Notes under the pieces: model-generated
The model's input: only the letters and a program-made list of their open reading frames with translations
Database searches by the model: none
Told to the model about the DNA's origin: nothing
Sequence record: NC_005260.1
DNA length: 64,000 bases
Direction: 5' to 3' (one strand)
Position numbers and translations under genes: made by a program
Part shown: in pieces, positions 1 to 64,000 of the stretch
How the letters are laid out: each line of letters begins with the position of its first letter
Numbering within the stretch: position 1 is the first letter of the stretch

Positions 1-538
1 CAGTCGTCGGAACGTAATCAACTGGGAACATCGTAAAGAAGTCGCTATTAAAGCGTTTGCCAGCTTCTGGAGGATGTCCTCTAACACTTGCTATAGTGAC
101 GTAGTGACTTGCTCCTATAACTTCGCCAGAGCATTTCATGTGCGCTACGCTCGGATATTTCATCTTGTCATAGACATCAACACACCAATCTCCAATCATA
201 TTGATTTTGTTTAGCGGCAGTCTTGCGTCATAATAACCAGAAACGTTAATTAGACCGGATTTCATTGTTTTGTCAATAACGGTTATACTAAGCGGAGTAA
301 GAAATCCAGCTTTGAAAACGGCGTTACCGTCAAACAAATGAACACTCGTTGTATATTCTTTCATATTGCCGAGTAGTTCAGCAACTCGCTTAGTTTGTCT
401 AGTTGGCTTTCTGTTTACAAATGGTCCGGACGGATGCACCGCGACGGTGACATCACATTTCTTTACACCTAGATTAACAAAGTCAACGTGCAAACCCGCA
501 CTATATGGCGGGTTTGCGATCATGTAATCAAAGTGCAT
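1..538 (-). CDS. N6-adenine DNA methyltransferase (catalytic NPPY part), truncated by window edge
   Basis: Not in ORF track; manual translation from ATG at 538: MHFDYMIANPPYSAGLHVDF..., open to position 2; FDxxxxNPPY is MTase motif IV. Confidence 0.75.
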   Translation of the reverse strand, partial: MHFDYMIANPPYSAGLHVDFVNLGVKKCDVTVAVHPSGPFVNRKPTRQTKRVAELLGNMKEYTTSVHLFDGNAVFKAGFLTPLSITVIDKTMKSGLINVSGYYDARLPLNKINMIGDWCVDVYDKMKYPSVAHMKCSGEVIGASHYVTIASVRGHPPEAGKRFNSDFFTMFPVDYVPTT

Positions 539-1256
539 GAGTGCTCAACCGTTCACCGTATTCGGTGCCCATGTTATACTCTTTCGCGATCTTCATAATA
601 GCGATGTTCATTTGCACAAGCTTTTCGCGCTCGCGGGTATAGTCTGCCATCATTACCTCAAGTTCTATGGCATGACGGCGCTTGATTTCTGCTTCCATTT
701 GTTTAATTTGGAGACGCAGATCATCGGTAGAAACTTCTTTGATGTCTTTCTCCACTTTAGTAATGATCTCCGGTTTCTTTTTCTTCGGTTCTTTTACCAA
801 CAGATCGATTTTGCGTTCAGGAATACGAACTTTCATTTTGAAACCATAGTCGGTGCGAATTGCATTGAACGGAGAAAATTCTTTCATTCGATCAAAAATC
901 GCATCGATAATTGATTGACTACCACGGCTGAATTCAAACTCAACCCAGTTCGCAACAATACCCTCGCCAATCTTTGTTACATTAAAACCTGCCAGCTCTG
1001 GAATGTGACCGTCAACGATGTAGGCACCGAATATCTCGTTTAAATGCGATTTATTGTAATAACGACTACCGACCATATTACCGACGTATCGACGTATGTT
1101 TCCGCGAAATCGCACGGAGTCGATTGTGACTTTGGTGCCAGCTGGCTTAGTGTGAGTTTCGCAAGCAATATTCAGAAATTTGTACCACTGATTGCGAGCA
1201 ACTAGCTTCCGTTTTTCGTTCATAATTTCTCCTATGAGAGGGCCCGAAGCCCTCAA
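528..1256 (-). CDS. hypothetical protein with C-terminal coiled coil
   Basis: ORF track 242 aa (true start probably MNEKRK); shares PERKI with 3494..4372. Confidence 0.7.
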   Translation of the reverse strand: MRASGPLIGEIMNEKRKLVARNQWYKFLNIACETHTKPAGTKVTIDSVRFRGNIRRYVGNMVGSRYYNKSHLNEIFGAYIVDGHIPELAGFNVTKIGEGIVANWVEFEFSRGSQSIIDAIFDRMKEFSPFNAIRTDYGFKMKVRIPERKIDLLVKEPKKKKPEIITKVEKDIKEVSTDDLRLQIKQMEAEIKRRHAIELEVMMADYTREREKLVQMNIAIMKIAKEYNMGTEYGERLSTHAL

Positions 1257-1453
1257 ATGTCAAACAGTGATGCAAGCCCAGGATGTTGTGGGAACTTCAC
1301 CTGTTTTGTGTTTTTGTCAATAGCCAATCCGGTTTGTTTAACAAACGCATCGAATTTTTCTTTAGAAGCAAAACGGACTTTGATCGTCCGTTTACCACTT
1401 TTCATTTTTTCGACAACGTGTTCCGGTGCGGCATCTGGGTTAACGTATGCCAT
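1253..1453 (-). CDS. small protein resembling the N-terminal domain of the adjacent glycosyltransferase
   Basis: 66 aa; IKVRFASKEKFDAFVKQTGLAIDKNTKQVKFP aligns by eye with IEFEFDNNDDVAEFSKLADLPLSDKTKSIWWP. Confidence 0.65.
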   Translation of the reverse strand: MAYVNPDAAPEHVVEKMKSGKRTIKVRFASKEKFDAFVKQTGLAIDKNTKQVKFPQHPGLASLFDI

Positions 1454-2652
1454 TATTCTTCCTCGTCGTTAGCATCTTGTTCGGACGCTTTGATGGATGT
1501 TAGCACCATTCCGTATTCATTGCAACCTTCTGGAATAACATTTTTCAGTTTCAGACGATTTGCGCGATACGGTGCGTAGTCTACCCAGTGATGCCAGCGA
1601 CCATTCATCCACTGCAATCTGGCAACGTCTGGATGCATGTCCACGATCATTTGCGACTTAGGCAGAGTACCTTCTTTCGAATAGAAAGCTTCGGTGTTAC
1701 CACCTGCCATTGCTTGAGTCACCAGCTTTCCAGTCAGATAAGCATTATATTGAATCGTGCAATGGCCGTCTTTCAGAACACGCAGACTCAAATCGGTATC
1801 TTCGTTATAGCGACCTCTCCAGCGATACGGGATATCGTTCAGAATGAGTAGGGTACTATAAATCCGACAGTTTTGAACGAATGGCGGCAAAGTCTCTTTT
1901 GGCACAGCAAAGAAGCGATAATGTGGACCAGCGATATACACGTTATCATAACGATCAACATGATCTTCCATTGCACGGAAGATAGCACCGCTATTAACGA
2001 TTGTGCGCTTGTTACCGTCAAGACGGAAGAAGTGCTGTTGGTTATCGTCCATTACCCAGTGGCGCTTGAACCCCATTTTCATAGAGTGATCCCACGCAAA
2101 GTTACGAGCTGCACCGGGACCCTTGCTTCGAGTTGTACCGAGATCATCAAATGTGTCGTATTCATCCAAGAATTTCTGATCCAGAATGATAACAGTCACG
2201 TATTCATGATCGACACGGCTATTATACTCTTCGAATTGAGATTCTTCTACCACGATGTAATGCTTGACTTTCATTCGTACCAAGCTATCGGAAGTCAATC
2301 GCTTTTCCCAACGGGATTTTGATACGATGTAAATCGGATATTTCGGCTGATTCAGGTCGGTGTAATCTGAGACATAACGAATAACAGAGTAATCGTCTGG
2401 TCCCTTCTTAGGCCACCAAATGCTCTTTGTCTTGTCACTTAACGGCAAGTCTGCGAGCTTTGAAAACTCGGCAACATCGTCGTTATTATCGAACTCGAAT
2501 TCAATCTCGGCATAAGCGTCGATGATATCTTTCGGCTCATATCGTGGCATTTGCTGCCAGTGATCCCAGGGATTATCTTCGTTGGCATATCGCTCATTGC
2601 GATAGATCAAATTACCATCTAAGTCTCTTGTTTTTTCTACTTGTTTGCGCAT
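1453..2652 (-). CDS. GT-A fold glycosyltransferase (TAGT/GREB1-like, related to T-even glucosyl-hmC glucosyltransferases)
   Basis: PIYIVSKSR, GPGAARNFAWDH, HWVMDDN (DxD-like), RYNEDTDLSLRVLK, AGGNTE motifs. Confidence 0.75.
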   Translation of the reverse strand: MRKQVEKTRDLDGNLIYRNERYANEDNPWDHWQQMPRYEPKDIIDAYAEIEFEFDNNDDVAEFSKLADLPLSDKTKSIWWPKKGPDDYSVIRYVSDYTDLNQPKYPIYIVSKSRWEKRLTSDSLVRMKVKHYIVVEESQFEEYNSRVDHEYVTVIILDQKFLDEYDTFDDLGTTRSKGPGAARNFAWDHSMKMGFKRHWVMDDNQQHFFRLDGNKRTIVNSGAIFRAMEDHVDRYDNVYIAGPHYRFFAVPKETLPPFVQNCRIYSTLLILNDIPYRWRGRYNEDTDLSLRVLKDGHCTIQYNAYLTGKLVTQAMAGGNTEAFYSKEGTLPKSQMIVDMHPDVARLQWMNGRWHHWVDYAPYRANRLKLKNVIPEGCNEYGMVLTSIKASEQDANDEEE

Positions 2653-2674
2653 CTTCTTTCCAATAATGAAAACA

Positions 2675-2711
2675 GTGATATAAGGATATCACCGTTTCCG
2701 TGTTTTGTAAA
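2675..2711 (-). promoter_or_regulatory. early-type promoter TTTACA-17-TATCCT with inverted repeat over the -10
   Basis: -35 at 2706-2711, -10 at 2683-2688, IR GTGATAT/ATATCAC. Confidence 0.55.
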
Positions 2712-2714
2712 CAA

Positions 2715-3494
2715 TTAGAATGTTAACAGGCCATCGCGAACTTTGTTGATTTCTTCGGTCAGTTCTTTTGCTTCTTTAACATACCGAGAACGTTCGTTTT
2801 GAAGTCTTGCGATTTCTTGATCCACATTTCGTTGCTTTTCAGTCAACAGTCGAATACGGTCAAACTTGTCGCCATAGTTCAGTTCGAGGAAACGATTGAC
2901 TTGAATCAAGTATTGACGTTTCATTTCGTTTTCGCTGACCGGTGGTCGAGCTGAGGTGATTGTTTGTTCTTGTTTCACAGTTTCTTCCTTCTTGAAGGGT
3001 TTCACCAGATCAGCGGCAATCAAAACTTTGTTTTCTTGCTTGAGATACGGCATCATTTTCAGCGGTTTCAGCGTCTTGAGATCCGTAGCCATAAAAATTT
3101 GGGCATCTAGTTGAAGAACGCCATTCACGACCTTGGCATAACCCAGCTTAACGAGGTTAGAGTCTGCCATTTTGTTCATCGTCTTAGCGCGTATCACCAT
3201 TCGAACACAATGGAATGATGTAAACTGATTGATACCGCGAGTAACAGAAGCAGAGTCCCATACTACGGCTTCATCGCCAACAGCAAGTTGAAACTTGTGT
3301 TTCATGTTCGTATCGTTGTGAAGACGATCGGCTTTCTTTACGTGTTCAGCGGTATAACTGTTGTACACGCGAGTTGTTTTTCCATTCACGGTAACGTTCT
3401 TGAAAAAGATGTGATTCAGAATCGCCCGGCAAGCATTATGCAGCTTGATATCGGCTTTCATCTTATTCCGATTAGATTTTACTTGACTACTCAT
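2715..3494 (-). CDS. hypothetical protein, coiled-coil C-terminus
   Basis: ORF track 259 aa. Confidence 0.75.
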   Translation of the reverse strand: MSSQVKSNRNKMKADIKLHNACRAILNHIFFKNVTVNGKTTRVYNSYTAEHVKKADRLHNDTNMKHKFQLAVGDEAVVWDSASVTRGINQFTSFHCVRMVIRAKTMNKMADSNLVKLGYAKVVNGVLQLDAQIFMATDLKTLKPLKMMPYLKQENKVLIAADLVKPFKKEETVKQEQTITSARPPVSENEMKRQYLIQVNRFLELNYGDKFDRIRLLTEKQRNVDQEIARLQNERSRYVKEAKELTEEINKVRDGLLTF

Positions 3495-4372
3495 TACGCT
3501 TCCTTAAAGCTATATTTGTCCAGAACTTGAGTCATGATAGTGATTTTCGGTTGCAAAGTCAACATCACCTCATGGTATTCTGCATATGCTTGTTGTTGTT
3601 CGGCTACAGCCAGTTCAAGCTGTGCCTGTGCTTGTGCCAACAATTGCTTGCACTGCTTAACACTAACACTCTTGGTTTCAACAACACGCTCCAATTTTTG
3701 AAGTTGAGCGAAACCAGGCAGAACTTTTTCGAAATCGATATCAAAAACATCTTGACTTTCAACTTCTTTTTTGCTCATTTCTTCCAGAGTTTGAGCGTTT
3801 TCGTTCCTGGTATTCTTATAAATGATATCAAACCCGACTGATTTTTTATCAGTTCTCGGCAGATAATCTTCACCGATTTTGCGCTCAGGAACAGTGATCA
3901 CAACGCGGCTCTTGTATTGAGTTGGATCACAATGCCACACGCGCATACCGGTTTCGCCGTCTTTGAATCCCCAGTTCTCCATAGAGAAGTGTTTGCCGAT
4001 GTTCGATTTCAGCAGCTTCTCTGGGACTTCGGATTTGAAATACAATGCGAGTTGTGTAGGAGAAATCACACGATATTGCCAACCGCTCGTTTGAAGACTC
4101 GGCCAAATCGGACGCAGTTTCTCGTACTGATCATATTCTGCATTGATGTTGTTATATAACGGTTTGGTAAAGAAACTGTCGGTGCCGAACATCGCCACGA
4201 ATGCGGATGCAATGTTAACCAGATTGGTGCTAGAAAACATATTGCCTTCTCGCAGGCGAGTAAGGGTTTTGCCGTCTACAGTCACGTTTTCGCAGAACAG
4301 ATTTTGTTCCATACGGATAAGAAAGTTCTTGAATTTCTTATCCTTGAATACTACTTTACGAGCTTCTTTCAT
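3494..4372 (-). CDS. hypothetical protein, coiled-coil C-terminus
   Basis: ORF track 292 aa, abuts neighbour. Confidence 0.75.
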   Translation of the reverse strand: MKEARKVVFKDKKFKNFLIRMEQNLFCENVTVDGKTLTRLREGNMFSSTNLVNIASAFVAMFGTDSFFTKPLYNNINAEYDQYEKLRPIWPSLQTSGWQYRVISPTQLALYFKSEVPEKLLKSNIGKHFSMENWGFKDGETGMRVWHCDPTQYKSRVVITVPERKIGEDYLPRTDKKSVGFDIIYKNTRNENAQTLEEMSKKEVESQDVFDIDFEKVLPGFAQLQKLERVVETKSVSVKQCKQLLAQAQAQLELAVAEQQQAYAEYHEVMLTLQPKITIMTQVLDKYSFKEA

Positions 4373-4374
4373 TA

Positions 4375-4629
4375 TTAAGCCTCCATCATCTTGATGTAGT
4401 TCAGGATATCCTCAAAGTTGAAGCTTTCGATGCCAACGCCAACAATATCTTGAATGACATAGCAATCGCGCTCAAAATCTTCGCTGTGGTACAGGCTGAT
4501 TTCGTAGTAATGTTCCGCTTTGGTAAACACTACCAGAACTTCGTTACTTTCGGCATTGATATGATCAACACATTCGAGATTAGAGAGTTGAGCCAACATG
4601 ATAACTTCCTCTTGTTTTGATATGTCCAT
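4375..4629 (-). CDS. hypothetical protein
   Basis: ORF track; true start probably MLAQLS, downstream of a TTGACA-16-TAATAT promoter at ~4630-4657. Confidence 0.6.
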   Translation of the reverse strand: MDISKQEEVIMLAQLSNLECVDHINAESNEVLVVFTKAEHYYEISLYHSEDFERDCYVIQDIVGVGIESFNFEDILNYIKMMEA

Positions 4630-4638
4630 ATTATCACA

Positions 4639-5148
4639 CTAATATTCGGTGTCAAGCACTTTTCTAGCGTGATCCACCTTTTTTACACATTGAATCAATT
4701 CGCTAATCTTGTCTTTCTTGATAACAAGCGTGGTAAACTCACCACCGCTGTTCATATCAAAGATAACATCTTGCTTAGACGTTCTAACACCAAGCCTAGA
4801 GTTCTTGATCTTCATTCTGCCAACCTGTATGTTAGCTGATTTGAATCTCGACTCGGTAACAATCGAATCAGACCGTTCCATGAAACTAACGAATCGATCA
4901 TGATCTACTCGATTCGGCAACTGAAACCAAACTTTCTTATTGAAATTCTCAGTTACCTCCATAACAGTCGTGTGATCTTTGATATAAAAAGAGATTGTGT
5001 AAAACTGATTTACACCTACACCGGAACAAGCAACAACTTCCTTATTACCGGCGTTTAGTCTTGAATAGAACTCTTGATCACTCACAATAGCAGCGTTGGC
5101 AGATGTTACTGCCAACGCGATTGCAAGATTACTCCAGAGATTCTTCAC
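4639..5148 (-). CDS. predicted exported protein
   Basis: Probable GTG start at 5148 gives signal peptide VKNLWSNLAIALAVTSANA. Confidence 0.6.
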   Translation of the reverse strand: MKNLWSNLAIALAVTSANAAIVSDQEFYSRLNAGNKEVVACSGVGVNQFYTISFYIKDHTTVMEVTENFNKKVWFQLPNRVDHDRFVSFMERSDSIVTESRFKSANIQVGRMKIKNSRLGVRTSKQDVIFDMNSGGEFTTLVIKKDKISELIQCVKKVDHARKVLDTEY

Positions 5149-5479
5149 ATTCTTCAGGCAGAACGGAATCATCACACAGCACCTCTTCCTCGTTAGTACC
5201 ATTTTCAACTTGCTGATCATTACCATTTTGCATAGCATTCATAAGCATCATGGTAGTTACTACGTTAGCGGCAGTGTTGGTATGAACGGCCGCATTGCTT
5301 ACAGTAACAGGACGAGATACCGGAGCACTCACGGTCATTGGACGCGATACAGTCATCGGGCGGCTAATGGTCATAGGACGACTCATACTGATAGCAGCGT
5401 GAGCAGTAGACATACCAAGAGCAAACAGAGCAATAGCGATAACAGACTTTTTCATTTGAACCCCATAAAGAATAGACAT
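5129..5479 (-). CDS. exported protein with SRPMT repeats
   Basis: MKKSVIAIALFALGMSTAHA signal peptide followed by SRPMT(I/V) repeats. Confidence 0.65.
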   Translation of the reverse strand: MSILYGVQMKKSVIAIALFALGMSTAHAAISMSRPMTISRPMTVSRPMTVSAPVSRPVTVSNAAVHTNTAANVVTTMMLMNAMQNGNDQQVENGTNEEEVLCDDSVLPEECEESLE

Positions 5480-5567
5480 AAAAACATGATAAACATTTGA
5501 ACAAGTGTTTCCACTTTCTTAACCCTCTTGATAGAAGTCTAAGAAAGTGGGGACAAGCCCCACGATT

Positions 5568-5831
5568 TTAATCTACTTTACGAATGCCGTATTGATAACC
5601 CAACATTTTAACTTTGTTTTCAAACTGGCAAGCTTTCTTGAAATCTTCGATTGTGATGTTGGCAGTATACGCTATCACATGACCAACTTTAGAACGAACC
5701 GGAGTAACATTCATCACTTCCATCGCAATGCGGATTTTGAAATCGGCAGTGATATCGATGTAGCGATTAGCTGGAACATTAACAGTGAATACATATTTCA
5801 TAACAAGCTCCTCATCAGAAAGTGGAGTCAT
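5568..5831 (-). CDS. hypothetical protein
   Basis: ORF track 87 aa. Confidence 0.55.
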   Translation of the reverse strand: MTPLSDEELVMKYVFTVNVPANRYIDITADFKIRIAMEVMNVTPVRSKVGHVIAYTANITIEDFKKACQFENKVKMLGYQYGIRKVD

Positions 5832-5865
5832 TATCTATGGATTACCAACAACAGTCAACAACTTT

Positions 5866-6408
5866 TTACCGAAAATCAGAAACTTTTGAATGATTCACGC
5901 TTTGATCTTGCTCCACGGCAGCGTTCATCTGAGAACAACCTTGCATCATTGCATACGGATTGGTATGCATCAGATTAGAGCCAATCGCAACGCCTTCCTC
6001 AAAACCAGATTGCACTTTAGCGGAATCATAGTTCGGATTCTTCTTCGCTTCTTCAATCATTCGAGTGCGGAACACGTTATAATAGGCATCGTTGCTCATA
6101 CGCGCTTGAGCACACTTACTGGTAACACCCAGACCGCGACCGATGTTATATGAGAATGCTTCGGCTTCTTGCTTGGCAATGTTGGCATCGATTCGCTTTT
6201 GATCTTCTACTGCCCAAGCTTTATATTCAGCTTCTTGCTTGTTGCGGATCTCGCGCTCTTGCATATTGATTGTCAGTTGCTTGTCTTGCTCTTCCAACTG
6301 CTTTAGATACGCTACCTGTTGGTGTTGAGCGTCGATATCGTACTGGTCAGACGGCATAGAAGCGCAACCAGTCAGCAGAAGTCCAGCGATAAGAATCAAA
6401 CGTTTCAT
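5866..6408 (-). CDS. predicted lipoprotein
   Basis: Lipobox LLLTGC at residue 16. Confidence 0.75.
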   Translation of the reverse strand: MKRLILIAGLLLTGCASMPSDQYDIDAQHQQVAYLKQLEEQDKQLTINMQEREIRNKQEAEYKAWAVEDQKRIDANIAKQEAEAFSYNIGRGLGVTSKCAQARMSNDAYYNVFRTRMIEEAKKNPNYDSAKVQSGFEEGVAIGSNLMHTNPYAMMQGCSQMNAAVEQDQSVNHSKVSDFR

Positions 6409-6776
6409 TTTGCACCCACACAGTTGGCGAAACTACGGAAATTCACGTTATCAAGTTCTACCATAACGCGATCATTTTTCAACACAACATCTTGACCAGA
6501 TTTGCTCGCGATCTCTTCTTTGCTCATTTCAAAGAATACATGAGTCGGATCAACTGGATTAAACGGGTCAGTACCGTAATCGGTAACAGCTACACCAGAT
6601 TTTGCGCCAACAGTTGCATACGAAATCAGGGTACGGCTTTCTTTGTCGTGTTTAACGAAAGTCTGGCACTCGATATGAGCAGCATTGGCACTCATAGAAA
6701 ACAAAGCAAGGATAATCAATTTTTTCATTTTGTTTCGCGACCCACTAACGATAGCTCTAAGAATGCCCCCATTCAC
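6405..6776 (-). CDS. predicted exported protein
   Basis: Internal MKKLIILALFSMSANA signal peptide. Confidence 0.65.
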   Translation of the reverse strand: MNGGILRAIVSGSRNKMKKLIILALFSMSANAAHIECQTFVKHDKESRTLISYATVGAKSGVAVTDYGTDPFNPVDPTHVFFEMSKEEIASKSGQDVVLKNDRVMVELDNVNFRSFANCVGAK

Positions 6777-6850
6777 CTAGCACAAACGTTTAATAAGTTA
6801 AAAGTTAGTGTAAGAAAAGAGCTACCGTTAGTGGGTCCCGCCTCCCACTA

Positions 6851-7384
6851 TTAGTTCAGATAAGTCGTTGCAGTTGATACACAATCAGCAACCATGGAAC
6901 TCATGTCTTTGATATCAACAGCATAGCCACCGACCAAAGATGTATCGTCTTGAACACCAATGTAAACTTCTTTGGTAGCGTATTTTTCGACGCTTACAGT
7001 TACACCGTTGGAAGATTTGTATTCGTGCTGATAGAATTCATCATCTACGAGTTCAGCAACATCACCATCGGCAACGAGTTTGATTTGACGCGCAAACTCA
7101 ACGGCAGTATCTTTGCTCATCGCAGCGAACATTGGACCCATTGCTTGTTGACCTTCCAGCATGTAGCCGATCATGACAACGGTGTTTGATTTCAGATTCA
7201 CACCGACACCAATTTGTTCTGGACCAACTTCACCTTGAAAGTCGATGGTACAAACGTTGGCACTATGTTTTGCTGTCAGTTGTGCTTGAACTTCGTCCAT
7301 AGTCAGTTGGGTGAAGTTTTCGGCGGGAGCGGCATTCGCGATTGCGGAGAAGCCGAACATCAGTGCAAGTAAAGTCTTTTTCAT
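6851..7384 (-). CDS. predicted exported protein
   Basis: MKKTLLALMFGFSAIANA signal peptide. Confidence 0.75.
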   Translation of the reverse strand: MKKTLLALMFGFSAIANAAPAENFTQLTMDEVQAQLTAKHSANVCTIDFQGEVGPEQIGVGVNLKSNTVVMIGYMLEGQQAMGPMFAAMSKDTAVEFARQIKLVADGDVAELVDDEFYQHEYKSSNGVTVSVEKYATKEVYIGVQDDTSLVGGYAVDIKDMSSMVADCVSTATTYLN

Positions 7385-7407
7385 GATTTAATCTCTTTGT
7401 TGATTCA

Positions 7408-7728
7408 TTATGGAACTATGGTAATTTGTTTCGCGACTTCTGTCAACGTGTTTTTGAATGTTTTTGCTTGTTCTAGTTGAGATTCACCAAACACCTGAAC
7501 GATCTGCCACTTATAGATGTTATCGAAATCGGAAGTCTCATGAGAATAAACACTTTGCAGAACTACCCAACAATCGGTGTATGCATAATTCGGTGAACCC
7601 CAAGTAACGCCTTTGTACACTCGTTTAGTAGCGAATGCAACGGCATACGCACCGCGTGGAACTGGACCATCAAACGTGCTATCATTCATTTCATAGTTTT
7701 CATTTCGGAAAACATACATCATAATCAT
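7408..7728 (-). CDS. hypothetical protein
   Basis: ORF track 106 aa, coupled to neighbour. Confidence 0.65.
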   Translation of the reverse strand: MIMMYVFRNENYEMNDSTFDGPVPRGAYAVAFATKRVYKGVTWGSPNYAYTDCWVVLQSVYSHETSDFDNIYKWQIVQVFGESQLEQAKTFKNTLTEVAKQITIVP

Positions 7729-8192
7729 TCCTCAAATGTCAGTAGCGTGATAACTCGGTCATCTTGGCGAATGATCCGAACATCGTCGGGTGGATTTTTA
7801 ACGTAGTTTCTGATTTCGTTTTGTAACTTATCAGTGAACATCCCATGACGATTCGCCCATCTGATCTTCATCATATCGCTATCGGTGATAGGATACAAGC
7901 CGTATTCCAGTTTAATCTGTTCTTCGTCGAATCTGTAGTTTCGAATTCGCTCCATGTACCGAACAAGAAAATGATCCGATAGATTCAAGCAACCAACTGT
8001 TCGCCATGTGTTATAACAAAAGTTGTCTTGAATTCTACCATTAGCCCAATCACCCGGCAAGACAGTTCGTTCCACGCTGTTCAGAATGCGGTGGCTTTCT
8101 GCGATGCAATCATTAATTCGTTGAATTTCTTGATTGATTTTCAGAACTTTTGCCGGGCGCACTCTCCGAAGTCTACGCCCTTGCATACTCAT
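7725..8192 (-). CDS. hypothetical protein
   Basis: ORF track 155 aa. Confidence 0.65.
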   Translation of the reverse strand: MSMQGRRLRRVRPAKVLKINQEIQRINDCIAESHRILNSVERTVLPGDWANGRIQDNFCYNTWRTVGCLNLSDHFLVRYMERIRNYRFDEEQIKLEYGLYPITDSDMMKIRWANRHGMFTDKLQNEIRNYVKNPPDDVRIIRQDDRVITLLTFEE

Positions 8193-8833
8193 TTCCCCAG
8201 ATAAAAATCAATTGCCTTGTGTGGGTCAACAAAGATTTTGATGCCTTTGTCCGATACATCACATTCATTGCCGTTGTCTGTTCTTTTGAAACTATGCCGA
8301 GTTTCGGTATGATCGCAATACCAAGTCTTATCGTCGATCTCTCGCGTTTCTCTAGTGTTGTTACTATACACTTTATGATCTCGGATTTCAATCGGCATTT
8401 GTCTGATTTCGTTATGATAGAACACCGCGTACTTTAGTTCTACATTCGAATCCATATGAAGCAAAACGGATTCATACTTAGTCAACTCCATGTTATTGAG
8501 TCGATTCACATATGCCATCGCCTCATGTTCGGTGTTAAAAACGCGATTGACGTTATACGGCTCATAATGAGCTCCTTCCATCGTGACATTGAAATCACCA
8601 TAGAATATCTCCCGAAATCTACCGGTGCCGGTCAGTTGAATAGTAGTCTTTCGGTCATGAATCGCAACAACTTTGCCAGACACACAAGACGCGGTCAATC
8701 GGTCATTCTGCCTCATTACAGAGACGACATACAATATCTTTTCATACTGAATTTGTGATTTCTTTGTAACTAACATGATGATTTCCTCTTGTTTTTGACA
8801 ATAGGCACTCACCAGAATGCCTATCAGCAACAC
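8189..8833 (-). CDS. hypothetical protein
   Basis: ORF track; true start probably MLVTKK after GAGGAAATCATC. Confidence 0.65.
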   Translation of the reverse strand: MLLIGILVSAYCQKQEEIIMLVTKKSQIQYEKILYVVSVMRQNDRLTASCVSGKVVAIHDRKTTIQLTGTGRFREIFYGDFNVTMEGAHYEPYNVNRVFNTEHEAMAYVNRLNNMELTKYESVLLHMDSNVELKYAVFYHNEIRQMPIEIRDHKVYSNNTRETREIDDKTWYCDHTETRHSFKRTDNGNECDVSDKGIKIFVDPHKAIDFYLGK

Positions 8834-9373
8834 TTAGATCAGATCTTTCAGTTTAACGACAGTTGGAACATATACCTTGGCGCTGAACATTTCCTGTTCA
8901 ATCATATGAGTTTTAAGCTCATTTTTTGACATTTCTACCTGTTTGCCATTGAAAATCAAAGTGTATTTGTCGGAAGAAACATCAATCGATTTGTTTTCTG
9001 TCTTAACAGAACCTAGGATTTCCGGATAAGGGAAGGATGGACGAGTTTCGATCATTTTAAACTTGTCCAAGTTTGGAATAGACATATCACTAATAGTACA
9101 AATGTCGAAGATCTCGGTGCAATTACTTTCCGCAACATGAACCAAACGACAGGAGCCAGATTTTGCTTTAACTCGCTGGTATTTTCCGTTATCATCCATA
9201 TACCATGCTTCGATCTGATAACGGGAGTGGTATTTTACTTTTCCTTGATACACACTTTTGGAGTGATCTCGCTCTACAACTTTGCCAAAGATTCCCTCAA
9301 ATGTGCCGCTAGTAGTGCCGATGATATCACCGATGGAAAACTTGTGTTCTGGCTTGATGTTTTGCATTTTCAT
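8834..9373 (-). CDS. hypothetical protein
   Basis: ORF track 179 aa. Confidence 0.65.
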   Translation of the reverse strand: MKMQNIKPEHKFSIGDIIGTTSGTFEGIFGKVVERDHSKSVYQGKVKYHSRYQIEAWYMDDNGKYQRVKAKSGSCRLVHVAESNCTEIFDICTISDMSIPNLDKFKMIETRPSFPYPEILGSVKTENKSIDVSSDKYTLIFNGKQVEMSKNELKTHMIEQEMFSAKVYVPTVVKLKDLI

Positions 9374-9483
9374 TCTCTCTTTTTCAGTTGATTTGATTGT
9401 TTCGATGTAGCTATATTAACAGGATGATTTTGTCTGTCAACGCTTTTCGACAATGGACACTAATTAAAGTGCCCATTAGCAAA

Positions 9484-9906
9484 TTACGCAGTAACGAAAT
9501 CGGCGATGATACGCGGATTAGCAATGTGGCCACTCAGTTTCCACAGAGATACAGTTTCTGCCGGATTCTTGATCTTGTGTTCACGCGCTACTTCCATAGC
9601 CTGCTTGTCAGTCATCGGGTTCATGAACACGCTTTGACCGTCTGCTTTGGTAATCTGAACAATAGAAGTCAGTTTGCCTTGTTTCACGCCAACACCAATA
9701 TCACTCATGATCTTTTTGGCTTCGGTTTCGGTAATCTCGTCCAGGGACTTTACACTCAGATAAACACGCTTGCCGTCGATTCGCAGAACACCGGAACAAA
9801 CACCGTCACGCCAGGTATAGTCTTCCATCTTGGCAACAGCGCCATGATGTTTGGATTTTTCGTTGTTAACACGTACCATACCACGATAAGATTGTTTTAC
9901 AGCCAT
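9484..9906 (-). CDS. hypothetical protein
   Basis: ORF track 140 aa. Confidence 0.7.
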   Translation of the reverse strand: MAVKQSYRGMVRVNNEKSKHHGAVAKMEDYTWRDGVCSGVLRIDGKRVYLSVKSLDEITETEAKKIMSDIGVGVKQGKLTSIVQITKADGQSVFMNPMTDKQAMEVAREHKIKNPAETVSLWKLSGHIANPRIIADFVTA

Positions 9907-9914
9907 TTTTCACC

Positions 9915-10475
9915 TCAGATAAATTTGAATGTTTGCAGTGCTTCCGGACTCAGATGCACTACCATGTCTTTTTCGATACACAATTTCGAATACAGGTCCA
10001 GTTTATCAGCTTTCACCAGTATGTCAATGATTTTATCGAACTTTTCTTTTGCTTCCCAATCGCCATCAGCAACGATTGTAAATTCAGCAGTAGCAACAAC
10101 GAACTCTCCTTCAATACCACGCGCTTTTGTCAAGCTGTAGGCATAGAAATCAAAGCTTTCGCGCTTTACGACTGCGGCATATTTTCGAACTTCCTCAATG
10201 TTGTGCATTACAGCATCAAGCGGGAACATGGTATTGAAATTGTATTTCCACTTGCCATGATAGTCGAATGCACCACAATGACGTTGAAGATCAGTAAACA
10301 GGCTTTCATGTGAATCTTCGTACATCGGGCGATGTGCGCGATGATTCCAACCACAATGACTATGACCCATTTTACCAGCTTGTCGGCAGTTCACACGCTC
10401 CAGATCATCTTGCATCGGTTTGCGTCCAGTGAACTTTTTAAACCGTTTGGCATCCATTTCAGTTTTAAGGCGCAT
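9915..10475 (-). CDS. hypothetical protein
   Basis: ORF track 186 aa. Confidence 0.7.
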   Translation of the reverse strand: MRLKTEMDAKRFKKFTGRKPMQDDLERVNCRQAGKMGHSHCGWNHRAHRPMYEDSHESLFTDLQRHCGAFDYHGKWKYNFNTMFPLDAVMHNIEEVRKYAAVVKRESFDFYAYSLTKARGIEGEFVVATAEFTIVADGDWEAKEKFDKIIDILVKADKLDLYSKLCIEKDMVVHLSPEALQTFKFI

Positions 10476-10738
10476 TACATGTCCTCCAGAATAACAATCT
10501 CACGATCTTTCGGGTTAGGTTCTATATCAAAGAACGACATAACACCGTCTTTGCGAACTGTGATATAACCAAGATGGCGGTCGCATTGCTCGATTGTATA
10601 TCCTTTGCTTTCAAGAAACATAATTGCTTCACTGCTTGCGTGAGTACGACCACAACCAGTCCAGTCAATCACAGCGGCTTTAGCACCAGCATTAGTAGAA
10701 ACAAACAGAGCGTTGCGAATGTTATGCGGATTAAACAT
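10475..10738 (-). CDS. hypothetical protein
   Basis: ORF track 87 aa with GAGGAA RBS and upstream promoter. Confidence 0.7.
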   Translation of the reverse strand: MFNPHNIRNALFVSTNAGAKAAVIDWTGCGRTHASSEAIMFLESKGYTIEQCDRHLGYITVRKDGVMSFFDIEPNPKDREIVILEDM

Positions 10739-10760
10739 GATGATTTCCTCTTGTTTTGAT

Positions 10761-10795
10761 GTGACTCATTATACAGTAACGAGCCACTCCGTCAA
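10761..10795 (-). promoter_or_regulatory. early-type promoter TTGACG-16-TATAAT with imperfect inverted repeat over the -10
   Basis: -35 at 10790-10795, -10 at 10768-10773. Confidence 0.65.
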
Positions 10796-11194
10796 TCACT
10801 TTTTCAATACTTTTGGATCAAAATGCCAGTACCGATATGTCTTGCTACCATGAACAAAGCGTTGGAACACGATACCATGGGTTTTGCGCATATGCTCGAT
10901 GTTTTCATCCGACTGATTGAACACAAAACGGACATCACGCTCCCAAGTCTCGCGCCAGCGAGTTTTAGACAATTCGTTGGTCTTGTCGTCCTTACGATTA
11001 TACATGTCCATGTGAGCGTTGAAATCGTCATTATCTCGCAGCAGATCAACAATATCATTATTGCTGAATTTCACATACGGAACGGATTGCATCTGCGGAA
11101 TACCAAACTTGATCACTGCCGCTTTGATACTCAGTTTCATTTTGCGGTCTCCACCAGAACTTTCATACCAGCTGGGACAGTCACGACAAGACAA
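10796..11194 (-). CDS. hypothetical protein
   Basis: ORF track; true start probably MKLSIK. Confidence 0.65.
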   Translation of the reverse strand: MSCRDCPSWYESSGGDRKMKLSIKAAVIKFGIPQMQSVPYVKFSNNDIVDLLRDNDDFNAHMDMYNRKDDKTNELSKTRWRETWERDVRFVFNQSDENIEHMRKTHGIVFQRFVHGSKTYRYWHFDPKVLKK

Positions 11195-11640
11195 TCGCGG
11201 AACATACGAGTAGTAAACTCGGGTTTCTTTTCTTGTGTCTTTTCAGGCAGATTACTTTCTGCTTTCTTCACTGCTTCCGCAAAGTCGTTCAGATCTTGCG
11301 GCTTCTCTTCGCGTTTGCTAACCCATGCTTTGCCGTCATGATGAATGTTATGGCGAGCATACATCTTGATCGCAATCGGGCTAGATGATTTCAGCAGATC
11401 GCGAATGATTGCATGCCAGCGTGGGCGCTTGTCTACTTGCTTGCCATTAGCACCGGTTGGAACTTGCAGCAGAGCACGATTGCGACGCAGGTAATCTACA
11501 AAAGATTTGTTCCGTTCGAGTTCATCGATCAGAATCTTCGGCGTAACAGCTCGATGTTGTACCATAGACAGAAACACGATGTTGGCGAATTTCTTGATCT
11601 CGGTACGAACGATAGTCGGAATAGACGGATGTTTGCTCAT
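11137..11640 (-). CDS. hypothetical protein
   Basis: ORF track 167 aa, GAGGT RBS. Confidence 0.7.
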   Translation of the reverse strand: MSKHPSIPTIVRTEIKKFANIVFLSMVQHRAVTPKILIDELERNKSFVDYLRRNRALLQVPTGANGKQVDKRPRWHAIIRDLLKSSSPIAIKMYARHNIHHDGKAWVSKREEKPQDLNDFAEAVKKAESNLPEKTQEKKPEFTTRMFRDCLVVTVPAGMKVLVETAK

Positions 11641-11650
11641 TTTTAACCTC

Positions 11651-11998
11651 TTAGTTAGAGTTCAGGTGTTCTTTCAAAACTCGGATGTGTTCAGGACTCA
11701 AGCCACGAAGTTGCTTTTTTGCCTCTTCCAACAGATTATAATCCCGATTATGGTGTTCGTCAACAACAACGCGATAAGATTCACTAAAAGAAGATTTGGT
11801 GACTTTCACGCCTTTTGCTTCGTTCAAATGGTCAGCCCTCAGAACTTCAACCGGTTGAAAGTTATATCCGTAGTATGGATTCTTTCCCTGCAAAAGTAGG
11901 AGACTTACAATCTTTTTGATTTCACCAGAGTAAACACCAAGATGACGAATCGAGCGACCTTCACAATCGCCTTCAGTCGTTACGCTATAAGTTGCCAT
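11651..11998 (-). CDS. hypothetical protein
   Basis: ORF track 115 aa. Confidence 0.7.
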   Translation of the reverse strand: MATYSVTTEGDCEGRSIRHLGVYSGEIKKIVSLLLLQGKNPYYGYNFQPVEVLRADHLNEAKGVKVTKSSFSESYRVVVDEHHNRDYNLLEEAKKQLRGLSPEHIRVLKEHLNSN

Positions 11999-12006
11999 GA
12001 TTTGCC

Positions 12007-12204
12007 TCAGATTTTGAATTTAACGATTTCGGACCCATGAACTACGATTACAGTTTGACGCTTGCGCCAGAACTGATACCACTTTACCTTTACATACTCG
12101 GCCATCTGCATCACTTGTTCAACAGAAGCAGATGTAACGGAGATTTCGCCGTTCGGCAGAGTCATCATAACTTGGTCATTCACGATTTGCAGATTCATAA
12201 TCAT
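12007..12204 (-). CDS. hypothetical protein
   Basis: ORF track 65 aa, CTGAGGAA RBS. Confidence 0.6.
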   Translation of the reverse strand: MIMNLQIVNDQVMMTLPNGEISVTSASVEQVMQMAEYVKVKWYQFWRKRQTVIVVHGSEIVKFKI

Positions 12205-12318
12205 TTCCTCAGGGTAGTTGATTCATCAAACTTGACAAAGCTTCGGCATACGCTAGGCCAAATCCCATCATCATTATAAAGAATGCGATTTTCATTTCTT
12301 TATCCGGTTGTCTTGATG

Positions 12319-12351
12319 TGGACATCTTATCAGGATGTCCATACATGTCAA
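12319..12351 (-). promoter_or_regulatory. early-type promoter TTGACA-16-TAAGAT with 8-bp inverted repeat
   Basis: tggacatc/gatgtcca flanks the -10. Confidence 0.6.
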
Positions 12352-12356
12352 TCAAA

Positions 12357-13085
12357 TTAGAAAATAACTTTTAGTTGTTCGATGTAAAGATCAAGTTCGT
12401 CAGTATCATGTTCGCCGTCAGTAGCACAGATAACAGTCGATTTGATGTGCGTTACCTGCTCTTCCCAAGTGAACCGAGCTTCGGATTTAGAATTCTTGAT
12501 CTTGTTCCGAGTCGTATTCAACAGTTGCAGATTGTTCGGAGTAAATGCAACCTGTTGATTGTCATATACACTGGTAGCGTGATCTACATCAAAATAAGTT
12601 CCGCCACACAATGAGTTGATACGCTTTGAAATTGCCCAGAAATCATAGTACCGGATTTGATCTCGTTTACAAAGCTTTCCAACATATTCTTTTTCTGCCA
12701 TTTTTCGGCTGATTGTCTGCTTAGACAGACCGGAATAATCGTCTGGAGTTTCCTGTTCAACATCTAGCGCCTGATCTTCTTCTACCTCAACTTCATCTTC
12801 CAAATCGGATTGATCTTTCAGATAAAATCGACGTATTCCGTCTTCTCCGACTTCAAGATCAACATGATTTTTGGAAGAAGGATAATTATGCAGTCGATCA
12901 TATACATAATACACAAAGTTTCTGGCTTTCTCTTCGCTGCCCTGCTTCTTAACAGTTGCATCGAATGATTCTTGATTACTTTCAATCGCATAGTTAGCAA
13001 TTTCAAGTCCAGTTGATCCATTTCCAACGGATTTTATTGCATCGACGATCAGATTTACGTTTGTCATTGCCAGAACTTTACGCAT
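12357..13085 (-). CDS. protein with C-terminal HNH-like nuclease motif
   Basis: FDVDHATSV...NNLQLLNTTRNKIKN matches the DH...NL...N pattern. Confidence 0.55.
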   Translation of the reverse strand: MRKVLAMTNVNLIVDAIKSVGNGSTGLEIANYAIESNQESFDATVKKQGSEEKARNFVYYVYDRLHNYPSSKNHVDLEVGEDGIRRFYLKDQSDLEDEVEVEEDQALDVEQETPDDYSGLSKQTISRKMAEKEYVGKLCKRDQIRYYDFWAISKRINSLCGGTYFDVDHATSVYDNQQVAFTPNNLQLLNTTRNKIKNSKSEARFTWEEQVTHIKSTVICATDGEHDTDELDLYIEQLKVIF

Positions 13086-13181
13086 GATATTTTTCTCAAT
13101 TTGTGTTTCGATGTGGTTATATTAACAGAACTAGATTTCGATGCAAGCACTTTCTGGAAAATAAAACCCGCCGAAGCGGGT

Positions 13182-13403
13182 TTAGTCTTTCTTGGATGCC
13201 AACATTGCTGCCATCAGCATTTCGTGGCGCTTTTGTTCTTCTTTCTCTTTGCGCAGATTCGGCAGAATCAGCAACAGAATGATGGAGAAAAGCGGAGTAA
13301 GGAAAATGGTGATGATTAACCAACCCAGAACAGAACGTCCGCGAGAGTTTGCCAGTACCAGTGTAACGATCAGAAACACTAGCCACCCGATTACGATTGT
13401 CAT
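13182..13403 (-). CDS. small membrane protein
   Basis: Two hydrophobic segments, 73 aa. Confidence 0.7.
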   Translation of the reverse strand: MTIVIGWLVFLIVTLVLANSRGRSVLGWLIITIFLTPLFSIILLLILPNLRKEKEEQKRHEMLMAAMLASKKD

Positions 13404-13856
13404 TTAATTACCTTTATGATAGTTGATAGCGTATTCTTTCAGCTCTTGATAAAAAGCCTGATATTCGATTGTGCGAATAATGTCCTTAGGACCGATGCCC
13501 TTCAAACGTCGGATATCGCTATTGGTGCGCAAGTCGCTCATTTTGATGTAAACGGAACGAATATCCAGTTTAACCCGAGCTTTGTAATCTTCTTTACTTT
13601 CACCCGGACGTTTACTCACGTTGTCAACGAGTTGAACAGCTTCGAGACTCATACCATTGGAGATCAACAGGTCTCGACCATTCTCGATATCTTCGATGAT
13701 GTCGTGAGCCAGTGCAGCTTGTTTGGTAGCTTCATCGGCACATTCAGGAAGTCCTTTCAGAACTGCCAAACAATGTTCAAAATACGGGTGACCGCCTTTG
13801 TCGTTTATATCAGCGAATGCGGTTGCTACCAGGGCATACAGTTTAGCTAAAGTCAT
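13404..13856 (-). CDS. HD-domain (p)ppGpp-hydrolase-like protein (small alarmone hydrolase/Mesh1 type)
   Basis: DKGGHPYFEH, AALAHDIIED, IKMSDLRTN motifs. Confidence 0.75.
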   Translation of the reverse strand: MTLAKLYALVATAFADINDKGGHPYFEHCLAVLKGLPECADEATKQAALAHDIIEDIENGRDLLISNGMSLEAVQLVDNVSKRPGESKEDYKARVKLDIRSVYIKMSDLRTNSDIRRLKGIGPKDIIRTIEYQAFYQELKEYAINYHKGN

Positions 13857-14112
13857 GTTCTTTCTCCAATTGTTCTAGCTCTTGAGATAACATCATATCA
13901 CGCTTGGCATGATAGTCAACCTTTTCTTTCGAATATTTGATCTCTTCTACCAAATGTTTTCGATAGTCTCGAATCGCCGTACACAAGCTAGGACAATCCT
14001 TTGTCCCGTATGAGTGTTTGGCAAAGCCGTCAACACAGAATGTCCAGTTCAAACACGATATTGATTTGTCGGTATCACAAATTGAATACCGACCGTTTTG
14101 ATGGATTATCAT
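13843..14112 (-). CDS. hypothetical protein
   Basis: ORF track 89 aa. Confidence 0.6.
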   Translation of the reverse strand: MIIHQNGRYSICDTDKSISCLNWTFCVDGFAKHSYGTKDCPSLCTAIRDYRKHLVEEIKYSKEKVDYHAKRDMMLSQELEQLEKEHDFS

Positions 14113-14115
14113 AGA

Positions 14116-15045
14116 TCACCAGTAAATTTGGCCAGCCAGTTTGGCAGCAGCCACGTTTTTGAACTTAGCCTCTACCATGATATCCCAACTGCGAATATAG
14201 GTAGATAGAACTTCTTCGATTGCGTATTCGGTAATCATATCGCTATGAGCGCACAGATCACGGAAATTGTCGGTACCGCGAGATTGCGAAACATGCATCT
14301 TGGCGCGACACTTACGGCCAATCCAAGTACCAAGAATTCGATGTGCCAGCGGATCAGTACCACGCAGCAGAATACCGCCATCGGTCTTGTTGCAACGGTG
14401 ATGATGAATATCAAACACCAATGGGAATCCGTATTTCTCACAGACTTCCAGTGTCCGAGTCAAAGTGCCAGTCTTTTCGTCGTTCTCGAAAGTCAGATAA
14501 GATTTCAGATGATCGCTCATACGTTCAACCGGAATAATATCAGTCTTGCCGTTAAGATGGATATTAATGATGCCTTCACCCATTGGAACAAGTAGATGTT
14601 TCAGGATGAAAGTATGCATTTCAAGATCAATCAAAGCAGCGTCAACAACTTCCGGCTTGTCACTGTTTACAACAGTATACTGGGACGGATGCATGGACAA
14701 CCGAATGCCATATCTTTGAGCAACATCACCGATCAGTGCCAGTTTGTATGTGATGCGTTTATTCAGATCCTCATACAGCTTGCCATATTTCGGGTGGGTG
14801 AACAACGGCAACAGATCGGATGTAACACGCAACATACGACGATTTTGTGGCAGTTTTGCAACACGCAGAACAAGATTTTCCAGCGCCTGCAAATTATCAT
14901 TGACTTTATCAGCCAGCTTTTTCTTTGCGGCGATCTCGTTCAGCTTGTCCATATCACATACGCGAACGGTACCGAACTTGGTATCTTTGAATTGCTTGAA
15001 TTCGCCATTTATCACTTCACCCATTTGACACGCAAAACCGATCAT
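14116..15045 (-). CDS. uvsE: UV-damage endonuclease UvsE/UVDE
   Basis: IGFAC, RVTSDLLP, RLSMHPSQY, LTFEND, VFDIHHH, KMHVSQ, AHSD, MVEAK motifs. Confidence 0.9.
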   Translation of the reverse strand: MIGFACQMGEVINGEFKQFKDTKFGTVRVCDMDKLNEIAAKKKLADKVNDNLQALENLVLRVAKLPQNRRMLRVTSDLLPLFTHPKYGKLYEDLNKRITYKLALIGDVAQRYGIRLSMHPSQYTVVNSDKPEVVDAALIDLEMHTFILKHLLVPMGEGIINIHLNGKTDIIPVERMSDHLKSYLTFENDEKTGTLTRTLEVCEKYGFPLVFDIHHHRCNKTDGGILLRGTDPLAHRILGTWIGRKCRAKMHVSQSRGTDNFRDLCAHSDMITEYAIEEVLSTYIRSWDIMVEAKFKNVAAAKLAGQIYW

Positions 15046-15066
15046 GATTTATTCCTCAATTGATTA

Positions 15067-15104
15067 AGTGCGACCATTATAGATCGCACTGATTTGGATT
15101 ACAA
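15067..15104 (-). promoter_or_regulatory. promoter TTGTAA-17-TATAAT with -10 in the loop of a 7-bp inverted repeat
   Basis: agtgcga...tcgcact around attata 15076-15081. Confidence 0.6.
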
Positions 15105-15109
15105 GCTTT

Positions 15110-15532
15110 TTAGAACTCCGGGTTCATTTTGCTGTGAGTACCAGCAACAAGAGCAAATGTCTTGAAGTACAACCACTGACCGGTAAGCTTTTTGCGCCAG
15201 AACACGCGGCCGTCAGAAGTCTTGATAGTTTTCAGACTATCAGAGATTTTCACGATGGTGCCACACGGGTAGTAATCACCGTTGAAAGTCATGCTGACTT
15301 CATCACCGACTTTAGGCATTTCGATTACATCAAAGCGCGGGCTTACCCATTCGCCTTTGTCGATTGCCAGAAGATTGCGACCTTCGAATTCATCGACAAC
15401 AGCTTGAGCATTCTCCAGTGATTTGAAGTCCCAGCGAGAAACGATGTAGTGTGTACGGTCAGATTCGCGGGCAGCCATGGCTGTTTTGATGTCGGTGTAG
15501 ATTTCTTTGGTGTTCAGGTTGAAGTGCAGCAT
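15110..15532 (-). CDS. hypothetical protein
   Basis: ORF track 140 aa, CTGAGGAA RBS. Confidence 0.75.
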   Translation of the reverse strand: MLHFNLNTKEIYTDIKTAMAARESDRTHYIVSRWDFKSLENAQAVVDEFEGRNLLAIDKGEWVSPRFDVIEMPKVGDEVSMTFNGDYYPCGTIVKISDSLKTIKTSDGRVFWRKKLTGQWLYFKTFALVAGTHSKMNPEF

Positions 15533-15571
15533 GATGTATTCCTCAGAGTTTTAGTTGAGATTGTTTCGTCT

Positions 15572-15610
15572 TGATGTGGCTATAGTATCAATAGCCACAT
15601 CAGCGGTCAA
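15572..15610 (-). promoter_or_regulatory. promoter TTGACC-17-TACTAT within a 12-bp perfect inverted repeat
   Basis: tgatgtggctat 15572-15583 / atagccacatca 15591-15602. Confidence 0.65.
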
Positions 15611-16177
15611 CTACTTTTTACAGATAGAAACGAATTTTTTCATATCATCGGCAACAAAAACGTAATCGCGCATAAAGATTGCAACCTTTACCATGTTGCC
15701 AGATTTGATTGAGTCAACTACCGTTTCCTTTGGATACGTTTCGTACATATAAACATCAAATGTACCAACTTGGAATTTAGTTGCCCTACGAGTAAGTAAT
15801 TTCCCACCATCATATGATGAAACCGTAGCTTCTGCGACAGGAACAGGAGTCAGTGAATCTCCGTCATCCGCATAATATTTTTGCAGAGGAGAGTCGGTAA
15901 AAATAGATGCGGCAACGCTATCATTTACCGAATTACAAACGAGCTTGATCTTGGCGGAATGAATAAAATCGTTATTAACATGACTATAAAATGATTTTTC
16001 ATATGAATAATCAGTTTCAGAATAAGCAGTTTTAATTACATCAATCCCACCGATACGCTCTTGTGTAACAGTAGCGCAACCGGTGGACAGAGCAGCAAGA
16101 GCGATAACAACAACTGACATAAACTTTTTCATTTTTGTTTCCTTAATTAATAATCTTTTTGATTCCGACCGGCACAT
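15611..16177 (-). CDS. predicted lipoprotein
   Basis: Internal start MKKFMSVVVIALAALSTGC with lipobox. Confidence 0.7.
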   Translation of the reverse strand: MCRSESKRLLIKETKMKKFMSVVVIALAALSTGCATVTQERIGGIDVIKTAYSETDYSYEKSFYSHVNNDFIHSAKIKLVCNSVNDSVAASIFTDSPLQKYYADDGDSLTPVPVAEATVSSYDGGKLLTRRATKFQVGTFDVYMYETYPKETVVDSIKSGNMVKVAIFMRDYVFVADDMKKFVSICKK

Positions 16178-16518
16178 CTTACCATTTCTGTATAAACACG
16201 AATGCTTTTTTCATATGGGTCATCCACGTTTTCCATATCGCGATAGAAATCTTTATGATTTCGATTTTCGCGGATATATCTCCCGAGATAGCAACTGATT
16301 CCGGTCAGATAAGTGCGCATGGATTGAGTGTTCAACATATCAGTCGGGATAGTCTGTAGGAGTTCCTTCAAATCGTTGAAACGTTCTACCACTTTTTGGT
16401 ATTGTTCGTCAAATTTATCAAACTCAGATAGACCGATCCGAAGTCGATTCATAATTCGAAGATCAAACGCAAGTTCGCGAGTTAGTACGCCAAACTTACT
16501 TGCAAAATCAGGATTCAT
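16147..16518 (-). CDS. hypothetical protein
   Basis: ORF track 123 aa. Confidence 0.6.
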   Translation of the reverse strand: MNPDFASKFGVLTRELAFDLRIMNRLRIGLSEFDKFDEQYQKVVERFNDLKELLQTIPTDMLNTQSMRTYLTGISCYLGRYIRENRNHKDFYRDMENVDDPYEKSIRVYTEMVRCAGRNQKDY

Positions 16519-16795
16519 TTGATCTCCCTTTTATGATTTTCATTTCCATTTCCGCACAAGCAGCGTTATAAAAATCGCGCTTGGCTTGTGCCACCTCAGG
16601 AACAACTACGTTCATTCGATGCATATACAGATCATCAAGTCGATTAAGAAGCTTGACACCATCGCGGGACAACTTACCATTAACAGTTTGTGCCTGCTTC
16701 TCGATCTCGATTGCTCGAATACATTCCAACTGATAATCAGCCGACATTTGTCGTTCTTTCAGTCGCTTGTATACTTCCATAATATCAATTTGCAT
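16508..16795 (-). CDS. hypothetical protein
   Basis: ORF track 95 aa. Confidence 0.65.
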   Translation of the reverse strand: MQIDIMEVYKRLKERQMSADYQLECIRAIEIEKQAQTVNGKLSRDGVKLLNRLDDLYMHRMNVVVPEVAQAKRDFYNAACAEMEMKIIKGRSNES

Positions 16796-17117
16796 TTTTC
16801 AATCCTATGTACCAGAGTTTACCGACACTGGTATGTTGATACTTTTCTTTGTCCCACATACGACGTCGAACGGCAGTTGTGTGTGCATTATCACCGCTCG
16901 TTTTATCTAGCCAGCGCATCATGATACGGAAACAAAGTCCCACGTCCAGTCTGAATTCACAAGCCATTTCGTCGTACAGCTTATCGTTGACATAAAGCCG
17001 ACAATGATACTTGTTGTTGATCCTTGTCAGCTTAGTCTCGGTCTTTAGTTCGCTCAAATAAGACGCTCCCCAGTTACAACAGTCTTGCCACTTGAATAGT
17101 AGCCATACTGTTTCCAC
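16785..17117 (-). CDS. hypothetical protein
   Basis: ORF track 110 aa. Confidence 0.6.
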   Translation of the reverse strand: METVWLLFKWQDCCNWGASYLSELKTETKLTRINNKYHCRLYVNDKLYDEMACEFRLDVGLCFRIMMRWLDKTSGDNAHTTAVRRRMWDKEKYQHTSVGKLWYIGLKNAN

Positions 17118-17239
17118 TTTCTCATATTGCCAATCATGATGTTCTTTGCCGCTTGTTCCGCTTTCTCCGCAGTATCATAAGAAACAGTATAATCAACACG
17201 GGAAACACCTACAGCAGATACGAACGGATAAAATTTCAT
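17054..17239 (-). CDS. hypothetical protein
   Basis: ORF track 61 aa, GAGGAG RBS. Confidence 0.55.
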   Translation of the reverse strand: MKFYPFVSAVGVSRVDYTVSYDTAEKAEQAAKNIMIGNMRKWKQYGYYSSGKTVVTGERLI

Positions 17240-17489
17240 GATTAGCTCCTCGGATTTGATAAAGTGATTGTATCAGAGTCCATCGTCATCAAGCAAGCAT
17301 TATTTGATGATGAATTCGATTACCGGATTGGTGATGATCTGATAGACACCAACGGTTGACAGACTAAACAAAAACATCTTAACGACGCAGTTCCCAAATC
17401 CGTTGGAGCTCCACATCAGAGTAAGAACACCAAGAACAAAAACACTCACAAGCATATAGATAGTCAACATAATTCATTTCCTTTAGTTA

Positions 17490-17562
17490 GTTTCGATGTA
17501 GCTATATTATCAGGTTCATATCCGGTGTCAACAAAAAAGGCACCCGAAGGTGCCTTTATTTT
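17490..17562 (-). promoter_or_regulatory. terminator hairpin + early promoter cassette (PeSL-like)
   Basis: AAAGGCAC-CTTCGG-GTGCCTTTTTT directly followed by TTGACA...TAATAT and the conserved ACATCGAAAC leader. Confidence 0.7.
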
Positions 17563-19007
17563 TACGCTTGTTCGTCGCTACGTGCGCGAGCTTCATCAAA
17601 CAGTGCTTTGGTATAGCTATGAGAGCAAACACCGTCCATCAGATAGGTAACAAACTCGTTACTGTGCTCATACTGGGCATATTGCGGGTCAAGAACGTTA
17701 ACAGTCTTGTATTGACCGTCGATCTTGATCAGACGCATACGACCGGCTTTAGAAGCTTTCCATGCAGCGTCTTTCGGATTCTTACGAACACCACGCCATT
17801 TGCCGTTTACGCGAATCGCAGAGCATTTGTAAGCCCATTTCTGAGTGTCACGGTCGCATTTCTGCAACAGACCACCACCCATACCGAAAGCTACGTTTTC
17901 AACACTATAACCCAGCTCTTTGATGAACTTCAAGCAGGCTTCGATATCCTTATCGGAACTCAGGCCGTCACCTTGGATTACGCGGTAGCTACCATGCAGA
18001 ACTTTATAGCCTTTGCTGTTCACAGTGAAACCAACGTTTTTCGCGATAGTCTCCAGGGCATACCCGATATTATCGAACATGTCACCAGAGTCAGGACGAA
18101 TCACACAAGTACCGCCACGTGCCAGAATCTCTTTCTTGAACTCACCGGTAGTCAGACGATCAACGGCAGATTTGTAGTCGATAGAGTCGGCAACAATCGC
18201 ATACACACCGTCACCCCATTGGCGAATGCTGTTCCAGAATGCTTCATCTTCCTGTTCAGGAGTCAGCAAACCTTCATCACCATAGCAAATGGTAGTGCTG
18301 TGCTCACGCGCTGGGATACTGATACCAACAGCGATATCATGAGCCAGATTGTAGATGTCTTGTGCCATAATCAGAGCTTCAACGGTATCAGTACCGATAA
18401 AGTTGATCAGATGCGCCAGACCACCCAGTTTTGCTGCTTGCTCACAAGTCGCACCACGAGCACCGAAGTCGTGCAGGCGAGTTTTCAGAACGAAATCAAA
18501 GTCGGCACCGGTCAGATCTGAGGTTTCTTTCAGATACTTTTTCACCAGCTTCTTGATTTTGAAACTCAGAGTAGCAACAGAACTCGGATACCAGTGACCA
18601 CGCAACACGAAAGTTTCGAGGTGTCCACCAACACTGAATTCAGGGCCGAAAGTTTCAACAACCATAGTTGCATTACGACCGGGGATAACTTGTCCGTCTT
18701 TTACACCGTACATATTAACCGGCAGCTTACCACCACGTTCAGTTGCAATTTTCATCCACATATCATAAGCGAATACATCGCGTCCGAAGTGTGATTTGAA
18801 AAGCATGTTAGCGCGAGTTACGTCGGCGACGGTAATGCCCTGCTCCAGGACACGCGCAACAAAGTGAAGACCAGACAACATCACATCATCATCAACACGC
18901 GGCTCGGCATAGAAGCTTGCAGCGTCGGTGCCTTGCGGGAATTGCCAAGGATGGGTGATTTTGTAAGAGTCGGTGGATGCACACAGATTAGATTTAAATA
19001 CGTTCAT
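17562..19007 (-). CDS. nadV: nicotinamide phosphoribosyltransferase (NAD salvage)
   Basis: STDSYKITH, RLHDFGARG, IPAREHST, VADSID, VIRPDSG, VIQGDG, FGMGGGLLQ, DTQKWAYK; probable start MNVFKS at 19007 with GGGAG RBS. Confidence 0.92.
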   Translation of the reverse strand: MNVFKSNLCASTDSYKITHPWQFPQGTDAASFYAEPRVDDDVMLSGLHFVARVLEQGITVADVTRANMLFKSHFGRDVFAYDMWMKIATERGGKLPVNMYGVKDGQVIPGRNATMVVETFGPEFSVGGHLETFVLRGHWYPSSVATLSFKIKKLVKKYLKETSDLTGADFDFVLKTRLHDFGARGATCEQAAKLGGLAHLINFIGTDTVEALIMAQDIYNLAHDIAVGISIPAREHSTTICYGDEGLLTPEQEDEAFWNSIRQWGDGVYAIVADSIDYKSAVDRLTTGEFKKEILARGGTCVIRPDSGDMFDNIGYALETIAKNVGFTVNSKGYKVLHGSYRVIQGDGLSSDKDIEACLKFIKELGYSVENVAFGMGGGLLQKCDRDTQKWAYKCSAIRVNGKWRGVRKNPKDAAWKASKAGRMRLIKIDGQYKTVNVLDPQYAQYEHSNEFVTYLMDGVCSHSYTKALFDEARARSDEQA

Positions 19008-19132
19008 TTGAAGGCTCCCTTCATTGATTGATTGTGTTTTGGTTTGTGATTTCTTATCACAAAAAGATTGTCTCATATCTTTAGACACAAAACAAGCTTT
19101 TTGTGAGGGGTATTTTCTACCCCTTCACGTTA

Positions 19133-19810
19133 TCAGAATACCAGTGCAGCGCCCAGAACTGCGGAGTTATCATAACCAACACCAGTGGTGACGGTATGAC
19201 GCATCTTAACATAAGGCTGAATCATGTGACCGGTGAAAGTCAGGGCAACTTCATGCTCGTTTTCGGTAGCCATACCCAGATCGAAATCGGTACGCTCATG
19301 GAAACCCTTGCGAGTGTAGTTGTAACCAACGGTCATTTCGGGATGCAGATCATAACTAACGCCTGCTTTCACTTTGCTGTAGTCTTGACCTTCGTTCATG
19401 AAGCTATAACCGGCACCGGCGTAGGTATACAGTTGAGCGAACGGCATATATTCAACAATGCCCTGAACGTAGGTTTCGTGATCGGTGTTGTCGCCTTCGA
19501 AGATGCCGTATTCGACACTCGGAACAAAGGTGAAATCATCGGACACTTGCAGACTCTTACCCAGTACGCCAGCAGTGTGCTTGTTGGTTTCGTGCTTCAC
19601 TTCCATGAAGTAGTCAGCAGGAAGAGCGATACCCATACCGTATTCAGTTACGTCGGTATTAGTATTGCGCTCGATGTAGACTTTTTCAAGTTGTATCTGA
19701 GCCAGAGTTTCGGTCATTTCGGACGCTTCTACGCGCTGAGTACAGCCAAAAGCGGCAGCAGCCACAGCCAGACCAACGATTACAGTGTGAATAAAGTTTT
19801 TAGACATCAA
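19133..19810 (-). CDS. predicted outer-membrane beta-barrel protein
   Basis: Signal-peptide-like N-terminus, alternating beta-strands rich in Y/F/G, C-terminal Phe (GAALVF). Confidence 0.65.
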   Translation of the reverse strand: MMSKNFIHTVIVGLAVAAAAFGCTQRVEASEMTETLAQIQLEKVYIERNTNTDVTEYGMGIALPADYFMEVKHETNKHTAGVLGKSLQVSDDFTFVPSVEYGIFEGDNTDHETYVQGIVEYMPFAQLYTYAGAGYSFMNEGQDYSKVKAGVSYDLHPEMTVGYNYTRKGFHERTDFDLGMATENEHEVALTFTGHMIQPYVKMRHTVTTGVGYDNSAVLGAALVF

Positions 19811-19821
19811 GGTATTACCTC

Positions 19822-20040
19822 TTAGTTGATGGAGAATAAAGCACCAACAAGTATCAGCATTATGATTAAGATCTTGTTGTCGCCATGTTTACTTAACGTT
19901 TCCAGTATACGACGCTCGATTGCGACTGTCAACAACTTTTTTGCGATTGCTAACGGTATTACGAGAAACGTTAAGGCTAGGAACTTATGTTGATTATACA
20001 TTAGCTCCAGAAGATTGCAAACACTATCGTACAAATCCAT
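19822..20040 (-). CDS. small membrane protein
   Basis: Two hydrophobic stretches. Confidence 0.55.
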   Translation of the reverse strand: MDLYDSVCNLLELMYNQHKFLALTFLVIPLAIAKKLLTVAIERRILETLSKHGDNKILIIMLILVGALFSIN

Positions 20041-20088
20041 ATCGTTACTATAGTTGATGGTCGATGAAGAAAATCAAACCAATCGTCC

Positions 20089-20322
20089 TTACAGTAACTC
20101 CGTCATATAGCGGCTATACGCGATTGTATAGTCCGAGCCAAAGCCGGTGATATCTTCCCATTCTTGCTGCGGGTCTATCTTAATGATAAACCCATAGCCG
20201 AGAAACGGAATTTCGTGATTAGTTGCGACACCGACAACGGTACATTTAAACTTTTGAACGTTGCCGACTTTACCAGAGACGAGTTCAACCTCAACCCGAT
20301 CTCCATTTTCAAACGGATACAT
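20089..20322 (-). CDS. hypothetical protein
   Basis: ORF track 77 aa. Confidence 0.6.
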   Translation of the reverse strand: MYPFENGDRVEVELVSGKVGNVQKFKCTVVGVATNHEIPFLGYGFIIKIDPQQEWEDITGFGSDYTIAYSRYMTELL

Positions 20323-20548
20323 CGAATAATCCTTGTTGTTTTGCTTGCTCGAATAGCGGGTGATTGTCTGCTATCGAGATATCTAGAGCTTTTATGATAA
20401 GACTAATGTCTTCCAGTGTCAACTCTTTTTTCACGATTTTATGTGTTTTCGGGATATAGATAGATCCTGTCAGACTATTTCCACCACGATGGTACCAGTT
20501 TTCTCGTTGTTCGATCAATTCGTGTTGATGGAGTGCATCCTGACTCAT
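20309..20548 (-). CDS. hypothetical protein
   Basis: ORF track 79 aa. Confidence 0.6.
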   Translation of the reverse strand: MSQDALHQHELIEQRENWYHRGGNSLTGSIYIPKTHKIVKKELTLEDISLIIKALDISIADNHPLFEQAKQQGLFDVSV

Positions 20549-21498
20549 TTATTGATTTCCTCCACGTATACTTCGTAAAGGAAATTATCCCAGAATTCCT
20601 TGTCCACGAACTCGCGCATACCATTTTTCTTGGCAATAACGATTTCGGCTTCCACATCATTCATAAGCTGTTCAAGATACGGATTAACTTCGTCTACCAG
20701 ACTACGCTTTCCTAGCTTGATGTCAAGAATAAATTCACGATGTTTCAGCGGGAATTCCAGATCGCCAGTTCGATAGATTTCAAGCAGTTGCTCGCCACCA
20801 CGGACGGCATGAGACAGTGCTTTCCAGTCAACGCCGACTTCCTCTTTGGCTTTCTTGGCACGATCACCGTATTCTTCCCAGATCTTGGTGATCTGTTGTT
20901 CAAACTCGGTGAACTTGATGCCATATAGATACTTGCGTCCCAGCACTTCATAGAAGCTAACAAGCTCGCCCGTTCGAGAGATCTCCGCACCGGGGAACGT
21001 GAATTCGTCGGTAGGAAGCCGTCCAACGAAGCTGGACAGACGGTAGCCACGTTCGTCTTGTGGTACTGCTTTGACTACTGCCATAACTCGTTCCAGAGCG
21101 GCCAAGCGCGTACCTTTGACACCATACTTGGTAGCTTGTTTGCGGCAGTAACCCAAGAAAGCGTCCATTTTCGTAGTGTAGAACATCGAACGATTTTGCT
21201 GGATGTATTCCCAGTGTTTGGAAGTCATCAGCAGTTGGTTACTATGCAACATATCAATGCACATAGTTTCGCCTTTGCTGGCAAGACGTAGGAACTGACG
21301 CAAAGACATCATTTCGGTATCAACATCATCAACGGTATTTTTACCCTTGCCGCCAGTCGATTCGTTATAGACTTCACGCCCACCCAATACGATCTCGCGA
21401 GCAGTCGGGATAAAGATACCTTTATAATCTCGATCCGACGTCGGTGTACTCAGCCCGTATAAATGCGAGCCGAACACGGTTTTCATTAGAGTTTTCAT
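20545..21498 (-). CDS. nrdC.11: Pol-beta-superfamily nucleotidyltransferase, T4 NrdC.11/RlaP-like
   Basis: FGSHLYGLSTPTSDRDYKGIF (GS...DxD), GETMCIDML, VDWKALSHAVR. Confidence 0.85.
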   Translation of the reverse strand: MKTLMKTVFGSHLYGLSTPTSDRDYKGIFIPTAREIVLGGREVYNESTGGKGKNTVDDVDTEMMSLRQFLRLASKGETMCIDMLHSNQLLMTSKHWEYIQQNRSMFYTTKMDAFLGYCRKQATKYGVKGTRLAALERVMAVVKAVPQDERGYRLSSFVGRLPTDEFTFPGAEISRTGELVSFYEVLGRKYLYGIKFTEFEQQITKIWEEYGDRAKKAKEEVGVDWKALSHAVRGGEQLLEIYRTGDLEFPLKHREFILDIKLGKRSLVDEVNPYLEQLMNDVEAEIVIAKKNGMREFVDKEFWDNFLYEVYVEEINK

Positions 21499-21842
21499 TC
21501 AGTTTCCTTAAAGAAGTCAACAGATTTTGTGATGGTACTTGAATTTTCTTTGAAATAATCAACTACCATTTGCTCGTTTCTGCCAAGATAGTACATAAAC
21601 GTTTTAGCCATACTAATGGTCATTGGTCCAGTAGTTCGATGCCATCCGATAAACACAAATTGTTTTCCTTGTTCCTGAATTTGAATTCCATACCGAAGTA
21701 GATTCTTGTTCAGAGTCGGCAGCTTACTCAAGAACTTGTCGTGATCTAACCAGGTCATGATCTTAACGTAGATAACACGACACACGATCAAAAACACAAA
21801 AAGAATCACAACTTCTTTCACACCAATTTCAATAACGTCCAT
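21495..21842 (-). CDS. membrane-anchored hypothetical protein
   Basis: N-terminal TM segment. Confidence 0.6.
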   Translation of the reverse strand: MDVIEIGVKEVVILFVFLIVCRVIYVKIMTWLDHDKFLSKLPTLNKNLLRYGIQIQEQGKQFVFIGWHRTTGPMTISMAKTFMYYLGRNEQMVVDYFKENSSTITKSVDFFKETE

Positions 21843-22180
21843 TATTGCATCGCCTTTTGTTGATAGAGTTCAGCCAAATTTTTGTTCAGTCGTTCGATTG
21901 CTTGATCCAAAGTTTCGGCATTAGGATCATAGTTATCGGCAGTTGAATCGTAATGTGAGGTCGATTTGCCGTTAGATACATCCCAATGAGTGGAAGTAGT
22001 CTCTGGACAACGAGTTACATATAGATTTTGCTGTTTTTCCGACCGCATGTAAAACACTTTACAGCCAGCCAATTCGCTAGGCATTTGATAGCCGCCGGTT
22101 GTTTCATAGGTTACAGTATCGCATCCCATCAGAGCGAATGCAAGAGCAATTGCAGCAAACTTTTTCATATTTCTAGCCAC
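21842..22180 (-). CDS. predicted lipoprotein
   Basis: Lipobox ALMGC. Confidence 0.7.
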   Translation of the reverse strand: MARNMKKFAAIALAFALMGCDTVTYETTGGYQMPSELAGCKVFYMRSEKQQNLYVTRCPETTSTHWDVSNGKSTSHYDSTADNYDPNAETLDQAIERLNKNLAELYQQKAMQ

Positions 22181-22286
22181 TCCAGTACAGGTAAAATTGC
22201 TTTAAATACCATGATCATGAAGTCATTGCTCCCGATCATGGCATATATTAACACGTTAAGCGAGATTAGCAACCACCAGATTGCAT

Positions 22287-22541
22287 TTAATCCTTTCGCC
22301 ACCATATGTCTTCGTCTCTCATGTCAATTGATGATTTAGAGTTTATCACAACGGAACGAGGAGTTACAAGTGGTTTATCCATTATTTTTGTTTCGATAGT
22401 CGCATAAACAGGGATATATTTCTCGCTGAAATCGTGTCCCTGTAACATCTTTTCGAAGTTACACAAAACGCCCTCCTTAGAGGGCGCACTAATGTCCTGA
22501 TATCTACTTGACATTAAACTGCCTGTACAGATACTTGCCAA
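22287..22541 (-). CDS. hypothetical protein
   Basis: ORF track 84 aa. Confidence 0.45.
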   Translation of the reverse strand: MASICTGSLMSSRYQDISAPSKEGVLCNFEKMLQGHDFSEKYIPVYATIETKIMDKPLVTPRSVVINSKSSIDMRDEDIWWRKD

Positions 22542-22881
22542 AGATCAGTTTGTAAACATCTTTGGATTTCTCCGCTTGTTGTAGAATGTCGTAAAATACG
22601 GGAATACTCAGTACACGGGTTTGCTTTCCGTCTGAACTAACGAAATCATATCCGTGAGTGGTATCAGTCGGCACTTTTGGAGTTCCGTAGTAATCATAGA
22701 GTCGAATGGTGATTCCCTTCTTTTGGAAAGCATCAACGATTTCATTGAAATGTTGTTTTATCCAAATGCGCTGATTTTTTGCGTCATTCTTGCGACGTTT
22801 TTTGATTACGTCTATTGCCCAAATGATCAGGACTAAGATTGCAATAAAAATAGTGGTCATCATCGCAGCGGCATAAGCCAT
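22504..22881 (-). CDS. membrane-anchored hypothetical protein
   Basis: N-terminal TM segment. Confidence 0.6.
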   Translation of the reverse strand: MAYAAAMMTTIFIAILVLIIWAIDVIKKRRKNDAKNQRIWIKQHFNEIVDAFQKKGITIRLYDYYGTPKVPTDTTHGYDFVSSDGKQTRVLSIPVFYDILQQAEKSKDVYKLIFGKYLYRQFNVK

Positions 22882-22885
22882 TTTA

Positions 22886-23215
22886 TTACCTCACAGTGAA
22901 TAGATCAGATATAACCGGTTTATCGGACAGAGAAACGGTGTGTTCCTCGAACTTTTCTCCGTATTCGCATTTTCGCCAGAACAGCATTACCTCAGACGGA
23001 TAGAGATCTCGACTGATTCTTTCGCCATTGGTAAACACGAAACGGACTTTGTGTATCTTTTTGAGCTGAACTCCATGTTTCATAAGATTGTGTTGGATGA
23101 TATCCCAACTCTTTCTGATACGACGATAGGAGACAAACTCAACGATAGCGCACATTAAGAGAGTTGCAGCAAGAATAACTGCCGCAACGATTCCCATGAT
23201 ATCGATTGAAGTCAT
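22886..23215 (-). CDS. membrane-anchored hypothetical protein
   Basis: N-terminal TM segment. Confidence 0.6.
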   Translation of the reverse strand: MTSIDIMGIVAAVILAATLLMCAIVEFVSYRRIRKSWDIIQHNLMKHGVQLKKIHKVRFVFTNGERISRDLYPSEVMLFWRKCEYGEKFEEHTVSLSDKPVISDLFTVR

Positions 23216-23568
23216 TATACCTCTAGTTTGTAACAGTCAATAAACGCCTGTGCATTTTTGTTAACAAAGTCCACGATCTTGTCACAAGCCAACTCACGGG
23301 ACTTTTGTTTCCGCAGAACCGGAAACTTAACACCAGATTTCCACTTGCAATCACCACAAAGAGATTCGAACTTGGTTTCACCAGCGTGGAGCATGAAATG
23401 AGCCCAACGATTGTTGAAAAACTCAAGATCAGAACAACCAATCTTCGCGCCAACCATGATCACTTCCATTGTCTCTTCGCCGAGAGATTTGCGAGACTTA
23501 ACGCGCACATATTCTACCAGACGCGAGTCAATCTTGGACTTTACTTGTTCTACCAGTGCTTGATTCAT
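23215..23568 (-). CDS. hypothetical protein
   Basis: ORF track 117 aa, AAGGAG RBS. Confidence 0.7.
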   Translation of the reverse strand: MNQALVEQVKSKIDSRLVEYVRVKSRKSLGEETMEVIMVGAKIGCSDLEFFNNRWAHFMLHAGETKFESLCGDCKWKSGVKFPVLRKQKSRELACDKIVDFVNKNAQAFIDCYKLEV

Positions 23569-23578
23569 GATGTTCTCC

Positions 23579-23806
23579 TTACGCTGCTTTCTTCGGGTTG
23601 TTGTAAACGTAGGTTTTGCGACGTTGTACTTTACCAGCGAACTGGGTTTCGAGTTTAGCAGCGACTTGATCGCGAATCATTTCCACAGTCTTGTCGATGT
23701 AACGACCAACAGTACGAGGAGAAACTTTCAGCTCGCGAGCTACCTGGGCTTTGGTTTTCTTAGCAGCAGTTACGGCAAAGTAGGCTTTGATTTCGATGTT
23801 GTTCAT
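23579..23806 (-). CDS. small HTH DNA-binding protein
   Basis: TKAQVARELKVSPRTVGRY; start MNNIEI at 23806 after CTGAGGAAAACATC. Confidence 0.7.
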   Translation of the reverse strand: MNNIEIKAYFAVTAAKKTKAQVARELKVSPRTVGRYIDKTVEMIRDQVAAKLETQFAGKVQRRKTYVYNNPKKAA

Positions 23807-23877
23807 GATGTTTTCCTCAGAGTGATTGCTTCGTTTCAATGAGGCCATTATTACATGGCCTCCAGTTCATGTCAAAC

Positions 23878-24222
23878 TTATTTTTGAACTTTTTTCTGTT
23901 GCTTCTGGATTTCTTTCCAGACTTGCTTTTGCAGCTTTTCGCGGCAGCCATTCTTGTTCATCAGATAATCATTGGTAATTTTCTGTTGAGCGTGAAACCA
24001 ATGTGCAACCGCTTCACTCAGAATAACACGCTGTTCAGCTTCCGACATCTGCTTGAACTTCTCGATTCCGAAGTATTTGATACGAGACACAACACCATTT
24101 GCCATACGTTCCAGCGCGTCGCGATTCACATTGAACTGTTTTGCGATTGCGTCGAACTGTGCTTGAATTGCCATATCCATGATGTTTTCCTCAGTGTTTC
24201 GTTGTTTCGATGTGGACATCAT
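23878..24222 (-). CDS. hypothetical protein
   Basis: True start probably MDMAIQ after CTGAGGAAAACATC. Confidence 0.7.
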   Translation of the reverse strand: MMSTSKQRNTEENIMDMAIQAQFDAIAKQFNVNRDALERMANGVVSRIKYFGIEKFKQMSEAEQRVILSEAVAHWFHAQQKITNDYLMNKNGCREKLQKQVWKEIQKQQKKVQK

Positions 24223-24275
24223 AACAGGCTGATTTTTGATGTCAACAAAAAAGGCACCCGAAGGTGCCTTTTATT
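24205..24275 (-). promoter_or_regulatory. terminator hairpin + early promoter cassette (PeSL-like)
   Basis: Same GGCAC-CTTCGG-GTGCC hairpin as at 17.5 kb, then TTGACA-16-TATGAT. Confidence 0.7.
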
Positions 24276-24276
24276 T

Positions 24277-27200
24277 TTAAAGCTGTTCAGTGAGTTTCAG
24301 ATAATCTTTCAACTCTTTGCCTTTCAGCTTCTTACATGCTGAATACTCGCGGTATTCTGTGCGCTTGGCAGGGATGTAGACACGAACGTATCCGTCATCC
24401 TCGTTGCCGCCTTCGATCTTGATTCCCGCAGGGAAATCAACTTTCTTGGGTTCCACGTACTCAAGACGACCGTTCTTCCATCTTGGCAATTCGCCATCAC
24501 GGAAAGAATAAACGATGTAATCTTGAACACTAGAACGCTTGGCTTCGGTAAGCATTTCACCGAACTTCATTGTTTTACTTTCTTCCAACGTTCCCTTCAT
24601 TTCTGCTTGATACGCTTTGAACTTGTCGTGGCGGTTTAGCTCGACTTCATAGCATTTTAGAATTCGCAGTTGTTTTTCTGGATTAAACACTGCCCATTCC
24701 GGACTGATTACGTTTGATTTTGATGTTGCGTTAGGCACACCAGCAGAACGATAATCTTTAATAGGCTGACCCAGAATAGATTCCATTTCGAAAACATATC
24801 CCTTTGTTCCAGCTTGACGTCCATAACCGGAGTTACCAACGTACTGCAAGATCTTATCAATCTTGTTACTAAAGTAAATACCGTCACCTAGCATACGTCC
24901 AACAACAGATGCATCCTTACTAGGAATGATCTTAAAGCCGTAGCGTAAAATCATGTTAGCAGCGATACCACCAGTTCCGTGAAAACATGGAACAACTTGC
25001 TCAAGTTTACCAGCGTCGATTTGCTCTTGCATGAACTTTTTGAATTCACCGTCAGGGAAACTCACGGTCATACTACGCAGAATTAGCGGATAAACATTGC
25101 CGTGTTTACCAGCGTAATAGTTGTCGATCAAATGCTTACCAATCAGGTATTTCTGTTCGTTGGTAATATTGTCGTTCGTCGCTTTAACTTTCGGAACAAC
25201 ACCGTCACCCTTCGCAGCTTCTGCCTCTACTCGCTTGATATAATCGGTGAATTTCTCATTCTTACCGAGTTTGAGCTTCGCTTGTTTCACCAACTCAGTT
25301 GGGTTAATCTCGTTAAACTCAAACATCTGTTTAACACGACGACGATCAAGCTTATCGAACAAGTTAATTGGACCTTCAAGAACTTGTCCGTAAACAAACT
25401 TGATTGCAGCCAATTGATCACGAACTTTACCACGATAATATGTTTCCAAGTTATCAAAGAACAAGTCGGTAACAGTCGGGTCGGTTTCTACGGCGTCGGT
25501 CATAATGTCAACCAATGATTGCTGCATACCTTGTTTGTGATCGCGAACGCTAATTGATTTACCGTTCTCAGCGTTAAAGAACTTGAATCCGTTCTTAACT
25601 TCAAGCTTCATGAATTCTACAGCATCTTCTCCCTCGAAATCATAGTATTTCAAGAAAGCAGAATAAAGATTGTCAAACTTGCTTGAGGTAATACCAAGAC
25701 TAGAAAGATCCAGATTTTTCCCCAATACGCTATAAGCACCTAGGAAAATCTTCTGTCTGTGTTCTGGCATTGTGCCGCGATTTGACATCAACAAAATGCG
25801 AGTCTTTCCGTATGAGTTAGGTGTACCTTGAATCTTGCTCATAACGTATTCCGCACCAGCTTTAACGTCCTTTTCACCATGAATGAAAATAGCAGACAAT
25901 AATGCCCGTTCTTGTTCTTCCCATGGAACACCGGCGCTAGTGTCTTTCGTGATATAAGCGTCCAACGCATCCTTAACGCGCTGCTTCATGCTCGGTACCA
26001 TGTTTACTGCCATTTCGTTTACGCGATTTGGGAAGATAACTCCGATTTCAAGAGCACGAATAACGCACTTAGCAATCATGATCACATCAGCGGTATCCAT
26101 ACGCTCAAGCGGAAACTCGACGGAAGTCTTGTATGCGTCATTAACTTTCAGCATGACATTTTTAAATTCTTCATCATCCAGCGCAAAAACTTTGGACCAA
26201 TGTAGATTAACGAAACCGAAATCCGCATTTGTTTTGTTATCCGGATTCAACAAGAACTCCATGCCATAGCGACACATAGTTAACTTGCTTTGATCGTTCC
26301 AAGCACTCCAACGATACGGAGGATAAAAATCTTTGTACTTGTCGGTAACATAGTTAACGACTTGATCCCAACCAATCATATCAGCAAACGGACCAGTAAA
26401 CAACAATTCTTTGTAACCATCAGTCAGATACGAAGAATAGGACATCATATAAACGTAAGCGGGTTTGATTACTTCCAACAGACAGTTGAAATACATTTGG
26501 CGAATCATTGGACTCATTTCACGCATATTGCCCATGATGCCGATAACAATGCTATTCCCGTTCGTTCCCTTATAGTGATTCACCATATCTTGGCCGATTT
26601 TGCCATTTGTCATTTCAAAGGCAACATCAATGCTATTGAATCCAAAGAGCCAGCAAGTCGGGTCAGTTTTCATATTACTAAACGCCATTGCCATTGTCTG
26701 ATAACCGGTATATCCAATTTCATCACCGAGAATGCTATATTTTTCTTTTAATCCACGGAAGAAGGAAATGTGTTTACGCAAGAATTCAACGTTTTTCAAT
26801 TCCATTGCTTCTTCAATCGCATAAACGCTATTTGAGTTATCACCAAGCATATAATGACTGATACGTTTGCCCATTTCTGAAAGCTGGGTAATAGTAGCAG
26901 AGTATCGGGTACGGTACTTGTCGTGCATTTCGGATTGCGCTTCATCGTTCAGATCGAATTCGAATCCAGTTACCATTTCGCCGTACTTACTCACAATAGG
27001 ATATGCAGTTTGAGCCAACCCATATAGACCTTTCAGACCGGTACTTGTGTTAACACACTCTTCAATCTGCTTGGAAATGAATTGGAGCAATCCCGCGTCA
27101 TGATCATATGTCTGATAGTCTGGTTGAACAGGAACAGCTACAGGCTCGTCCTGGACGACCGGAGCGACGTCATCGGCAACGTCATCGACATCAGGAGACG

Positions 27201-27912
27201 CATGGACTTGTGCCAAGTTATCGTTTTTGTCGTCGTCATCATCGTCTCCGGTATTTGATGTAACACCAGCACCAGCAGCAGTACCAACAGTTACGGTACT
27301 CACACCAGCAAGACGCGCATATTTAACATACATACTCACGGTCCACAGATCTTCACCTGCTTCTGGGAATTTTTTGATTACGCGACGCAATTCCTTGGAA
27401 GTATCAATCAGACTAATAGCACCTGTCTTAAACTTGTTCATCAGATCACGAAGCTTTGGATGCAAATTCATCAATGCGGTAGATTTAATGTTTGCTACCC
27501 AACCACGAACGATATCATCATCAACGGTGTTAATAACTCCGGCTTTGCATTTAACTAGGAAGCGGGTCATTTCGCTTACCTTAGCGTCGCTGATAAACAT
27601 TTTCTTATCAGTCATTAGTTTCAGTACCAGGGAAATGTTGTTGTTATCGTCTCCGATATTCTTCAACATCAATTGGCCGTCACTCTTAAAATAACGCTCA
27701 TACTTGCGCAGGCTAGATAGATGATTCATCTGGCGTGCAGCGTTGAAACTACCCAGAATACCGATGAAGTTGAACATGAACGCATTCATGATCGCGGTTT
27801 CGTCATCCACGAAAGTCGCTTTGTTTGCGGCATCATAGAGGGTATTTTCTGCCAAGAAGCGTTGGTAATCCTCTTCTTCTTGACGCTCGAATAATTGTTT
27901 GGTTGTTAACAT
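24277..27912 (-). CDS. large protein with C-terminal PARP-like (H-Y-E) ADP-ribosyltransferase domain, probably virion-associated
   Basis: CFHGTG...LGDGIYFS...YVFEMESILG...SPEWAVF; late-type CTAAATA promoter upstream; N-terminal MLTTKQLFE. Confidence 0.8.
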   Translation of the reverse strand: MLTTKQLFERQEEEDYQRFLAENTLYDAANKATFVDDETAIMNAFMFNFIGILGSFNAARQMNHLSSLRKYERYFKSDGQLMLKNIGDDNNNISLVLKLMTDKKMFISDAKVSEMTRFLVKCKAGVINTVDDDIVRGWVANIKSTALMNLHPKLRDLMNKFKTGAISLIDTSKELRRVIKKFPEAGEDLWTVSMYVKYARLAGVSTVTVGTAAGAGVTSNTGDDDDDDKNDNLAQVHASPDVDDVADDVAPVVQDEPVAVPVQPDYQTYDHDAGLLQFISKQIEECVNTSTGLKGLYGLAQTAYPIVSKYGEMVTGFEFDLNDEAQSEMHDKYRTRYSATITQLSEMGKRISHYMLGDNSNSVYAIEEAMELKNVEFLRKHISFFRGLKEKYSILGDEIGYTGYQTMAMAFSNMKTDPTCWLFGFNSIDVAFEMTNGKIGQDMVNHYKGTNGNSIVIGIMGNMREMSPMIRQMYFNCLLEVIKPAYVYMMSYSSYLTDGYKELLFTGPFADMIGWDQVVNYVTDKYKDFYPPYRWSAWNDQSKLTMCRYGMEFLLNPDNKTNADFGFVNLHWSKVFALDDEEFKNVMLKVNDAYKTSVEFPLERMDTADVIMIAKCVIRALEIGVIFPNRVNEMAVNMVPSMKQRVKDALDAYITKDTSAGVPWEEQERALLSAIFIHGEKDVKAGAEYVMSKIQGTPNSYGKTRILLMSNRGTMPEHRQKIFLGAYSVLGKNLDLSSLGITSSKFDNLYSAFLKYYDFEGEDAVEFMKLEVKNGFKFFNAENGKSISVRDHKQGMQQSLVDIMTDAVETDPTVTDLFFDNLETYYRGKVRDQLAAIKFVYGQVLEGPINLFDKLDRRRVKQMFEFNEINPTELVKQAKLKLGKNEKFTDYIKRVEAEAAKGDGVVPKVKATNDNITNEQKYLIGKHLIDNYYAGKHGNVYPLILRSMTVSFPDGEFKKFMQEQIDAGKLEQVVPCFHGTGGIAANMILRYGFKIIPSKDASVVGRMLGDGIYFSNKIDKILQYVGNSGYGRQAGTKGYVFEMESILGQPIKDYRSAGVPNATSKSNVISPEWAVFNPEKQLRILKCYEVELNRHDKFKAYQAEMKGTLEESKTMKFGEMLTEAKRSSVQDYIVYSFRDGELPRWKNGRLEYVEPKKVDFPAGIKIEGGNEDDGYVRVYIPAKRTEYREYSACKKLKGKELKDYLKLTEQL

Positions 27913-27944
27913 TTATGTTCCTCATTGGTGAACTTAATTTACTG

Positions 27945-27951
27945 TATTTAG
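27945..27951 (-). promoter_or_regulatory. late promoter (CTAAATA)
   Basis: Variant of T4 TATAAATA, ~33 nt upstream of the PARP-like gene. Confidence 0.6.
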
Positions 27952-27961
27952 TGCGTCCAGC

Positions 27962-28082
27962 ACTGCGGCGTAAGCCGCTAGATCAGAAAAGACAAAATAA
28001 AATCTCTTATAGATCTTTAATGATAATCTATTTTGTCTTCCTTAAGGTAATCAATGAGTTAGCTTCGCAGTCGCTGGCGCGA
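27962..28082. repeat. dispersed palindromic intergenic repeat, copy 1
   Basis: GCGGC-gtaa-GCCGC hairpin + 51-bp core 27989-28039 bounded by AAGACAAAATA/TATTTTGTCTT. Confidence 0.9.
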
Positions 28083-28086
28083 CATC

Positions 28087-28968
28087 CTACAACTGGTCAA
28101 CTATTGAACAAACAACTCGGTGCGTGAACTCGTTAACAATGCTATCGATTATATCTTGTCGTTTGATATTTTCGATCAGCCAAGGAGTAAACTCTTGATT
28201 TTTGTTCTGGACAGTTGTATATGCGCCAATCATTGATCCATAGATACTTGCGATTGTATCGCTATCTAATCCCATGTTTGCTATGAGAAAAATCCCATAC
28301 TCTTTGTGTTCGAACTCTAGGAACACTCTCCAAGCGATTGTGAGTGAGTCCTTAACATAGCCAGTAGGCAAACATGAGTCTTCATCGAAATACGCTCCAA
28401 ATTCGGTACGAAGCGTCCTTTTGTTTACTCCGTCGAATATCCGATGCATGATACGAACATACAACATAGAGTAATGCAAACACAACGGAACCGGATGGGT
28501 AAACTCCGTCATGTATTTAACGATACGTTCGATATCTTCTTGACTTCTGCCGTAAGTGGCAATTGCGACTGGATACATACGCATGAGCGCACCATTACCA
28601 GCTCCCTTAGTTGGGTCAGTGACCGGCTTGTTCGCGAGTATAGCATAGGCAGTACCTGTGCCAACATCAAAGCACTCGCCTGTGGAAGAAAACGCACCTT
28701 GCTCGATCCAGCGCGTCATATCACGCTTAATTGCGGGCACATTGAACTCGCCATTTTTGAAATTGCGCATAGTGATCAGCGCACAAGTGGTATCGTCTGT
28801 GAAGTTACCATACTTATTGTGAAAAACATCGCGATCTGTTTTCAGCAGATTCATGTCCACTTTGCGAAGTTTTTTCTTGCCTTTGGTGCCGAAATTGAAT
28901 TCGTTGAATGCGCCAACACAATCGCCAATGATAGCAGATTGCGTGGTATTTTTGATAATGTCGATCAT
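28087..28968 (-). CDS. ADP-ribosylglycohydrolase (DraG/ARH family)
   Basis: GDCVG, FTDDT, DVGTGT, GNGALMR, TH, DSDTIASIYG motifs. Confidence 0.9.
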   Translation of the reverse strand: MIDIIKNTTQSAIIGDCVGAFNEFNFGTKGKKKLRKVDMNLLKTDRDVFHNKYGNFTDDTTCALITMRNFKNGEFNVPAIKRDMTRWIEQGAFSSTGECFDVGTGTAYAILANKPVTDPTKGAGNGALMRMYPVAIATYGRSQEDIERIVKYMTEFTHPVPLCLHYSMLYVRIMHRIFDGVNKRTLRTEFGAYFDEDSCLPTGYVKDSLTIAWRVFLEFEHKEYGIFLIANMGLDSDTIASIYGSMIGAYTTVQNKNQEFTPWLIENIKRQDIIDSIVNEFTHRVVCSIVDQL

Positions 28969-29037
28969 GATATCCTCATAAATGAAAAAGGGTCTATACT
29001 CGATAGACCCATATTGTACTTCTTTATTGATTTGAAA

Positions 29038-29655
29038 TCAACGACGATGTGGAATAATTGATTCCAGATAGTTGTTGACATAGACAACATCACCAGCAAC
29101 ACGTTGCAGATTACAATCTTGTTGTTCGGTTTTGACGGAGTGGAATACAACTTGATCTTTGCTATCGTCTTTGCTGATAATTTTCAGCAGGATGTATTCT
29201 TGCGTCATCGGGTCGATCATAGGCTCGCCGCCCATTTTCAGAACTTCCAATCGAGTACCACTGTTGCGGTACAATTCGATCATGTCGCCTTCGGTGATAG
29301 CACGACCGGAAATCAGACCAGGATTGGTTACTTTTCGGGTTTTGTGTGAATAGAAGCCACCGCGTTTCACCCATCCCATAGTACCAACTTCGATACTTTC
29401 ATTGGTGATACCAAAGTTAACTTTGTTGACTCGGGTAATCAGCGCGTTCCCGTTAACGATGCGCATAGAAACACGTTCGTCGCTCGCTTCCAGATTGTAT
29501 ACCGGTTCGACGTTGGTGCCAGTTCGCTCGATGTTCAGCAGAACATAAGAACGATCTTTGATGTCGATGGAGTCGCCCGGTTTCATGTCGATCAGTCGAA
29601 CATAATTGATATCGATATTCGGCATAGCCACTTGATGTTTCAGATAATAAGCCAT
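29038..29655 (-). CDS. hypothetical protein
   Basis: ORF track 205 aa. Confidence 0.7.
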   Translation of the reverse strand: MAYYLKHQVAMPNIDINYVRLIDMKPGDSIDIKDRSYVLLNIERTGTNVEPVYNLEASDERVSMRIVNGNALITRVNKVNFGITNESIEVGTMGWVKRGGFYSHKTRKVTNPGLISGRAITEGDMIELYRNSGTRLEVLKMGGEPMIDPMTQEYILLKIISKDDSKDQVVFHSVKTEQQDCNLQRVAGDVVYVNNYLESIIPHRR

Positions 29656-29664
29656 GATAATTCC

Positions 29665-29862
29665 TTAGTGTGTGATTTCGTTGATGCGGGTTTCGTAAAC
29701 TTTGATCTTGCTGCGGAACAGATCCATGTTTTCTTTGTGTTCCATGATAACAGCTTGTGACAGTGCGCGTTGTGCGAATGCATGAGATTCGATCAACACA
29801 TCTTTCTCAGTAGCGTAGCCACGTTTAGCGCGTTTTGCTTTCAGTTCGGCGGTAGTCATCAT
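29665..29862 (-). CDS. hypothetical protein
   Basis: ORF track 65 aa, CTGAGGAA RBS, upstream promoter. Confidence 0.7.
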   Translation of the reverse strand: MMTTAELKAKRAKRGYATEKDVLIESHAFAQRALSQAVIMEHKENMDLFRSKIKVYETRINEITH

Positions 29863-29916
29863 GATTTGTTCCTCAGTTCGTTTGATGTAGCTATATTAAC
29901 AGATCTGGATTTGCTG

Positions 29917-30210
29917 TCAATCGATTCTAGGAATTATTTTCACATAAATCTGAAAATGTCCTCTCGCGTGACGTTCGCGATTGAAACTCTCGACAAAATC
30001 CTCGTTATCAATGCAACTCAACTCCGGACAAAGCTTGTCAAATAGCCAATAGGTATCGCTCTTGAAATCTGCGAATTCTTGGGATTCTGCTATCTTTTTT
30101 GATCTAGGATAGTAGTTGTTCAGAACGTTAAGCAGATACAGGAGACGATTCCGCAGAACTGGATGCGTAATATAGTGACGGGTTTCATATGATTTCATCT
30201 TTATCTCCAA
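29917..30210 (-). CDS. hypothetical protein
   Basis: ORF track 97 aa. Confidence 0.55.
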   Translation of the reverse strand: MEIKMKSYETRHYITHPVLRNRLLYLLNVLNNYYPRSKKIAESQEFADFKSDTYWLFDKLCPELSCIDNEDFVESFNRERHARGHFQIYVKIIPRID

Positions 30211-30231
30211 AAAGGGCCCGAAGGCCCTTGA

Positions 30232-30780
30232 TCAAAATTCGTTATCTTGCTCATACAGCTCAACAAAGCCGAGTCCGTGTGCATCCAGAGCGCCTTCGTC
30301 GTTCTTACGGATAAGAATAGTCTTACCTTTAGAATCACTCAAAACAACAGCATCGGGAGTGATCAACAGAACACTGCATTTCCCGTTCCGACTTTCAACT
30401 TCATCGGCGATAGAAAGAGGCTCACCAACACCGATTCGATATGCTGCTTTCTCAACAAACAGGCCGTTTGAACTTGATTTACGAGCGATTCCAAGTGGCT
30501 TCATTTGCTGACGAGTTACGCTATAAGTTTTGGAATCTTTATATACTCGGGTAATCTCTACCTCATACGCACCGAACAGTCGGAAAGTAAGTTCGGTCTT
30601 GCCGTCTTCGGATTCAGCACGATAGAATGGAGAATATACTCCAGACCCATTACTTACTCCATATCGAGTGAACATACCAAACTTGATGTTATTTGCTTCA
30701 TCAACGAACGGCTTACCCGCGAGGTGAATTTCTACAAGTTCCACCGGAACGTCTTTGATATTTCGCTTATGATAAAACAT
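30232..30780 (-). CDS. hypothetical protein
   Basis: ORF track 182 aa. Confidence 0.7.
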   Translation of the reverse strand: MFYHKRNIKDVPVELVEIHLAGKPFVDEANNIKFGMFTRYGVSNGSGVYSPFYRAESEDGKTELTFRLFGAYEVEITRVYKDSKTYSVTRQQMKPLGIARKSSSNGLFVEKAAYRIGVGEPLSIADEVESRNGKCSVLLITPDAVVLSDSKGKTILIRKNDEGALDAHGLGFVELYEQDNEF

Positions 30781-30783
30781 CTT

Positions 30784-31170
30784 TTATCCTTTTGATTTGT
30801 AATAACCGGATTTGACTCGTTCGCGATACGCTCGACGTTGTTCTAAAGTCAAACCATCTTTCATCAGTGTTACCAGCTTATACGGTTTCGGCATTTCCGT
30901 CAACTGCAAATACAGATTTGTTTCACGCGGAGCACCTGGACGTTTCTCAGATTCGTAAAGCAACGCCTTTCCGATGATTTCACAATCTTTCGAATGGAGA
31001 TCTTTTGAGTAAAGAAACTCAATCGGAGGCGAGCATAATCCAGTTACATCACGATCTTCTGCCTGATCTCGCAGCTTATCAAACTCTTCTTTGTTGACTT
31101 CCACGTAATCGTGAGTTATTTCTCCGACGTCACAATATTCGTCGTGTTCTCGAATTCTTTCAATTCTCAT
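30784..31170 (-). CDS. hypothetical protein
   Basis: ORF track 128 aa. Confidence 0.65.
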   Translation of the reverse strand: MRIERIREHDEYCDVGEITHDYVEVNKEEFDKLRDQAEDRDVTGLCSPPIEFLYSKDLHSKDCEIIGKALLYESEKRPGAPRETNLYLQLTEMPKPYKLVTLMKDGLTLEQRRAYRERVKSGYYKSKG

Positions 31171-31808
31171 GATTTGAATCCGTAGTATTTGAAATCGACG
31201 TACTTACCAACATACATGCCAGTCATATCTTGATAGATTATAGTCTGTGTTTCTCGGTCTTGCAACATCGGACTAGCCTTAGTTACATCAATTGATACCA
31301 TATCCACGTTATCAAAACAAGCAGGAGTTTTCCCGTCTTTCGACTTTACATCACGATCTTTCCAGATTTCAGCGACAGTCGGACGAGTTACACCTTTGGA
31401 CTTACGAATCACTTGAATAGTGAAAATAACATCGATTTCGTGAACAGCTTCAATTCGCTTGATGTATGAGCGCAGTTTCTCCAGTCGATCTTCGGTACCG
31501 TTGAAATCAGCATAACCGGAGAAGTCTAAAACAACAACGTCGATTTTACGCTCTCTTCCAAGCTCTACCGCAGCGTTGTGAACGGCGTCCTGTAGGGCAG
31601 TCAGACTTACACCGTCAACTTCACCAACAGCAATCTCACCGTCTCCAAAGTCGGTATCGATATCGGAGATCTTTCCGACGATACTCTCTTGGGTTTCTTC
31701 GTTGTTCAGGAAGACGACATACTTGCCTTTCTTCGCTTCTTCTACCGCAAGTTCAATTGCTTTGCTAGTCTTGCCAGCGCCGGCACTTGCTTTAATTATC
31801 TTGATCAT
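31167..31808 (-). CDS. P-loop NTPase (RecA/DnaB-like fold)
   Basis: Walker A ASAGAGKT, VVFLNNEE, Walker B VVVLD. Confidence 0.7.
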   Translation of the reverse strand: MIKIIKASAGAGKTSKAIELAVEEAKKGKYVVFLNNEETQESIVGKISDIDTDFGDGEIAVGEVDGVSLTALQDAVHNAAVELGRERKIDVVVLDFSGYADFNGTEDRLEKLRSYIKRIEAVHEIDVIFTIQVIRKSKGVTRPTVAEIWKDRDVKSKDGKTPACFDNVDMVSIDVTKASPMLQDRETQTIIYQDMTGMYVGKYVDFKYYGFKS

Positions 31809-32064
31809 TTACTTCCTCGTGATATTCGTCAATCCAATATTGGTCAGAGTCTTTGTTTCGACGTTTCAGATCTGATTGAATGCAATCGATAACAGATTGT
31901 CGATTTCGTATAGTCTCAGCATGTGGCTCAACGTCGGACGATAAAGTGAATTTTATCTCACCTATCTGAACAATGCAACTCAAGAAATCGCGACGTTTGA
32001 CCCAAACGGTGACATCGTATTTCTTGAGTTTCTGTTTGCGTTTAAAAAAGTCAAGTATTTTCAT
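31792..32064 (-). CDS. hypothetical protein
   Basis: ORF track 90 aa. Confidence 0.6.
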   Translation of the reverse strand: MKILDFFKRKQKLKKYDVTVWVKRRDFLSCIVQIGEIKFTLSSDVEPHAETIRNRQSVIDCIQSDLKRRNKDSDQYWIDEYHEEVNDQDN

Positions 32065-32079
32065 ATGTAAAATCGGGGA

Positions 32080-32337
32080 TTAACCCCGATTCTCCAGAGA
32101 TTTGATCATCGCATAGAGACGGTCAATATGACGGCGCTGGGTGATTACCATCATCCACAGACACACAAAGAACGACATAGCGGAGATCACGAATGTGCCT
32201 TCCGCCTGATAGTTTTCATAGCCAGCATACACATCCATGAAAATGTATGAATAGCCAAGCAGCATCAGCAGAATATAGATAACGTTATCCATATTGAAAT
32301 TCCACTTGCCGTCTACTTTCATTCGAGTATCAATCAT
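32080..32337 (-). CDS. membrane protein
   Basis: Two TM segments. Confidence 0.65.
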   Translation of the reverse strand: MIDTRMKVDGKWNFNMDNVIYILLMLLGYSYIFMDVYAGYENYQAEGTFVISAMSFFVCLWMMVITQRRHIDRLYAMIKSLENRG

Positions 32338-32347
32338 TTTATTTTCC

Positions 32348-32596
32348 TTAGTTCATTACCAACATAAATGGGCAGTTTACACAAACAGCATACCAGAGTG
32401 CGCCACTTGCTGCCACGGGGATAAGAGTGCCGATATCAATCTTGCCACTTAATGCAAGTTGCGCGTATGTACCAAAAGCGGTAGCGAACGACACAACAAC
32501 AGCGATAATCACAAGAACAATCCAACCGAATACGATCATACAGTCAGATCTCGGTGAATTTGCGACAGTGCTGCCAGTTCGTTTTCGTCTTTGCAT
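32348..32596 (-). CDS. membrane protein
   Basis: True start probably MIVFGW; two TM segments. Confidence 0.6.
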   Translation of the reverse strand: MQRRKRTGSTVANSPRSDCMIVFGWIVLVIIAVVVSFATAFGTYAQLALSGKIDIGTLIPVAASGALWYAVCVNCPFMLVMN

Positions 32597-32763
32597 TCAA
32601 ACGAGGCATCTTCAATCAGTCGCACAATGATATCGTGGTGCTTGATCATGTTCATCATAACACGGCGAGCATTTTTAAAATCTGACTCGCTCATATCTTT
32701 TGGTTTACCTTGAATACGCAGACCATTACGAGCGTTTTCAGGCAACATTTCATTCAAGAACAT
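32536..32763 (-). CDS. hypothetical protein
   Basis: ORF track 75 aa. Confidence 0.6.
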   Translation of the reverse strand: MFLNEMLPENARNGLRIQGKPKDMSESDFKNARRVMMNMIKHHDIIVRLIEDASFECKDENELAALSQIHRDLTV

Positions 32764-33379
32764 ATTTTACTCCCAACCGTTGAGCCAAATTTCGAAGTCT
32801 TTCTTCTCGTTCATCACGAGTCTCAATTACCATACGATTATAGAACGATGTGCCAGCTAGGTCAAGCAGTTTCTTTGTTATTTCTTCTGCTTCTGATTTC
32901 AATACAGTTTGAGCGGCGTGAGTTGTTAACATGCTCTCTATGGTATTGAGTTCTTTCATGTTCTCGGATGGAATACGAACTGGACTCTTTTGTACACTAA
33001 TACCACTGCTATTTGCGGTCACTTTAATGTGTACCCAGTCACAGTTATTTTCGTTCGGCACATCGACATCCACCAACACGGTATCTTCGGATTGTAGCGA
33101 TGAAAGAAATATCAGAGGTACCCGACCAAGATAACGTCCATTAAACTTACCATCAAGATCAAAGAAGCAAACGTGGTAAACTTGTTGATCTTGTACTACT
33201 TGAGAGATAGCGTAAACGTTCTTCGGGTTACCTGTTCCAACAATGCGGTCACGATAACGAAAAGTCGCTTTCATATCGTTCAGCATTTCGGCAATGCTAT
33301 CAGTTGCTTTGGTGTTCATCTTGCTTCTCCATTTCTTTGATAAGATCAATATACACGGCTTTGGCTTCGTTCTCAACAT
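32750..33379 (-). CDS. hypothetical protein
   Basis: True start probably MNTKAT. Confidence 0.65.
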   Translation of the reverse strand: MLRTKPKPCILILSKKWRSKMNTKATDSIAEMLNDMKATFRYRDRIVGTGNPKNVYAISQVVQDQQVYHVCFFDLDGKFNGRYLGRVPLIFLSSLQSEDTVLVDVDVPNENNCDWVHIKVTANSSGISVQKSPVRIPSENMKELNTIESMLTTHAAQTVLKSEAEEITKKLLDLAGTSFYNRMVIETRDEREERLRNLAQRLGVKYVLE

Positions 33380-33695
33380 ATTCCGGGAGTCCCATTATGT
33401 CGAAACACAGACAGCGATTTTTATCCCATCCAAGATTGAAAGCGATTGACTGAGGGATATTTTTGTTTCCAAACGGACGTTTCGCCGTTTTCAGAAACTC
33501 AACAATGCCCATTTTACATTGTTCGTCTTCTTCGCTTTGGAGATATTCGAGATAGAAACCCTTCAACACAGTTTCCAATCGAACACGTTCCCAAAACGGC
33601 TCCATTCGATTGTTGAGCGCGTTGTCCCAATACTTGACTCGGGTCATACCTGATTCGGCAACATATCGGGCATTCAGTTTATGGAGATTCATCAC
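33300..33695 (-). CDS. hypothetical protein
   Basis: ORF track 131 aa. Confidence 0.65.
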   Translation of the reverse strand: MMNLHKLNARYVAESGMTRVKYWDNALNNRMEPFWERVRLETVLKGFYLEYLQSEEDEQCKMGIVEFLKTAKRPFGNKNIPQSIAFNLGWDKNRCLCFDIMGLPEYVENEAKAVYIDLIKEMEKQDEHQSN

Positions 33696-33949
33696 GCTTC
33701 CTCCTTCATTTCAGTTGCGTATTTCTCGATCATCTGCATAGTGATCCACTCGGGTTTAGTTTCAAAGCTGTTATACAGTGCTTTCATGCTTTCGATTTGT
33801 TCGTCAACACTGCCAGCCCACAGACGGGATACAGAACGATTACCGTATCCCAGAAAGAATTCGCAATCGGATTTCATACGACTCAGTAACATGTATTTGA
33901 ATTCATGATCTGCTGGACGAGTCGCGATAACTTCTTGAATATAGCTCAT
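33692..33949 (-). CDS. LPD11-domain protein (polyvalent-protein associated domain)
   Basis: KYMLLSRMKSDCEFFLGYGNR...LWAGSVDEQI...KPEWIT. Confidence 0.7.
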   Translation of the reverse strand: MSYIQEVIATRPADHEFKYMLLSRMKSDCEFFLGYGNRSVSRLWAGSVDEQIESMKALYNSFETKPEWITMQMIEKYATEMKEEA

Positions 33950-33964
33950 GATTTATTCCTCTCG

Positions 33965-34040
33965 TTTCGATGTGTCCATAATAGCAGGTTGATTTGATGT
34001 GTCAACAACAAAACAAAAAAGCCACCCGAAGGTGGCTTAA
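33965..34040 (-). promoter_or_regulatory. terminator + early promoter cassette
   Basis: GCCAC-CTTCGG-GTGGC-TTTTTT then TTGACA...TATTAT. Confidence 0.65.
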
Positions 34041-34055
34041 ATTTATCTTAACTGA

Positions 34056-34334
34056 TTACTCACTATCCCAAGACCGTTTTACGTTACGTCCATCACGACG
34101 AGGGCGAGACTTGTCTTTAGCCGGTTTTTCGATATGTTCACGTTCGTCCATGATGGACTTGATCAGATCGTAATAATCGGCCAGATTGTGAGCGCGTTCC
34201 ATATCCGCATCAGAACAATTCTGATTATCTGCATGATACTGTGCGGCAGCGCGAGACTTCAACACGGTTTTACGCAGTGCATTCAGACGTTCGGTAGTCA
34301 GATTGCGGAGTTTTTTCTCAGTTAGAAATTCCAT
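34056..34334 (-). CDS. hypothetical protein
   Basis: ORF track 92 aa. Confidence 0.7.
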   Translation of the reverse strand: MEFLTEKKLRNLTTERLNALRKTVLKSRAAAQYHADNQNCSDADMERAHNLADYYDLIKSIMDEREHIEKPAKDKSRPRRDGRNVKRSWDSE

Positions 34335-34383
34335 CTTTGTTTCCTACAGGTGGTTTTAATACACTATCACGAATGACAGATTT

Positions 34384-34505
34384 TGGAGGGGAAGACGGGA
34401 CTCGAACCCGCGACCAACAGTTTGAATTTGCGTTTATTTGCGGTAAAGAATCTTAATCAGATTCCGCTTTGTGCGACTACTGCTCTACCACTGAGCTACT
34501 TCCCC
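34384..34505 (-). ncRNA. tRNA-shaped RNA with ~54-nt insert replacing the anticodon loop (GCAA-module RNA A)
   Basis: GGGGAAG/CTTCCCC-T-CCA acceptor, GCTC-AGTGGTA-GAGC D arm, GCGGG-TTCGAGT-CCCGT T arm; insert contains GAATCT/AGATTC hairpin then TTTACCGCAAAT. Confidence 0.8.
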
Positions 34506-34513
34506 AAATTTTT

Positions 34514-34649
34514 ACAACACTATGCTGGCGGTGCTGGAGTCGAACCAGCGTTACAGGCTTAACAGGCGAGTATTTATTGCAGGAATCATTCTTGACAGAA
34601 TGAATTTTACAGTGTCCTACCACTAGACGAACCGCCAGCATAATGTTGT
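34514..34649 (-). ncRNA. tRNA-shaped RNA with GCAA module in place of the anticodon arm, extended acceptor (RNA B)
   Basis: TGGCGGT/ACCGCCA plus ~12 extra bp, D arm GTCTAGTGGTAGGAC, T arm GCTGG-TTCGACT-CCAGC; TCATTCT/AGAATGA hairpin then TTCCTGCAAT. Confidence 0.8.
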
Positions 34650-34777
34650 TTGTTGTCGCGATACTGGATTCGAACCAGTGACGTTTCTCGATGTGCCCAC
34701 ACGCAACGGAATCGAACCGTTCTCGATACTTCCTCGGCTAGAGGACGTTCTCCCAACTGAACTAATCGCGACAACAA
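34650..34777 (-). ncRNA. tRNA-shaped RNA with two T-arms and a 5-nt anticodon-position loop
   Basis: AACGG-TTCGATT-CCGTT and ACTGG-TTCGAAT-CCAGT inside one TCGCGAT/ATCGCGA acceptor. Confidence 0.75.
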
Positions 34778-34791
34778 AACTATATTAACAC

Positions 34792-35268
34792 TTATTTCTT
34801 AGAAGGTAAACCATTTTCGTTGAACTTTTTCACTGCGAGTTTGAACTTCAAACGAATACACGGCTCACGACTCGGATCCACTTTCATGATCTTGGCATTT
34901 CCACGGTGAATCAGCGAGTAAACATCTTCGATCTGATTCCGAGCAATCAGTTCCGCGAATTCTTCGCTGTATCGAATCTGGGTAGTGAAGTCAATAAACT
35001 CCTCGCCAGAAATCAGATCAACACAACGAGTTACGGCACCATCATACATGTAATCCGTATTCACAACAACACGAACATTACCAGCACCGTCGAAAGAGAT
35101 CATCGGGATGCCGAGAGGACGTTTGTATGAAAGCATGATCAAACGATCTTTCTCTTTACGTTCTTCGTATTCTTTGCGCTTTTGTTCGATTCCAGCCCAT
35201 TTGCCTTCTTCGACGATAGCAGTATAAGTATTCGGGAACAACAGTTTAGCCAGATATTTCATACTCAT
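34792..35268 (-). CDS. hypothetical protein
   Basis: ORF track 158 aa. Confidence 0.7.
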   Translation of the reverse strand: MSMKYLAKLLFPNTYTAIVEEGKWAGIEQKRKEYEERKEKDRLIMLSYKRPLGIPMISFDGAGNVRVVVNTDYMYDGAVTRCVDLISGEEFIDFTTQIRYSEEFAELIARNQIEDVYSLIHRGNAKIMKVDPSREPCIRLKFKLAVKKFNENGLPSKK

Positions 35269-35298
35269 AATAACTTCCTCATTGATTTGATATTCGTA

Positions 35299-35643
35299 TT
35301 ATAGCGACTCTGGATTACCAGTCAAGCAAAAATATGCGATTGCGATCAAAATTTTACACACAACATGAAGTGCCTGATCTTGATGTAATCCAATCTTACC
35401 GTTGCACTTAGCATAATCGATGATCCAATGACTTACAAGCTCTGCCAAACTAAGCCAAACGCTCTTGGTTGCAACGTATACCACAAGCGCATGGGTAGCA
35501 CTATGGGCAGTTAGCCAGTAAATCCAATGCACTCCATAGAGTGGAGAGTTGATAGGATTCTTACCACGAGCAATACTATCGGATTGCAGAACATAATCGG
35601 CCACAAAATGACCGATAATCAGAACATATAGAATCTCAAACAT
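35299..35643 (-). CDS. DUF3307-family membrane protein
   Basis: GHFVADYVLQ, H..H, SHWIID..K, DQALH. Confidence 0.8.
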   Translation of the reverse strand: MFEILYVLIIGHFVADYVLQSDSIARGKNPINSPLYGVHWIYWLTAHSATHALVVYVATKSVWLSLAELVSHWIIDYAKCNGKIGLHQDQALHVVCKILIAIAYFCLTGNPESL

Positions 35644-35914
35644 TTCGCGGCGCCATCACTAAGAAAACGTGATATCCGTTTTGTTTGATTTGTCTGGTAT
35701 GAAAGCTGAATCCGCGAGACAACAGAATAACATGATCGTGCTGGCTAATGAAATCGCTTCTGTCCATTGGATCGGTACTAACTTCGTCGTATCCGATACA
35801 CTCGATAGTCCGAAGAATCCGAGATAGATTTTCAGATACCATCGTGTTCGATCTTCTCTTGCAACTCTGCTTTGCAGTTTGCCAAATGATGTTCGATAAC
35901 ACGTTCATCGGCAA
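35636..35914 (-). CDS. hypothetical protein
   Basis: True start probably MVSENL. Confidence 0.5.
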   Translation of the reverse strand: MPMNVLSNIIWQTAKQSCKRRSNTMVSENLSRILRTIECIGYDEVSTDPMDRSDFISQHDHVILLSRGFSFHTRQIKQNGYHVFLVMAPRNV

Positions 35915-36119
35915 ACAATTTCAGATTCAGGCTGGTGCGATAGTGATCGCCTTCGCCAGCGTGAGAGTGAAACCAGAACTCCACATTACCTTCATCGTCG
36001 ATGTTGGCATCATTGGATTCCCAGTTAGAATCTCCATTGACTTTGATTTCGTTCGCATGTGCGACTATCGCTTGCTTGAAAGTCTTGATGTTATAAATTA
36101 GCGCATTTGTATTTCGCAT
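35832..36119 (-). CDS. hypothetical protein
   Basis: ORF track 95 aa. Confidence 0.65.
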   Translation of the reverse strand: MRNTNALIYNIKTFKQAIVAHANEIKVNGDSNWESNDANIDDEGNVEFWFHSHAGEGDHYRTSLNLKLFADERVIEHHLANCKAELQEKIEHDGI

Positions 36120-36461
36120 TTATTCTCCGTTAACTTGTTTCAAAAAATCTTCCACCTGCTTGATCCAAGACGAAACGCTTGCTTGATCGCGGAAGAAATC
36201 CATTTCAAATTTGTGTTCAAGCTCTTTGCCGTCGGCATCGAACTTCACAATGATTTCTTTCTTGTTCAGATTGAACGATACATCATCGGCCTTAAAATCC
36301 ATTTTGTGGATTTTTGCCATTGCATCGCCGTACATCTTCACGTTGGCAAGTATAAACTCAATAATAGAACTCATGATAATCTCACATTGGAGTTGGAATT
36401 TGGCCGAATTCAGCTTGCAGTCGCTTGTAATGTTCCAAGCGTTGTTGCTTCTGATTAGCAA
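36120..36461 (-). CDS. hypothetical protein
   Basis: True start probably MSSIIE. Confidence 0.6.
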   Translation of the reverse strand: MLIRSNNAWNITSDCKLNSAKFQLQCEIIMSSIIEFILANVKMYGDAMAKIHKMDFKADDVSFNLNKKEIIVKFDADGKELEHKFEMDFFRDQASVSSWIKQVEDFLKQVNGE

Positions 36462-36795
36462 TCCATGCTTCTTTCTTGACCCGGTACTCTTCGTCTTTCT
36501 GCTTTATGTGAGCAAAAGATCGCGCAATCTCGGATTCGATATCTTCCAGGATGTCGTCGATCTCTCGATCATCAACCGCGACGTCAATGCTACAAACATG
36601 GAAGTCGTCATCCCAGCCAGTCTCAAAAGTGACGCTAATCGTCATGTCTTCGAGATCCATGCTAACATTCGAATATCGACCAGTCAACTTGCGAATGTTA
36701 TCTTTATCGTGAAACTGGGAAACTTTTTCGTTCCATTCAGCTCGCAACGTCTCGACTTTCGCCACAATCTTCTTACAATCTTCACTTTTGAACAT
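36382..36795 (-). CDS. hypothetical protein, paralog of 36797..37183
   Basis: MF..EDCKK...W and C-terminal charged helix. Confidence 0.7.
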   Translation of the reverse strand: MFKSEDCKKIVAKVETLRAEWNEKVSQFHDKDNIRKLTGRYSNVSMDLEDMTISVTFETGWDDDFHVCSIDVAVDDREIDDILEDIESEIARSFAHIKQKDEEYRVKKEAWIANQKQQRLEHYKRLQAEFGQIPTPM

Positions 36796-36796
36796 G

Positions 36797-37183
36797 TTAT
36801 TCTCCGAATTTCTCTTTAAGTTTCAGATAGGTTTCGCGTTCTTCTTGCTCTCGTTTGGCAATTTGATCCAGTCTATCTTGCTCTTTTTTCTTGCGTTCGT
36901 CAAGCTTCGATTTCAATCTGTCGCCGAACTTGGAATTCAGATCATTGATGATAGTATCGATGTCTTTTGTTCCGATGTTGGTTTCCACACAGAATACCGC
37001 ACCATCTTCCCACCACATATGATCGAATGCTACATGAATATCCAGATATGAGAATCTGATATCGATTGTTGCCGTTCTTACTTTGAGATGAGTGTCTATC
37101 GTGGCAATCTCTTGATTCCATTTCAGTTGAGCAGCAAATGCCCATTGCTTCAATTTATCACAATCATTTTTGTTTATGAACAT
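36797..37183 (-). CDS. hypothetical protein, paralog of 36382..36795
   Basis: MF..NDCDK...W and C-terminal charged helix. Confidence 0.7.
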   Translation of the reverse strand: MFINKNDCDKLKQWAFAAQLKWNQEIATIDTHLKVRTATIDIRFSYLDIHVAFDHMWWEDGAVFCVETNIGTKDIDTIINDLNSKFGDRLKSKLDERKKKEQDRLDQIAKREQEERETYLKLKEKFGE

Positions 37184-37260
37184 GTTTGTTCTCCTTTTGT
37201 ATATTCTCTCATATCCAACGCATATGTCAATAAAAAAGGCACCCGAAGGTGCCTTAATTT

Positions 37261-38697
37261 TTAGAAGTCGATACCGACGTAACGGTCGCTCATGATCTTG
37301 TCAAGCATGATTTGCATCGGGTTAAAGTCTTTCGCACTCAGGATTGTCTCCATGATTGCGGGACTGAAACCGGACACCAACGCAGTGCCTTGATCATCTT
37401 TGGTCACCGGATTGTTAGTCGGGCGCGGGCAAAGATTCCAGAATACCAGCTTCGGCATTTCGTAACCAGCATCGCGGTAAGTCTGACGAATCACCTCAAA
37501 GTTGGTACGTTCGCGATCACGCATACGATAGTATCCGCTGTAACCGCCGTCAGCGATGTTGAATTCCATGTCAGACAAGACGACCATCATAGTCGGCATA
37601 TCTTCTTGCGGAACTCGATTGCGTACAGCGCGATCAAGAATGATCTTGAATGCACCGGCAAAGTTGGTAGAGCCACCCCAAGGAGCGCGTCCCAGATGAT
37701 TCACCATGCTTTGCAGATCGTCGCCTTTCGCTTTGATGTTGTAGAACTGAGGATTATCATCGAAGGTAATCACTTCGTTCTTGAACACGCCACCAGAGCG
37801 TTCGCCGATATACAGACCCAGAGAAATCGCGATGTCCATAGCAGACAGACCAGCAACAGCAGTCGGAGTGCTCATAGAACCGGAAACGTCAACCATTGCG
37901 ATTACGTTTTCGGTAGAGCCAGCCATCCAGTCGCGTTGTGCTTTCCATTGCGCGTCAGCAGCAATAGAAGAACCGGTACGCATGGACTTGATCATGTCAT
38001 ACGGGTAAACTGCACCAGCGTTGATCTTAGCCTCGCCCTTTTTCAGAGACTCAAGGTAAGCAACATAACGCTCGTTCGCGTTTTTCAGGAATGCTTTCTG
38101 ATATCGAGCAGAAGCAACAGACGGCAGTTTACCGAACTCAATGCCATCCCACTGACGAGCACACATCTTTTGTTCAACGGTGTTCGACATACGGACGATA
38201 GTGTGACGGTATTCTTTGGCAGTCATCTGCATGGCTTTCGCTAGAATGCCAGCTTCTGAGCCTTTGCGCGGTGCCCACTTTGCAGCAAGACCGTTTTGCT
38301 TGGTCATGATTGCATCAACCATGATCGCAACAGCGGCGTCCTGAATCGGAGAGTTGAACATCGCTACCACATCTTTGAAGCGACCGATTTCAGGAGTGTT
38401 CATCAGAACAACGGTAGCATCAACCGGGTGACGGTGTGCAAGGACTTTCAGCAGGCGGATGAATTGTTCGCGTTCACCGGCACCACCGCGAATATCGCGA
38501 GCCCATTGCAGAATGCGAACAGCCCAGTCCGGAGACTCGGTATAAGCATCAACAAACATCTGAGTTAGATCTTTCCCGCGAGAGGAACCAATCTGAGAAA
38601 ACAGATTCAGACACTTGTCGCCAGTAGTGTAGTTAGTAACAGCACCGTTAGCAGTGCGGGCTTGAGCTTGTACCATTGCATTCATAAAAGTAGACAC
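37261..38697 (-). CDS. DUF2828-family TROVE/Ro60-like protein with vWA (MIDAS) domain
   Basis: TANGA, ARDIRGGAGER, AKWAPR, DVSGSMS, TFDDNP, WGGSTNF, LSDMEFN, FWNL; probable GTG start at 38697 with AGAGGT RBS. Confidence 0.85.
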   Translation of the reverse strand: MSTFMNAMVQAQARTANGAVTNYTTGDKCLNLFSQIGSSRGKDLTQMFVDAYTESPDWAVRILQWARDIRGGAGEREQFIRLLKVLAHRHPVDATVVLMNTPEIGRFKDVVAMFNSPIQDAAVAIMVDAIMTKQNGLAAKWAPRKGSEAGILAKAMQMTAKEYRHTIVRMSNTVEQKMCARQWDGIEFGKLPSVASARYQKAFLKNANERYVAYLESLKKGEAKINAGAVYPYDMIKSMRTGSSIAADAQWKAQRDWMAGSTENVIAMVDVSGSMSTPTAVAGLSAMDIAISLGLYIGERSGGVFKNEVITFDDNPQFYNIKAKGDDLQSMVNHLGRAPWGGSTNFAGAFKIILDRAVRNRVPQEDMPTMMVVLSDMEFNIADGGYSGYYRMRDRERTNFEVIRQTYRDAGYEMPKLVFWNLCPRPTNNPVTKDDQGTALVSGFSPAIMETILSAKDFNPMQIMLDKIMSDRYVGIDF

Positions 38698-38710
38698 AGA
38701 ATTACCTCTT

Positions 38711-39310
38711 TCAGGTTTGTTTGAATTTGTCCCAATCATAGGACAGTTTGTTTTTCCAGCACTTGCGGCAGAACGAGATATAACGTTGTTCAGCCCCAAT
38801 GCAAATTTGTTCACCGCGACGGATAACATTGCCGTTATCATCAACGCGAGCTACCATACAGGATTTTCTACCACAATCGCAGATACCAGACAGTTGTCGG
38901 ATTTCATCTGAGATCGAAAGCAATGCCCTAGAGCCGGGGAACAAGTTACCGAGAAAATCGGTACGCAGTCCGTAGCACATCACAGGGATATCCAGCTTGT
39001 CAACTACATCAGATAGTTCCCATACTTGTTTTTCAGTTAGGAACTGCGCTTCATCAACAAGAACACAGGCGATTTCGGACAGTTTACTCTCTTTTTCGAT
39101 CATTGTAAACATGTTTTCATTAACATGTACACATCGGCATTCACGCTGGATACCGATACGTGATCCAATCGTGCCTTCCGTTCTCGTGTCAAATGCTGGT
39201 TTGTACAACAGAACGTTTTGATTTCTCTCGTTGTAGTTGAAAGCCACTTGCAGTAATTGAGTGCTCTTTCCAACGTTCATCGAGGCATGGGTGAAAAATA
39301 ACTTAGCCAT
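38711..39310 (-). CDS. tk: thymidine kinase
   Basis: SMNVGKST, VLVDEAQFL, YGLRTDF, CDCGRK, YISFCRKC. Confidence 0.95.
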   Translation of the reverse strand: MAKLFFTHASMNVGKSTQLLQVAFNYNERNQNVLLYKPAFDTRTEGTIGSRIGIQRECRCVHVNENMFTMIEKESKLSEIACVLVDEAQFLTEKQVWELSDVVDKLDIPVMCYGLRTDFLGNLFPGSRALLSISDEIRQLSGICDCGRKSCMVARVDDNGNVIRRGEQICIGAEQRYISFCRKCWKNKLSYDWDKFKQT

Positions 39311-39359
39311 TGATTCCTCTTTTCTGTTACTTTAACTCGCCTTCCATGGCAAGTAAACA

Positions 39360-39686
39360 TCAGTAACAATATTTCGCTAAAAAGTTAGCTTGGTATGAAT
39401 CGTCCTTGATGTAGTATTTGATTCCACTTTGATACACAGCTTTCAATAGTACAACGGTTTCTTGTTTGAACTCGGGTACAATCGTACAGCTACCAGTTTC
39501 GATTGTGTGAACAAGAATTCCGTTATATTCAAACTCAACGCGAGCAGCTTGATAGAACTTACCTCTCCACTCTTGTGGCTTGTATCGCGTCGCCTGTGCT
39601 GTTACTTCACGAACAACAATTGGCTTTTCTGGTTCGCCGCAACCAGATAACAGCGCGACGAACACAAGAAACATTACACGGAACAT
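39360..39686 (-). CDS. predicted lipoprotein
   Basis: Lipobox LLSGC. Confidence 0.7.
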   Translation of the reverse strand: MFRVMFLVFVALLSGCGEPEKPIVVREVTAQATRYKPQEWRGKFYQAARVEFEYNGILVHTIETGSCTIVPEFKQETVVLLKAVYQSGIKYYIKDDSYQANFLAKYCY

Positions 39687-39695
39687 ATAATTCCC

Positions 39696-40124
39696 TTACA
39701 GAACAGGCACCACGGTGATAGCGGAACTAGCATTGTCGCCGTCCATTTTCTTGGTATAGCTCACATAAACCATGTTCATATGCTCTTTGTCATACACACG
39801 GTCGATCACCATGTTTTTGAAAAACCAGCTTTTCTTCTGAGAGAAAATGTTTTTGCGAGACGTCAGCTCAACGCCAGAAGCAAACGGAGCAGAAACACAC
39901 TGCATTGCCACGTCGGTCTGATCTTCGAAACTCAGAGTTCGAGACGGCAGATTCACATAGCAGGTGATGTTCGGATAGTCTGGATCACTGAATACTTCCA
40001 CACTCAGGGTATCTTTGAATACCAGGCCGGAAGTCTCAACTTCGTACAGGGTATCGGCTTTAACAGCACCAACAGCCAGCATGGCACACACGAACATCAG
40101 GTTTTGAATAATCTTTTTCATCAT
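39696..40124 (-). CDS. creA: CreA-family exported protein
   Basis: VEVFSDPDYPNITCY, IFSQKKSWFFK, RVYDK, VYVSYT. Confidence 0.85.
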   Translation of the reverse strand: MMKKIIQNLMFVCAMLAVGAVKADTLYEVETSGLVFKDTLSVEVFSDPDYPNITCYVNLPSRTLSFEDQTDVAMQCVSAPFASGVELTSRKNIFSQKKSWFFKNMVIDRVYDKEHMNMVYVSYTKKMDGDNASSAITVVPVL

Positions 40125-40399
40125 ATTTCCTTAGCAATTACTTTGCAGTTGACAACATAACACGATTTGCCGTTATACTTAAATGTAACAAAATCGCGGG
40201 TAATACTCAAATCGGTGACTATCAAGTTCCTCGCGAGGATTTTCTCTCCGCTTTCGCTTGGCAGTTGATAGTATGTCTCATAAGCTTTATCTATGTAATA
40301 GATCGATACAACATGTTGGGCCATTATTTCAGATCCCAGATAACGGAACAAGTGGCATTTGTGACGTAGTATTGACGCTCGTTGAGCATAAACATCCAA
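40121..40399 (-). CDS. hypothetical protein
   Basis: True start probably MAQHVV. Confidence 0.5.
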   Translation of the reverse strand: MDVYAQRASILRHKCHLFRYLGSEIMAQHVVSIYYIDKAYETYYQLPSESGEKILARNLIVTDLSITRDFVTFKYNGKSCYVVNCKVIAKEI

Positions 40400-40566
40400 C
40401 CATCACCAATTCGACTCAACTCACCGGCACGAATGCCGTTAATCAGCATACCGTCTGGAGTCTTCACATATCCGCCGTTTTGAAACCAGCAAGTAATCAT
40501 GCCAGGTACCGCGAACACAGAGCTATTAAACAACATCAGAGCCACAAACGCAAGAACTTTTTTCAT
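40324..40566 (-). CDS. small exported protein
   Basis: Signal peptide; paralog of 40570..40791. Confidence 0.7.
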   Translation of the reverse strand: MKKVLAFVALMLFNSSVFAVPGMITCWFQNGGYVKTPDGMLINGIRAGELSRIGDGWMFMLNERQYYVTNATCSVIWDLK

Positions 40567-40569
40567 TTT

Positions 40570-40791
40570 TCACCTTTCAAGTAAGCAAATAACGCCATTT
40601 AGTTTATACGACTTCTTATCATACCAGAATGACGTTTCCATTCCGTCAATTATTGCAAGTCGAACGTATAGATTTTTAATCTCCGCATCGCCGATCTTAA
40701 CATAGTTCCCGTTTTGAAACTGACAAGTTAGAATCTCTGCATTAGCGGTACTCGCAAACATCAGAGCGACAAAAGCAATAACTTTTTTCAT
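40570..40791 (-). CDS. small exported protein
   Basis: Signal peptide; TCxFQNGxYVK shared with neighbour. Confidence 0.7.
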   Translation of the reverse strand: MKKVIAFVALMFASTANAEILTCQFQNGNYVKIGDAEIKNLYVRLAIIDGMETSFWYDKKSYKLNGVICLLER

Positions 40792-40988
40792 TTTTCACCA
40801 CATTTTTCTCTGAGACGTTTGATTTCATCGTACATTTCGGACACGATGTTGGAAACATAACGGTGACAATCGCCGCCGGTTCCCCAGCAAGTAGTACAGC
40901 AGTATTGATCATCGAAGCTCATTCCGCGACAGTCTGGACAGTTCACAACACCACGGAATTCATCTTCATCGATCATACGCTTGATCAT
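40788..40988 (-). CDS. small Zn-finger-like protein
   Basis: 3' part of ORF 40788..41231 (MIKRMI...CPDCRG...CTTCWG); start uncertain. Confidence 0.5.
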   Translation of the reverse strand: MIKRMIDEDEFRGVVNCPDCRGMSFDDQYCCTTCWGTGGDCHRYVSNIVSEMYDEIKRLREKCGEK

Positions 40989-41004
40989 ATGCAGTTCTGA
41001 GCTA

Positions 41005-41283
41005 TCAATCACCTTGTACGTCCATGAACATGTTGTCGGCACCATAGAACTTGATAAAGCGTTGTCCAACGATTGCCACCATTGTACCATACTCGGACAT
41101 AATGCTACCACAGTCATGATACATATTCTTTGTGAAAACGAATGGACGAACACCAAAGACGTTTTCGAACAGTTGACCGGCATCGTCGTTTCGCTCATAG
41201 ATTGAGCCCATACAGTCAACAATGCGCACACCGACCAGGCTCATTGTCAACAGTTCTTCCAGATTCTTTACAAATACTTTCAT
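41005..41283 (-). CDS. hypothetical protein
   Basis: ORF track 92 aa. Confidence 0.6.
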   Translation of the reverse strand: MKVFVKNLEELLTMSLVGVRIVDCMGSIYERNDDAGQLFENVFGVRPFVFTKNMYHDCGSIMSEYGTMVAIVGQRFIKFYGADNMFMDVQGD

Positions 41284-41513
41284 TTTCCATCTTCTCCATA
41301 CAGTTTTATCAAATCGTAGTTACCGAAATCGCATGTAAACGCAACAACTTTCAGATTTTTATAGACTTCGCAATACAGCTCCAGTCCACGATTACGCTTA
41401 AACAAATCCGGCTCGCCGTCGAACTTCACGGTAATTGTTTCAAACTGACTAAGTTCGGTAGCGGTGAAGTCGTGGATCTCTTTGACTGTATTGAACGTGA
41501 TGTTTTTGCCCAT
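41280..41513 (-). CDS. hypothetical protein
   Basis: ORF track 77 aa. Confidence 0.6.
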   Translation of the reverse strand: MGKNITFNTVKEIHDFTATELSQFETITVKFDGEPDLFKRNRGLELYCEVYKNLKVVAFTCDFGNYDLIKLYGEDGK

Positions 41514-41515
41514 GA

Positions 41516-42004
41516 TTAACCTCGTTTGTTAATGTCAACATTAAAGTAACCGCTGATAACAAAATAGTGTGATTTCTTGACAACGACGGCAACGTCCTCA
41601 CACCAAAAGATCATACACTCACCGAACATCGGTTTCCATTCTTGTTCGAGTTTGCGGTTGCGCTCATAGACACAATCGGAAGTTTCGATCTCGTTAACGC
41701 TATCATCCAGTTCAGCATAATTCAAATCGTCGAGTGTGTCAATACAAGTTTTATCGAAATACACACCGATATCGGATGCGTTTTCAACCGTAGAATATCC
41801 ACGCTCGGTAATGATATACAGCTCCGGTGAATTGCCTTTGTTGACATATACCGCAGACTTGTATCCAAACCGATCAAATATATACTGTGAGATTTTGCGA
41901 CTGTATGAACATTTGAAAATATTCGGACGAAGACCGTCATTAATCGCAACTTCGGCACCAACATTCAATTCGAAGTTAAACAGAAAATCGTGAACTGTAG
42001 TCAT
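41516..42004 (-). CDS. hypothetical protein
   Basis: ORF track 162 aa downstream of an early promoter cassette (~42020-42105). Confidence 0.7.
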   Translation of the reverse strand: MTTVHDFLFNFELNVGAEVAINDGLRPNIFKCSYSRKISQYIFDRFGYKSAVYVNKGNSPELYIITERGYSTVENASDIGVYFDKTCIDTLDDLNYAELDDSVNEIETSDCVYERNRKLEQEWKPMFGECMIFWCEDVAVVVKKSHYFVISGYFNVDINKRG

Positions 42005-42106
42005 AATGTATTCCTCATAAGTTGTTTCGATATGGACATCTTATCAGGACAAACCATGGTGTCAACACTTTTGGAAATAAAAAATCCCGCCGAAGCGGGA
42101 TTCTGT

Positions 42107-42484
42107 TTACCATTGAATGAACCAGCGAAAAGCGCAAGTATCGTACTTTCTACGGTCAATGATCTCAACATCGGTATTATCCAATGAGATCTTTTTCAGT
42201 TGATCGCGAACTTTAGCACGACCCAGATTGGCATACTGTCTGCAACTCTTGTTAGAGTAGTTGCCGGTTTTGCTAACTTCGCAGTCATAACCACGAACGA
42301 TCTGATTTTTCTCTCGCTCATATTCTTCATAAACGTTCATATTGATGCGTTCTTGTTGAATATGATATCGCCAGTAATCATACTTACCGATTCGGTAATA
42401 CTCGTTGCAATTATCTTTCCAGAAGTCGTGGCCAATCAGATACTTGACTTCATTTTTGTTCTTAACTCGGGTAGTTCTTGACAT
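42107..42484 (-). CDS. hypothetical protein
   Basis: ORF track 125 aa. Confidence 0.65.
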   Translation of the reverse strand: MSRTTRVKNKNEVKYLIGHDFWKDNCNEYYRIGKYDYWRYHIQQERINMNVYEEYEREKNQIVRGYDCEVSKTGNYSNKSCRQYANLGRAKVRDQLKKISLDNTDVEIIDRRKYDTCAFRWFIQW

Positions 42485-42539
42485 CTTGGATCTCCATTGT
42501 TAGTTAAAACAATGAAAGAACCGTCCCTTATGACTAATC

Positions 42540-42701
42540 TTAGCCTTTATGTTTTGCAATCTCAATAGCCTGTAGTTGATCTACTGCTTGTTCTTTGGTC
42601 TTGTGTGTGCCAAGAACTTTCGTCTTAGCATGATTCAAAACCACCCAATCGTCGCCTCGTTTCTCAACGTATTCCAGCAACATGAAACTCTTAAAGTCCA
42701 T
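42540..42701 (-). CDS. small late protein, possibly head-associated
   Basis: MDFKSFMLLEYVEKRGDDWVV...; CTAAATA at 42804-42810 upstream. Confidence 0.6.
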   Translation of the reverse strand: MDFKSFMLLEYVEKRGDDWVVLNHAKTKVLGTHKTKEQAVDQLQAIEIAKHKG

Positions 42702-42717
42702 ACGATCTCCAAATATA

Positions 42718-42800
42718 GGCGTTAGAAGGCGGGACTCGAACCCGCACCCCACTGGGTTTCTGCCCAGTAGCTCTTCCAATTGAGACTTACTACCAACACC
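42718..42800 (-). ncRNA. pseudo-tRNA / tRNA-like element
   Basis: T arm GCGGG-TTCGAGT-CCCGC and D-like arm, 6-bp stem with 6-nt loop CAGAAA, extended acceptor, no CCA. Confidence 0.6.
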
Positions 42801-42806
42801 TAATAT

Positions 42807-43178
42807 TTAGATCTCTTCGGCAGCGTCTGCTACCATTTCAGCCAACTTATCTTCGTTGTCGCTAACAATCAAATAACGAGCCTCATTGATTTCCCAGCGA
42901 TACGGACACAATTGTCCATAGCAGTATTCGGCACCACTTTTCATGATGTCTCTGATTTCATCGGCACAATCTTCGATGTAATCCTCGTCCACGATATCTT
43001 TTCTGGCGAGGAATGCAATGATTTCCCAGCGATGATGAACAACTTTCTTTTTGTAACCTTCAATCATCAGAATCATGTTCATATTCCCAATTGGCTTCAT
43101 GCAAAGCTTTATGCATTTGAAAGTTGAAATCGTCTTTCTGTCTTGACAGTTCTCGGTGAAATGCGAACTCACTAGCAC
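42807..43178 (-). CDS. hypothetical protein
   Basis: True start probably internal (MNMILM). Confidence 0.5.
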   Translation of the reverse strand: MLVSSHFTENCQDRKTISTFKCIKLCMKPIGNMNMILMIEGYKKKVVHHRWEIIAFLARKDIVDEDYIEDCADEIRDIMKSGAEYCYGQLCPYRWEINEARYLIVSDNEDKLAEMVADAAEEI

Positions 43179-43371
43179 AAGCGATCAACATCTTTTTATC
43201 TTCTACGGCGTTAAACGGCGACTGAGCAACAAAGACAACTTTATTTTGTTGGTGCATTTCATTGATGTACCGACACACTCGATCACCGTTGTCAAACATA
43301 CGAGATAGGTAGAGTCGTTGAAACTGAGACAATCGGACTTTCTTGTCCTTGTCAACGTCTATATAATGCAT
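43060..43371 (-). CDS. hypothetical protein
   Basis: ORF track 103 aa. Confidence 0.6.
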   Translation of the reverse strand: MHYIDVDKDKKVRLSQFQRLYLSRMFDNGDRVCRYINEMHQQNKVVFVAQSPFNAVEDKKMLIACASEFAFHRELSRQKDDFNFQMHKALHEANWEYEHDSDD

Positions 43372-43586
43372 TAATTCGGACCGCCTTCGAGTTCACCGAA
43401 AGTTTCTTCGGTATGCTCTTGGACAGAGAAGTGATAGCTTTCGCTGTATCCTTTCTCGGAATACTCGGCGTTAGCGCGAGCAGCAACAGATTCAGCGATC
43501 TTTTTGTCAGTGCGAACGGCATAGAACTCTTTGTATTCTCCACCGTACTCTACATCAAAGAATGAACGAATGACAACATAAAACAT
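43371..43586 (-). CDS. hypothetical protein
   Basis: Start MFYVVI after GAGGAAATAATC; upstream ORF extension overlaps a tRNA. Confidence 0.65.
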   Translation of the reverse strand: MFYVVIRSFFDVEYGGEYKEFYAVRTDKKIAESVAARANAEYSEKGYSESYHFSVQEHTEETFGELEGGPN

Positions 43587-43607
43587 GATTATTTCCTCAG
43601 ATGAATT

Positions 43608-43682
43608 TGGTGGCCCCGGTGGGAATCGAACCCACATCAAGCGGTTATGAGCCGCACGCTAAAACCCTCCAGCTACGGGGCC
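43608..43682 (-). tRNA. tRNA-Ile2(CAT) (or Met)
   Basis: GGCCCCG acceptor, CT-CAT-AA loop, A-CCA; resembles T4/E. coli Ile2. Confidence 0.85.
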
Positions 43683-43722
43683 ATGTTTATAGGAACCATT
43701 ATTACATAGTTCCTAATGATAG

Positions 43723-44109
43723 TCAACCTTTAAGATTCAGTTTGTATCGAATCGAAGTCAAAAACGTCATGATATCTTCCAGTGCATTCACCAGATCGAA
43801 ATGGCGTTTAGTCTCCAAATACTCATGCACCATAGTACACTCTTGTAGGAAATTGTCAATCAACATTTCAACTTCCACTTCCGCGTGAGTGGCTGTAAAA
43901 CTCTGAACATAGCCACGAGCGATAGCGCATTCAGCAAAGCTATCAATCAGCTCTGGAAGTCCTTCGTAGTACGCTTGGAGTGCTGTATGGCGGCTATAGA
44001 TGGTAGTAGTCAGGTGTTGATGATGAACGTATGCCACGCTTTTCAGAAGCTTGGAAATTAGTTCACCAACACTTGAGTTCGCATCACCTTTGAAATCTTT
44101 GAAACTCAT
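43723..44109 (-). CDS. ferritin-like helical protein, T4 e.6-like
   Basis: VHHQH...YSRHTALQAYYEGLPELIDSFAE; CTAAATA at 44149-44155. Confidence 0.65.
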   Translation of the reverse strand: MSFKDFKGDANSSVGELISKLLKSVAYVHHQHLTTTIYSRHTALQAYYEGLPELIDSFAECAIARGYVQSFTATHAEVEVEMLIDNFLQECTMVHEYLETKRHFDLVNALEDIMTFLTSIRYKLNLKG

Positions 44110-44156
44110 ATTATACTCCTAATGAAAAAGGGAGCCGAAGCTCCCTTTTATTTAGA

Positions 44157-44243
44157 TGGTACGGATGGTCGGACTCGAACCGACACGCTATCACTAGCGC
44201 GAGCACCTAAAACTCGTGTGTCTACCAATTTCACCACATCCGC
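44157..44243 (-). tRNA. tRNA-Leu(TAG)
   Basis: Cloverleaf with long variable arm, CCA. Confidence 0.9.
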
Positions 44244-44249
44244 ATTGTT

Positions 44250-44337
44250 TGGAGGAGAAAGTGGGATTCGAACCCACGGACCCTTGCGGGCCTACGAATT
44301 AGCAATCCGCTACGTTCGGCCTCTCTGTCATTTCTCC
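44250..44337 (-). tRNA. tRNA-Ser(GCT)
   Basis: GGAGAAA/TTTCTCC, TT-GCT-AA, CCA. Confidence 0.9.
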
Positions 44338-44447
44338 ATGTTCTTTGATGTAATCAGCGGCTCGTTTAATCTGTTCCCACTGAGAATCAGTTACTTTACT
44401 ACCGGATAACTCGAACGAGGCTCTTACGTTTTCCTCGATCTCTTGTT

Positions 44448-44669
44448 TTAAGCTTTGCAATAGTCGGTACCACTTCGAACAAAACCACCATGATCTTTCT
44501 GTCCAATGCAGTGGACACCGCGACATACTTTAATCAGTCCAAGCTTTAGCAGTCTAGTAATCTGATCATTAGAACATCTTGCCTTGGATTGAGTTGTACC
44601 AAATCCATTAGAATTAGCGGTATCAGCGAAACGAGATTGCAGTTCAATATCAGCTTTGGTGATTTTCAT
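44448..44669 (-). CDS. hypothetical protein
   Basis: ORF track 73 aa. Confidence 0.5.
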   Translation of the reverse strand: MKITKADIELQSRFADTANSNGFGTTQSKARCSNDQITRLLKLGLIKVCRGVHCIGQKDHGGFVRSGTDYCKA

Positions 44670-44693
44670 AATATAACTCTCTATTGTTTAATT

Positions 44694-44788
44694 TGGCGGA
44701 AGCGATCCGATTCGAACGGATGGACGAGGGGATACCTCGCCGCAAGTTTTCAAGACTTGTGCAATAAGCCGGACTCTGCCACGCTTCC
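44694..44788 (-). tRNA. tRNA-Ser(TGA)
   Basis: GGAAGCG/CGCTTCC, CT-TGA-AA, G-CCA. Confidence 0.9.
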
Positions 44789-44874
44789 AAATTCTTCGAC
44801 ACGGCTCTATGTCGTCATGACTCTTGAACATTACGTTCTGGCTACATACGCGCATCACCTTCCCATTTGATAAT

Positions 44875-45219
44875 TTAACGAGCTACGGGAATCATAGCAG
44901 CTCGTTCCAACCGATCTGCACATTGATTTCTAATATCGACAATAACAGAACGAGCAGACTCAGTGGAAATACCAAGAATGGTATTCAATTCCGTTATATT
45001 GACTCCAATCAATGGGTCTTTATATTTTATATTATCGAATCGTTTGATTAGATGGTTTATGCGTTTCAGTTCTTCTGGACGAGCATGTAAAGAATCGCGA
45101 TACAAGCCGTCAACTATTTCCATAAACTCACGCTCGTTGAAATTCAACGTAGCGACCAGTTCACAGTTAGACCCATACTCAGATTTATCAATAGGTTTTA
45201 CAATCATTTCTCGGCTCAT
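44875..45219 (-). CDS. hypothetical protein
   Basis: Start MSREMIV at 45219; ORF-track extension runs through tRNA-Gln. Confidence 0.6.
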   Translation of the reverse strand: MSREMIVKPIDKSEYGSNCELVATLNFNEREFMEIVDGLYRDSLHARPEELKRINHLIKRFDNIKYKDPLIGVNITELNTILGISTESARSVIVDIRNQCADRLERAAMIPVAR

Positions 45220-45233
45220 TTTATTTTTGAAAT

Positions 45234-45310
45234 TGGCGGGGGATGTTGAATTCGAATCAACGATATCGGAGTCAAAGTCCGATGCCTTAGGCCAGCTAGG
45301 CGAATCCCCT
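45234..45310 (-). tRNA. tRNA-Gln(TTG)
   Basis: TCGGA-CTTTGAC-TCCGA, G-CCA, A1:C72 mismatch. Confidence 0.9.
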
Positions 45311-45563
45311 ATAATTCTTAGCAGACATGAACGTTTAACGTGAGTCGCTGCCTTATCGTTTCGGTAACTTAATCCTACTTTGTGTAACCTCACATCATTC
45401 AACGCAACGCTGAATCAATTCAAAGAACTCTAATCAAGAACTCTTTGAAGTGACTCACAAGTAAATCACTCGCCCCTTAAAATCGCATGTTCTTTCGAAC
45501 AGAGGGAATTTTTCAGCTGGACTTCTAACAAAGTTTCCTAGGACATTGTTAGCATTCTCTATT

Positions 45564-45638
45564 TGGTCTCGGGTGAGTGAATCGAACACTCGACGACCTG
45601 GTCCCAAACCAGGCGACATACCACTTGCCTAACCCGAG
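45564..45638 (-). tRNA. tRNA-Pro(TGG)
   Basis: CCTGG-TTTGGGA-CCAGG, CCA. Confidence 0.9.
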
Positions 45639-45647
45639 GTAACTAGA

Positions 45648-45749
45648 CGCTAAGGTAGAGAATCGAACTCTACATGAAATCAATACCGACGGGGCAATAT
45701 ATATCCCGACTTTCGAGAAGCTATCTCATTGCACTTAAAAGCATTAGCG
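45648..45749 (-). ncRNA. tRNA-shaped RNA with branched domain replacing the anticodon arm
   Basis: CGCTAA/TTAGCG + GTAGAG-TTCGATT-CTCTAC; internal ATGAGAT/ATTTCAT stem; no CCA. Confidence 0.6.
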
Positions 45750-45774
45750 ATTTCACCTTTCAAAGCGATTAAAC

Positions 45775-45850
45775 TGGTGGGCCCTCCCAGAATTGAACTG
45801 GGGACACTATGATCTTCAATCATATGCTCTACCTACTGAGCTAAGGACCC
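45775..45850 (-). tRNA. tRNA-Phe(GAA)
   Basis: TATGA-TTGAAGA-TCATA, CCA. Confidence 0.9.
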
Positions 45851-45855
45851 GAGAT

Positions 45856-45931
45856 TGGGGTGACGGACGGGGATCGAACCCGTGACTACCAAGATCACAG
45901 CCTGGAGCTCTACCAACTGAACTACCGTCAC
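45856..45931 (-). tRNA. tRNA-His(GTG)
   Basis: CCAGG-CTGTGAT-CTTGG, C73-CCA; -1 position is T. Confidence 0.9.
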
Positions 45932-46010
45932 ATAAATGATCACTCGAAAGAAAGCATTTATGTAACGAGTTACACACTGACATATATGGGAACATCAGAA
46001 CCCTTTTCAC

Positions 46011-46085
46011 TGGAGCCCCCACTCGGGATTGAACCGAGGACCTACTGCTTACAAGGCAGTTGCTCTACCACTGAGCTATAGAGGC
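46011..46085 (-). tRNA. tRNA-Thr(TGT)
   Basis: ACTGC-CTTGTAA-GCAGT, CCA. Confidence 0.9.
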
Positions 46086-46091
46086 GAAATT

Positions 46092-46183
46092 TGGTGGATG
46101 CGGTAGGAGTCGAACCTACAATGTTTACCCTGTGGGGCCAGATTTACAGTCTGGTGCAATACCACCGTCATTGCAGCACATCC
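46092..46183 (-). tRNA. tRNA-Tyr(GTA)
   Basis: CCAGA-CTGTAAA-TCTGG, long variable arm, CCA. Confidence 0.9.
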
Positions 46184-46208
46184 ATTATTCTTTATTTAGT
46201 ACGCTATG

Positions 46209-46282
46209 ATGCGAGTGGTGGATTTGAACCACCGACCTTTAGCTTATGAGGCTAACGAGATACCGGACTTCTCCAACTCGCA
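46209..46282 (-). tRNA. tRNA-Met(CAT), initiator-like D arm, no encoded CCA
   Basis: TTAGC-CTCATAA-GCTAA; acceptor extended by a GCGCTATGA/TCATAGCGT stem. Confidence 0.8.
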
Positions 46283-46302
46283 TCATAGCGCACTAATCAA
46301 TT

Positions 46303-46378
46303 TGGTTCTCCGTATGGAATTCGAATCCATGTTACCGCCGTGAAAGGGCAGTGTCCTAGTCCACTAGACGAACGGAGA
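46303..46378 (-). tRNA. tRNA-Glu(TTC)
   Basis: CTGCC-CTTTCAC-GGCGG, CCA. Confidence 0.9.
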
Positions 46379-46382
46379 TCTG

Positions 46383-46622
46383 TCAATAAGCGAAACTAAA
46401 CAATCGTCTTTGTTTTGCTTTTAAGTCTTCTTCGACAACAGAGACATTATCACATGTTTCCGCAGTAGAGTAAACATCTTTTTGTTTTTCTTTTTCAGCG
46501 GCTTCCGCAGCTTTCTTTCTAGCAAGTGGACCAACGTTTTTCCACAACGGAGCGTCGTACCATGCTTTGCTACACTGATTACCCGAGCCACGATTGGCGC
46601 GAGCGTCTTGATCATTACTCAT
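46383..46622 (-). CDS. hypothetical late protein
   Basis: Start MSNDQD with AAGGAG RBS; CTAAATA at 46646-46652. Confidence 0.6.
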   Translation of the reverse strand: MSNDQDARANRGSGNQCSKAWYDAPLWKNVGPLARKKAAEAAEKEKQKDVYSTAETCDNVSVVEEDLKAKQRRLFSFAY

Positions 46623-46656
46623 ATAAACTCCTTTAATAGCAAGTCTATTTAGTACC

Positions 46657-46791
46657 AAATTTAAATGCACTGTCTAGATCCCCGCAGGTGGTTCCCACTC
46701 TACTAGCCTTTGTTTGCACAAGCTTGCGGCTCTTAGCTACATACGAGGGCTTATCTCGTCCAATGATGGTAAGGGCAATGCACTTAAATTT
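46657..46791 (-). ncRNA. structured RNA resembling a reduced tmRNA mRNA-like domain
   Basis: 13-bp closing stem, ACGAG/CTCGT hairpin with pseudoknot potential, GCA AAC AAA GGC TAG TAG mini-ORF. Confidence 0.45.
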
Positions 46792-46864
46792 GGTGGAGAC
46801 GACGGGATTTCCGCCCGTATCTCAGGTCCCAGTGACCTGCGATTATGAAGTTATCTACGTCCCC
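46791..46864 (-). ncRNA. tmRNA-like tRNA-like domain (alanine-type acceptor)
   Basis: GGGGACG/CGTCTCC-A-CCA with G3-U70, stemless D region, CAGGTC/GACCTG helix, atypical T loop CGGAAAT. Confidence 0.65.
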
Positions 46865-46869
46865 GAATC

Positions 46870-46944
46870 TGGTGGTGCATGGTAGATTCGAACTACCGAC
46901 CGACGGCGTATGAAACCGCAGCTCTACCACTGAGCTAATGCACC
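46870..46944 (-). tRNA. tRNA-Met(CAT), elongator
   Basis: GGTGCAT/ATGCACC, TT-CAT-AC, CCA. Confidence 0.85.
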
Positions 46945-47163
46945 AGACGGTATCCAGAATAACAGATACCGAGGCAATAATCAACCATTCGGTTGCAAAG
47001 AGATTTAACCAACAACAAACTACTCTCATTGTATGTCGTGTTGGAAGCACTTCTCAGATCGTCCGTGGTAAACATCACGCGCCCCGTCTGAGCCTAATCT
47101 ATTGCTTTTTTATAGCCTATCGCCACGCAACAAGTATATGGCCTATTGCTTGACTCGACTATT

Positions 47164-47240
47164 TGGTACGCCGCCCGGGACTCGAACCCGGAACCTATCG
47201 GTTAAAAGCCGATTGCTCTAAACCATTGAGCTAACAGCGC
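47164..47240 (-). tRNA. tRNA-Lys(TTT)
   Basis: ATCGG-CTTTTAA-CCGAT, CCA. Confidence 0.9.
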
Positions 47241-47246
47241 ATTGTT

Positions 47247-47320
47247 TGGCAGGGGATGTAAGAATCGAACTCACGTCAACGGATTTGGAATCCGCCGCAT
47301 AACCATTTTGCTAATCCCCT
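47247..47320 (-). tRNA. tRNA-Trp(CCA)
   Basis: GCGGA-TTCCAAA-TCCGT, G-CCA. Confidence 0.9.
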
Positions 47321-47326
47321 ATATTC

Positions 47327-47506
47327 TTACCAGCTATCAAAATCCGTAATGGGAACACTCTTTGCTCCATCTTTGACAGCTTTTGCACTAACCACAGTAC
47401 CGATTGATCCGCTTTCGTATTCAACATCAATCAGATTCGTTTCGTGCATCTGCATGAGTTCCATCATACGCTGAATCTCAAGCATTGTAAACCTTACTTT
47501 ATTCAT
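47327..47506 (-). CDS. hypothetical protein (59 aa, below ORF-track cutoff)
   Basis: Manual translation MNKVRFTMLEIQRMMELMQMH...DFDSW. Confidence 0.5.
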   Translation of the reverse strand: MNKVRFTMLEIQRMMELMQMHETNLIDVEYESGSIGTVVSAKAVKDGAKSVPITDFDSW

Positions 47507-47513
47507 TTTTCAC

Positions 47514-47723
47514 CTACAGAATAGGACTTTCGATTGTGACGTCAAGAACGGAATAATACGTGCTGTATTCCGAACCCATGTCGTCGTAATGTGCGCGAAC
47601 TTTACTTTCGGCATCGTCTATGTCTTCCGCTTCTACCAATTTAATGGTATCGAATGACTTGGATGATCCCATGTATTCGCTTTTCATATAACGTATCTTA
47701 GCAAGAAACAACATCGTTGTCAA
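47514..47723 (-). CDS. hypothetical protein
   Basis: ORF track 69 aa. Confidence 0.6.
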   Translation of the reverse strand: MTTMLFLAKIRYMKSEYMGSSKSFDTIKLVEAEDIDDAESKVRAHYDDMGSEYSTYYSVLDVTIESPIL

Positions 47724-48120
47724 CCTTTAACGTATAGATTTTCGAAGTGTGTCCAGTCATAGGCTGAACTCCGCAAATTTCCTCAGCAATCAGCTTGGGA
47801 ACAAATCTAGGAACAACTGTGAGTCTATCGAAAATCGCTTGATTTCCTTTATCCCAGTTCTGTTGTCTTTTGATCGCCGCAATCTGTGTTGACTTGATAT
47901 CAAGTTCTTCCGCTTTCAGAAGCTCGAATTCTAAGTCATTGCTATAGGTAACACCATACGCGATTACGATATCAAAGTCAATAGGACATTCAGGCGTTTC
48001 GGTATATCTAATGATCTGTCTCAGTGTTCGAACATCATCTTGAAACCAACCGCAGTTGATAAAGCATTGTCCGACACGTTCGCCGTTCTTCATGAACAGC
48101 GCCCAACTAGGTGCGCTCAT
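47698..48120 (-). CDS. hypothetical protein
   Basis: ORF track 140 aa. Confidence 0.65.
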   Translation of the reverse strand: MSAPSWALFMKNGERVGQCFINCGWFQDDVRTLRQIIRYTETPECPIDFDIVIAYGVTYSNDLEFELLKAEELDIKSTQIAAIKRQQNWDKGNQAIFDRLTVVPRFVPKLIAEEICGVQPMTGHTSKIYTLKVDNDVVSC

Positions 48121-48264
48121 ACTTTATTTCTCAATAGAGTGAATCACAGATAATAGTGAGGACAAGAAGTACATCCGTTAGGATGGCATGTTGCCGTTCT
48201 ATCATCACAAATAAAAACAACAGGAATTAATACCATATTAGCTTTCATTTTTATTCCTTGTTAT

Positions 48265-48339
48265 TGGAGTACCGGATCTGATTTGAACAGACGTAAAAGT
48301 GATTTGCAATCACTTGCCTTACCGCTTGGCTACCGGCAC
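48265..48339 (-). tRNA. tRNA-Cys(GCA)
   Basis: AGTGA-TTGCAAA-TCACT, U73-CCA. Confidence 0.9.
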
Positions 48340-48346
48340 GTTAATC

Positions 48347-48420
48347 TGGAGCCTCATTCGGGAATCGAACCCGACACTACGACTTGGAAGGACGGTATGT
48401 GACCACTACACCAATGAGGC
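48347..48420 (-). tRNA. tRNA-Gly(TCC)
   Basis: CT-TCC-AA loop, U73-CCA; anticodon stem has two mismatches (C27:T43, T30:T40). Confidence 0.8.
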
Positions 48421-48493
48421 ATTTCTGAGTAGTCGAGCCGACTTATCCGTATTCTTTCAACGGTGAGCTGATAGCTACTCTAAACTTTAAATT

Positions 48494-48569
48494 TGGTGGA
48501 GAAAATGGGACTCGAACCCACGACCCCCAGCTTGCAAGGCTAGTGCTCTCCCATCTGAGCTATTTCCCC
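48494..48569 (-). tRNA. tRNA-Ala(TGC)
   Basis: G3-U70, CT-TGC-AA, CCA. Confidence 0.92.
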
Positions 48570-48638
48570 AAATTCTAATAGATACTCGCAAGTATACATT
48601 AGAATAGGCACTTTATGCAAGTACCTACGCAAGTCTTC

Positions 48639-48781
48639 GGATTCACATACGGGAGCGGTGACTAACCCGCGTTACTTTTATATGCTGTTCCCTCTCAGCC
48701 GCACATCCAACTACCGAAGCAAAGGAGTGCTATCCATTAATAGTAGAGTTTTGTTTTTGTATTGATTGCAGAAGTGAATCC
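48639..48781 (-). ncRNA. GCAA-module RNA C (long internal domain)
   Basis: GGATTCAC/GTGAATCC terminal stem followed by TTCTGCAATCAAT. Confidence 0.6.
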
Positions 48782-48844
48782 ATGCAATTTCAAAGAGCAA
48801 TTGAACTACTGTCGGGTAAGTTCATTTTCCTGCTAGGCAGAAAC

Positions 48845-48931
48845 TGGTGGAGAAGACTAGCTTCGATTCTAGTAAGGCTTGTAAAGCGGGCCCATCACGA
48901 GGACCTGAGACTCTTTATCTCTTACTTCTCC
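48845..48931 (-). ncRNA. atypical class-II-shaped tRNA-like RNA (GTG triplet, C33, aberrant T loop)
   Basis: GGAGAAG/CTTCTCC-A-CCA, GAGA/TCTC, GGTCC-TCGTGAT-GGGCC, GCTT/AAGC variable arm, ACTAG-AATCGAAG-CTAGT. Confidence 0.65.
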
Positions 48932-48938
48932 ATAAAAC

Positions 48939-49013
48939 TGGCGGTGCATACGGGAATCGAACCCGTATCTTGTGATAGACAGTCACGAATAATAGCCATT
49001 ATACTAATGCACC
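48939..49013 (-). tRNA. tRNA-Asp(GTC)
   Basis: GTGA-CTGTCTA-TCAC, G-CCA. Confidence 0.9.
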
Positions 49014-49019
49014 TAAATT

Positions 49020-49094
49020 TGGTAGTCCCGAATGGTATCGAACCATCCACATCCGCGTTATCAGCACGGCGCTCTACCTCTGAGCTACGGGACT
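49020..49094 (-). tRNA. tRNA-Ile(GAT)
   Basis: CCGTG-CTGATAA-CGCGG, CCA. Confidence 0.9.
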
Positions 49095-49101
49095 AAAGAC
49101 T

Positions 49102-49207
49102 GAAAGACTTTTTAACTGCCACCTGGACTCTTGTGCTAGAGAGTTGAGGAATCGAACCTCACCGTTTTCTTAAAATAGAAAAGTTATATTGATTGCTGAA
49201 ATCTTTC
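49102..49207 (-). ncRNA. GCAA-module RNA D with circularly permuted tRNA-like domain (YrlA topology)
   Basis: GAAAGATT/AGTCTTTC stem, CAGCAAT, T arm TGAGG-TTCGATT-CCTCA, stacked closed stem ACTCT/AGAGT, AGGTGGCA D-like loop. Confidence 0.75.
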
Positions 49208-49229
49208 TTAGCACGGTAAATCATTATTG

Positions 49230-49311
49230 CGGAGGAGGTTGGACTCGAACCAACATAGGGTTATTACCCGCAGATTAACAGTCTGCCGCTCAACCTTTGA
49301 GCCACACCTCC
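49230..49311 (-). tRNA. tRNA-Asn(GTT) with long variable arm, no encoded CCA
   Basis: GCAGA-CTGTTAA-TCTGC, GGGT-AATA-ACCC variable arm, 10-bp acceptor extension. Confidence 0.8.
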
Positions 49312-49337
49312 GCAATAATGACTTGCAAATAAGAAAC

Positions 49338-49399
49338 GGAATGAACTTTTAAGGCTATTTCAAATAATGGCTTTTTAAGTTAGTTGCTGAACTCATTCC
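49338..49399 (-). ncRNA. standalone GCAA-module RNA E
   Basis: GGAATGAGTT-CAGCAAC...TTAAA-AGTTCATTCC; own promoter GTTTACA(49434-49440)-17-TATAGT(49411-49416). Confidence 0.75.
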
Positions 49400-49461
49400 T
49401 ATCTTTGTTTACTATACACTACTATTTAGTGACTGTAAACAAAGCATCTTAAATTTTTGAC

Positions 49462-49515
49462 AGGCTCACTTTTTGATTTCATCCGCAGAAAAGTTTTGAT
49501 TGCTGAACGGAGCCT
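49462..49515 (-). ncRNA. standalone GCAA-module RNA F
   Basis: AGGCTC-CGTT-CAGCAAT...AAAAAGT-GAGCCT; own promoter GTTTACA(49546-49552)-17-TACAAT(49523-49528). Confidence 0.75.
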
Positions 49516-49590
49516 TATAAAGATTGTATCACGTTTTATCAACGTTGTAAACTATCTTTTATTTATGCTCTACTTTAAGAGCATGTGATA

Positions 49591-49620
49591 ATGATAGCAT
49601 ACGGTTCATAGAGTGTAAAC
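49591..49620 (-). promoter_or_regulatory. T4-early-type promoter GTTTACA-17-TATCAT
   Basis: Third of three stacked GTTTACA promoters; followed by ATGCTCT/AGAGCAT hairpin at 49565-49584. Confidence 0.6.
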
Positions 49621-49623
49621 ATT

Positions 49624-49727
49624 CTTTATCACGATATCCCAACATTGCTTCATGCTACTGCCGGTTGAGTCCGAAGACCGACTAAGGGTTCACTTCCGCT
49701 TTAGATTTACGGCATACCGTGATAAAG
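49624..49727 (-). ncRNA. candidate ~104-nt structured RNA
   Basis: ~14-bp closing stem CTTTATCACGGTAT/ATATCGTGATAAAG, internal cUUCGg; CTAAATA at 49780-49786 upstream. Confidence 0.55.
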
Positions 49728-49797
49728 ACAGTCCGCATCGCAAATTGGACACAACGGCATCGCAATCTGCCACTAATGTTATTTAGTGTCTACTGTC

Positions 49798-49856
49798 AAT
49801 CAGCTTTGGGTGGGTGCTGATTCCGTCCCACGAGCGTGAGCCACCGATACACGCTC
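49798..49856 (-). ncRNA. hairpin + H-type pseudoknot
   Basis: GAGCGTG/CACGCTC; S1 GTGGG/CCCAC, S2 AATCAGC/GCTGATT. Confidence 0.55.
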
Positions 49857-49884
49857 GGAAAGATCTTACGGTTTATCGAATTCT

Positions 49885-50109
49885 TTACTTGTCGTAATAA
49901 TACGGCTTACATTGACCTTCGAACTTGGTTTTACCGCCGAAGAATCCAGTACGATTCTCGCCATATGTATCTTGTGCATTTTCTTCCGCGACTTTCAGCG
50001 CGGCTCTGCACTCTGCTTCGGTGTCAAACTTCTCAATTGCGTGACTATGTGAGCCCCAATTAGTACCGAAGTTAACGAACAACGAAGTAATCAACAAGAA
50101 CTTAATCAT
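49885..50109 (-). CDS. small exported protein
   Basis: Hydrophobic N-terminus, FDTEAECRAA. Confidence 0.65.
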   Translation of the reverse strand: MIKFLLITSLFVNFGTNWGSHSHAIEKFDTEAECRAALKVAEENAQDTYGENRTGFFGGKTKFEGQCKPYYYDK

Positions 50110-50134
50110 AACATCACCTATTGGTATAGTAAAC

Positions 50135-50467
50135 TTATTTAGTATCGCAGGAATACACTTCTTTCACGCGAGTAACAGAACGTTTGGTAACGTTGATCGA
50201 ACTACCCTGATACCAGCGAGACTCTGAATCCAGCACTTTGTCAACAACTGCCTCCGATTTGGGTAGAATAGCGTCGAAACAGGTTTTACCCATACTGTCT
50301 TTCATGTGTGACCAGATAGACAGTGAGAAACGTTCGATCTTGTTACAGACTTTTACCTTGCACATTTCTTCGGACTGAGCACCAAAAGACAACAGCGCAA
50401 GCAGAATTACAGCAGCTTTCATTCTTCGATCTCCACAACTGCACCGGTTTTTATAAGATGATCCCAC
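50135..50467 (-). CDS. small exported Cys-containing protein
   Basis: Internal MKAAVILLALLSFGAQS signal peptide. Confidence 0.65.
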   Translation of the reverse strand: MGSSYKNRCSCGDRRMKAAVILLALLSFGAQSEEMCKVKVCNKIERFSLSIWSHMKDSMGKTCFDAILPKSEAVVDKVLDSESRWYQGSSINVTKRSVTRVKEVYSCDTK

Positions 50468-50745
50468 AACTTTTGATAAGAGATCGAGTGATCTTCCTTT
50501 TCGTTACAGCAGGAACAACCTTGCTCATAGTACACAGTGATCCAATTCATGTCAAGCTTATAACCGCAGCCATAGAAATGACGACTGCCGTGACTCGGTT
50601 TACCCAGTTCATAGTTGACGACATCTTCCAGAGCGTTATCAATACCGTCAGAGTCGATGAAGTCTTCCGGTGCGTCTTGTTTACGCAAAGCGTCCATAAA
50701 GTCAAACAGATTATCAATTTGCATTTTATTTTCCTCATTAGCCAT
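50419..50745 (-). CDS. hypothetical protein
   Basis: ORF track 108 aa. Confidence 0.65.
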   Translation of the reverse strand: MANEENKMQIDNLFDFMDALRKQDAPEDFIDSDGIDNALEDVVNYELGKPSHGSRHFYGCGYKLDMNWITVYYEQGCSCCNEKEDHSISYQKLWDHLIKTGAVVEIEE

Positions 50746-50820
50746 AGTAATACGTTATCGCATTAATATGGCGGCTCTTTCGAGCCACCTCTTAGAAATC
50801 AGGCCATTCGTCTTTCACGA

Positions 50821-51924
50821 TTAGACCTCCTTGAACTCCACGATACTTGAAATCTCGTTGAACTCGCCGTATTTCTTCATTGATGGAACAAGATTTCCGT
50901 TCTCGCCATGAATCAGATCTGGGTTTTCTTTCCACTTATTAGCTGATACGTATTCTTGCACAGCTTTCGTGTCCAAGTCAACAACTAATTTCGGACTAAT
51001 TTTCAGTGGATATTCGCGAGTCCGATCATTCTCCGCACCAGCTACCACGATTCGAGTCATCAGATCGGCATGATACAGATGATCGTTGTCCTGACTGCCG
51101 TATTGTTGTGGGTTAAACTCGATGTTGAGTTCACACAACATACTAACAAACTTACGAAGTCCGATATGCAGCTCTGCATTAGCGGCAGTGAGTTTAATAA
51201 CACGGTTTGTCAAGTTGTTTTTAGAGTAGGGACCCATTCCTACATTGACAACACTATCGTATTCCCAAGAGAATCCCATACTGAGATATTCGTTGAACAG
51301 ATCTTTTGTCAGTTCTTCGCGAATGATCTCGGGCGCTTTCTGAATTTCTTCCATTCTGAACGCGAGTTCTTCTTTAGTCAAGCGTTTTTTATCCGGATCT
51401 CGAAGTTCTAGTTTGGCGAAACTTTCGCGGATCTTTTTGTGCGACTCAATAACGTATTCTTTGTTCCAAGAGTGTTCAAACGTGCGGTCGTATTCTGCTA
51501 CCATCAGATCATATACTTTTCGCTTGATTACCATGAACATAACCTGAGATTTCTTACCGCCCATAAACGATGAGGCTGGTTGAATATACAAAGCTTCCTC
51601 ATGCATTAAGTCTTGATATGACAGCTTGTTCAGATCGAATAGATCGTCGATGTTAACATTGCGATCTTCGTCACAGACGATATGAGTCTTTACCATGTCT
51701 TGGAACGCTTGGTATGCGGCATTATCTTCGATCTCGAAGTTACCATAGTCGTCATACGTCGCATACAATGGAAGATGCAGTGCAAGCTGGTATCGATCCC
51801 AGTTATAGCAACCAGGTGCGGCTGGGATAGTTTCTCCGTGACAAACGAGTGCCAGTAAAACAACCGGCTCGCCACAAGTAACGATATGACGACTAACGCC
51901 ACAAATAGTATTGAAAGAACCCAC
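50821..51924 (-). CDS. hypothetical protein
   Basis: ORF track 367 aa, probable GTG start. Confidence 0.75.
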   Translation of the reverse strand: MGSFNTICGVSRHIVTCGEPVVLLALVCHGETIPAAPGCYNWDRYQLALHLPLYATYDDYGNFEIEDNAAYQAFQDMVKTHIVCDEDRNVNIDDLFDLNKLSYQDLMHEEALYIQPASSFMGGKKSQVMFMVIKRKVYDLMVAEYDRTFEHSWNKEYVIESHKKIRESFAKLELRDPDKKRLTKEELAFRMEEIQKAPEIIREELTKDLFNEYLSMGFSWEYDSVVNVGMGPYSKNNLTNRVIKLTAANAELHIGLRKFVSMLCELNIEFNPQQYGSQDNDHLYHADLMTRIVVAGAENDRTREYPLKISPKLVVDLDTKAVQEYVSANKWKENPDLIHGENGNLVPSMKKYGEFNEISSIVEFKEV

Positions 51925-51976
51925 GATATTTTCCTTTTGGTTACAAAAAAGCCCCAGTTAAGGGGCTTTCGAATTG

Positions 51977-52366
51977 TTAAGCGATAGCTTCCAGGACAGC
52001 TTCCAGAGATTCTTCGATCATGACGCGATTCGGTACGTCATACTCGGAAGTGCGGAAACTCAACAGAACTTCACCATGGATGTTCTCATGCAGACCAACG
52101 ATCTTGTCAGCACCAACTACGAACTTCTCGATACCGCGGTGTTCAACCGGAGTAACAACGGCGCGCTTGAGGTAGCAATCTTTCAGTTTCAGTGCCAGAT
52201 CTTCGAAACGTTCAGAAACGGTATACACAGTCGGCAGTTGACCGTCAACTTTTACAGTCAGCAGGGTCTTACCAGAGCGCAGCTTTACCAGGCCAACAAC
52301 TTTCTCGGAGTTGACTACAAAACGGGTGATGTTACCAGCTACCGGGGATACAACAAAACGGGACAT
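51977..52366 (-). CDS. hypothetical protein with internal duplication
   Basis: FVVSPV...FVVNSEKVVGL and AVVTPV...FVVGADKIVGL. Confidence 0.75.
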   Translation of the reverse strand: MSRFVVSPVAGNITRFVVNSEKVVGLVKLRSGKTLLTVKVDGQLPTVYTVSERFEDLALKLKDCYLKRAVVTPVEHRGIEKFVVGADKIVGLHENIHGEVLLSFRTSEYDVPNRVMIEESLEAVLEAIA

Positions 52367-52375
52367 TTTAGTTCC

Positions 52376-52612
52376 TTAAACAGTGATAGAAAATACATAC
52401 TGGTCATTCTGAATGATTCCAGCGTTGTTGTCAACGAAAATTTTGAAATTCATTTCCTTTGACGTTTCGATGTGAGCTTTCGCAGCTTCTAATGCTACTA
52501 CACTCGGGTATTCATGTCTAGCACCCGCGAAAATACAGATGCCGTTTAAACCATAGACTCGGCCACTAAAGCTTCCGTCTTCATCTTGGTCTAGTATACA
52601 GATTAATTTCAA
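52376..52612 (-). CDS. hypothetical protein
   Basis: ORF track 78 aa. Confidence 0.55.
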   Translation of the reverse strand: MKLICILDQDEDGSFSGRVYGLNGICIFAGARHEYPSVVALEAAKAHIETSKEMNFKIFVDNNAGIIQNDQYVFSITV

Positions 52613-52631
52613 CGTGTCAATCTCTTTTATT

Positions 52632-52720
52632 TGGTGCGAGTGGTGAGGATCGAACTCACATGGCGCGTTAGCACCGGCAAATTTTAAGTCTGCTGCCTAT
52701 ACCGATTCGGCTACACTCGC
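52632..52720 (-). tRNA. tRNA-Leu(TAA)
   Basis: GCAGA-CTTAAAA-TTTGC, long variable arm, CCA. Confidence 0.9.
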
Positions 52721-52725
52721 AATTC

Positions 52726-52810
52726 TGGTGGGAGTAGTGGGATTCGAACCCACACGACTATTGTCAACAAGGTTTGAGCTTGCCCTGTATGCCAGTTCCA
52801 GCATACTCCC
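52726..52810 (-). tRNA. tRNA-Leu(CAA)
   Basis: GCAAG-CTCAAAC-CTTGT, long variable arm, CCA. Confidence 0.9.
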
Positions 52811-52820
52811 AAAAATAATG

Positions 52821-52879
52821 CCAGTCCGGATCTCTTCTCGTATAAATTGGACTTTATGGGATTTGTCAGATCCGACTGG
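52821..52879 (-). ncRNA. candidate stem/large-loop RNA
   Basis: CCAGTC-GGATCT / AGATCC-G-GACTGG enclosing an A-rich loop. Confidence 0.5.
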
Positions 52880-52906
52880 ACTTTTTCTTTTGTGTAAAAC
52901 ACATTG

Positions 52907-53008
52907 TCCGGGTGGCGGGACTCGAACCCACAACCCACTGCTTCTTCTGTACTCTCGTTAGAAAGCACAGGAGAAGGCAGATGCGCTATCCTGTTGCGCC
53001 ACACCCGG
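52907..53008 (-). tRNA. tRNA-Arg(TCT)-like gene with a 28-nt insertion in the anticodon loop
   Basis: CCGGGTG/CACCCGG, GCGC D stem, CTGC-CTTCT[28 nt]AA-GCAG, T arm; no CCA, 7-bp acceptor extension. Confidence 0.7.
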
Positions 53009-53032
53009 ACAATGTGTTCTAATAGACTGGAA

Positions 53033-53527
53033 TCAAGGACTCCAGTCAAAATTTAAATCTTCCGTGTATTCTTCAAGTATACACAGCTTGTAATCGATTG
53101 TAAAGCTTTTTGGCAAAACAAAATCAGGACCAACATCATAACTAGCGGTAATGTGTGGATGATAGTCAGGATAATCATGAGTTGCCCCATGCTTTTCTCT
53201 GATCTCTTTGTGTCTAGCACCAAACCATGGGTCGGTCAACTTGAGCACAAGAGCACGTTTGCCGCTTTGAGTTTCAAAGATATCAGGTATCATGACTCCT
53301 TGCAACACTTTATCGATCTTACCGCTTGCTTGAAACTCAGGCAAGTATTTTCTTGAGTAGACCAACGTGGTATGCATTTTGTCATAGGGGACAAGATTAG
53401 GTATCCCCATTTCTCTGCATCTTCGAACAATTGCCATTGCAGTGCGCGGCTTATACCGTACTGCTACGTAAGTGCCGCGCGTGTCTTGCTTAGTCGCTTC
53501 TGTGAATTCAGAAAACGACTTTAACAT
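53033..53527 (-). CDS. 57B: gp57B, 2H phosphoesterase (anti-CBASS Acb1 family)
   Basis: GTYVAV, KMHTTLVYSR, HDYPDYHPHITASY; position next to 57A. Confidence 0.9.
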   Translation of the reverse strand: MLKSFSEFTEATKQDTRGTYVAVRYKPRTAMAIVRRCREMGIPNLVPYDKMHTTLVYSRKYLPEFQASGKIDKVLQGVMIPDIFETQSGKRALVLKLTDPWFGARHKEIREKHGATHDYPDYHPHITASYDVGPDFVLPKSFTIDYKLCILEEYTEDLNFDWSP

Positions 53528-53760
53528 TACTCGGTTACCAGCTCGCCGTCAACTGCTTTCGGAGCTTTCAGATCAGCGATTGCTTTCAGATAAGCTTCCG
53601 GTTGAGAAGCGTCTTCGCCTACCAGGCCCAGTTCTTTAGCCAGTTGAGCAAAGAAACCCTGATAAAACTCAGTTTCTTGAGTACGGGCTTCTTGGGCATC
53701 AAACAGACGAACTTTCAGGGTGTTCAGTTGCGCTTGCAGTTGTTGAACTTGTTCTTGCAT
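53527..53760 (-). CDS. 57A: gp57A tail-fibre chaperone
   Basis: LNTLKVRLFDAQE coiled coil; synteny. Confidence 0.85.
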   Translation of the reverse strand: MQEQVQQLQAQLNTLKVRLFDAQEARTQETEFYQGFFAQLAKELGLVGEDASQPEAYLKAIADLKAPKAVDGELVTE

Positions 53761-54413
53761 TTCAATTCCTTATATGTTGTTAATACTTGATCACTAAGTG
53801 CCGCTAATGTCGCGTCATTGTGAATTATTGGTTCATGTTCTAGCGGAGTTAGTCCCCGCTCTGTGATGTGATTATCACACAGATTAGTGTCGCGATAAAC
53901 AAACATCATTTTCCCGAACTCTCGAACAAACTCGATTTCGTGAGTCTGTCTAATGTCTGGGATAATTATATCTTTATTTAGTGACTTTTTCATTAGAGGC
54001 AATAGCCAATAGTTCTTATTGACTGATACCATAATGTCAGTTCCCAGAGTCTGCATCATTCTTCGAATTGTCCACGGCTCGTTGTAATCAAGACTTTCAA
54101 TGATCTTGGTTACTTCCGTATATTCGGCGATGGATATTTTATTATAAGACAAATGCAGCCAACGTAAGCACTCTCGTATCATTTCAATATCAACCAGAAA
54201 TAGATCTTCATCACGATTGACGGTTGTTTTACCATCAAAGTCGTCAAATGTTAATCCGAGTTGTCTACCAATACCGAAGTCTAATGCGAGTTTGATTGGA
54301 AACGCGAGTGAATAAATCTCGGCATTGCCTCCCTGTTCAACTTCGTAATTTCTAATGAAACGAGCGGCAGTATCTTTGCCGCTTCGTTTTTTACCGTGAA
54401 TACCAATTAACAT
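53724..54413 (-). CDS. 1: gp1 deoxynucleoside monophosphate kinase
   Basis: MLIGIHGKKRSGKDT, RRMMQTLGTD, IPDIRQTHE; start at 54413. Confidence 0.9.
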   Translation of the reverse strand: MLIGIHGKKRSGKDTAARFIRNYEVEQGGNAEIYSLAFPIKLALDFGIGRQLGLTFDDFDGKTTVNRDEDLFLVDIEMIRECLRWLHLSYNKISIAEYTEVTKIIESLDYNEPWTIRRMMQTLGTDIMVSVNKNYWLLPLMKKSLNKDIIIPDIRQTHEIEFVREFGKMMFVYRDTNLCDNHITERGLTPLEHEPIIHNDATLAALSDQVLTTYKELKCKNKFNNCKRN

Positions 54414-54420
54414 AGTTACC

Positions 54421-54990
54421 TTATGCGTGTGAATAGAATGGATGTAATTTAGGCACACTGCCATTTGATCCAGCGACATAAGGACGTATTTCTACACCGT
54501 CTTTTTCAATGACGAATGACTTATACATAAACTGAACAGGAAGAACTATCGGAGTATTACTTTCATCGGTGTACGTAAATTCTACCTCACCTAGATTAGA
54601 CGGCCAAGCGTCGATAAACTTGAATGTAAGAACGATCTTCTTCTTGGAGTTATCCAAAACGTGGAGCAGCAGTGTTCTAGGAACAGTGCCGTCAATTTGT
54701 GCAGTGCTGTTTAACTTTGCATAGTCTACCACAGATAACATCCACTTGTAAACTTCCACGTATGCGCTTAGGTGTTCATCAAGTAACACACGGATGTTAA
54801 GCGGTTCAAAGTCAACTGCGGTGCCGGGTATTTTCCCAACTGTCATTGGGTTAATAGGTATTTCAATCGGATTTATATTAATTCCAGGGATGCTCAATCC
54901 CTGGACTGCCATTTCAAATGCAACTGTGCCACCCGTGTCTGGAATATCCAGTCGGAAGTTCGTTACGTGAGCTGGATTACTATGTATCAT
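54421..54990 (-). CDS. 3: gp3 tail completion / tube terminator
   Basis: TNFRLDIP, SIPGI, FEPLNIRVLLDE, FIDAWPSNLGEVEF. Confidence 0.85.
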   Translation of the reverse strand: MIHSNPAHVTNFRLDIPDTGGTVAFEMAVQGLSIPGININPIEIPINPMTVGKIPGTAVDFEPLNIRVLLDEHLSAYVEVYKWMLSVVDYAKLNSTAQIDGTVPRTLLLHVLDNSKKKIVLTFKFIDAWPSNLGEVEFTYTDESNTPIVLPVQFMYKSFVIEKDGVEIRPYVAGSNGSVPKLHPFYSHA

Positions 54991-56834
54991 CTATTTTGCA
55001 TCCCATGTGGTGTTGTGTTTGAATATGCATGATCAGACGGGAACGCAAACGAGCTGGTATAAATGCTAGTATTGCTGTTATTGACGTTGTTTGTCATAGC
55101 CATTCTAGATTGCATAGCCGTAGCGTCTCGTTGTCTATCACGCTCCTGCTTCTCTGCCTCGGCGCGTTTCAAATTCTCTCCACTCGATTCAACAGCAGCA
55201 CTTTCTGGTGCCATACCGCTTTGAATATTAGCAACCGGAGACAGTTTCTCTTTCAGTGCATTACCGGCGTTGCTTACCATTTCAGAGACTTTACCGTCGG
55301 TAGCATAATCCGCGATATCATATAGATCACTCAATAACAAAGCGGTACCAACAAACGGAATAAACTTAGTCGCAACTCTACCAACAACTTTAGCAGCTCC
55401 AGTCAATGCAGCTTTGCCACCAAGTCTCTCCATAATACCCTTAGTGCCTGCGGCAGCAGCTTTTTGTCCGGCTTTACCTTCAACAGTTTCAGCAGCTTCA
55501 CCGAGAGCTTTACCTGGCTTCATTTCGACGTCAGGTGTTTTACCAGGCTCAATAGTTGGCTTAGGCTTTCCGTTTACATCAACATCAACATTAGGTCTAG
55601 GCTTTCCTTTCGCATCAACGTCTGTAGTCGGCTTTTTGCCGTCGATATCAGGCTTGGGTTTTTTGCCGTCAACATCAACACTAGGCTTAGGCTTTTTGAA
55701 TCCAGGGAAAGCTTTTTCGAATAATGATCCAAGCGACGACTTGATTGCACTAGCGAATTTAATTGCTAGTCCTCCTAGAGTAGTAATCAACAGGCCAAAT
55801 CGAGAGAATAATCCAGCGCCTAGACTCGATAGACTACCGAGTAAACCACCGAACATTTTCATGATGCCGCCAATCAAGATCATTTTTCCCAAGTCTTTCA
55901 GTGTGCCGATCAAAGTCTTGTGACGCTTGTCATTCTCGCCACGCTCCTTCTTATTTTCACCACGTTCTTGACGTTGCTCTTGATTGTCTTTCTTTGTCTG
56001 ATCTTCGGCGTTTACATCTTCACCTGTTTGAACTTCTCTAGATGCTTGGAATTTACTAATCTCTTTCTCCTTGAGACGTTCAAATCTATTTTCCTTTATC
56101 TTCTCTACGCCTTTGCTACCGACAAACTTAGCAAATTTGGTGCCCTTACTAGCGACTGTATTCACCGCGGATTTTGCAATCCCATATCCAGGAATATCTT
56201 TGAACAAAGCGGATTCGATACCGCTTGCCATTTGACCAAATGCACCACTCGCGGTTTCTTTGATTGTTGATAATGATTCTTTGATAAAGTTGTCGGCAGA
56301 TTTACGAATAAATCCCTTGTTATTTTCGCGCTCCTGCTTATCTGCTTTCTTCTTGTCCTCATACTCCTTTCGACTTGTCAATCCTTTGTCTTTGAGAAAC
56401 TTTTTCAACTCCGCATCCACATCCGGTTTTGTTTCCGGTGCTGGTGCTGGACTTGGTGTGTCTCCGGTCGGAACGTCAGTCTGTGCGGCAGCATTAGCCG
56501 CTTGTTCAGAATACCGAACAATCGGACTCTGACTTGCTATTTTGTTTTCTAGCTCCGTTCTACGCTGTAATGCCTTTTGATATTCGTCCTCAATTTGAGT
56601 GCTATTTCGCTGTGAGTAGGCAACCGTGTCCATATAATCGGTAGCACGTTCGGTTGCCTTGACTTTAGCTGATATAGACTTAACAAGCGTATCTTCCGCT
56701 TTCGCGACGTCGAGACTGGAATCGGTAGTCATATCGAATGCCGTTTCTAGATCCCTTGCTTGTTTTTTGGTATCATCAAGTTGTACAGCGAGCTTTAAAC
56801 TAGAGTCTTCAAGTATTTCGTTTGCTTCTTTCAC
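54987..56834 (-). CDS. gp29-like baseplate hub / tape-measure protein
   Basis: 615 aa, helical low-complexity, hydrophobic Gly-rich middle, directly downstream of the chaperone-like gene 26. Confidence 0.55.
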   Translation of the reverse strand: MKEANEILEDSSLKLAVQLDDTKKQARDLETAFDMTTDSSLDVAKAEDTLVKSISAKVKATERATDYMDTVAYSQRNSTQIEDEYQKALQRRTELENKIASQSPIVRYSEQAANAAAQTDVPTGDTPSPAPAPETKPDVDAELKKFLKDKGLTSRKEYEDKKKADKQERENNKGFIRKSADNFIKESLSTIKETASGAFGQMASGIESALFKDIPGYGIAKSAVNTVASKGTKFAKFVGSKGVEKIKENRFERLKEKEISKFQASREVQTGEDVNAEDQTKKDNQEQRQERGENKKERGENDKRHKTLIGTLKDLGKMILIGGIMKMFGGLLGSLSSLGAGLFSRFGLLITTLGGLAIKFASAIKSSLGSLFEKAFPGFKKPKPSVDVDGKKPKPDIDGKKPTTDVDAKGKPRPNVDVDVNGKPKPTIEPGKTPDVEMKPGKALGEAAETVEGKAGQKAAAAGTKGIMERLGGKAALTGAAKVVGRVATKFIPFVGTALLLSDLYDIADYATDGKVSEMVSNAGNALKEKLSPVANIQSGMAPESAAVESSGENLKRAEAEKQERDRQRDATAMQSRMAMTNNVNNSNTSIYTSSFAFPSDHAYSNTTPHGMQNR

Positions 56835-57013
56835 GACTCACTAGCCTCCTTAGCTCGTTTATTTCTGTCATTAATGAATAGAGTACGATAAATGGCACGT
56901 TCGAAGGGAGTGGTAGTTTCCAATTCTTCAATCGTCCAACCCTCTTTGTGCATTTCGTAATTTACGTTGAATAAGTCGTAAACCGAATCATTGACGAGGG
57001 TCAGTCGAAAAAA
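56831..57013 (-). CDS. gp51-like C-terminal module, probably reached by -1 frameshift from gene 26
   Basis: Open -1 frame FFRLTLVNDSVYDLFNVNYEMHKEGWTIEELETTTPFERAIYRTLFINDRNKRAKEASES; slippery T TTT TTC at 57013-57007. Confidence 0.65.
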   Translation of the reverse strand, partial: FFRLTLVNDSVYDLFNVNYEMHKEGWTIEELETTTPFERAIYRTLFINDRNKRAKEASES

Positions 57014-57777
57014 TCGGAGAGTCCTCGCAGAATAACCGGCTCAGAATGTCCACACACAGGACACTTGACAGCTAATTCCATTGTAGTCTGAGGAATATCA
57101 TTCACAAACTTAGCCATTTTCTCATATCCGTCTTTGTCCAGATAATCCAATAGCTCGATCAGTTCCTCATGCTTAATATCTTCACCGACTCGCATTACGT
57201 CTCCGTTTAAGTGAACTTCCTCAACACAGCGCATTGTGATATCAAACAAATCAGATTCTTTTTCTACGTCAAAGAATTCGGATTCATATACGGTCGGATA
57301 ACGCATCTTGATTGATAGCTTATCGCTGACTTTGATCATACTTTCTGGGACGCGGGACAATTTAGCGCGGCGCAGATCAGCGTTGATTTTAATTTGAGTT
57401 GAGCACTGGTGTTGCACTTGAACTCCATTGAACATCACAGGATTGCCTTCTTCATCAACACTGTCAACCATATTCTGACAGATAAACGCAACAGGAACAA
57501 CTGAGGTGCCCTTGGAGAGCTTCCACACAGCTAGATAGATCGTCTCTATGTCGAAAATTGGAAGCGTCTCCAAATCGATTCCAGCCGTGTCAATCACGCA
57601 GTTCTTGAGAACTTGAATCATCGCTTCTTCCATAGACGACTCGCTTTCATGAGCCAACATCAAGATCTTATATTCTTTTACCAAGAATGCACGAACTCGA
57701 ACTTTCTTACCGTTTGACAGCTTGACGCTTGATTGTTGAACAGCTTCAAGAAGCATGTCCCTTGTAAACTTTGCCAT
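57001..57777 (-). CDS. 26: gp26 baseplate hub assembly protein
   Basis: VRAFLVKEYK, KMRYP, KCPVCG...LRGLSDFF; TATAAATA at 57800-57807. Confidence 0.85.
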   Translation of the reverse strand: MAKFTRDMLLEAVQQSSVKLSNGKKVRVRAFLVKEYKILMLAHESESSMEEAMIQVLKNCVIDTAGIDLETLPIFDIETIYLAVWKLSKGTSVVPVAFICQNMVDSVDEEGNPVMFNGVQVQHQCSTQIKINADLRRAKLSRVPESMIKVSDKLSIKMRYPTVYESEFFDVEKESDLFDITMRCVEEVHLNGDVMRVGEDIKHEELIELLDYLDKDGYEKMAKFVNDIPQTTMELAVKCPVCGHSEPVILRGLSDFFD

Positions 57778-57938
57778 TAAAAACTCCTTTAGTTAATCTT
57801 ATTTATAGAAACGCTCGCAAACTTCACCAATCGAATGGAGAAGCGATTCGAACTACCTATAGTACGAACGTATCAGTTAGGTAACAAATCGATTATAGAG
57901 CATTCCATATAGATAGTAATCAAGCAGGCGAGTCGATA

Positions 57939-58070
57939 GACTGCGGCGCAGCCGCTCAATTGTTACTACCTAGTTATAAAAAGACAAAATAAAATCTCTT
58001 ATAGATCTTTAATGAGAATCTATTTTGTCTTCTTCAATGAAATCAATAAGTTAGCTCACTACGTTCGCGA
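57939..58070. repeat. dispersed palindromic repeat, copy 2
   Basis: 51-bp core 57981-58031. Confidence 0.9.
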
Positions 58071-58130
58071 TCTTGCGATCATTGATTTCTGGAAGAGACT
58101 ACTTTATGAACTAATGTAAACAGTCGCTAG

Positions 58131-58241
58131 ACTGCGGCGTAGCCGCTAGAAAGACAAAATAAAATCTCTTATAGATCTTTAATGAGAATCTATCTTGTCT
58201 TTTTCAATTAAATCAATAAGTTAGCTCGCTACGCTCGCAAT
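58131..58241. repeat. dispersed palindromic repeat, copy 3
   Basis: 51-bp core 58151-58201, 170 bp from copy 2. Confidence 0.9.
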
Positions 58242-58282
58242 CTTACGATAGTTTACTGACTGGTACTTGCATCATATAATGA

Positions 58283-59278
58283 TTATGCATTTCTGATACC
58301 GCGTACCATTCCCTTAGCTCTGTTATAGAACGACTCAACCGAGTTGATCAAATTATCTTTACCGGCATGTTCGGCATGAATCATTGTGCTGACTGTAAAT
58401 TCAACCTCAAATGTCGCTACTTGGTTGTTATTCTCAAAGTCTAGTTGAACTTCACCAACTCGGGTAGGGAAACATCCGTCACTGTGAACAACGGAAGTCA
58501 TTACTCCGCGTCTGTTTAGTGTCACGATATCGATATCTCTTGCGTAATTGCTATAAAAGCCAAATGTACCCTTCTTCGGATTATGAATAGAGTTCATCCA
58601 AGTTAAAAACCAAATGCGCTCCGCATAATCGGAAGAGCAATAAAATGTCATTCTAATTGGGTCAACTGTTCTATTTCGAACTTCCGTAAACGGTTTTCGT
58701 TCGTTATAGTTTGTTTGAGTGTCGAAACTCACACCCGGTAAATTAACAGACTTGACCATTAATGCCAGATCACGGTTGACGTCATAATCAGATCCCAAGA
58801 ATCCGTCTAGTAATTCACCTGCACCAGGAATCATTCTCACTAGCGTTGGGTCAATCGCTCCCATAATATTCTTGATCTTCGGACTCAATAACTTTTTGCC
58901 CTGATTCATCGCTATATCCTGAATACGATGCCACTGAAAACTTGTACCACCGAAGAATCCACCGGTTGACTTGTTGATCGCATCACCAATCCCACCAATT
59001 GTCTCGCCTAGTGGACCCAAATGTCCCAAAATACCGTCCGCGGAAGCAACGGATTTAAAATCACCAAATCGAACAAGAAACGTATTTGCTCTTGCCAAAT
59101 CTTTATTCTCAATCACTCGCATAAAACGCGCAAAGTCCGGAGTTGAATTCGGATCATCTGCTAATCTATCTGCAATATAATCAATGCCGTCCGATAATGC
59201 CGTACTCGCCATCCCAGGAATTTTACCAGGAATCTCTTTGATATAATTCGCGGCAGTATCCATTAAACTTAAACCCAT
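58283..59278 (-). CDS. 54: gp54 baseplate tail-tube initiator
   Basis: LARANTFLVRF, MVKSVNLPG, FPTRVGEVQLDFENNNQV. Confidence 0.8.
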   Translation of the reverse strand: MGLSLMDTAANYIKEIPGKIPGMASTALSDGIDYIADRLADDPNSTPDFARFMRVIENKDLARANTFLVRFGDFKSVASADGILGHLGPLGETIGGIGDAINKSTGGFFGGTSFQWHRIQDIAMNQGKKLLSPKIKNIMGAIDPTLVRMIPGAGELLDGFLGSDYDVNRDLALMVKSVNLPGVSFDTQTNYNERKPFTEVRNRTVDPIRMTFYCSSDYAERIWFLTWMNSIHNPKKGTFGFYSNYARDIDIVTLNRRGVMTSVVHSDGCFPTRVGEVQLDFENNNQVATFEVEFTVSTMIHAEHAGKDNLINSVESFYNRAKGMVRGIRNA

Positions 59279-59326
59279 TTTAATTCTCCAAATAGTAAAA
59301 AGGCGGCATTCGCCGCCTTGTGTAAA

Positions 59327-60325
59327 TTAATAACTCTTCCAAACTTTTTGTGCACCAAACGATTTGCTCTGAGGACCAGATACAAATTTCTGAGTCGGTA
59401 AGAACACAGCATTCACCCAGTCTTGTGGCTTGATCTCAATCATGCCGCCTTTGATTCTCTGAGGAATATATGCCTTGATCATGTGCTCCGCACCACGCAT
59501 CGATTTAACTTTGTCCCAGTTAATCTTTAGTGTCGTCTTGTTTGTGATACGATCTGTGCTCGCATATTTCAGCAACTCTTCCAAGAAATCTTTTCTTGCT
59601 TTTGGCGGAATATAGTGCAAGTTCAAACCCATCATCAATCCAGGATATCTCAGACTCGGTCCCAGATATACAATAAGAGGATATACATCCCAATACGGTA
59701 GCGTGTCTTTATGCTTCGCGTCGTAGATATAGGTATACAATTTCCCAATCTGAGGTTTATTCGGTCTAAATCCTCGAACGTTTTTCTTGATAACATCGCT
59801 AAACCACTCAGCCGATTTCTTCTCATTCTTTTGAATGGAATCGCGAGTTCTTGCCTTGACTTGAGCATTAAAATCCTGTTTCAGTAGATCGTATTTCTGT
59901 TTCGCGCTCAACTTGGATTTATTTTTCATGCTATCTTCCAGATTCTTCTTGATGATAATATCATCCCTGAATTTTCTGAAAGCACGGCTCATAGTCTCTT
60001 TGTTGAGTTTCTTATCATCGGCGAACTGAGAAATGGAAATACCTTTGTCTTTAGCCCTTAGATAAGCAACACCAAGCTCTACCCATTGCGCTTTGTTCTT
60101 GTTCGGATTAATCGCGCTGTAATATTCCTTGATGTCGTCTTTGTAACGACGCATAGCGCGGCCAAACGTCTCGTATTTTAATCCGTTATCGTCTGCGAAC
60201 TTCTTGACAGTCAAACTTGGATTCTTTTTCTTTGCGTCGAGAAACTTAACGCCGACGTCGATCCATGCTTTCTTATTACGCTTTTCAGCCGGAGTTTCCG
60301 GAATCTGAACTTCCTCAAATATCAT
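59327..60325 (-). CDS. 2: gp2 DNA end protector
   Basis: YDAKHKDTLPYWDVYPLIVYL, GLNLHYIPP, IKAYI. Confidence 0.9.
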   Translation of the reverse strand: MIFEEVQIPETPAEKRNKKAWIDVGVKFLDAKKKNPSLTVKKFADDNGLKYETFGRAMRRYKDDIKEYYSAINPNKNKAQWVELGVAYLRAKDKGISISQFADDKKLNKETMSRAFRKFRDDIIIKKNLEDSMKNKSKLSAKQKYDLLKQDFNAQVKARTRDSIQKNEKKSAEWFSDVIKKNVRGFRPNKPQIGKLYTYIYDAKHKDTLPYWDVYPLIVYLGPSLRYPGLMMGLNLHYIPPKARKDFLEELLKYASTDRITNKTTLKINWDKVKSMRGAEHMIKAYIPQRIKGGMIEIKPQDWVNAVFLPTQKFVSGPQSKSFGAQKVWKSY

Positions 60326-60785
60326 CTTTCACTCCCTTAAAGCCCATTCGCTTTAGTGTGTCTTCGGTGATTATATTAAATCTCCACCCTTTTTGTTCGC
60401 ATACTTTGATTGCAGCTTTCCATTTTGACGTATTAACGCCCCATGTATATACTTCCTGTGCGAATCTCTTTTTCGCTGCTGCTGTATTTCGATTCGGCAT
60501 CTGCGGAGGCATTGTTTCTTTGCGAGGCTTAACTTCCCAAAGTGAAATGCTGCCATTTTTCCAGCACACAGTCATGTCCATGAAGTATCGTCTTTTCTTT
60601 CCGTCTGCTTCTGAGAAATAAGGAATAACCGTTTCTTCCGAATTCCACCATTTGACTTCTGGGTTTCTGTCAAGCATTTTCATGATGAAAAGCTCCCAGC
60701 TACTCCGATACGTGATCTTGGAGGCATCGCCTCTGTATTTTTCTTTGTTTTCAGGCACAAACTTGCCTTTATATGTTTCTGCCAT
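60315..60785 (-). CDS. 4: gp4 head completion nuclease
   Basis: YKGKFVPENKEKYRGD, YRSSWE, WNSEETVIPY, RRYFMD, EVKP. Confidence 0.92.
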   Translation of the reverse strand: MAETYKGKFVPENKEKYRGDASKITYRSSWELFIMKMLDRNPEVKWWNSEETVIPYFSEADGKKRRYFMDMTVCWKNGSISLWEVKPRKETMPPQMPNRNTAAAKKRFAQEVYTWGVNTSKWKAAIKVCEQKGWRFNIITEDTLKRMGFKGVKDDI

Positions 60786-60803
60786 AATGAACTCCTTTAA
60801 CTG

Positions 60804-60817
60804 TATTTAGCTAAATA
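60804..60817. promoter_or_regulatory. back-to-back late promoters (TATTTAG|CTAAATA palindrome)
   Basis: Between divergent genes 4 and 48. Confidence 0.7.
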
Positions 60818-60837
60818 ATCATAAAAGGAGCTTAATA

Positions 60838-61914
60838 ATGGCCAACAAAACAGTCACTATGTTAAACAACGGTGTCAAGACTATTTCAGACGCCGCTGGT
60901 AAATTTATCGGTGAATTTCTAAGTTCGCCGAGCGGCGAAACTGGGATTCAAGCATTACAATATCCACTCGCTATGAAAGGCGAGGCAGATCGCCACAAAA
61001 ACTATCTATGTTTTTATGCCGTTGATGCAACTGCACAGGGTTTGAGCAATTCGGATATTCAAAATCGGAGTCTGAATAGCGTTAGTGGTAAATTCAACGA
61101 GAAAACAATTGCCGTTATTCAGATGTACATGCCTAGTTTAAACCAAAATATCAGTCATGAATACAGCGATAATGATGGCGGTTTCTTGCAAGATATGATG
61201 ATGAACTATGCTGGCTCTGCTGGCTCCGGTATTATCGAGACGGGCAAAGATCTGGGTATTGCGCTTGCGAAAACTGCGATTCAACAAGTAACCGTTAATC
61301 TGGGAAAAGCAACTCAACAATATAACGCGCAATTAAGCGGTAAAGTATTGGGTAGCAGAAGTGCTAATATGTACAAAAATACATCACTTAGATCCCAAAC
61401 GTTTTTGTACAACTTGCGTCCTAAGAACTTAGCGGAACTAAAAGAAGTTGGACAGATCATCCGTGCTTTCTTGTTGTATAGCTCTGCATCTTCGGAGGGA
61501 GCGACTTCTATCAACTCGATGATAGGTAGCATTGGCGGTAATGCGAACGTGCTCCAAAGTGAGCTTGGAAGCGGCGGTGGGTCTGAGAGTATTCAAGTGT
61601 TGAAAGTGCCTCCTCTTTGGTATCTGGAAGAACGAATTAACAGTCAGGCTGCATCAGCGGAGATCAGATATACACCAAAGTTTGCAATGGGTCCTTGTGC
61701 GCTAACTAATATTCGTATAACTAGCACACCGGAACAGATTTACAACTCATTCGAGGGCACTGCTGGTGACCCAATTGCTATTGACTTGGAACTGACATTC
61801 ACTGAATTGCGTCCTGTGTTCAGAGAATATTGGGACAACTTGACAAAGAATTTAGGCGCACAAGATTCAGGGCAATTCTTCTTTGGATCATACGGAAGTA
61901 AGGAAAGCAAATAA
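60838..61914 (+). CDS. 48: gp48 baseplate tail-tube cap
   Basis: LQYPL, YNLRPKN, PPLW, GPCALTNI, IDLELTFTE. Confidence 0.8.
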   Translation: MANKTVTMLNNGVKTISDAAGKFIGEFLSSPSGETGIQALQYPLAMKGEADRHKNYLCFYAVDATAQGLSNSDIQNRSLNSVSGKFNEKTIAVIQMYMPSLNQNISHEYSDNDGGFLQDMMMNYAGSAGSGIIETGKDLGIALAKTAIQQVTVNLGKATQQYNAQLSGKVLGSRSANMYKNTSLRSQTFLYNLRPKNLAELKEVGQIIRAFLLYSSASSEGATSINSMIGSIGGNANVLQSELGSGGGSESIQVLKVPPLWYLEERINSQAASAEIRYTPKFAMGPCALTNIRITSTPEQIYNSFEGTAGDPIAIDLELTFTELRPVFREYWDNLTKNLGAQDSGQFFFGSYGSKESK

Positions 61915-62480
61915 TGTTGATGCAATTTTTTGACCCAATTACATACAACGGTATTCCAACTGCGAACATTTTTAAAAGCTACGGTAAGTATTTCAATGAA
62001 GTCGCTGGTAGCTTTATTCTACGTCGATATTTCGTGACGGGTGATCCCCGTCCCGAATTACTTGCACATAGATTATACGGAAATAGTTCATACTACTGGA
62101 TTTTGTTGATGTTGAATAACATATATGACCCATTTCATGGGTGGATTAAGTCGCAGGAACAAGTATATAGTTCCGCAGCGCAAAAGTATAAGAACATGCC
62201 CGACAAAGAAAATACCGTGTTGTATCACGTTGATTCGGAAGGGAAGCGTTATTACAGAATGAAAGAATTTCCGATTGGCTCAAAGAACTGGTATGATATT
62301 GGTGATAATCTGAATAGATTTATTCAGCACACCGGAGCACTTGCTCCTGTTAGTGCAATTGAGCATGAATTAAACGAGAACGAAAACAAACGAAATATTG
62401 TTATTCTGAGTCCGTCCGATTTACAAACATTCTTGGACATGTTGACTCGTAGAATGGAGAGAGTTCGCCGTGGCAGTTGA
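61914..62480 (+). CDS. 53: gp53 baseplate wedge subunit (LysM-like)
   Basis: RPELLAHRLYGNSSYYWILLMLNNIYDPF. Confidence 0.9.
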   Translation: MLMQFFDPITYNGIPTANIFKSYGKYFNEVAGSFILRRYFVTGDPRPELLAHRLYGNSSYYWILLMLNNIYDPFHGWIKSQEQVYSSAAQKYKNMPDKENTVLYHVDSEGKRYYRMKEFPIGSKNWYDIGDNLNRFIQHTGALAPVSAIEHELNENENKRNIVILSPSDLQTFLDMLTRRMERVRRGS

Positions 62481-63696
62481 ACGCATTAGTGCCAGTTCGC
62501 TTGAGAATTTCACCATTGAGCGAATATTGGTAATGCAGGGTGAAAACGGATTTGAAGTAAGTGATGCCTTTTATTCAATCGAGATTAACGAGGGAATGAC
62601 AAAGGGGTTTATAACTGGTGTGTTGACTATCAAAAACGATGCTGATTTTCTTGACACCGCTATGAATCCACGAGGAGACGAATTTATCGAAATTAGTTTC
62701 TATCACAAATATCCGGGCGGTGGATCCGGTAAAAAGTTTTCTAAGCTGTTTCGCGTCAACTCATATAAAGAAATGACGGACGCTAATACAATGAGCCGCG
62801 GTTTGATTGAATTCCACTTTGAAAGTGTAGGCTCAGTTGAAAATGAATTTGTTCGTGTTTCCAAGTCATACGCAAACGTTGGTACTCACGTTATTGTTGC
62901 TGATATGCTCAAGCTATTGGGCTATAAGGACAGTGATATGAAAATCGAGCCAACGTTGTATAACAAAGACATTGTTATTCCAAACATAACACCAGTTGAA
63001 GTAATTGGACATTTGGTAGATCACTCTCAATCGGGTGACTCAATCACGAAAGGAGATAGTAACTTTTATTTCTTCGAGAACAGGGATCAGATCAACTTTG
63101 TTAGTGGGTCAAGTCTTGTGAATGCCGCTCCGGTTGCAACTTATGTTTATAGCATGACGAGCGATCAAAATTTTCAGGGAAAAGTTATTAAGTTTATCCG
63201 TGATCGAGGATATAACTTGAGGGATCAGGCAAGAAGCGGTGCATTTGGTGTGACCGTTATTTCAAACAGTCTGGTAGACAAAAGTTATAAAGTAACTCCA
63301 TTGGAAGTCGAAAGCGTCAAAGAAGTATACAAGACGTTAAACACTGATAAGTGGTACGGTGGTACTATCGGAAATAATCGCGATTCGTGCGTTATGATGT
63401 CCTGTGAAGATCAGATGTATCAATATCTGAATATGGGAGCAAACGGTAACAGCCTCGGTATTCAAAGAGTAAATAGATCAAACTTCAATGCTAAAAGAGC
63501 ATTTGCTCGCATTGGCGGAAATACCGACATTACAAGTGGAAGTGTTATTGACTTGAAAGTGCCGAGTATGAGCGGAACAAACAATAACAGAGATAGCGGC
63601 AAGTGGATCGTTTTCTCTGTTCGTCATTTCATAACGAGAGAGCAATATTTTATGGATCTTGAGTTAATGAGTGATTCAGATATTAGGAGATCATAA
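62470..63696 (+). CDS. gp27-like baseplate hub protein
   Basis: 408 aa between 53 and 5; YFFENRDQINF, GNTDITSG, VRHFI. Confidence 0.6.
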   Translation: MAVERISASSLENFTIERILVMQGENGFEVSDAFYSIEINEGMTKGFITGVLTIKNDADFLDTAMNPRGDEFIEISFYHKYPGGGSGKKFSKLFRVNSYKEMTDANTMSRGLIEFHFESVGSVENEFVRVSKSYANVGTHVIVADMLKLLGYKDSDMKIEPTLYNKDIVIPNITPVEVIGHLVDHSQSGDSITKGDSNFYFFENRDQINFVSGSSLVNAAPVATYVYSMTSDQNFQGKVIKFIRDRGYNLRDQARSGAFGVTVISNSLVDKSYKVTPLEVESVKEVYKTLNTDKWYGGTIGNNRDSCVMMSCEDQMYQYLNMGANGNSLGIQRVNRSNFNAKRAFARIGGNTDITSGSVIDLKVPSMSGTNNNRDSGKWIVFSVRHFITREQYFMDLELMSDSDIRRS

Positions 63697-64000
63697 TGTT
63701 TTATGGTTTGAGTTATAAATGGTTTGAGGGGGTCGTTGAGGATCGATTTGACCCTCTCGATCTCGGACGTGTTCGTGTTCGTGTTATGGGAATTCATAGC
63801 AATCAAAAAGCAAAGAACGACAAGAACGGTATTCCAACGGAAGAGTTATTGTGGATGCATCCAATGCTACCAATTACTTCTGCTGCTGTTTCTGGCATAG
63901 GACAAAGTCCAACCGGCTTATTAGAAGGATCTCACGTTGTCGGGTATTTCAGAGATAAATTCTGTCAAGACGGGGTTATTGTTGGGTCTCTTCCTGGGAT
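63696..64000 (+). CDS. 5: gp5 baseplate hub / tail lysozyme, N-terminal part
   Basis: Manual translation MFYGLSYKWFEGVVEDRFDPLDLGRVRVRVMGIH...LLWMHP...SGIGQSPTG. Confidence 0.92.
   Translation, partial: MFYGLSYKWFEGVVEDRFDPLDLGRVRVRVMGIHSNQKAKNDKNGIPTEELLWMHPMLPITSAAVSGIGQSPTGLLEGSHVVGYFRDKFCQDGVIVGSLPG

What the first reader, a model, noticed from the sequence alone, without database searches (positions are those of the whole stretch)
34384..49515. Candidate new system: family of GCAA-module RNAs in three topologies plus a Ro60-like DUF2828 protein
Seen: six loci share a helix whose one strand is followed by (T)T-C(A/T/C)GCAA-(A-rich) and, in five of the six (not C), whose other strand is preceded by an A-run. 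E (49338-49399) and F (49462-49515) are standalone with their own promoters; C (48639-48781) has a long internal domain; D (49102-49207) has a permuted tRNA-like domain in the loop. In A (34384-34505) and B (34525-34637) the module is circularly permuted and inserted where the anticodon should be. B (AGAATGATTCCTGCAA / AAAATTCATTCT) nearly matches E (GGAATGAGTTCAGCAA / AAAAGTTCATTCC). The DUF2828 TROVE-like/vWA gene (37261-38697) lies 2.6 kb from A/B. Known: Ro60/Rsr binds Y RNAs, and bacterial/phage YrlA RNAs are tRNA mimics with a Ro-binding stem (Chen et al. 2014); their GNCGAAN0-1G motif differs from this one. Inference: the module is the binding site of the DUF2828 protein, tethering different effector domains (tRNA decoys for anticodon nucleases, scaffolds for RNA repair or decay), and A/B versus D capture a tRNA-to-Y-RNA permutation in one genome.
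Basis: partly seen in the sequence, partly recalled or inferred. Interest (0 to 1): 0.92.

Follow-up and report, generated by a model that had tools for sequence, protein, structure and literature searches.

The report
Y-like RNAs for phage Ro60 paralog
This T4-like Aeromonas phage encodes a family of small RNAs sharing one "stem + CAGCAA" module, and the same module sits beside the gene for a Ro60-like (DUF2828) protein in very different phages, so these RNAs are probably its long-missing partners.

Summary
The window is Aeromonas phage Aeh1. All six loci are real. They lie on the minus strand and are conserved in six related phages, with compensatory stem changes.

The shared module is a 7-bp stem with an invariant G-C pair, a 2-4 nt U/A spacer, CAGCAA (CNGCAA in A, B and C), an A-run before the other strand, and an NGU tail.

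The DUF2828/DUF7788 protein models as a Ro60-type ring plus vWA domain; its top 11 PDB fold matches are all Ro60.

In 80 unrelated DUF2828 loci from IMG/VR:
- A model built from the module gave 45 of 46 hits on the gene's strand.
- 28 hits lay within 500 nt of the gene.
- A pattern scan gave 117 same-strand against 14 opposite-strand hits, with 61 of 80 loci positive.

The module also flanks DUF2828 in Mycobacterium, Listeria, Enterococcus, Staphylococcus, Bacillus, Campylobacter, Sinorhizobium, Vibrio and Felix-O1-like phages. T4 lacks the gene, and its tRNA region lacks the module. All three topologies recur elsewhere.

No Rfam family reaches threshold, and I found no paper describing these RNAs. 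The best sub-threshold Rfam match is repeatedly the orphan Dictyostelium Class I RNA.

Protein binding and biological function are inferred, not shown.

The parts
49462..49515 (-). Locus F: 54-nt short open module RNA (AGGCUC/GAGCCU stem, CAGCAA at 49500-49505, UGCGGAU box at 49481-49487, CUGU tail)
   Evidence: R1 model 25.6 bits, full length. Compensatory C-G to G-C change in phiAS5 and phiWae14. The same type with a GCGGA box occurs in Faith1 and wV8. Aligns full length to Rfam Dicty_Class_I_RNA at 15.5 bits, below threshold.
49523..49551 (-). Sigma-70-like promoter of F (TTTACA-17-TACAAT, TG extended); -10 ends 7 nt before F's first base
   Evidence: Consensus scan, 10 of 12 matches. Conserved in relatives. 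Three such sites in the region are not more than shuffles give overall, so position and conservation carry the argument.
49338..49399 (-). Locus E: 62-nt short open module RNA (GGAAUGA/UCAUUCC stem, CAGCAA at 49384-49389)
   Evidence: Best R1 hit in the window, 31.3 bits, E 1.5e-5. Double compensatory changes in PX29 and AsFcp1 (AGAGUGA/UCACUCU).
49411..49439 (-). Sigma-70-like promoter of E (TTTACA-17-TATAGT)
   Evidence: invariant in the seven-phage alignment.
49102..49207 (-). Locus D: 106-nt open module enclosing a T arm (49145-49161), a closed acceptor-like hairpin and a degenerate D arm, which is the YrlA-type topology
   Evidence: Fold and T-arm search. Stem covaries: GAAAGA, GGAAGA, GGAACA and GGAUCA, each with a matching 3' strand. 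The same architecture with clear D arms occurs in Faith1 6533-6654, wV8 8392-8517 and Enterococcus A2.
48639..48781 (-). Locus C: 143-nt open module (GGAUUCAC/GUGAAUCC, CUGCAA at 48766-48771; CAGCAA in phiAS5) with a 110-nt conserved internal domain of unknown kind and no A-run
   Evidence: 89-94% identical in 13 Aeromonas phage records, unannotated. An internal hairpin covaries, GCGG/CCGC to GUGG/CCAC. Weakest member: R1 matches the 5' part only, 12.6 bits.
34384..34505 (-). Locus A: tRNA-like RNA with encoded CCA; anticodon loop replaced by a closed, permuted module (34432-34473; CCGCAA at 34438-34443)
   Evidence: Rfam tRNA 53 bits with a 53-nt insert at the anticodon loop. The annotated 'anticodon' CAC is not conserved. 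The hairpin covaries, AAUCU/AGAUU to AUUCU/AGAAU, and the motif is CCGCAA, CAGCAA or CGGCAA in relatives.
34523..34639 (-). Locus B: tRNA-like RNA (9-bp acceptor helix, D and T arms) with a closed, permuted module in the anticodon arm (34571-34610; CUGCAA at 34577-34582)
   Evidence: Fold. The T stem covaries among relatives. An independent example of the same class is L090 367-493, from an unrelated phage with a DUF2828 protein 41% identical to Aeh1's.
37261..38697 (-). DUF2828/DUF7788 gene (Aeh1p164), a Ro60-like ring plus vWA/MIDAS protein of 478 aa from a GTG start
   Evidence: Pfam. PHROG 850 'RNA-binding protein', 4e-166. AlphaFold2 pLDDT 83.8. Top 11 Foldseek PDB hits are all Ro60, E 2e-7 to 5e-5, TM 0.46-0.62. 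DxSxS MIDAS residues are invariant. GAGG lies 7 nt before the GTG.

Best explanation
Aeh1 encodes a Ro60-paralog ribonucleoprotein system. The DUF2828/DUF7788 protein is a Ro60-type HEAT-repeat ring with a vWA/MIDAS domain. The six loci are its Y-RNA-like partners.

**The handle.** What the RNAs share is most likely the protein-binding handle:
- a 7-bp helix with an invariant G-C pair next to its end;
- a single-stranded (U/A)(U/A)N-CAGCAA on one side of the helix;
- an A-run on the other side;
- an NGU tail.

This handle occupies the same place as the terminal stem and CGAA motif of known Y and YrlA RNAs.

**The cargo.** What differs between the RNAs is the part the handle carries:
- almost nothing in E and F;
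- a tRNA-shaped T-arm / closed-acceptor / D-arm domain in D;
- an unknown 110-nt domain in C;
- a whole tRNA body with a free acceptor end in A and B, where the handle is closed by a loop and takes the place of the anticodon loop.

D and A/B would have the same overall shape and differ only in where the chain ends lie.

**Expression.** The RNAs are made with the phage tRNAs. F and E have their own early-type promoters, and the others would be cut out of the tRNA operon transcripts.

**Function.** By analogy with Ro60 and Y RNA, the handle would load the protein and the cargo would gate it or tether it to tRNA-handling or RNA-decay enzymes. This would serve RNA quality control or counter-defence during infection.

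**Shown versus inferred.**
- Shown: the motif family, its structure and covariation, the protein fold, and the genomic association across phages.
- Inferred: direct binding, discrete transcripts, and the biological role.
For: **1. Family and structure.**
- Four exact 12-mers lie clustered on one strand.
- All six loci are conserved in six relatives with compensatory changes.
- Across 43 distinct independent loci the stem is 97% paired against 65% in shuffles. Six of 7 pairs change on both sides, and G2-C36 is nearly invariant.

**2. Protein.**
- AlphaFold2 gives pLDDT 83.8.
- Foldseek's top 11 PDB hits are all Ro60: Thermus phage phiLo, Xenopus and human. Each spans the full length.
- UniRef labels some tardigrade and giant-virus homologs 'TROVE domain-containing'.

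**3. Association.** A model built from 18 trimmed modules was run on 1.3 Mb around 80 unrelated DUF2828 genes.
- It gave 46 hits, 45 of them on the gene's strand.
- 28 lay within 500 nt of the gene, many 12-30 nt from its start or stop.
- An independent pattern scan gave 117 same-strand hits against 14 opposite-strand hits and 12 in shuffles, with 61 of 80 loci positive.

**4. Named phages.** Tandem modules lie directly beside the gene in these phages:
- Mycobacterium phage Faith1: three modules between the stop codon and the terminator.
- Listeria P100: three modules behind their own promoter.
- Enterococcus A2, Staphylococcus S-CoN_Ph2, Campylobacter CP81, Bacillus PJN02, Sinorhizobium phiM7, Vibrio PG216 and Felix-O1-like wV8.

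**5. Negative control.** T4 has no DUF2828. It has no module in its tRNA region or in its stable RNAs rnaC and rnaD.

**6. Topologies recur.**
- The D type recurs in Faith1, wV8 and Enterococcus A2.
- The A/B type recurs in L090.
- The closed hairpins keep the open form's end sequences (AUUCU-GUCA-AGAAU), as expected from a permutation.

**7. Precedent.**
- Ro60 genes have Y RNAs encoded within 4 kb on the same strand, and YrlA mimics tRNA (PMC4201824).
- Thermus phage phiLo Ro60 binds two phage Y-like RNAs and host PNPase (PMC12135203).
- Felixounavirus Bas63 gp130 is Ro60-like, sits just upstream of the tRNA cluster and counters the Ppl defence (bioRxiv 10.1101/2024.10.10.617714).
Against: - No experiment here shows binding, and no transcript data show discrete RNAs with these ends.
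- In Aeh1 itself the RNAs are not next to the gene. A and B lie 2.6 kb from it, and C to F lie 10-11 kb from it.
- Bas63 gp130 alone, expressed from a plasmid or from T7, rescued plating on Ppl hosts. At least that activity therefore does not need the phage RNAs, or it uses host RNAs.
- Pfam's TROVE model does not match the protein, and sequence search of the PDB finds only insignificant vWA similarity.
- C lacks the A-run and scores poorly with the model.
- The seed alignment A3 was assembled by choosing the best-pairing 3' strand, so its pairing statistics are partly built in. A4 is fitted to the model. The strand and distance statistics do not have this bias.
- The giant-virus and eukaryote-like DUF2828 branch shows little or no module enrichment: 8 weak hits in 883 kb, 4 on each strand.
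Confidence: 0.75

Rival explanations
1. The modules are processing or stability signals of the tRNA operon transcripts. They would be entry or stop sites for RNase E, RNase III, RNase P or exonucleases, and would have no direct tie to the DUF2828 protein.
For: In Aeh1, L090, wV8 and PG216 the modules are interspersed among tRNAs. They often begin a few bases after a tRNA's CCA. No terminators follow E or F, so those transcripts read on into the tRNAs.
Against: In Faith1, Staphylococcus S-CoN_Ph2 and many IMG/VR loci the modules flank the DUF2828 gene with no tRNA genes annotated close to them. T4's tRNA operon has none. A bare processing site would not need an invariant single-stranded hexamer, nor carry folded tRNA-like cargo inside it.
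Confidence: 0.07
2. The module is chiefly a cis-acting operator through which the DUF2828 protein, or another factor, controls the gene's own mRNA. The copies among the tRNAs would be secondary.
For: Nine loci have a minimal 32-56-nt module ending 12-25 nt before the DUF2828 start codon (L016, L013, L014, L076, L081, L082, L085, L089; also phiM7).
Against: Most copies lie downstream of the gene or kilobases away, have their own promoters, come in tandem sets of two or three, and carry elaborate cargo domains. This reading also requires the protein to bind the module, so it overlaps with the best explanation rather than replacing it.
Confidence: 0.06
3. The RNAs work with a different partner, and DUF2828 is linked only functionally or by co-inheritance. 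The partner could be an RRM, Hfq or ProQ-type protein, or a target RNA that pairs with the CAGCAA loop.
For: The only direct binder shown for the look-alike Dictyostelium Class I RNA is the RRM protein Rnp1A (PMC7919456). gp130 works without phage RNAs in T7.
Against: Such tight same-strand adjacency to one gene family, across phages of Actinobacteria, Firmicutes, Proteobacteria and Campylobacterota, is the signature of a direct protein-RNA pair, as it is for Ro60 and Y RNA (PMC4201824). No second gene was noticed to travel with the module.
Confidence: 0.1

Closest known systems
Bacterial Ro60 (Rsr) with YrlA/YrlB Y RNAs (Rfam RF02553; Chen et al. 2014, PMC4201824)
   Same: - A ring-plus-vWA protein.
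- Partner RNAs are encoded nearby on the same strand, often two or three in tandem.
- A terminal 5'/3' stem carries a short conserved motif on its 5' side.
- One partner encloses T arm, closed acceptor hairpin and D arm in that order, as D, Faith1 6533-6654 and wV8 8392-8517 do.
   Different: - The protein belongs to Pfam DUF2828/DUF7788, not TROVE.
- The motif is CAGCAA after the stem plus an A-run, not GNCGAAN0-1G.
- The YrlA model gives no hit to D and only 21.7 bits to the Faith1 relative, against a threshold of 69.
- The closed form inside a true tRNA body (A, B) is not described for YrlA. [quoted passage not shown]
Thermus phage phiLo Ro60 with Yrl1/Yrl2 (PMC12135203; PDB 9L5Y, 9KOP)
   Same: A phage-encoded Ro60-fold protein with phage-encoded Y-like RNAs beside the gene. 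It is the best fold match to the Aeh1 model.
   Different: phiLo Ro60 is a canonical TROVE protein and its RNAs carry the CGAA motif. It shares only about 15% sequence identity with the Aeh1 protein.
Felixounavirus Bas63 gp130 (PhageMaP preprint, 10.1101/2024.10.10.617714)
   Same: A Ro60-like protein by structure, encoded just upstream of the tRNA cluster in a Felixounavirus. That is the position of the DUF2828 gene 47 in wV8. The preprint's authors suggested that some of the 'tRNAs' may be Y RNAs.
   Different: - No RNA partner was identified there. Here the partner family and its motif are defined.
- gp130's anti-Ppl effect did not need phage RNAs.
- I did not align gp130 itself with the Aeh1 protein. 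Homology is inferred from genus and gene position.
Dictyostelium Class I RNAs (Rfam RF01414; Kjellin et al. 2021, PMC7919456)
   Same: - Length 42-65 nt.
- A 6-7 bp stem joins the 5' and 3' ends, with a conserved terminal G-C pair.
- The motif (C)CUUACAGCAA lies directly after the 5' strand.
- An A-rich tract precedes the 3' strand, and the tail is CUG(U).
- RF01414 is the best or only non-tRNA Rfam hit to phage modules in three separate scans: 23.1 and 19.1 bits in P100, 18.9 and 14.3 in Faith1, and 15.5 for Aeh1 F.
   Different: - All scores are below the Rfam threshold of 41.5 bits.
- The Dictyostelium RNAs have an extra CCUUC between the A-run and the stem, and a eukaryotic promoter.
- Their only proven binder is an RRM protein.
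- I could not establish whether dictyostelids encode a DUF2828 protein.
T4 stable RNAs species 1 and 2 (rnaC, rnaD)
   Same: Small stable RNAs of unknown function, co-transcribed with the tRNA cluster of a T4-type phage. rnaC ends in a T-arm-like hairpin.
   Different: Neither has a CAGCAA module or a terminal stem of this kind, and T4 has no DUF2828 gene.

Membership tests
Ro60/TROVE protein family | HEAT-repeat ring followed by a vWA domain with a MIDAS motif | tested here: met
   AlphaFold2 model, pLDDT 83.8. Full-length Foldseek matches to 11 Ro60 structures, TM 0.46-0.62, E down to 2.4e-7. D270, S272 and S274 are invariant.
Ro60/TROVE protein family | Match to the TROVE sequence profile | tested here: inconclusive
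   Pfam gives DUF2828 plus DUF7788, not TROVE. phmmer against the PDB reaches TROVE chains only at E 0.77, through the vWA part. UniRef names some tardigrade and Cotonvirus homologs 'TROVE domain-containing'.
Ro60/TROVE protein family | Binds Y RNA on the outer ring surface and misfolded RNA in the cavity | not testable with these tools
   Needs gel-shift, pull-down or structural work.
YrlA (Rfam RF02553) | Score at or above the family's gathering threshold (69 bits) | tested here: not met
   No hit to D at E up to 10. A spurious 17.5-bit partial hit spans B's T arm and A's D arm. The Faith1 relative scores 21.7 bits.
YrlA (Rfam RF02553) | GNCGAAN0-1G motif near the 5' end | tested here: not met
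   The conserved element is (U/A)(U/A)N-CAGCAA after the stem.
YrlA (Rfam RF02553) | T arm, closed acceptor-like hairpin and D arm, in that order, enclosed by the terminal stem | tested here: met
   D has the T arm and hairpin, with a degenerate D arm. Faith1 6533-6654, wV8 8392-8517 and Enterococcus A2 unit 2 have all three.
Dictyostelium Class I RNA (Rfam RF01414) | Score at or above the gathering threshold (41.5 bits) | tested here: not met
   15.5 bits for F, 18.9 and 14.3 for Faith1, 23.1 and 19.1 for P100.
Dictyostelium Class I RNA (Rfam RF01414) | 42-65 nt; short stem joining the ends with a conserved 5' G paired to the C of CUGU; 11-nt motif CCUUACAGCAA beside the 5' strand, with near-invariant U3, C6, C9, A10 and A11 | tested here: met
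   E is 62 nt and F is 54 nt. G2-C36 is invariant. C6 to A11 are identical, and U3-U4-A5 are matched in wV8, P100 and many IMG/VR loci. G at +2 of the tail occurs in 59% of loci. Criteria are from PMC7919456; Dictyostelium sequences are from its supplement.
Dictyostelium Class I RNA (Rfam RF01414) | DUSE promoter about 60 nt upstream; dictyostelid genome | tested here: not met
   These are phage genes with sigma-70-type promoters. They cannot be members in the curated sense. The open question is common origin or a common partner.
tRNA (Rfam RF00005) | Cloverleaf scoring above 29 bits, with a 7-nt anticodon loop and a conserved anticodon | tested here: not met
   A scores 53 bits, but 53 nt replace the anticodon loop and the annotated CAC changes to CAA or GAA-type sequence in relatives. 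B is found neither by ARAGORN nor by Rfam.

The most novel reading that the evidence does not exclude
The phage CAGCAA-module RNAs and the Dictyostelium Class I RNAs are one RNA family. Class I RNAs are an abundant, developmentally regulated class of about 60 nt, known since 2004, of unknown mechanism and reported as unique to dictyostelids.

If so, Class I-type RNAs would be the Y-RNA equivalents of the DUF2828 branch of Ro60-like proteins. That branch is present in phages, giant viruses, plants, oomycetes, tardigrades and other eukaryotes.

The phage RNAs would then show what the variable part is for: carrying mimics of tRNA or other structured RNAs.
Probability: 0.35. Interest if true: 0.95.

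Novelty: new variant of a known kind. Interest (0 to 1): 0.85.

Why it matters
**The protein family is very common.**
- It occurs in 710 of 50,697 phage records.
- It forms about 10,000 clusters at 50% identity across phages, giant viruses and eukaryotes.
- In phage genomes it is annotated only as 'RNA-binding protein' or 'Ro-like'.
- One member has been shown to defeat a bacterial defence system, and another is toxic to mycobacteria when overproduced.

**What a defined partner RNA allows.**
- Knowing the partner RNAs and the exact motif turns a structural guess into direct experiments: binding, mutation and structure determination.
- It gives annotators a way to stop calling these RNAs tRNAs with introns or tRNA-OTHER.
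- It helps explain why the gene sits beside phage tRNA clusters.

**What the three topologies show.** Within one genome, a tRNA body and a protein handle are joined either way round. This bears on how Y RNAs arose from tRNAs.

**The Dictyostelium lead.** If the resemblance is real, an orphan eukaryotic RNA class about twenty years old gains a testable protein partner.

Tried and rejected
- **Rfam at gathering threshold over the whole window:** only tRNAs were found.
- **Rfam at permissive E-values over four regions:** no family accounts for the loci. The YrlA partial hit is an artefact of two adjacent tRNA-like genes.
- **The loose definition 'helix + CNGCAA':** this is not specific. Dozens of chance hits occur in the window. 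Only the fuller module is specific: G at stem position 2, the 2-4 nt spacer, CAGCAA and the A-run.
- **BLASTN with locus C:** it reaches only the close Aeromonas relatives.
- **MAFFT alignment of full-length short RNAs:** it misaligned the 3' strands, so I built the model from trimmed modules.
- **The model with filters off:** it gave truncated, worse alignments and nothing new.
- **Giant-virus and eukaryote-like DUF2828 loci:** no convincing enrichment was seen.
- **Neighbouring Aeh1 proteins:** their Pfam matches are uninformative.
- **Search for a Dictyostelium DUF2828 protein.** I could not confirm or exclude one.
  - I tried a length-shifted query, a tardigrade query, a eukaryotic profile against 1.8 billion representatives, look-ups of asparagine-rich candidates, and the supplement of Kjellin et al.
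  - Among the listed hits these found plants, Klebsormidium, an oomycete, tardigrades, Bigelowiella and mimiviruses, but no dictyostelid.
- **Avesson et al. 2011:** this paper lists the four Class I-binding proteins but is not held in the library.
- **T4 rnaC and rnaD as homologs:** considered and rejected, because they lack the motif.

Full report
**1. What the window is**

The 16 kb around the finding is identical to Aeromonas phage Aeh1, a T4-type myovirus (Straboviridae, Cinqassovirus). Window coordinate equals record coordinate minus 62000. Every annotated gene in this stretch is on the minus strand, as are all 23 tRNAs found by ARAGORN. I therefore read the six loci as reverse complements.

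GenBank annotates locus A as a 122-nt 'tRNA-Val (CAC)'. RefSeq calls the DUF2828 gene (Aeh1p164) an 'RNA-binding protein'. Loci B to F carry no annotation.

**2.

On the RNA strand, C, D, E and F each begin with a helix strand, followed by UU and CAGCAA (CUGCAA in C), then YYAA.
- The exact 12-mer TTCWGCAAYYAA occurs four times in the window, all within 750 nt and all on the minus strand.
- By my own arithmetic about 0.06 exact copies are expected by chance.

Each RNA ends with the complement of its first 6-9 bases. In D, E and F this is preceded by AAAA(A)G, but not in C.

A is a 53-bit Rfam tRNA in which 53 nt replace the anticodon loop. B, better bounded at 34523-34639, has D and T arms and a 9-bp acceptor helix.

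In both A and B the insert reads A-run, hairpin, UUN, CNGCAA, which is the same parts in circularly permuted order. B's hairpin strands (UCAUUCU / AGAAUGA) are those of E, and are identical to the strands of two unrelated metagenomic RNAs. The closed hairpins even keep the open form's end sequences: AUUCU-GUCA-AGAAU, against 5'-AGAAU...AUUCU-GU-3'.

Sigma-70-like promoters with 10 of 12 matches end 7 nt before F and 12 nt before E. No terminators follow, so these RNAs head transcripts that continue into the tRNAs.

**3. Conservation**

All six loci are present at the same places in six related Aeromonas phages: Ah1, avDM12-TAAL, PX29, AsFcp_1, phiAS5 and phiWae14. The motif and the A-run are invariant, while the helices change by compensation:
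- F: AGGCUC/GAGCCU becomes AGGCUG/CAGCCU.
- E: GGAAUGA/UCAUUCC becomes AGAGUGA/UCACUCU.
- D: four different helices.
- A: AAUCU/AGAUU becomes AUUCU/AGAAU.

The annotated 'anticodon' of A is not conserved. A is therefore not a decoding tRNA with an intron.

**4. The protein**

The 478-aa product (GTG start at 38697, with GAGG 7 nt upstream) matches Pfam DUF7788 and DUF2828 and, weakly, vWA models. It also matches PHROG 850, 'RNA-binding protein'. Sequence comparison with solved structures shows nothing significant.

An AlphaFold2 model built on 30 homologs reached pLDDT 83.8. Its eleven best PDB fold matches are all Ro60 and cover the whole chain: Thermus phage phiLo, Xenopus and human. The next matches are isolated vWA domains. 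The DxSxS MIDAS residues are invariant.

'Ro60-like' is therefore supported by fold, although not by the TROVE sequence profile.

The family is very large:
- 710 of 50,697 phage records, spanning Felixounavirus, Listeria, Staphylococcus, Enterococcus, Bacillus, Campylobacter, Vibrio, Sinorhizobium and Mycobacterium phages, the last annotated 'Ro-like'.
- About 10,000 clusters at 50% identity.
- Plants, an oomycete, tardigrades, Bigelowiella and mimiviruses also have members.

**5. The decisive test: does the module travel with DUF2828?**

A simple scanner found the module beside the gene in three distant phages.
- **Mycobacterium phage Faith1.** The 370-nt gap between the gene's stop codon and a terminator holds three tandem modules of 50, 122 and 62 nt. 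The middle one encloses T arm, closed hairpin and a clear D arm.
- **Felix-O1-like wV8.** The gene directly precedes the tRNA cluster, which holds three modules. One of these, at 8392-8517, has T arm, hairpin and D arm.
- **Vibrio phage PG216.** Modules lie within the tRNA cluster 7 kb upstream of the gene.

I then built a covariance model (R1) from 18 modules trimmed to the helix, the motif and the A-run. I ran it on 1.3 Mb around 80 DUF2828 genes taken from IMG/VR, whose proteins are 41-48% identical to Aeh1's.
- Of 46 hits with E up to 1, 45 are on the gene's strand.
- 28 lie within 500 nt of the gene, typically 20-330 nt after the stop codon or 12-25 nt before the start codon.
- 39 loci have at least one hit.
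- The single opposite-strand hit sets the background at roughly one per 1.3 Mb per strand.

A structure-aware pattern scan also catches the long forms. It gave 117 same-strand hits against 14 opposite-strand hits and 12 in shuffled sequence, with 61 of 80 loci positive. Lengths fall into two groups, about 52-64 nt and about 95-135 nt, and 19 hits contain a T-loop.

On the model-aligned hits the helix is 97% paired, against 65% in shuffles and 28-45% when the partner is slid. Six of seven pairs show changes on both sides, and G2-C36 is nearly invariant. This alignment leans towards the model. The strand and distance statistics do not.

Six more named phages all show the module next to the gene:
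- Listeria P100: three modules behind their own promoter, just upstream of the gene.
- Enterococcus A2: three modules, one with a textbook T arm, hairpin and D arm.
- Staphylococcus S-CoN_Ph2: three modules after the gene.
- Campylobacter CP81: two modules before the gene.
- Bacillus PJN02: one module.
- Sinorhizobium phiM7: a minimal hairpin 17 nt before the start codon.

T4, which lacks the gene, has no module in its tRNA region, nor in its stable RNAs rnaC and rnaD.

The A/B class also recurs. L090 367-493 is a tRNA-like RNA with encoded CCA whose anticodon arm carries AAAAAAA-UUAUUCU-GACA-AGAAUAA-GUU-CUGCAA. It lies in the tRNA cluster of an unrelated phage.

**6. What it most likely is**

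The pattern has four parts:
- a Ro60-fold protein;
- two or three small RNAs encoded beside it on the same strand;
- a terminal helix with a short conserved single-stranded motif on its 5' side;
- one partner that mimics a tRNA.

This is the pattern of Ro60 with its Y and YrlA RNAs (PMC4201824) and of Thermus phage phiLo Ro60 with Yrl1/Yrl2 (PMC12135203). Here it uses a different protein family and a different motif.

I therefore read the module as the protein's binding handle and the variable part as cargo. D and A/B would fold to the same shape, a tRNA elbow stacked on the handle, and differ only in where the chain ends lie. [quoted passage not shown]

Function can only be inferred. By analogy, the RNA gates the ring or tethers it to RNA-decay or tRNA-handling enzymes. 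Three findings bear on it:
- Bas63 gp130 is a Felixounavirus Ro60-like protein encoded in the same position as wV8 gene 47. It counters the Ppl defence system.
- It did so without phage RNAs when moved to T7 or a plasmid. This counts against the RNAs being needed for that particular activity.
- LeBron gp53 ('Ro-like', cluster L1, as is Faith1) is mildly toxic to M. smegmatis.

The minimal modules just upstream of some start codons suggest autoregulation as an added role.

**7. Comparison with what is known**

Membership of YrlA fails on score and on motif, and is met only in topology. No Rfam family reaches threshold on any of four permissive scans.

I found no paper describing these RNAs.
- The nearest prior statement is the PhageMaP preprint's guess that some Bas63 'tRNAs' might be Y RNAs.
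- Chen et al. worked from TROVE-annotated genomes, and their phage example is ET08.

I rate the finding a new variant of a known kind.

**8. An unexpected lead**

In three separate permissive Rfam scans, the best or only non-tRNA family matching the modules is RF01414, the Dictyostelium Class I RNA. The alignments are full length and fall exactly on the modules:
- P100: 23.1 and 19.1 bits.
- Faith1: 18.9 and 14.3 bits.
- Aeh1 F: 15.5 bits.

All are below the 41.5-bit threshold. Kjellin et al. used 15 bits as their own lower bound, together with a promoter criterion.

Class I RNAs share these features with the phage RNAs (PMC7919456):
- They are 42-65 nt long.
- A short stem joins their ends, with a conserved 5' G paired to the C of a 3' CUGU.
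- They carry CCUUACAGCAA directly after the 5' strand, followed by a variable region.
- They have an A-rich tract before the 3' strand.

The phage RNAs have the same core; many read UUACAGCAA exactly. They have a median short-form length of 53 nt (most lie between 52 and 64 nt). A G at the second tail position occurs in 59% of loci even though the scan did not ask for it.

Class I RNAs are reported as unique to dictyostelids and their mechanism is unknown. DUF2828 exists in several eukaryotic lineages and in amoeba-infecting giant viruses. I could not determine whether dictyostelids have it, and giant-virus loci showed no module enrichment. I put this reading at about one in three.

**9. Limits**

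- There is no expression or binding evidence.
- The seed alignment was chosen for pairing.
- E-values from the quickly calibrated model are rough.
- C is an atypical member.
- In Aeh1 the RNAs are kilobases from the gene.
- Homology of Bas63 gp130 to the Aeh1 protein is inferred from genus and gene position, not aligned here.

Noticed in passing
window 34648-34772 (-): A third odd tRNA-like RNA lies just upstream of B. It has an acceptor stem, D arm and short anticodon-like hairpin, then two T arms (AACGGUUCGAUUCCGUU and ACUGGUUCGAAUCCAGU) separated by a conserved GUGUGGGCAC stretch. It has no CAGCAA motif. It is conserved in all six relatives and part of it is annotated tRNA-OTHER or tRNA-Ala there.
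   Followed up: partly
window 52904-53008 (-): A 105-nt tRNA-like RNA (Rfam tRNA 49.8 bits) has its anticodon arm extended to a hairpin of about 20 bp ending in UAAC. It is annotated tRNA-Glu here and 'tRNA-Lys with intron' in PX29. It has no CAGCAA motif and is only partly conserved.
   Followed up: partly
window 34523-34639 (-): B's acceptor helix can form 9 bp (GCUGGCGGU/ACCGCCAGC) stacked on a 5-bp T stem. That makes 14 bp where a normal tRNA has 12 and tRNA-Sec has 13. No CCA is encoded, unlike in A.
   Followed up: no
window 49481-49487 (-); L009 6497-6503; L010 7940-7946: The F-type short RNA carries a second conserved box, U(U)GCGGA(U/A), between the motif and the A-run. It is shared by Aeh1, Mycobacterium phage Faith1 and Felix-O1-like wV8, which suggests sub-families with distinct cargo.
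   Followed up: no
L016 1764-1795; L013 9642-9674; L014 2859-2890; L076 1741-1774; L177 7950-7984: Minimal 32-35-nt modules (helix plus CAGCAA loop) end 12-17 nt before the DUF2828 start codon in several phages. They may be translational operators for autoregulation.
   Followed up: partly
window 38698-38841 (-): RefSeq starts the DUF2828 CDS at 38841, overlapping tk by 131 nt.
   Followed up: yes
L010, L011, L172, L173, L174, L090: In many unrelated phages the DUF2828 gene lies immediately beside the tRNA cluster: Felix-O1-like wV8, Vibrio PG216, Listeria P100, Campylobacter CP81, Bacillus PJN02 and IMG/VR L090.
   Followed up: partly
window 49591-49619 (-): A third sigma-70-like promoter (TTTACA-17-TATCAT, TG extended) lies upstream of F's own promoter. 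The tRNA operon head therefore has three stacked promoters within 210 nt.
   Followed up: no
Dictyostelium DdR-66 and DdR-67 (supplement of PMC7919456): The two long Class I RNAs carry an internal GGUGUAGAAUAGGUGGGAG...GUGAAAUACCACC domain. From memory, this resembles a conserved large-subunit rRNA segment. If so, they would parallel the phage RNAs that carry tRNA mimics. This was not checked.
   Followed up: no
L178 14507-14540 (-): The one R1 hit in T4 below E 0.1 (19.3 bits) lies inside the vs.8 coding region. It is probably chance.
   Followed up: no

Follow-up and report, generated by a model that had tools for sequence, protein, structure and literature searches.

A phage family of tRNA-derived RNAs with a shared structured module, marked by two tandem genes of Aeromonas phage Aeh1

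The DNA analyzed here, a window of 64,000 nt, is 100% identical to a region of NC_005260, the genome of Aeromonas phage Aeh1, a T4-like phage of the Straboviridae; adding 62000 to a window position gives the position in that record, and features of the locus are numbered by the window. Direct reading of the sequence revealed three tandem tRNA-shaped units on the minus strand, termed C (34773–34654), B (34637–34525), and A (34505–34384). They are flanked by orf158 (34792–35268) and rI.1 (34056–34334), both likewise on the minus strand, and lie ~9 kb away from the main tRNA cluster of Aeh1, which comprises 23 ordinary tRNA genes at 43.6–52.8 kb. Upstream of orf158, C, B, A, and rI.1 is a promoter-like site (TTGACT-16-TATAAT; 35298–35325, minus strand) with 11 of 12 matches to the consensus, and downstream of rI.1 a consensus scan identified an intrinsic-terminator-like hairpin with a T run (34019–34038, minus strand). 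The hairpin is likely the end of the transcription unit, and the two consensus matches suggest that orf158, C, B, A, and rI.1 may be transcribed as one unit.

Gene A (34384–34505, minus strand) encodes a 118-nt tRNA-shaped body followed by a discriminator U and an encoded CCA (34386–34384). As the original prediction had stated, its arms are intact, including a 7-bp acceptor stem, a D stem (GCUC/GAGC), and the T arm, and the sequence equally bore out the GTAGT/ACTGT stem, the 54 nt between its strands, and the CCA: GUAGU (34480–34476) and ACUGU (34421–34417) form a full 5-bp stem that encloses 54 nt and has no anticodon loop. The Rfam tRNA model (RF00005) matched gene A with 53 bits by placing a 53-nt insertion in the anticodon loop, and the full-length model of the family described below, R2, matched it with 95.7 bits. 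The pseudo-anticodon lacks U33 and is not conserved, reading CAC, CAA, or GAA across orthologues, which accounts for conflicting annotations of the gene as tRNA-Val(CAC) in NC_005260 and as a two-piece tRNA-Leu in PX29. For the same two reasons, the claim that A cannot decode is well founded.

Gene B (34525–34637, minus strand) comprises a 112-nt tRNA-shaped body with a tRNA-Glu-like D arm and a discriminator G. The original prediction described its acceptor, D, and T arms as intact and its CCA as absent, and this is what the sequence contains, with an acceptor stem of UGGCGGU/ACCGCCA and a 3′ end reading G followed by CAUAG. Leader and trailer lengthen the acceptor helix to 12 bp (34641–34522). 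Gene B scored 95.6 bits with R2 and had a minimum-free-energy z-score of −4.5; the Rfam tRNA model gave no match. The further claim that B has no recognizable anticodon stem proved incorrect, as the stem is split rather than missing. Its 5′ strand consists of CUG (34612–34610) and GC (34567–34566), separated by an insert of 42 nt between anticodon-stem positions 29 and 30 (34568–34609, minus strand), and pairs with a continuous 3′ strand of GC (34558–34557) and CUG (34556–34554) with one U-U mismatch. The surviving stem-loop (GC, CUGUUAA, GC, CUG; 34554–34567, minus strand), recognized by reading and by a mini stem-loop scan, is invariant in six phages, and gene B as a whole is nearly invariant in six Aeromonas phages. 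Its loop, CUGUUAA (34565–34559), is a canonical 7-nt Asn-type loop with the anticodon GUU (34563–34561). Thus, the body of gene B resembles the tRNA-Glu of Aeh1, yet its triplet is that of Asn. The notion that the anticodon arm had been replaced in both genes fits A, in which the stem encloses the module and no loop is present, but not B, in which the module interrupts the 5′ strand of an otherwise intact stem-loop.

Directly upstream of B, gene C (34654–34773, minus strand) is a third non-decoding tRNA-like gene, which lacks the module. A short hairpin stands where the anticodon arm would be, and the variable domain is branched and includes a second T-arm-like hairpin; this fold is a consensus of six phages with compensatory pairs. 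Relatives of gene C are partly annotated as tRNA-OTHER or tRNA-Ala.

The "GCAA module" that the original prediction had ascribed to both A and B is real. Its ~38–40 nt comprise, in this order, an A-rich strand, a 6-bp hairpin with the cap U-GNNA-A, and the sequence W-U-Y-C-N-G-C-A-A. Searched with a module-only covariance model, R1, the 64-kb window yielded two strong copies and no more, one per gene. The copy in A (34433–34471, minus strand) scored 39.9 bits (E-value 7e-9) and contains, after the A-rich strand, the hairpin GAAUCU-GAUUA-AGAUUC (34464–34448), which is supported by covariation, and UUUAC-C-GCAA (CCGCA at 34443–34439). The copy in B (34572–34609) scored 42.2 bits, with the hairpin CAUUCU-GUCA-AGAAUG at 34602–34587 and CUGCA at 34582–34578. 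Two tRNA bodies with a shared insert are therefore present on the minus strand at the predicted place, with scores far above chance. Vibrio phage QD01 encodes a homologous pair whose inserts contain the hairpin and the GCAA motif common to A and B, and the module was found in several unrelated tRNA bodies. In an alignment of 33 relatives collected from GenBank phages, the only invariant bases of the module were the loop G and C..GCA. An all-against-all covariation scan supported only the hairpin and the tRNA stems, without supported pairs for the A-rich strand or for C-N-GCA. Pairing of the module in cis with its own anticodon was ruled out, as identical modules occur in relatives with differing anticodons.

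To define the family, IMG/VR was scanned by exact pattern, which yielded 68 loci, and R2 was run over the 64-kb window and 80 loci. The long members amounted to 76 hits, 68 of them distinct, of 105–126 nt and at least 48 bits; all but two scored above 54 bits and most scored 70–117 bits, compared with 45–56 bits for ordinary tRNAs of ~72 nt. A and B, which lie in tandem, belong by both R1 and R2 scores to this group, a phage-specific family of tRNA-derived RNAs 105–126 nt in length. The family occurs in Aeromonas T4-like phages of three genera, KVP40-like Vibrio phages, cyanophage BUCT-ZZ01, Erwinia jumbo phages, Aeromonas phage LAh_9, a 735-kb uncultured phage, and many IMG/VR contigs. KVP40-like Vibrio phages carry five copies each, and one IMG/VR contig has five in tandem. 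A search of 185,579 bacterial and archaeal genomes with a somewhat stricter pattern returned 10 matches, none of which was confirmed by the family model; within the reach of pattern searching, the family looks restricted to phages. Two IMG/VR subfamilies gave no matches when compared by BLAST with GenBank phages.

A and B mark an unannotated RNA family. No Rfam family covers these RNAs, and we found no description of a module-bearing tRNA family in the literature; the nearest report concerns "enigmatic" introns in the tRNAs of Lak megaphages (PMC6784885). The expectation that gene finders would miss or mis-call the genes was correct: ARAGORN called neither A nor B, and GenBank labels conflict, with relatives annotated as tRNA-OTHER, Phe(aaa), Asn, Val, Leu, Ala, pseudo, or small hypothetical proteins.

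The members differ in where the module sits. In approximately 40 of the 68, the B-type class, it interrupts the anticodon stem on the 5′ side, following position 28 or 29 or in some cases 26, and these members retain the remaining stem and a 7-nt loop with the signature Y32-U33-NNN-R37; the split-stem layout of B recurs with compensatory changes in many of its relatives. In a loop-less class of approximately 22 members, including A, its QD01 counterpart, and the LAh_9 gene, the module lies within a closed stem of 4–5 bp, and in the "N-type" of this class it follows an AUGUUAA-like sequence. Across members, the insertion points are 26/27, 28/29, 29/30, and 38/39, or the whole loop is taken up.

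The retained loops show a recurrent set of triplets, namely GUU (nine members), GUA (seven), UUC (four), UCU (three), and GUC (three), along with UUU, CAU, and GUG; odd cases include loops of 8 or 9 nt and the triplets AGG and UAG. Among near-identical IMG/VR relatives, the triplet changes among GUC, GUU, UCU, and UUC in one group and between GUA and GUG in another, with the module and flanking stem unchanged. Similarly, the loops of the Vibrio B group read AUUCAUAA, AUUCUAA, or CUUCAAA, and the module is the same regardless of the triplet. An ordinary tRNA-Asn(GUU) is present in Aeh1 alongside the GUU-bearing B, and phage phi-pp2 has an ordinary 73-nt tRNA-Asn together with two GUU-bearing long forms, indicating that the long forms are redundant as decoders. 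Furthermore, A-type members have no anticodon loop and a drifting triplet and are nevertheless conserved with CCA; therefore, the function shared by the family cannot be decoding.

Next, we focused on the conservation of the predicted structure. The tRNA body of the family keeps the 7-bp acceptor stem, U8 and A14, the D-loop GG, and a T loop of GGUUCGA, and CCA is often encoded; a tRNA relies on these elements for its L-shaped fold and for recognition by end-processing enzymes. Among the 33 aligned sequences, U8, A14, and most of the T-loop sequence were invariant, and the rest of it and the D-loop GG were nearly so. About 96–97% of all stem cells were paired, with individual stems ranging from 96 to 99%. 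Each of the six pairs of the module hairpin had changed on both sides, both in the 33 sequences, where the hairpin was 99% paired, and in the enlarged set, where it was 97.5% paired. In the 33 sequences, the anticodon stem covaried as well at its two closing pairs. None of 500 shuffles reached the observed pairing, and slid controls fell to ~40% paired. Gene B of Aeh1 was 92–93% identical to that of PX29 or phiWae14, and the flanking coding sequences were 68–78% identical to those of phiWae14. The covariation of all stems indicates that these genes are not decayed pseudogenes. The decay in relatives that the original prediction had weighed against itself was not seen, given that B is more conserved than its flanking coding sequences and that stems covary in 68 distinct members.

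A protein gene near the locus was considered as a possible partner. Aeh1p164 (37261–38841, minus strand), 2.7 kb upstream, is annotated as "RNA-binding protein" and contains DUF2828, DUF7788, and VWA domains according to Pfam. Using tblastn, homologues were found in 710 phage records, those of mycobacteriophages being annotated as "Ro-like." In four independent lineages, a DUF2828 homologue and module tRNAs are separated by at most 5 kb; the homologue is directly upstream of the module tRNA in cyanophage BUCT-ZZ01 and within ~1.5 kb in two IMG/VR contigs. The protein and the module also occur together in KVP40-like Vibrio phages, at a distance of 11–13 kb, and in the 735-kb uncultured phage. 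A reciprocal search of 76 other IMG/VR loci with DUF2828 homologues detected no module within 5 kb, and an ordinary tRNA array lies just downstream on the same strand in ~19 of the 47 DUF2828 loci scanned for tRNAs, as well as in Felix O1. These results indicate that the DUF2828 protein accompanies tRNA arrays in general rather than the module, and the reciprocal search led us to reject a module-specific link. Aeh1p164 had no TROVE match in Pfam, and comparison with solved TROVE proteins gave E-values of about 0.3–1. Clustering of ORFs around 39 loci revealed no conserved partner, only lineage-specific clusters, an HNH endonuclease, and DUF2828 in four loci. Near the Vibrio copies, the gene product annotated as "2H RNA ligase" is Acb1/57B and reflects ordinary T4 synteny.

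Based on these sequence comparisons, we favor, with a probability of approximately 0.42, the reading that the family consists of tRNA mimics that are stable, do not decode, and present the module, in many cases together with an anticodon bait. The original prediction had proposed decoys or scaffolds, and that proposal is the one we prefer for the family, apart from its account of the arm of B as replaced. According to this model, A and B would be transcribed along with orf158 and rI.1 and matured in the manner of tRNAs into stable RNAs. The mature RNAs would not decode, because the extra domain occupies the part of the anticodon stem that is gripped by the ribosome; the small ribosomal subunit contacts P-site tRNA around backbone positions 28–30. 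The tRNA body would provide processing, stability, and recognition by end-processing enzymes and would present the module, and in B-type members the anticodon loop would be shown as bait to a tRNA-directed factor. The retained triplets are mainly GUN, UUC, UUU, UCU, and CAU, the classes hit by known anticodon nucleases. Among the latter, AriB targets Lys, Thr, and Asn tRNAs (PMC12409363), and OLD cuts the anticodon stem (PMC12445682). Given this anticodon spectrum and the role of phage tRNAs in counter-defense (PMC12409363; PMC12445682), host anticodon-arm nucleases or other tRNA-targeting defenses would be the most plausible targets, with a tRNA-binding protein as the alternative. Several points speak against the mimic reading: the gene neighborhoods yielded no partner protein, B-type members would be perfect tRNAs if the insert were removed, and the strong conservation of the module exceeds what a decoy role accounts for and is left unexplained by it.

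A bolder form of the proposal, which we regard as possible but rather doubtful, is that these RNAs act as programmable decoys, in which the tRNA body and module stay constant and the exchangeable anticodon loop is retuned in each lineage to the anticodon-arm nuclease of the local hosts; A-type members would then have dispensed with the bait. Equally novel, and covered by the same cautious estimate, would be a protein-dependent pathway of tRNA splicing or repair in phage-infected bacteria by which an insert inside a helix is taken out.

Other explanations were weighed against the mimic reading. Since B keeps the remainder of its anticodon stem-loop around the module, removal of the insert to give a normal tRNA-Asn, an outcome that the original prediction had named as refuting it, is conceivable for this gene: subtracting exactly 42 nt leaves a 5-bp stem with one U-U mismatch, the CUGUUAA loop, and the discriminator G. 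The module would then be a new, short tRNA intervening sequence, confined to B-type members, with the halves rejoined, for instance by RNA ligases of the phage, or the nicked stem held together to give a working tRNA-Asn. This would fit the covariation of the split halves with the 3′ strand, the loops keeping Y32-U33...R37, the labels of annotators who regard some members as intron-containing, and the "enigmatic" introns of megaphage tRNAs (PMC6784885). We nevertheless consider it unlikely, as A-type members offer no anticodon loop to restore, inserts of 42–54 nt matched no group I intron or small ribozyme in Rfam at E-values up to 10, junction sequences (judged by eye) and insertion points vary among members, ordinary tRNA-Asn genes coexist, and the module is conserved far beyond the need of a passive spacer. 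To our knowledge, no bacterial or phage enzyme performs such within-helix splicing. Improbable to a greater degree is the idea that B-type genes are working decoders, in which the module would serve as an extra arm hiding the anticodon stem from stem-cutting host nucleases. An insertion of ~40 nt at positions 28–30 would fall on the ribosomal P-site contact, decoding is impossible for the A- and C-type neighbors, the same anticodon is also available in ordinary copies, and some members deviate in loop size (8 or 9 nt) or have odd triplets such as AGG and UAG. On the other hand, since the 3′ strand is continuous, the stem could stack coaxially into 5 bp and close a normal loop, and the anticodon switches among close relatives stay within isotypes whose synthetases recognize the anticodon. 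Phage tRNAs are also known to escape stem-cutting nucleases by means of altered or shortened anticodon stems (PMC12445682; PMC12409363).

The RNAs could alternatively be Y-RNA-like partners of the Ro-like DUF2828/VWA protein, with the module as the binding site and the tRNA body recruiting a tRNA enzyme. The proximity of the two genes in Aeh1, BUCT-ZZ01, and the two IMG/VR contigs, and their joint presence in KVP40-like Vibrio phages and the 735-kb phage, recall YrlA, a partner of bacterial Ro60 that is a tRNA mimic encoded within 4 kb of its protein (PMC4201824). The 76 module-free DUF2828 loci in IMG/VR, the spacing in Vibrio phages, the absence of a Pfam TROVE domain, the low YrlA model score, and the lack of the Rsr-binding motif (both detailed below) make this about as improbable as the decoder explanation. 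Least credible of all is that these are tRNA genes broken by a selfish insertion and now decaying without function, even though papers based on tRNAscan list them as pseudogenes (Nolan, 2006; PMC1524935) and a module found in several unrelated tRNA bodies resembles a mobile insert. Compensatory changes uphold all stems, including the hairpin of the insert, across distant phages, gene B outconserves its neighbors, the bases of tertiary contacts are invariant or nearly so, and the family persists in T4-like phages of Aeromonas, Vibrio, and cyanobacteria.

Phage tRNAs are now viewed mainly as countermeasures to host defenses that cut tRNAs. If the mimic reading is correct, a phage-only, tRNA-shaped family with an extra domain would extend that conflict by an RNA-based layer, especially as many members have an anticodon loop that varies among close relatives; if the genes are spliced instead, they would represent a type of tRNA processing new to bacteria. 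In either case, inconsistent annotation skews phage tRNA inventories and codon-usage studies, which a covariance model such as R2 would correct.

Finally, we compared the family with known systems. A and B conform to a canonical tRNA in the cloverleaf elements, having acceptor, D, and T arms and the tertiary bases; neither has an uninterrupted 5-bp anticodon stem with a 7-nt loop containing U33. Self-splicing group I introns of tRNA genes have a P3–P9 core that is usually longer than 200 nt and reside in the anticodon loop. A cmscan of 34000–35000 at E-values up to 10 found no group I intron or ribozyme family, and with inserts of 42–54 nt and no Rfam match, a group I intron was rejected. Intron-containing tRNA genes, namely those with bacterial group I introns, those with archaeal or eukaryal bulge-helix-bulge introns, and those of Lak megaphages, are similar in that extra sequence interrupts the anticodon arm and that B-type members minus the insert equal a normal tRNA, and some family members are already annotated in this way. 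The family differs from at least the first two kinds in that the insert mostly interrupts the stem on its 5′ side, at 28/29 or 29/30, rather than lying at 37/38, that one structured module is common to unrelated bodies, and that A-type members have no anticodon loop. Bulge-helix-bulge introns are marked at their exon-intron junctions by two 3-nt bulges on either side of a 4-bp helix and are cut by a splicing endonuclease; inspection of the alignment by eye detected no conserved motif at the insert junctions.

YrlA RNAs are tRNA mimics with D and T arms that are known to tRNA enzymes, and the family resembles them in this respect and in its location near a gene for a putative ring-plus-VWA RNA-binding protein. 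They are encoded within 4 kb of the Ro60 gene on the same strand and are present in some phages (PMC4201824). The topology is opposite: whereas YrlA has a closed acceptor-like stem and both RNA ends on the anticodon side, the ends of the module family lie at a normal acceptor stem, and whereas the partner of YrlA is Ro60 (Rsr), the neighbor in Aeh1 is a DUF2828 protein without a recognizable TROVE domain that is not specific to the module. The best match of the YrlA model reached 17.5 bits (gathering threshold, 69) and spanned the T arm of B and the D arm of A; tandem tRNAs are a known type of false positive for this model (PMC4201824). The Rsr-binding motif GNCGAAN(0–1)G was absent from 34381–34780. 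Thus, YrlA or another Y RNA was rejected on the basis of model score, motif, and topology.

The family shares with tmRNA a large functional domain in place of the anticodon arm on a body with tRNA-like acceptor and T arms; unlike tmRNA, it has no pseudoknots and no G3-U70, retains a full D arm, and is only ~115 nt long. Neither ARAGORN nor Rfam called a tmRNA here, and the acceptor pair 3-70 of B is G-C. A tmRNA-like tag frame starting from the invariant GCA was also rejected; in several members an in-frame stop precedes the T arm, but 1-nt indels among close relatives break the frame. RNAs C and D of T4 (species 1 and 2) are comparable as small stable RNAs of unassigned function at the end of a T4-like tRNA cluster, and Vibrio relatives carry the family in the syntenic region downstream of genes 1 and 57B. 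Homology to rnaC and rnaD was suggested by eye (in rnaD, a hairpin followed by GCG..AAUAA; in rnaC, GCCGUAAGCC), but it was not supported by R1 or R2; run on T4 positions 68000–76000, the two models left rnaC and rnaD unmatched and matched only ordinary tRNAs. The engineered "tRNA scaffold" is a design in which a foreign RNA is set in the anticodon stem of a tRNA for recombinant production. By analogy, the tRNA body of the family may confer processing and stability on a payload that replaces or interrupts the anticodon arm. The family differs from the scaffold in being natural and conserved, in carrying one specific module, and in that many of its members keep an anticodon loop.

Directly upstream of gene B, one of two tandem tRNA-shaped RNAs (A and B) with a conserved module built into the anticodon arm, we found gene C (34654-34773, minus strand), which is tRNA-like and lacks the module. 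Gene C is a third non-decoding tRNA-like gene beside A and B. It comprises acceptor and D arms, and the position of the anticodon arm is taken by a 5-bp hairpin with a loop of 4-5 nt. This is followed by a branched variable domain containing a second T-arm-like hairpin (AACGG-UUCGAUU-CCGUU) and the hairpin GUG-UGGG-CAC, and the true T arm lies 3' of this domain. Six Aeromonas phages conserve gene C, and some of the changes between their copies are compensatory. Its 5' part is labelled tRNA-OTHER or tRNA-Ala in relatives. A fourth tRNA-like gene (52907-53008, minus strand) adjoins tRNA-Leu and scored 49.8 bits against the Rfam tRNA model, and ARAGORN made no call for it. The module was also absent from this gene, in which a long imperfect hairpin of ~45 nt stands in place of the anticodon arm (fold z-score -6.2).

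Module-bearing tRNA mimics can also form arrays. Five tandem copies were found in one IMG/VR contig (3300033696_000004; locus L064, 270-937), and KVP40-like phages carry five mimics within 2.6 kb (Vibrio phage phi-pp2; locus L178, 9003-11548). In the KVP40-like phages, the tRNA region carries these mimics at its promoter-proximal end, and gene 1 and 57B/Acb1 lie upstream of them. In several recent Vibrio phage records, short "hypothetical protein" CDSs overlie module RNA genes or ordinary tRNAs (relative loci L007, 5010-5273; L010, 1189-1456; and L011, 846-938); these CDSs are annotation artefacts.

In some tRNA genes, complementary leader and trailer sequences lengthen the acceptor helix, reaching 12 bp in B (34641-34522, minus strand), 14 bp in an ordinary tRNA-Asn (49325-49215, minus strand), and 18 bp in the QD01 B-type gene, which has a split anticodon stem (L007, 5000-5145). 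Such extensions could be relevant to processing or gene mobility. The same 83-nt tRNA-Asn(GUU) (49229-49311, minus strand) has a long variable arm (GGGUAAUAACCCUAU), unusual for tRNA-Asn. The spacer downstream of it contains an isolated T-arm-like hairpin, GAGG-UUCGAUU-CCUC (about 49140-49165, minus strand), with no recognisable tRNA body surrounding it.

Spacers within the main tRNA cluster repeatedly contain the 3' half of the module motif, Y-N-GCAA-Y-CAA-W (typically UUCAGCAAUCAAU), at a distance from any tRNA body. Motif matches were located at 49188-49198, 49495-49505, 48761-48771, and 60405-60415, all on the minus strand, and the window contained 6 copies against 1.9 expected. Early-promoter-like GTTTACA...TAnnAT sites lie ~12-15 nt upstream of the 49495-49505 copy and of a variant motif near 49391 (UUCAGCAACUAA). 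The spacer copies may constitute a separate protein-binding or processing signal.

A recurrent arrangement concerns the gene for the DUF2828/DUF7788/VWA protein (37261-38841, minus strand, in the window; L015, 8119-9534; and L095-L161). An ordinary tRNA array lies 0.2-2 kb downstream of this gene on the same strand in Felix O1 and in ~19 of 47 IMG/VR loci. Such synteny points to a tRNA-related function for the protein, which is widespread in phages.
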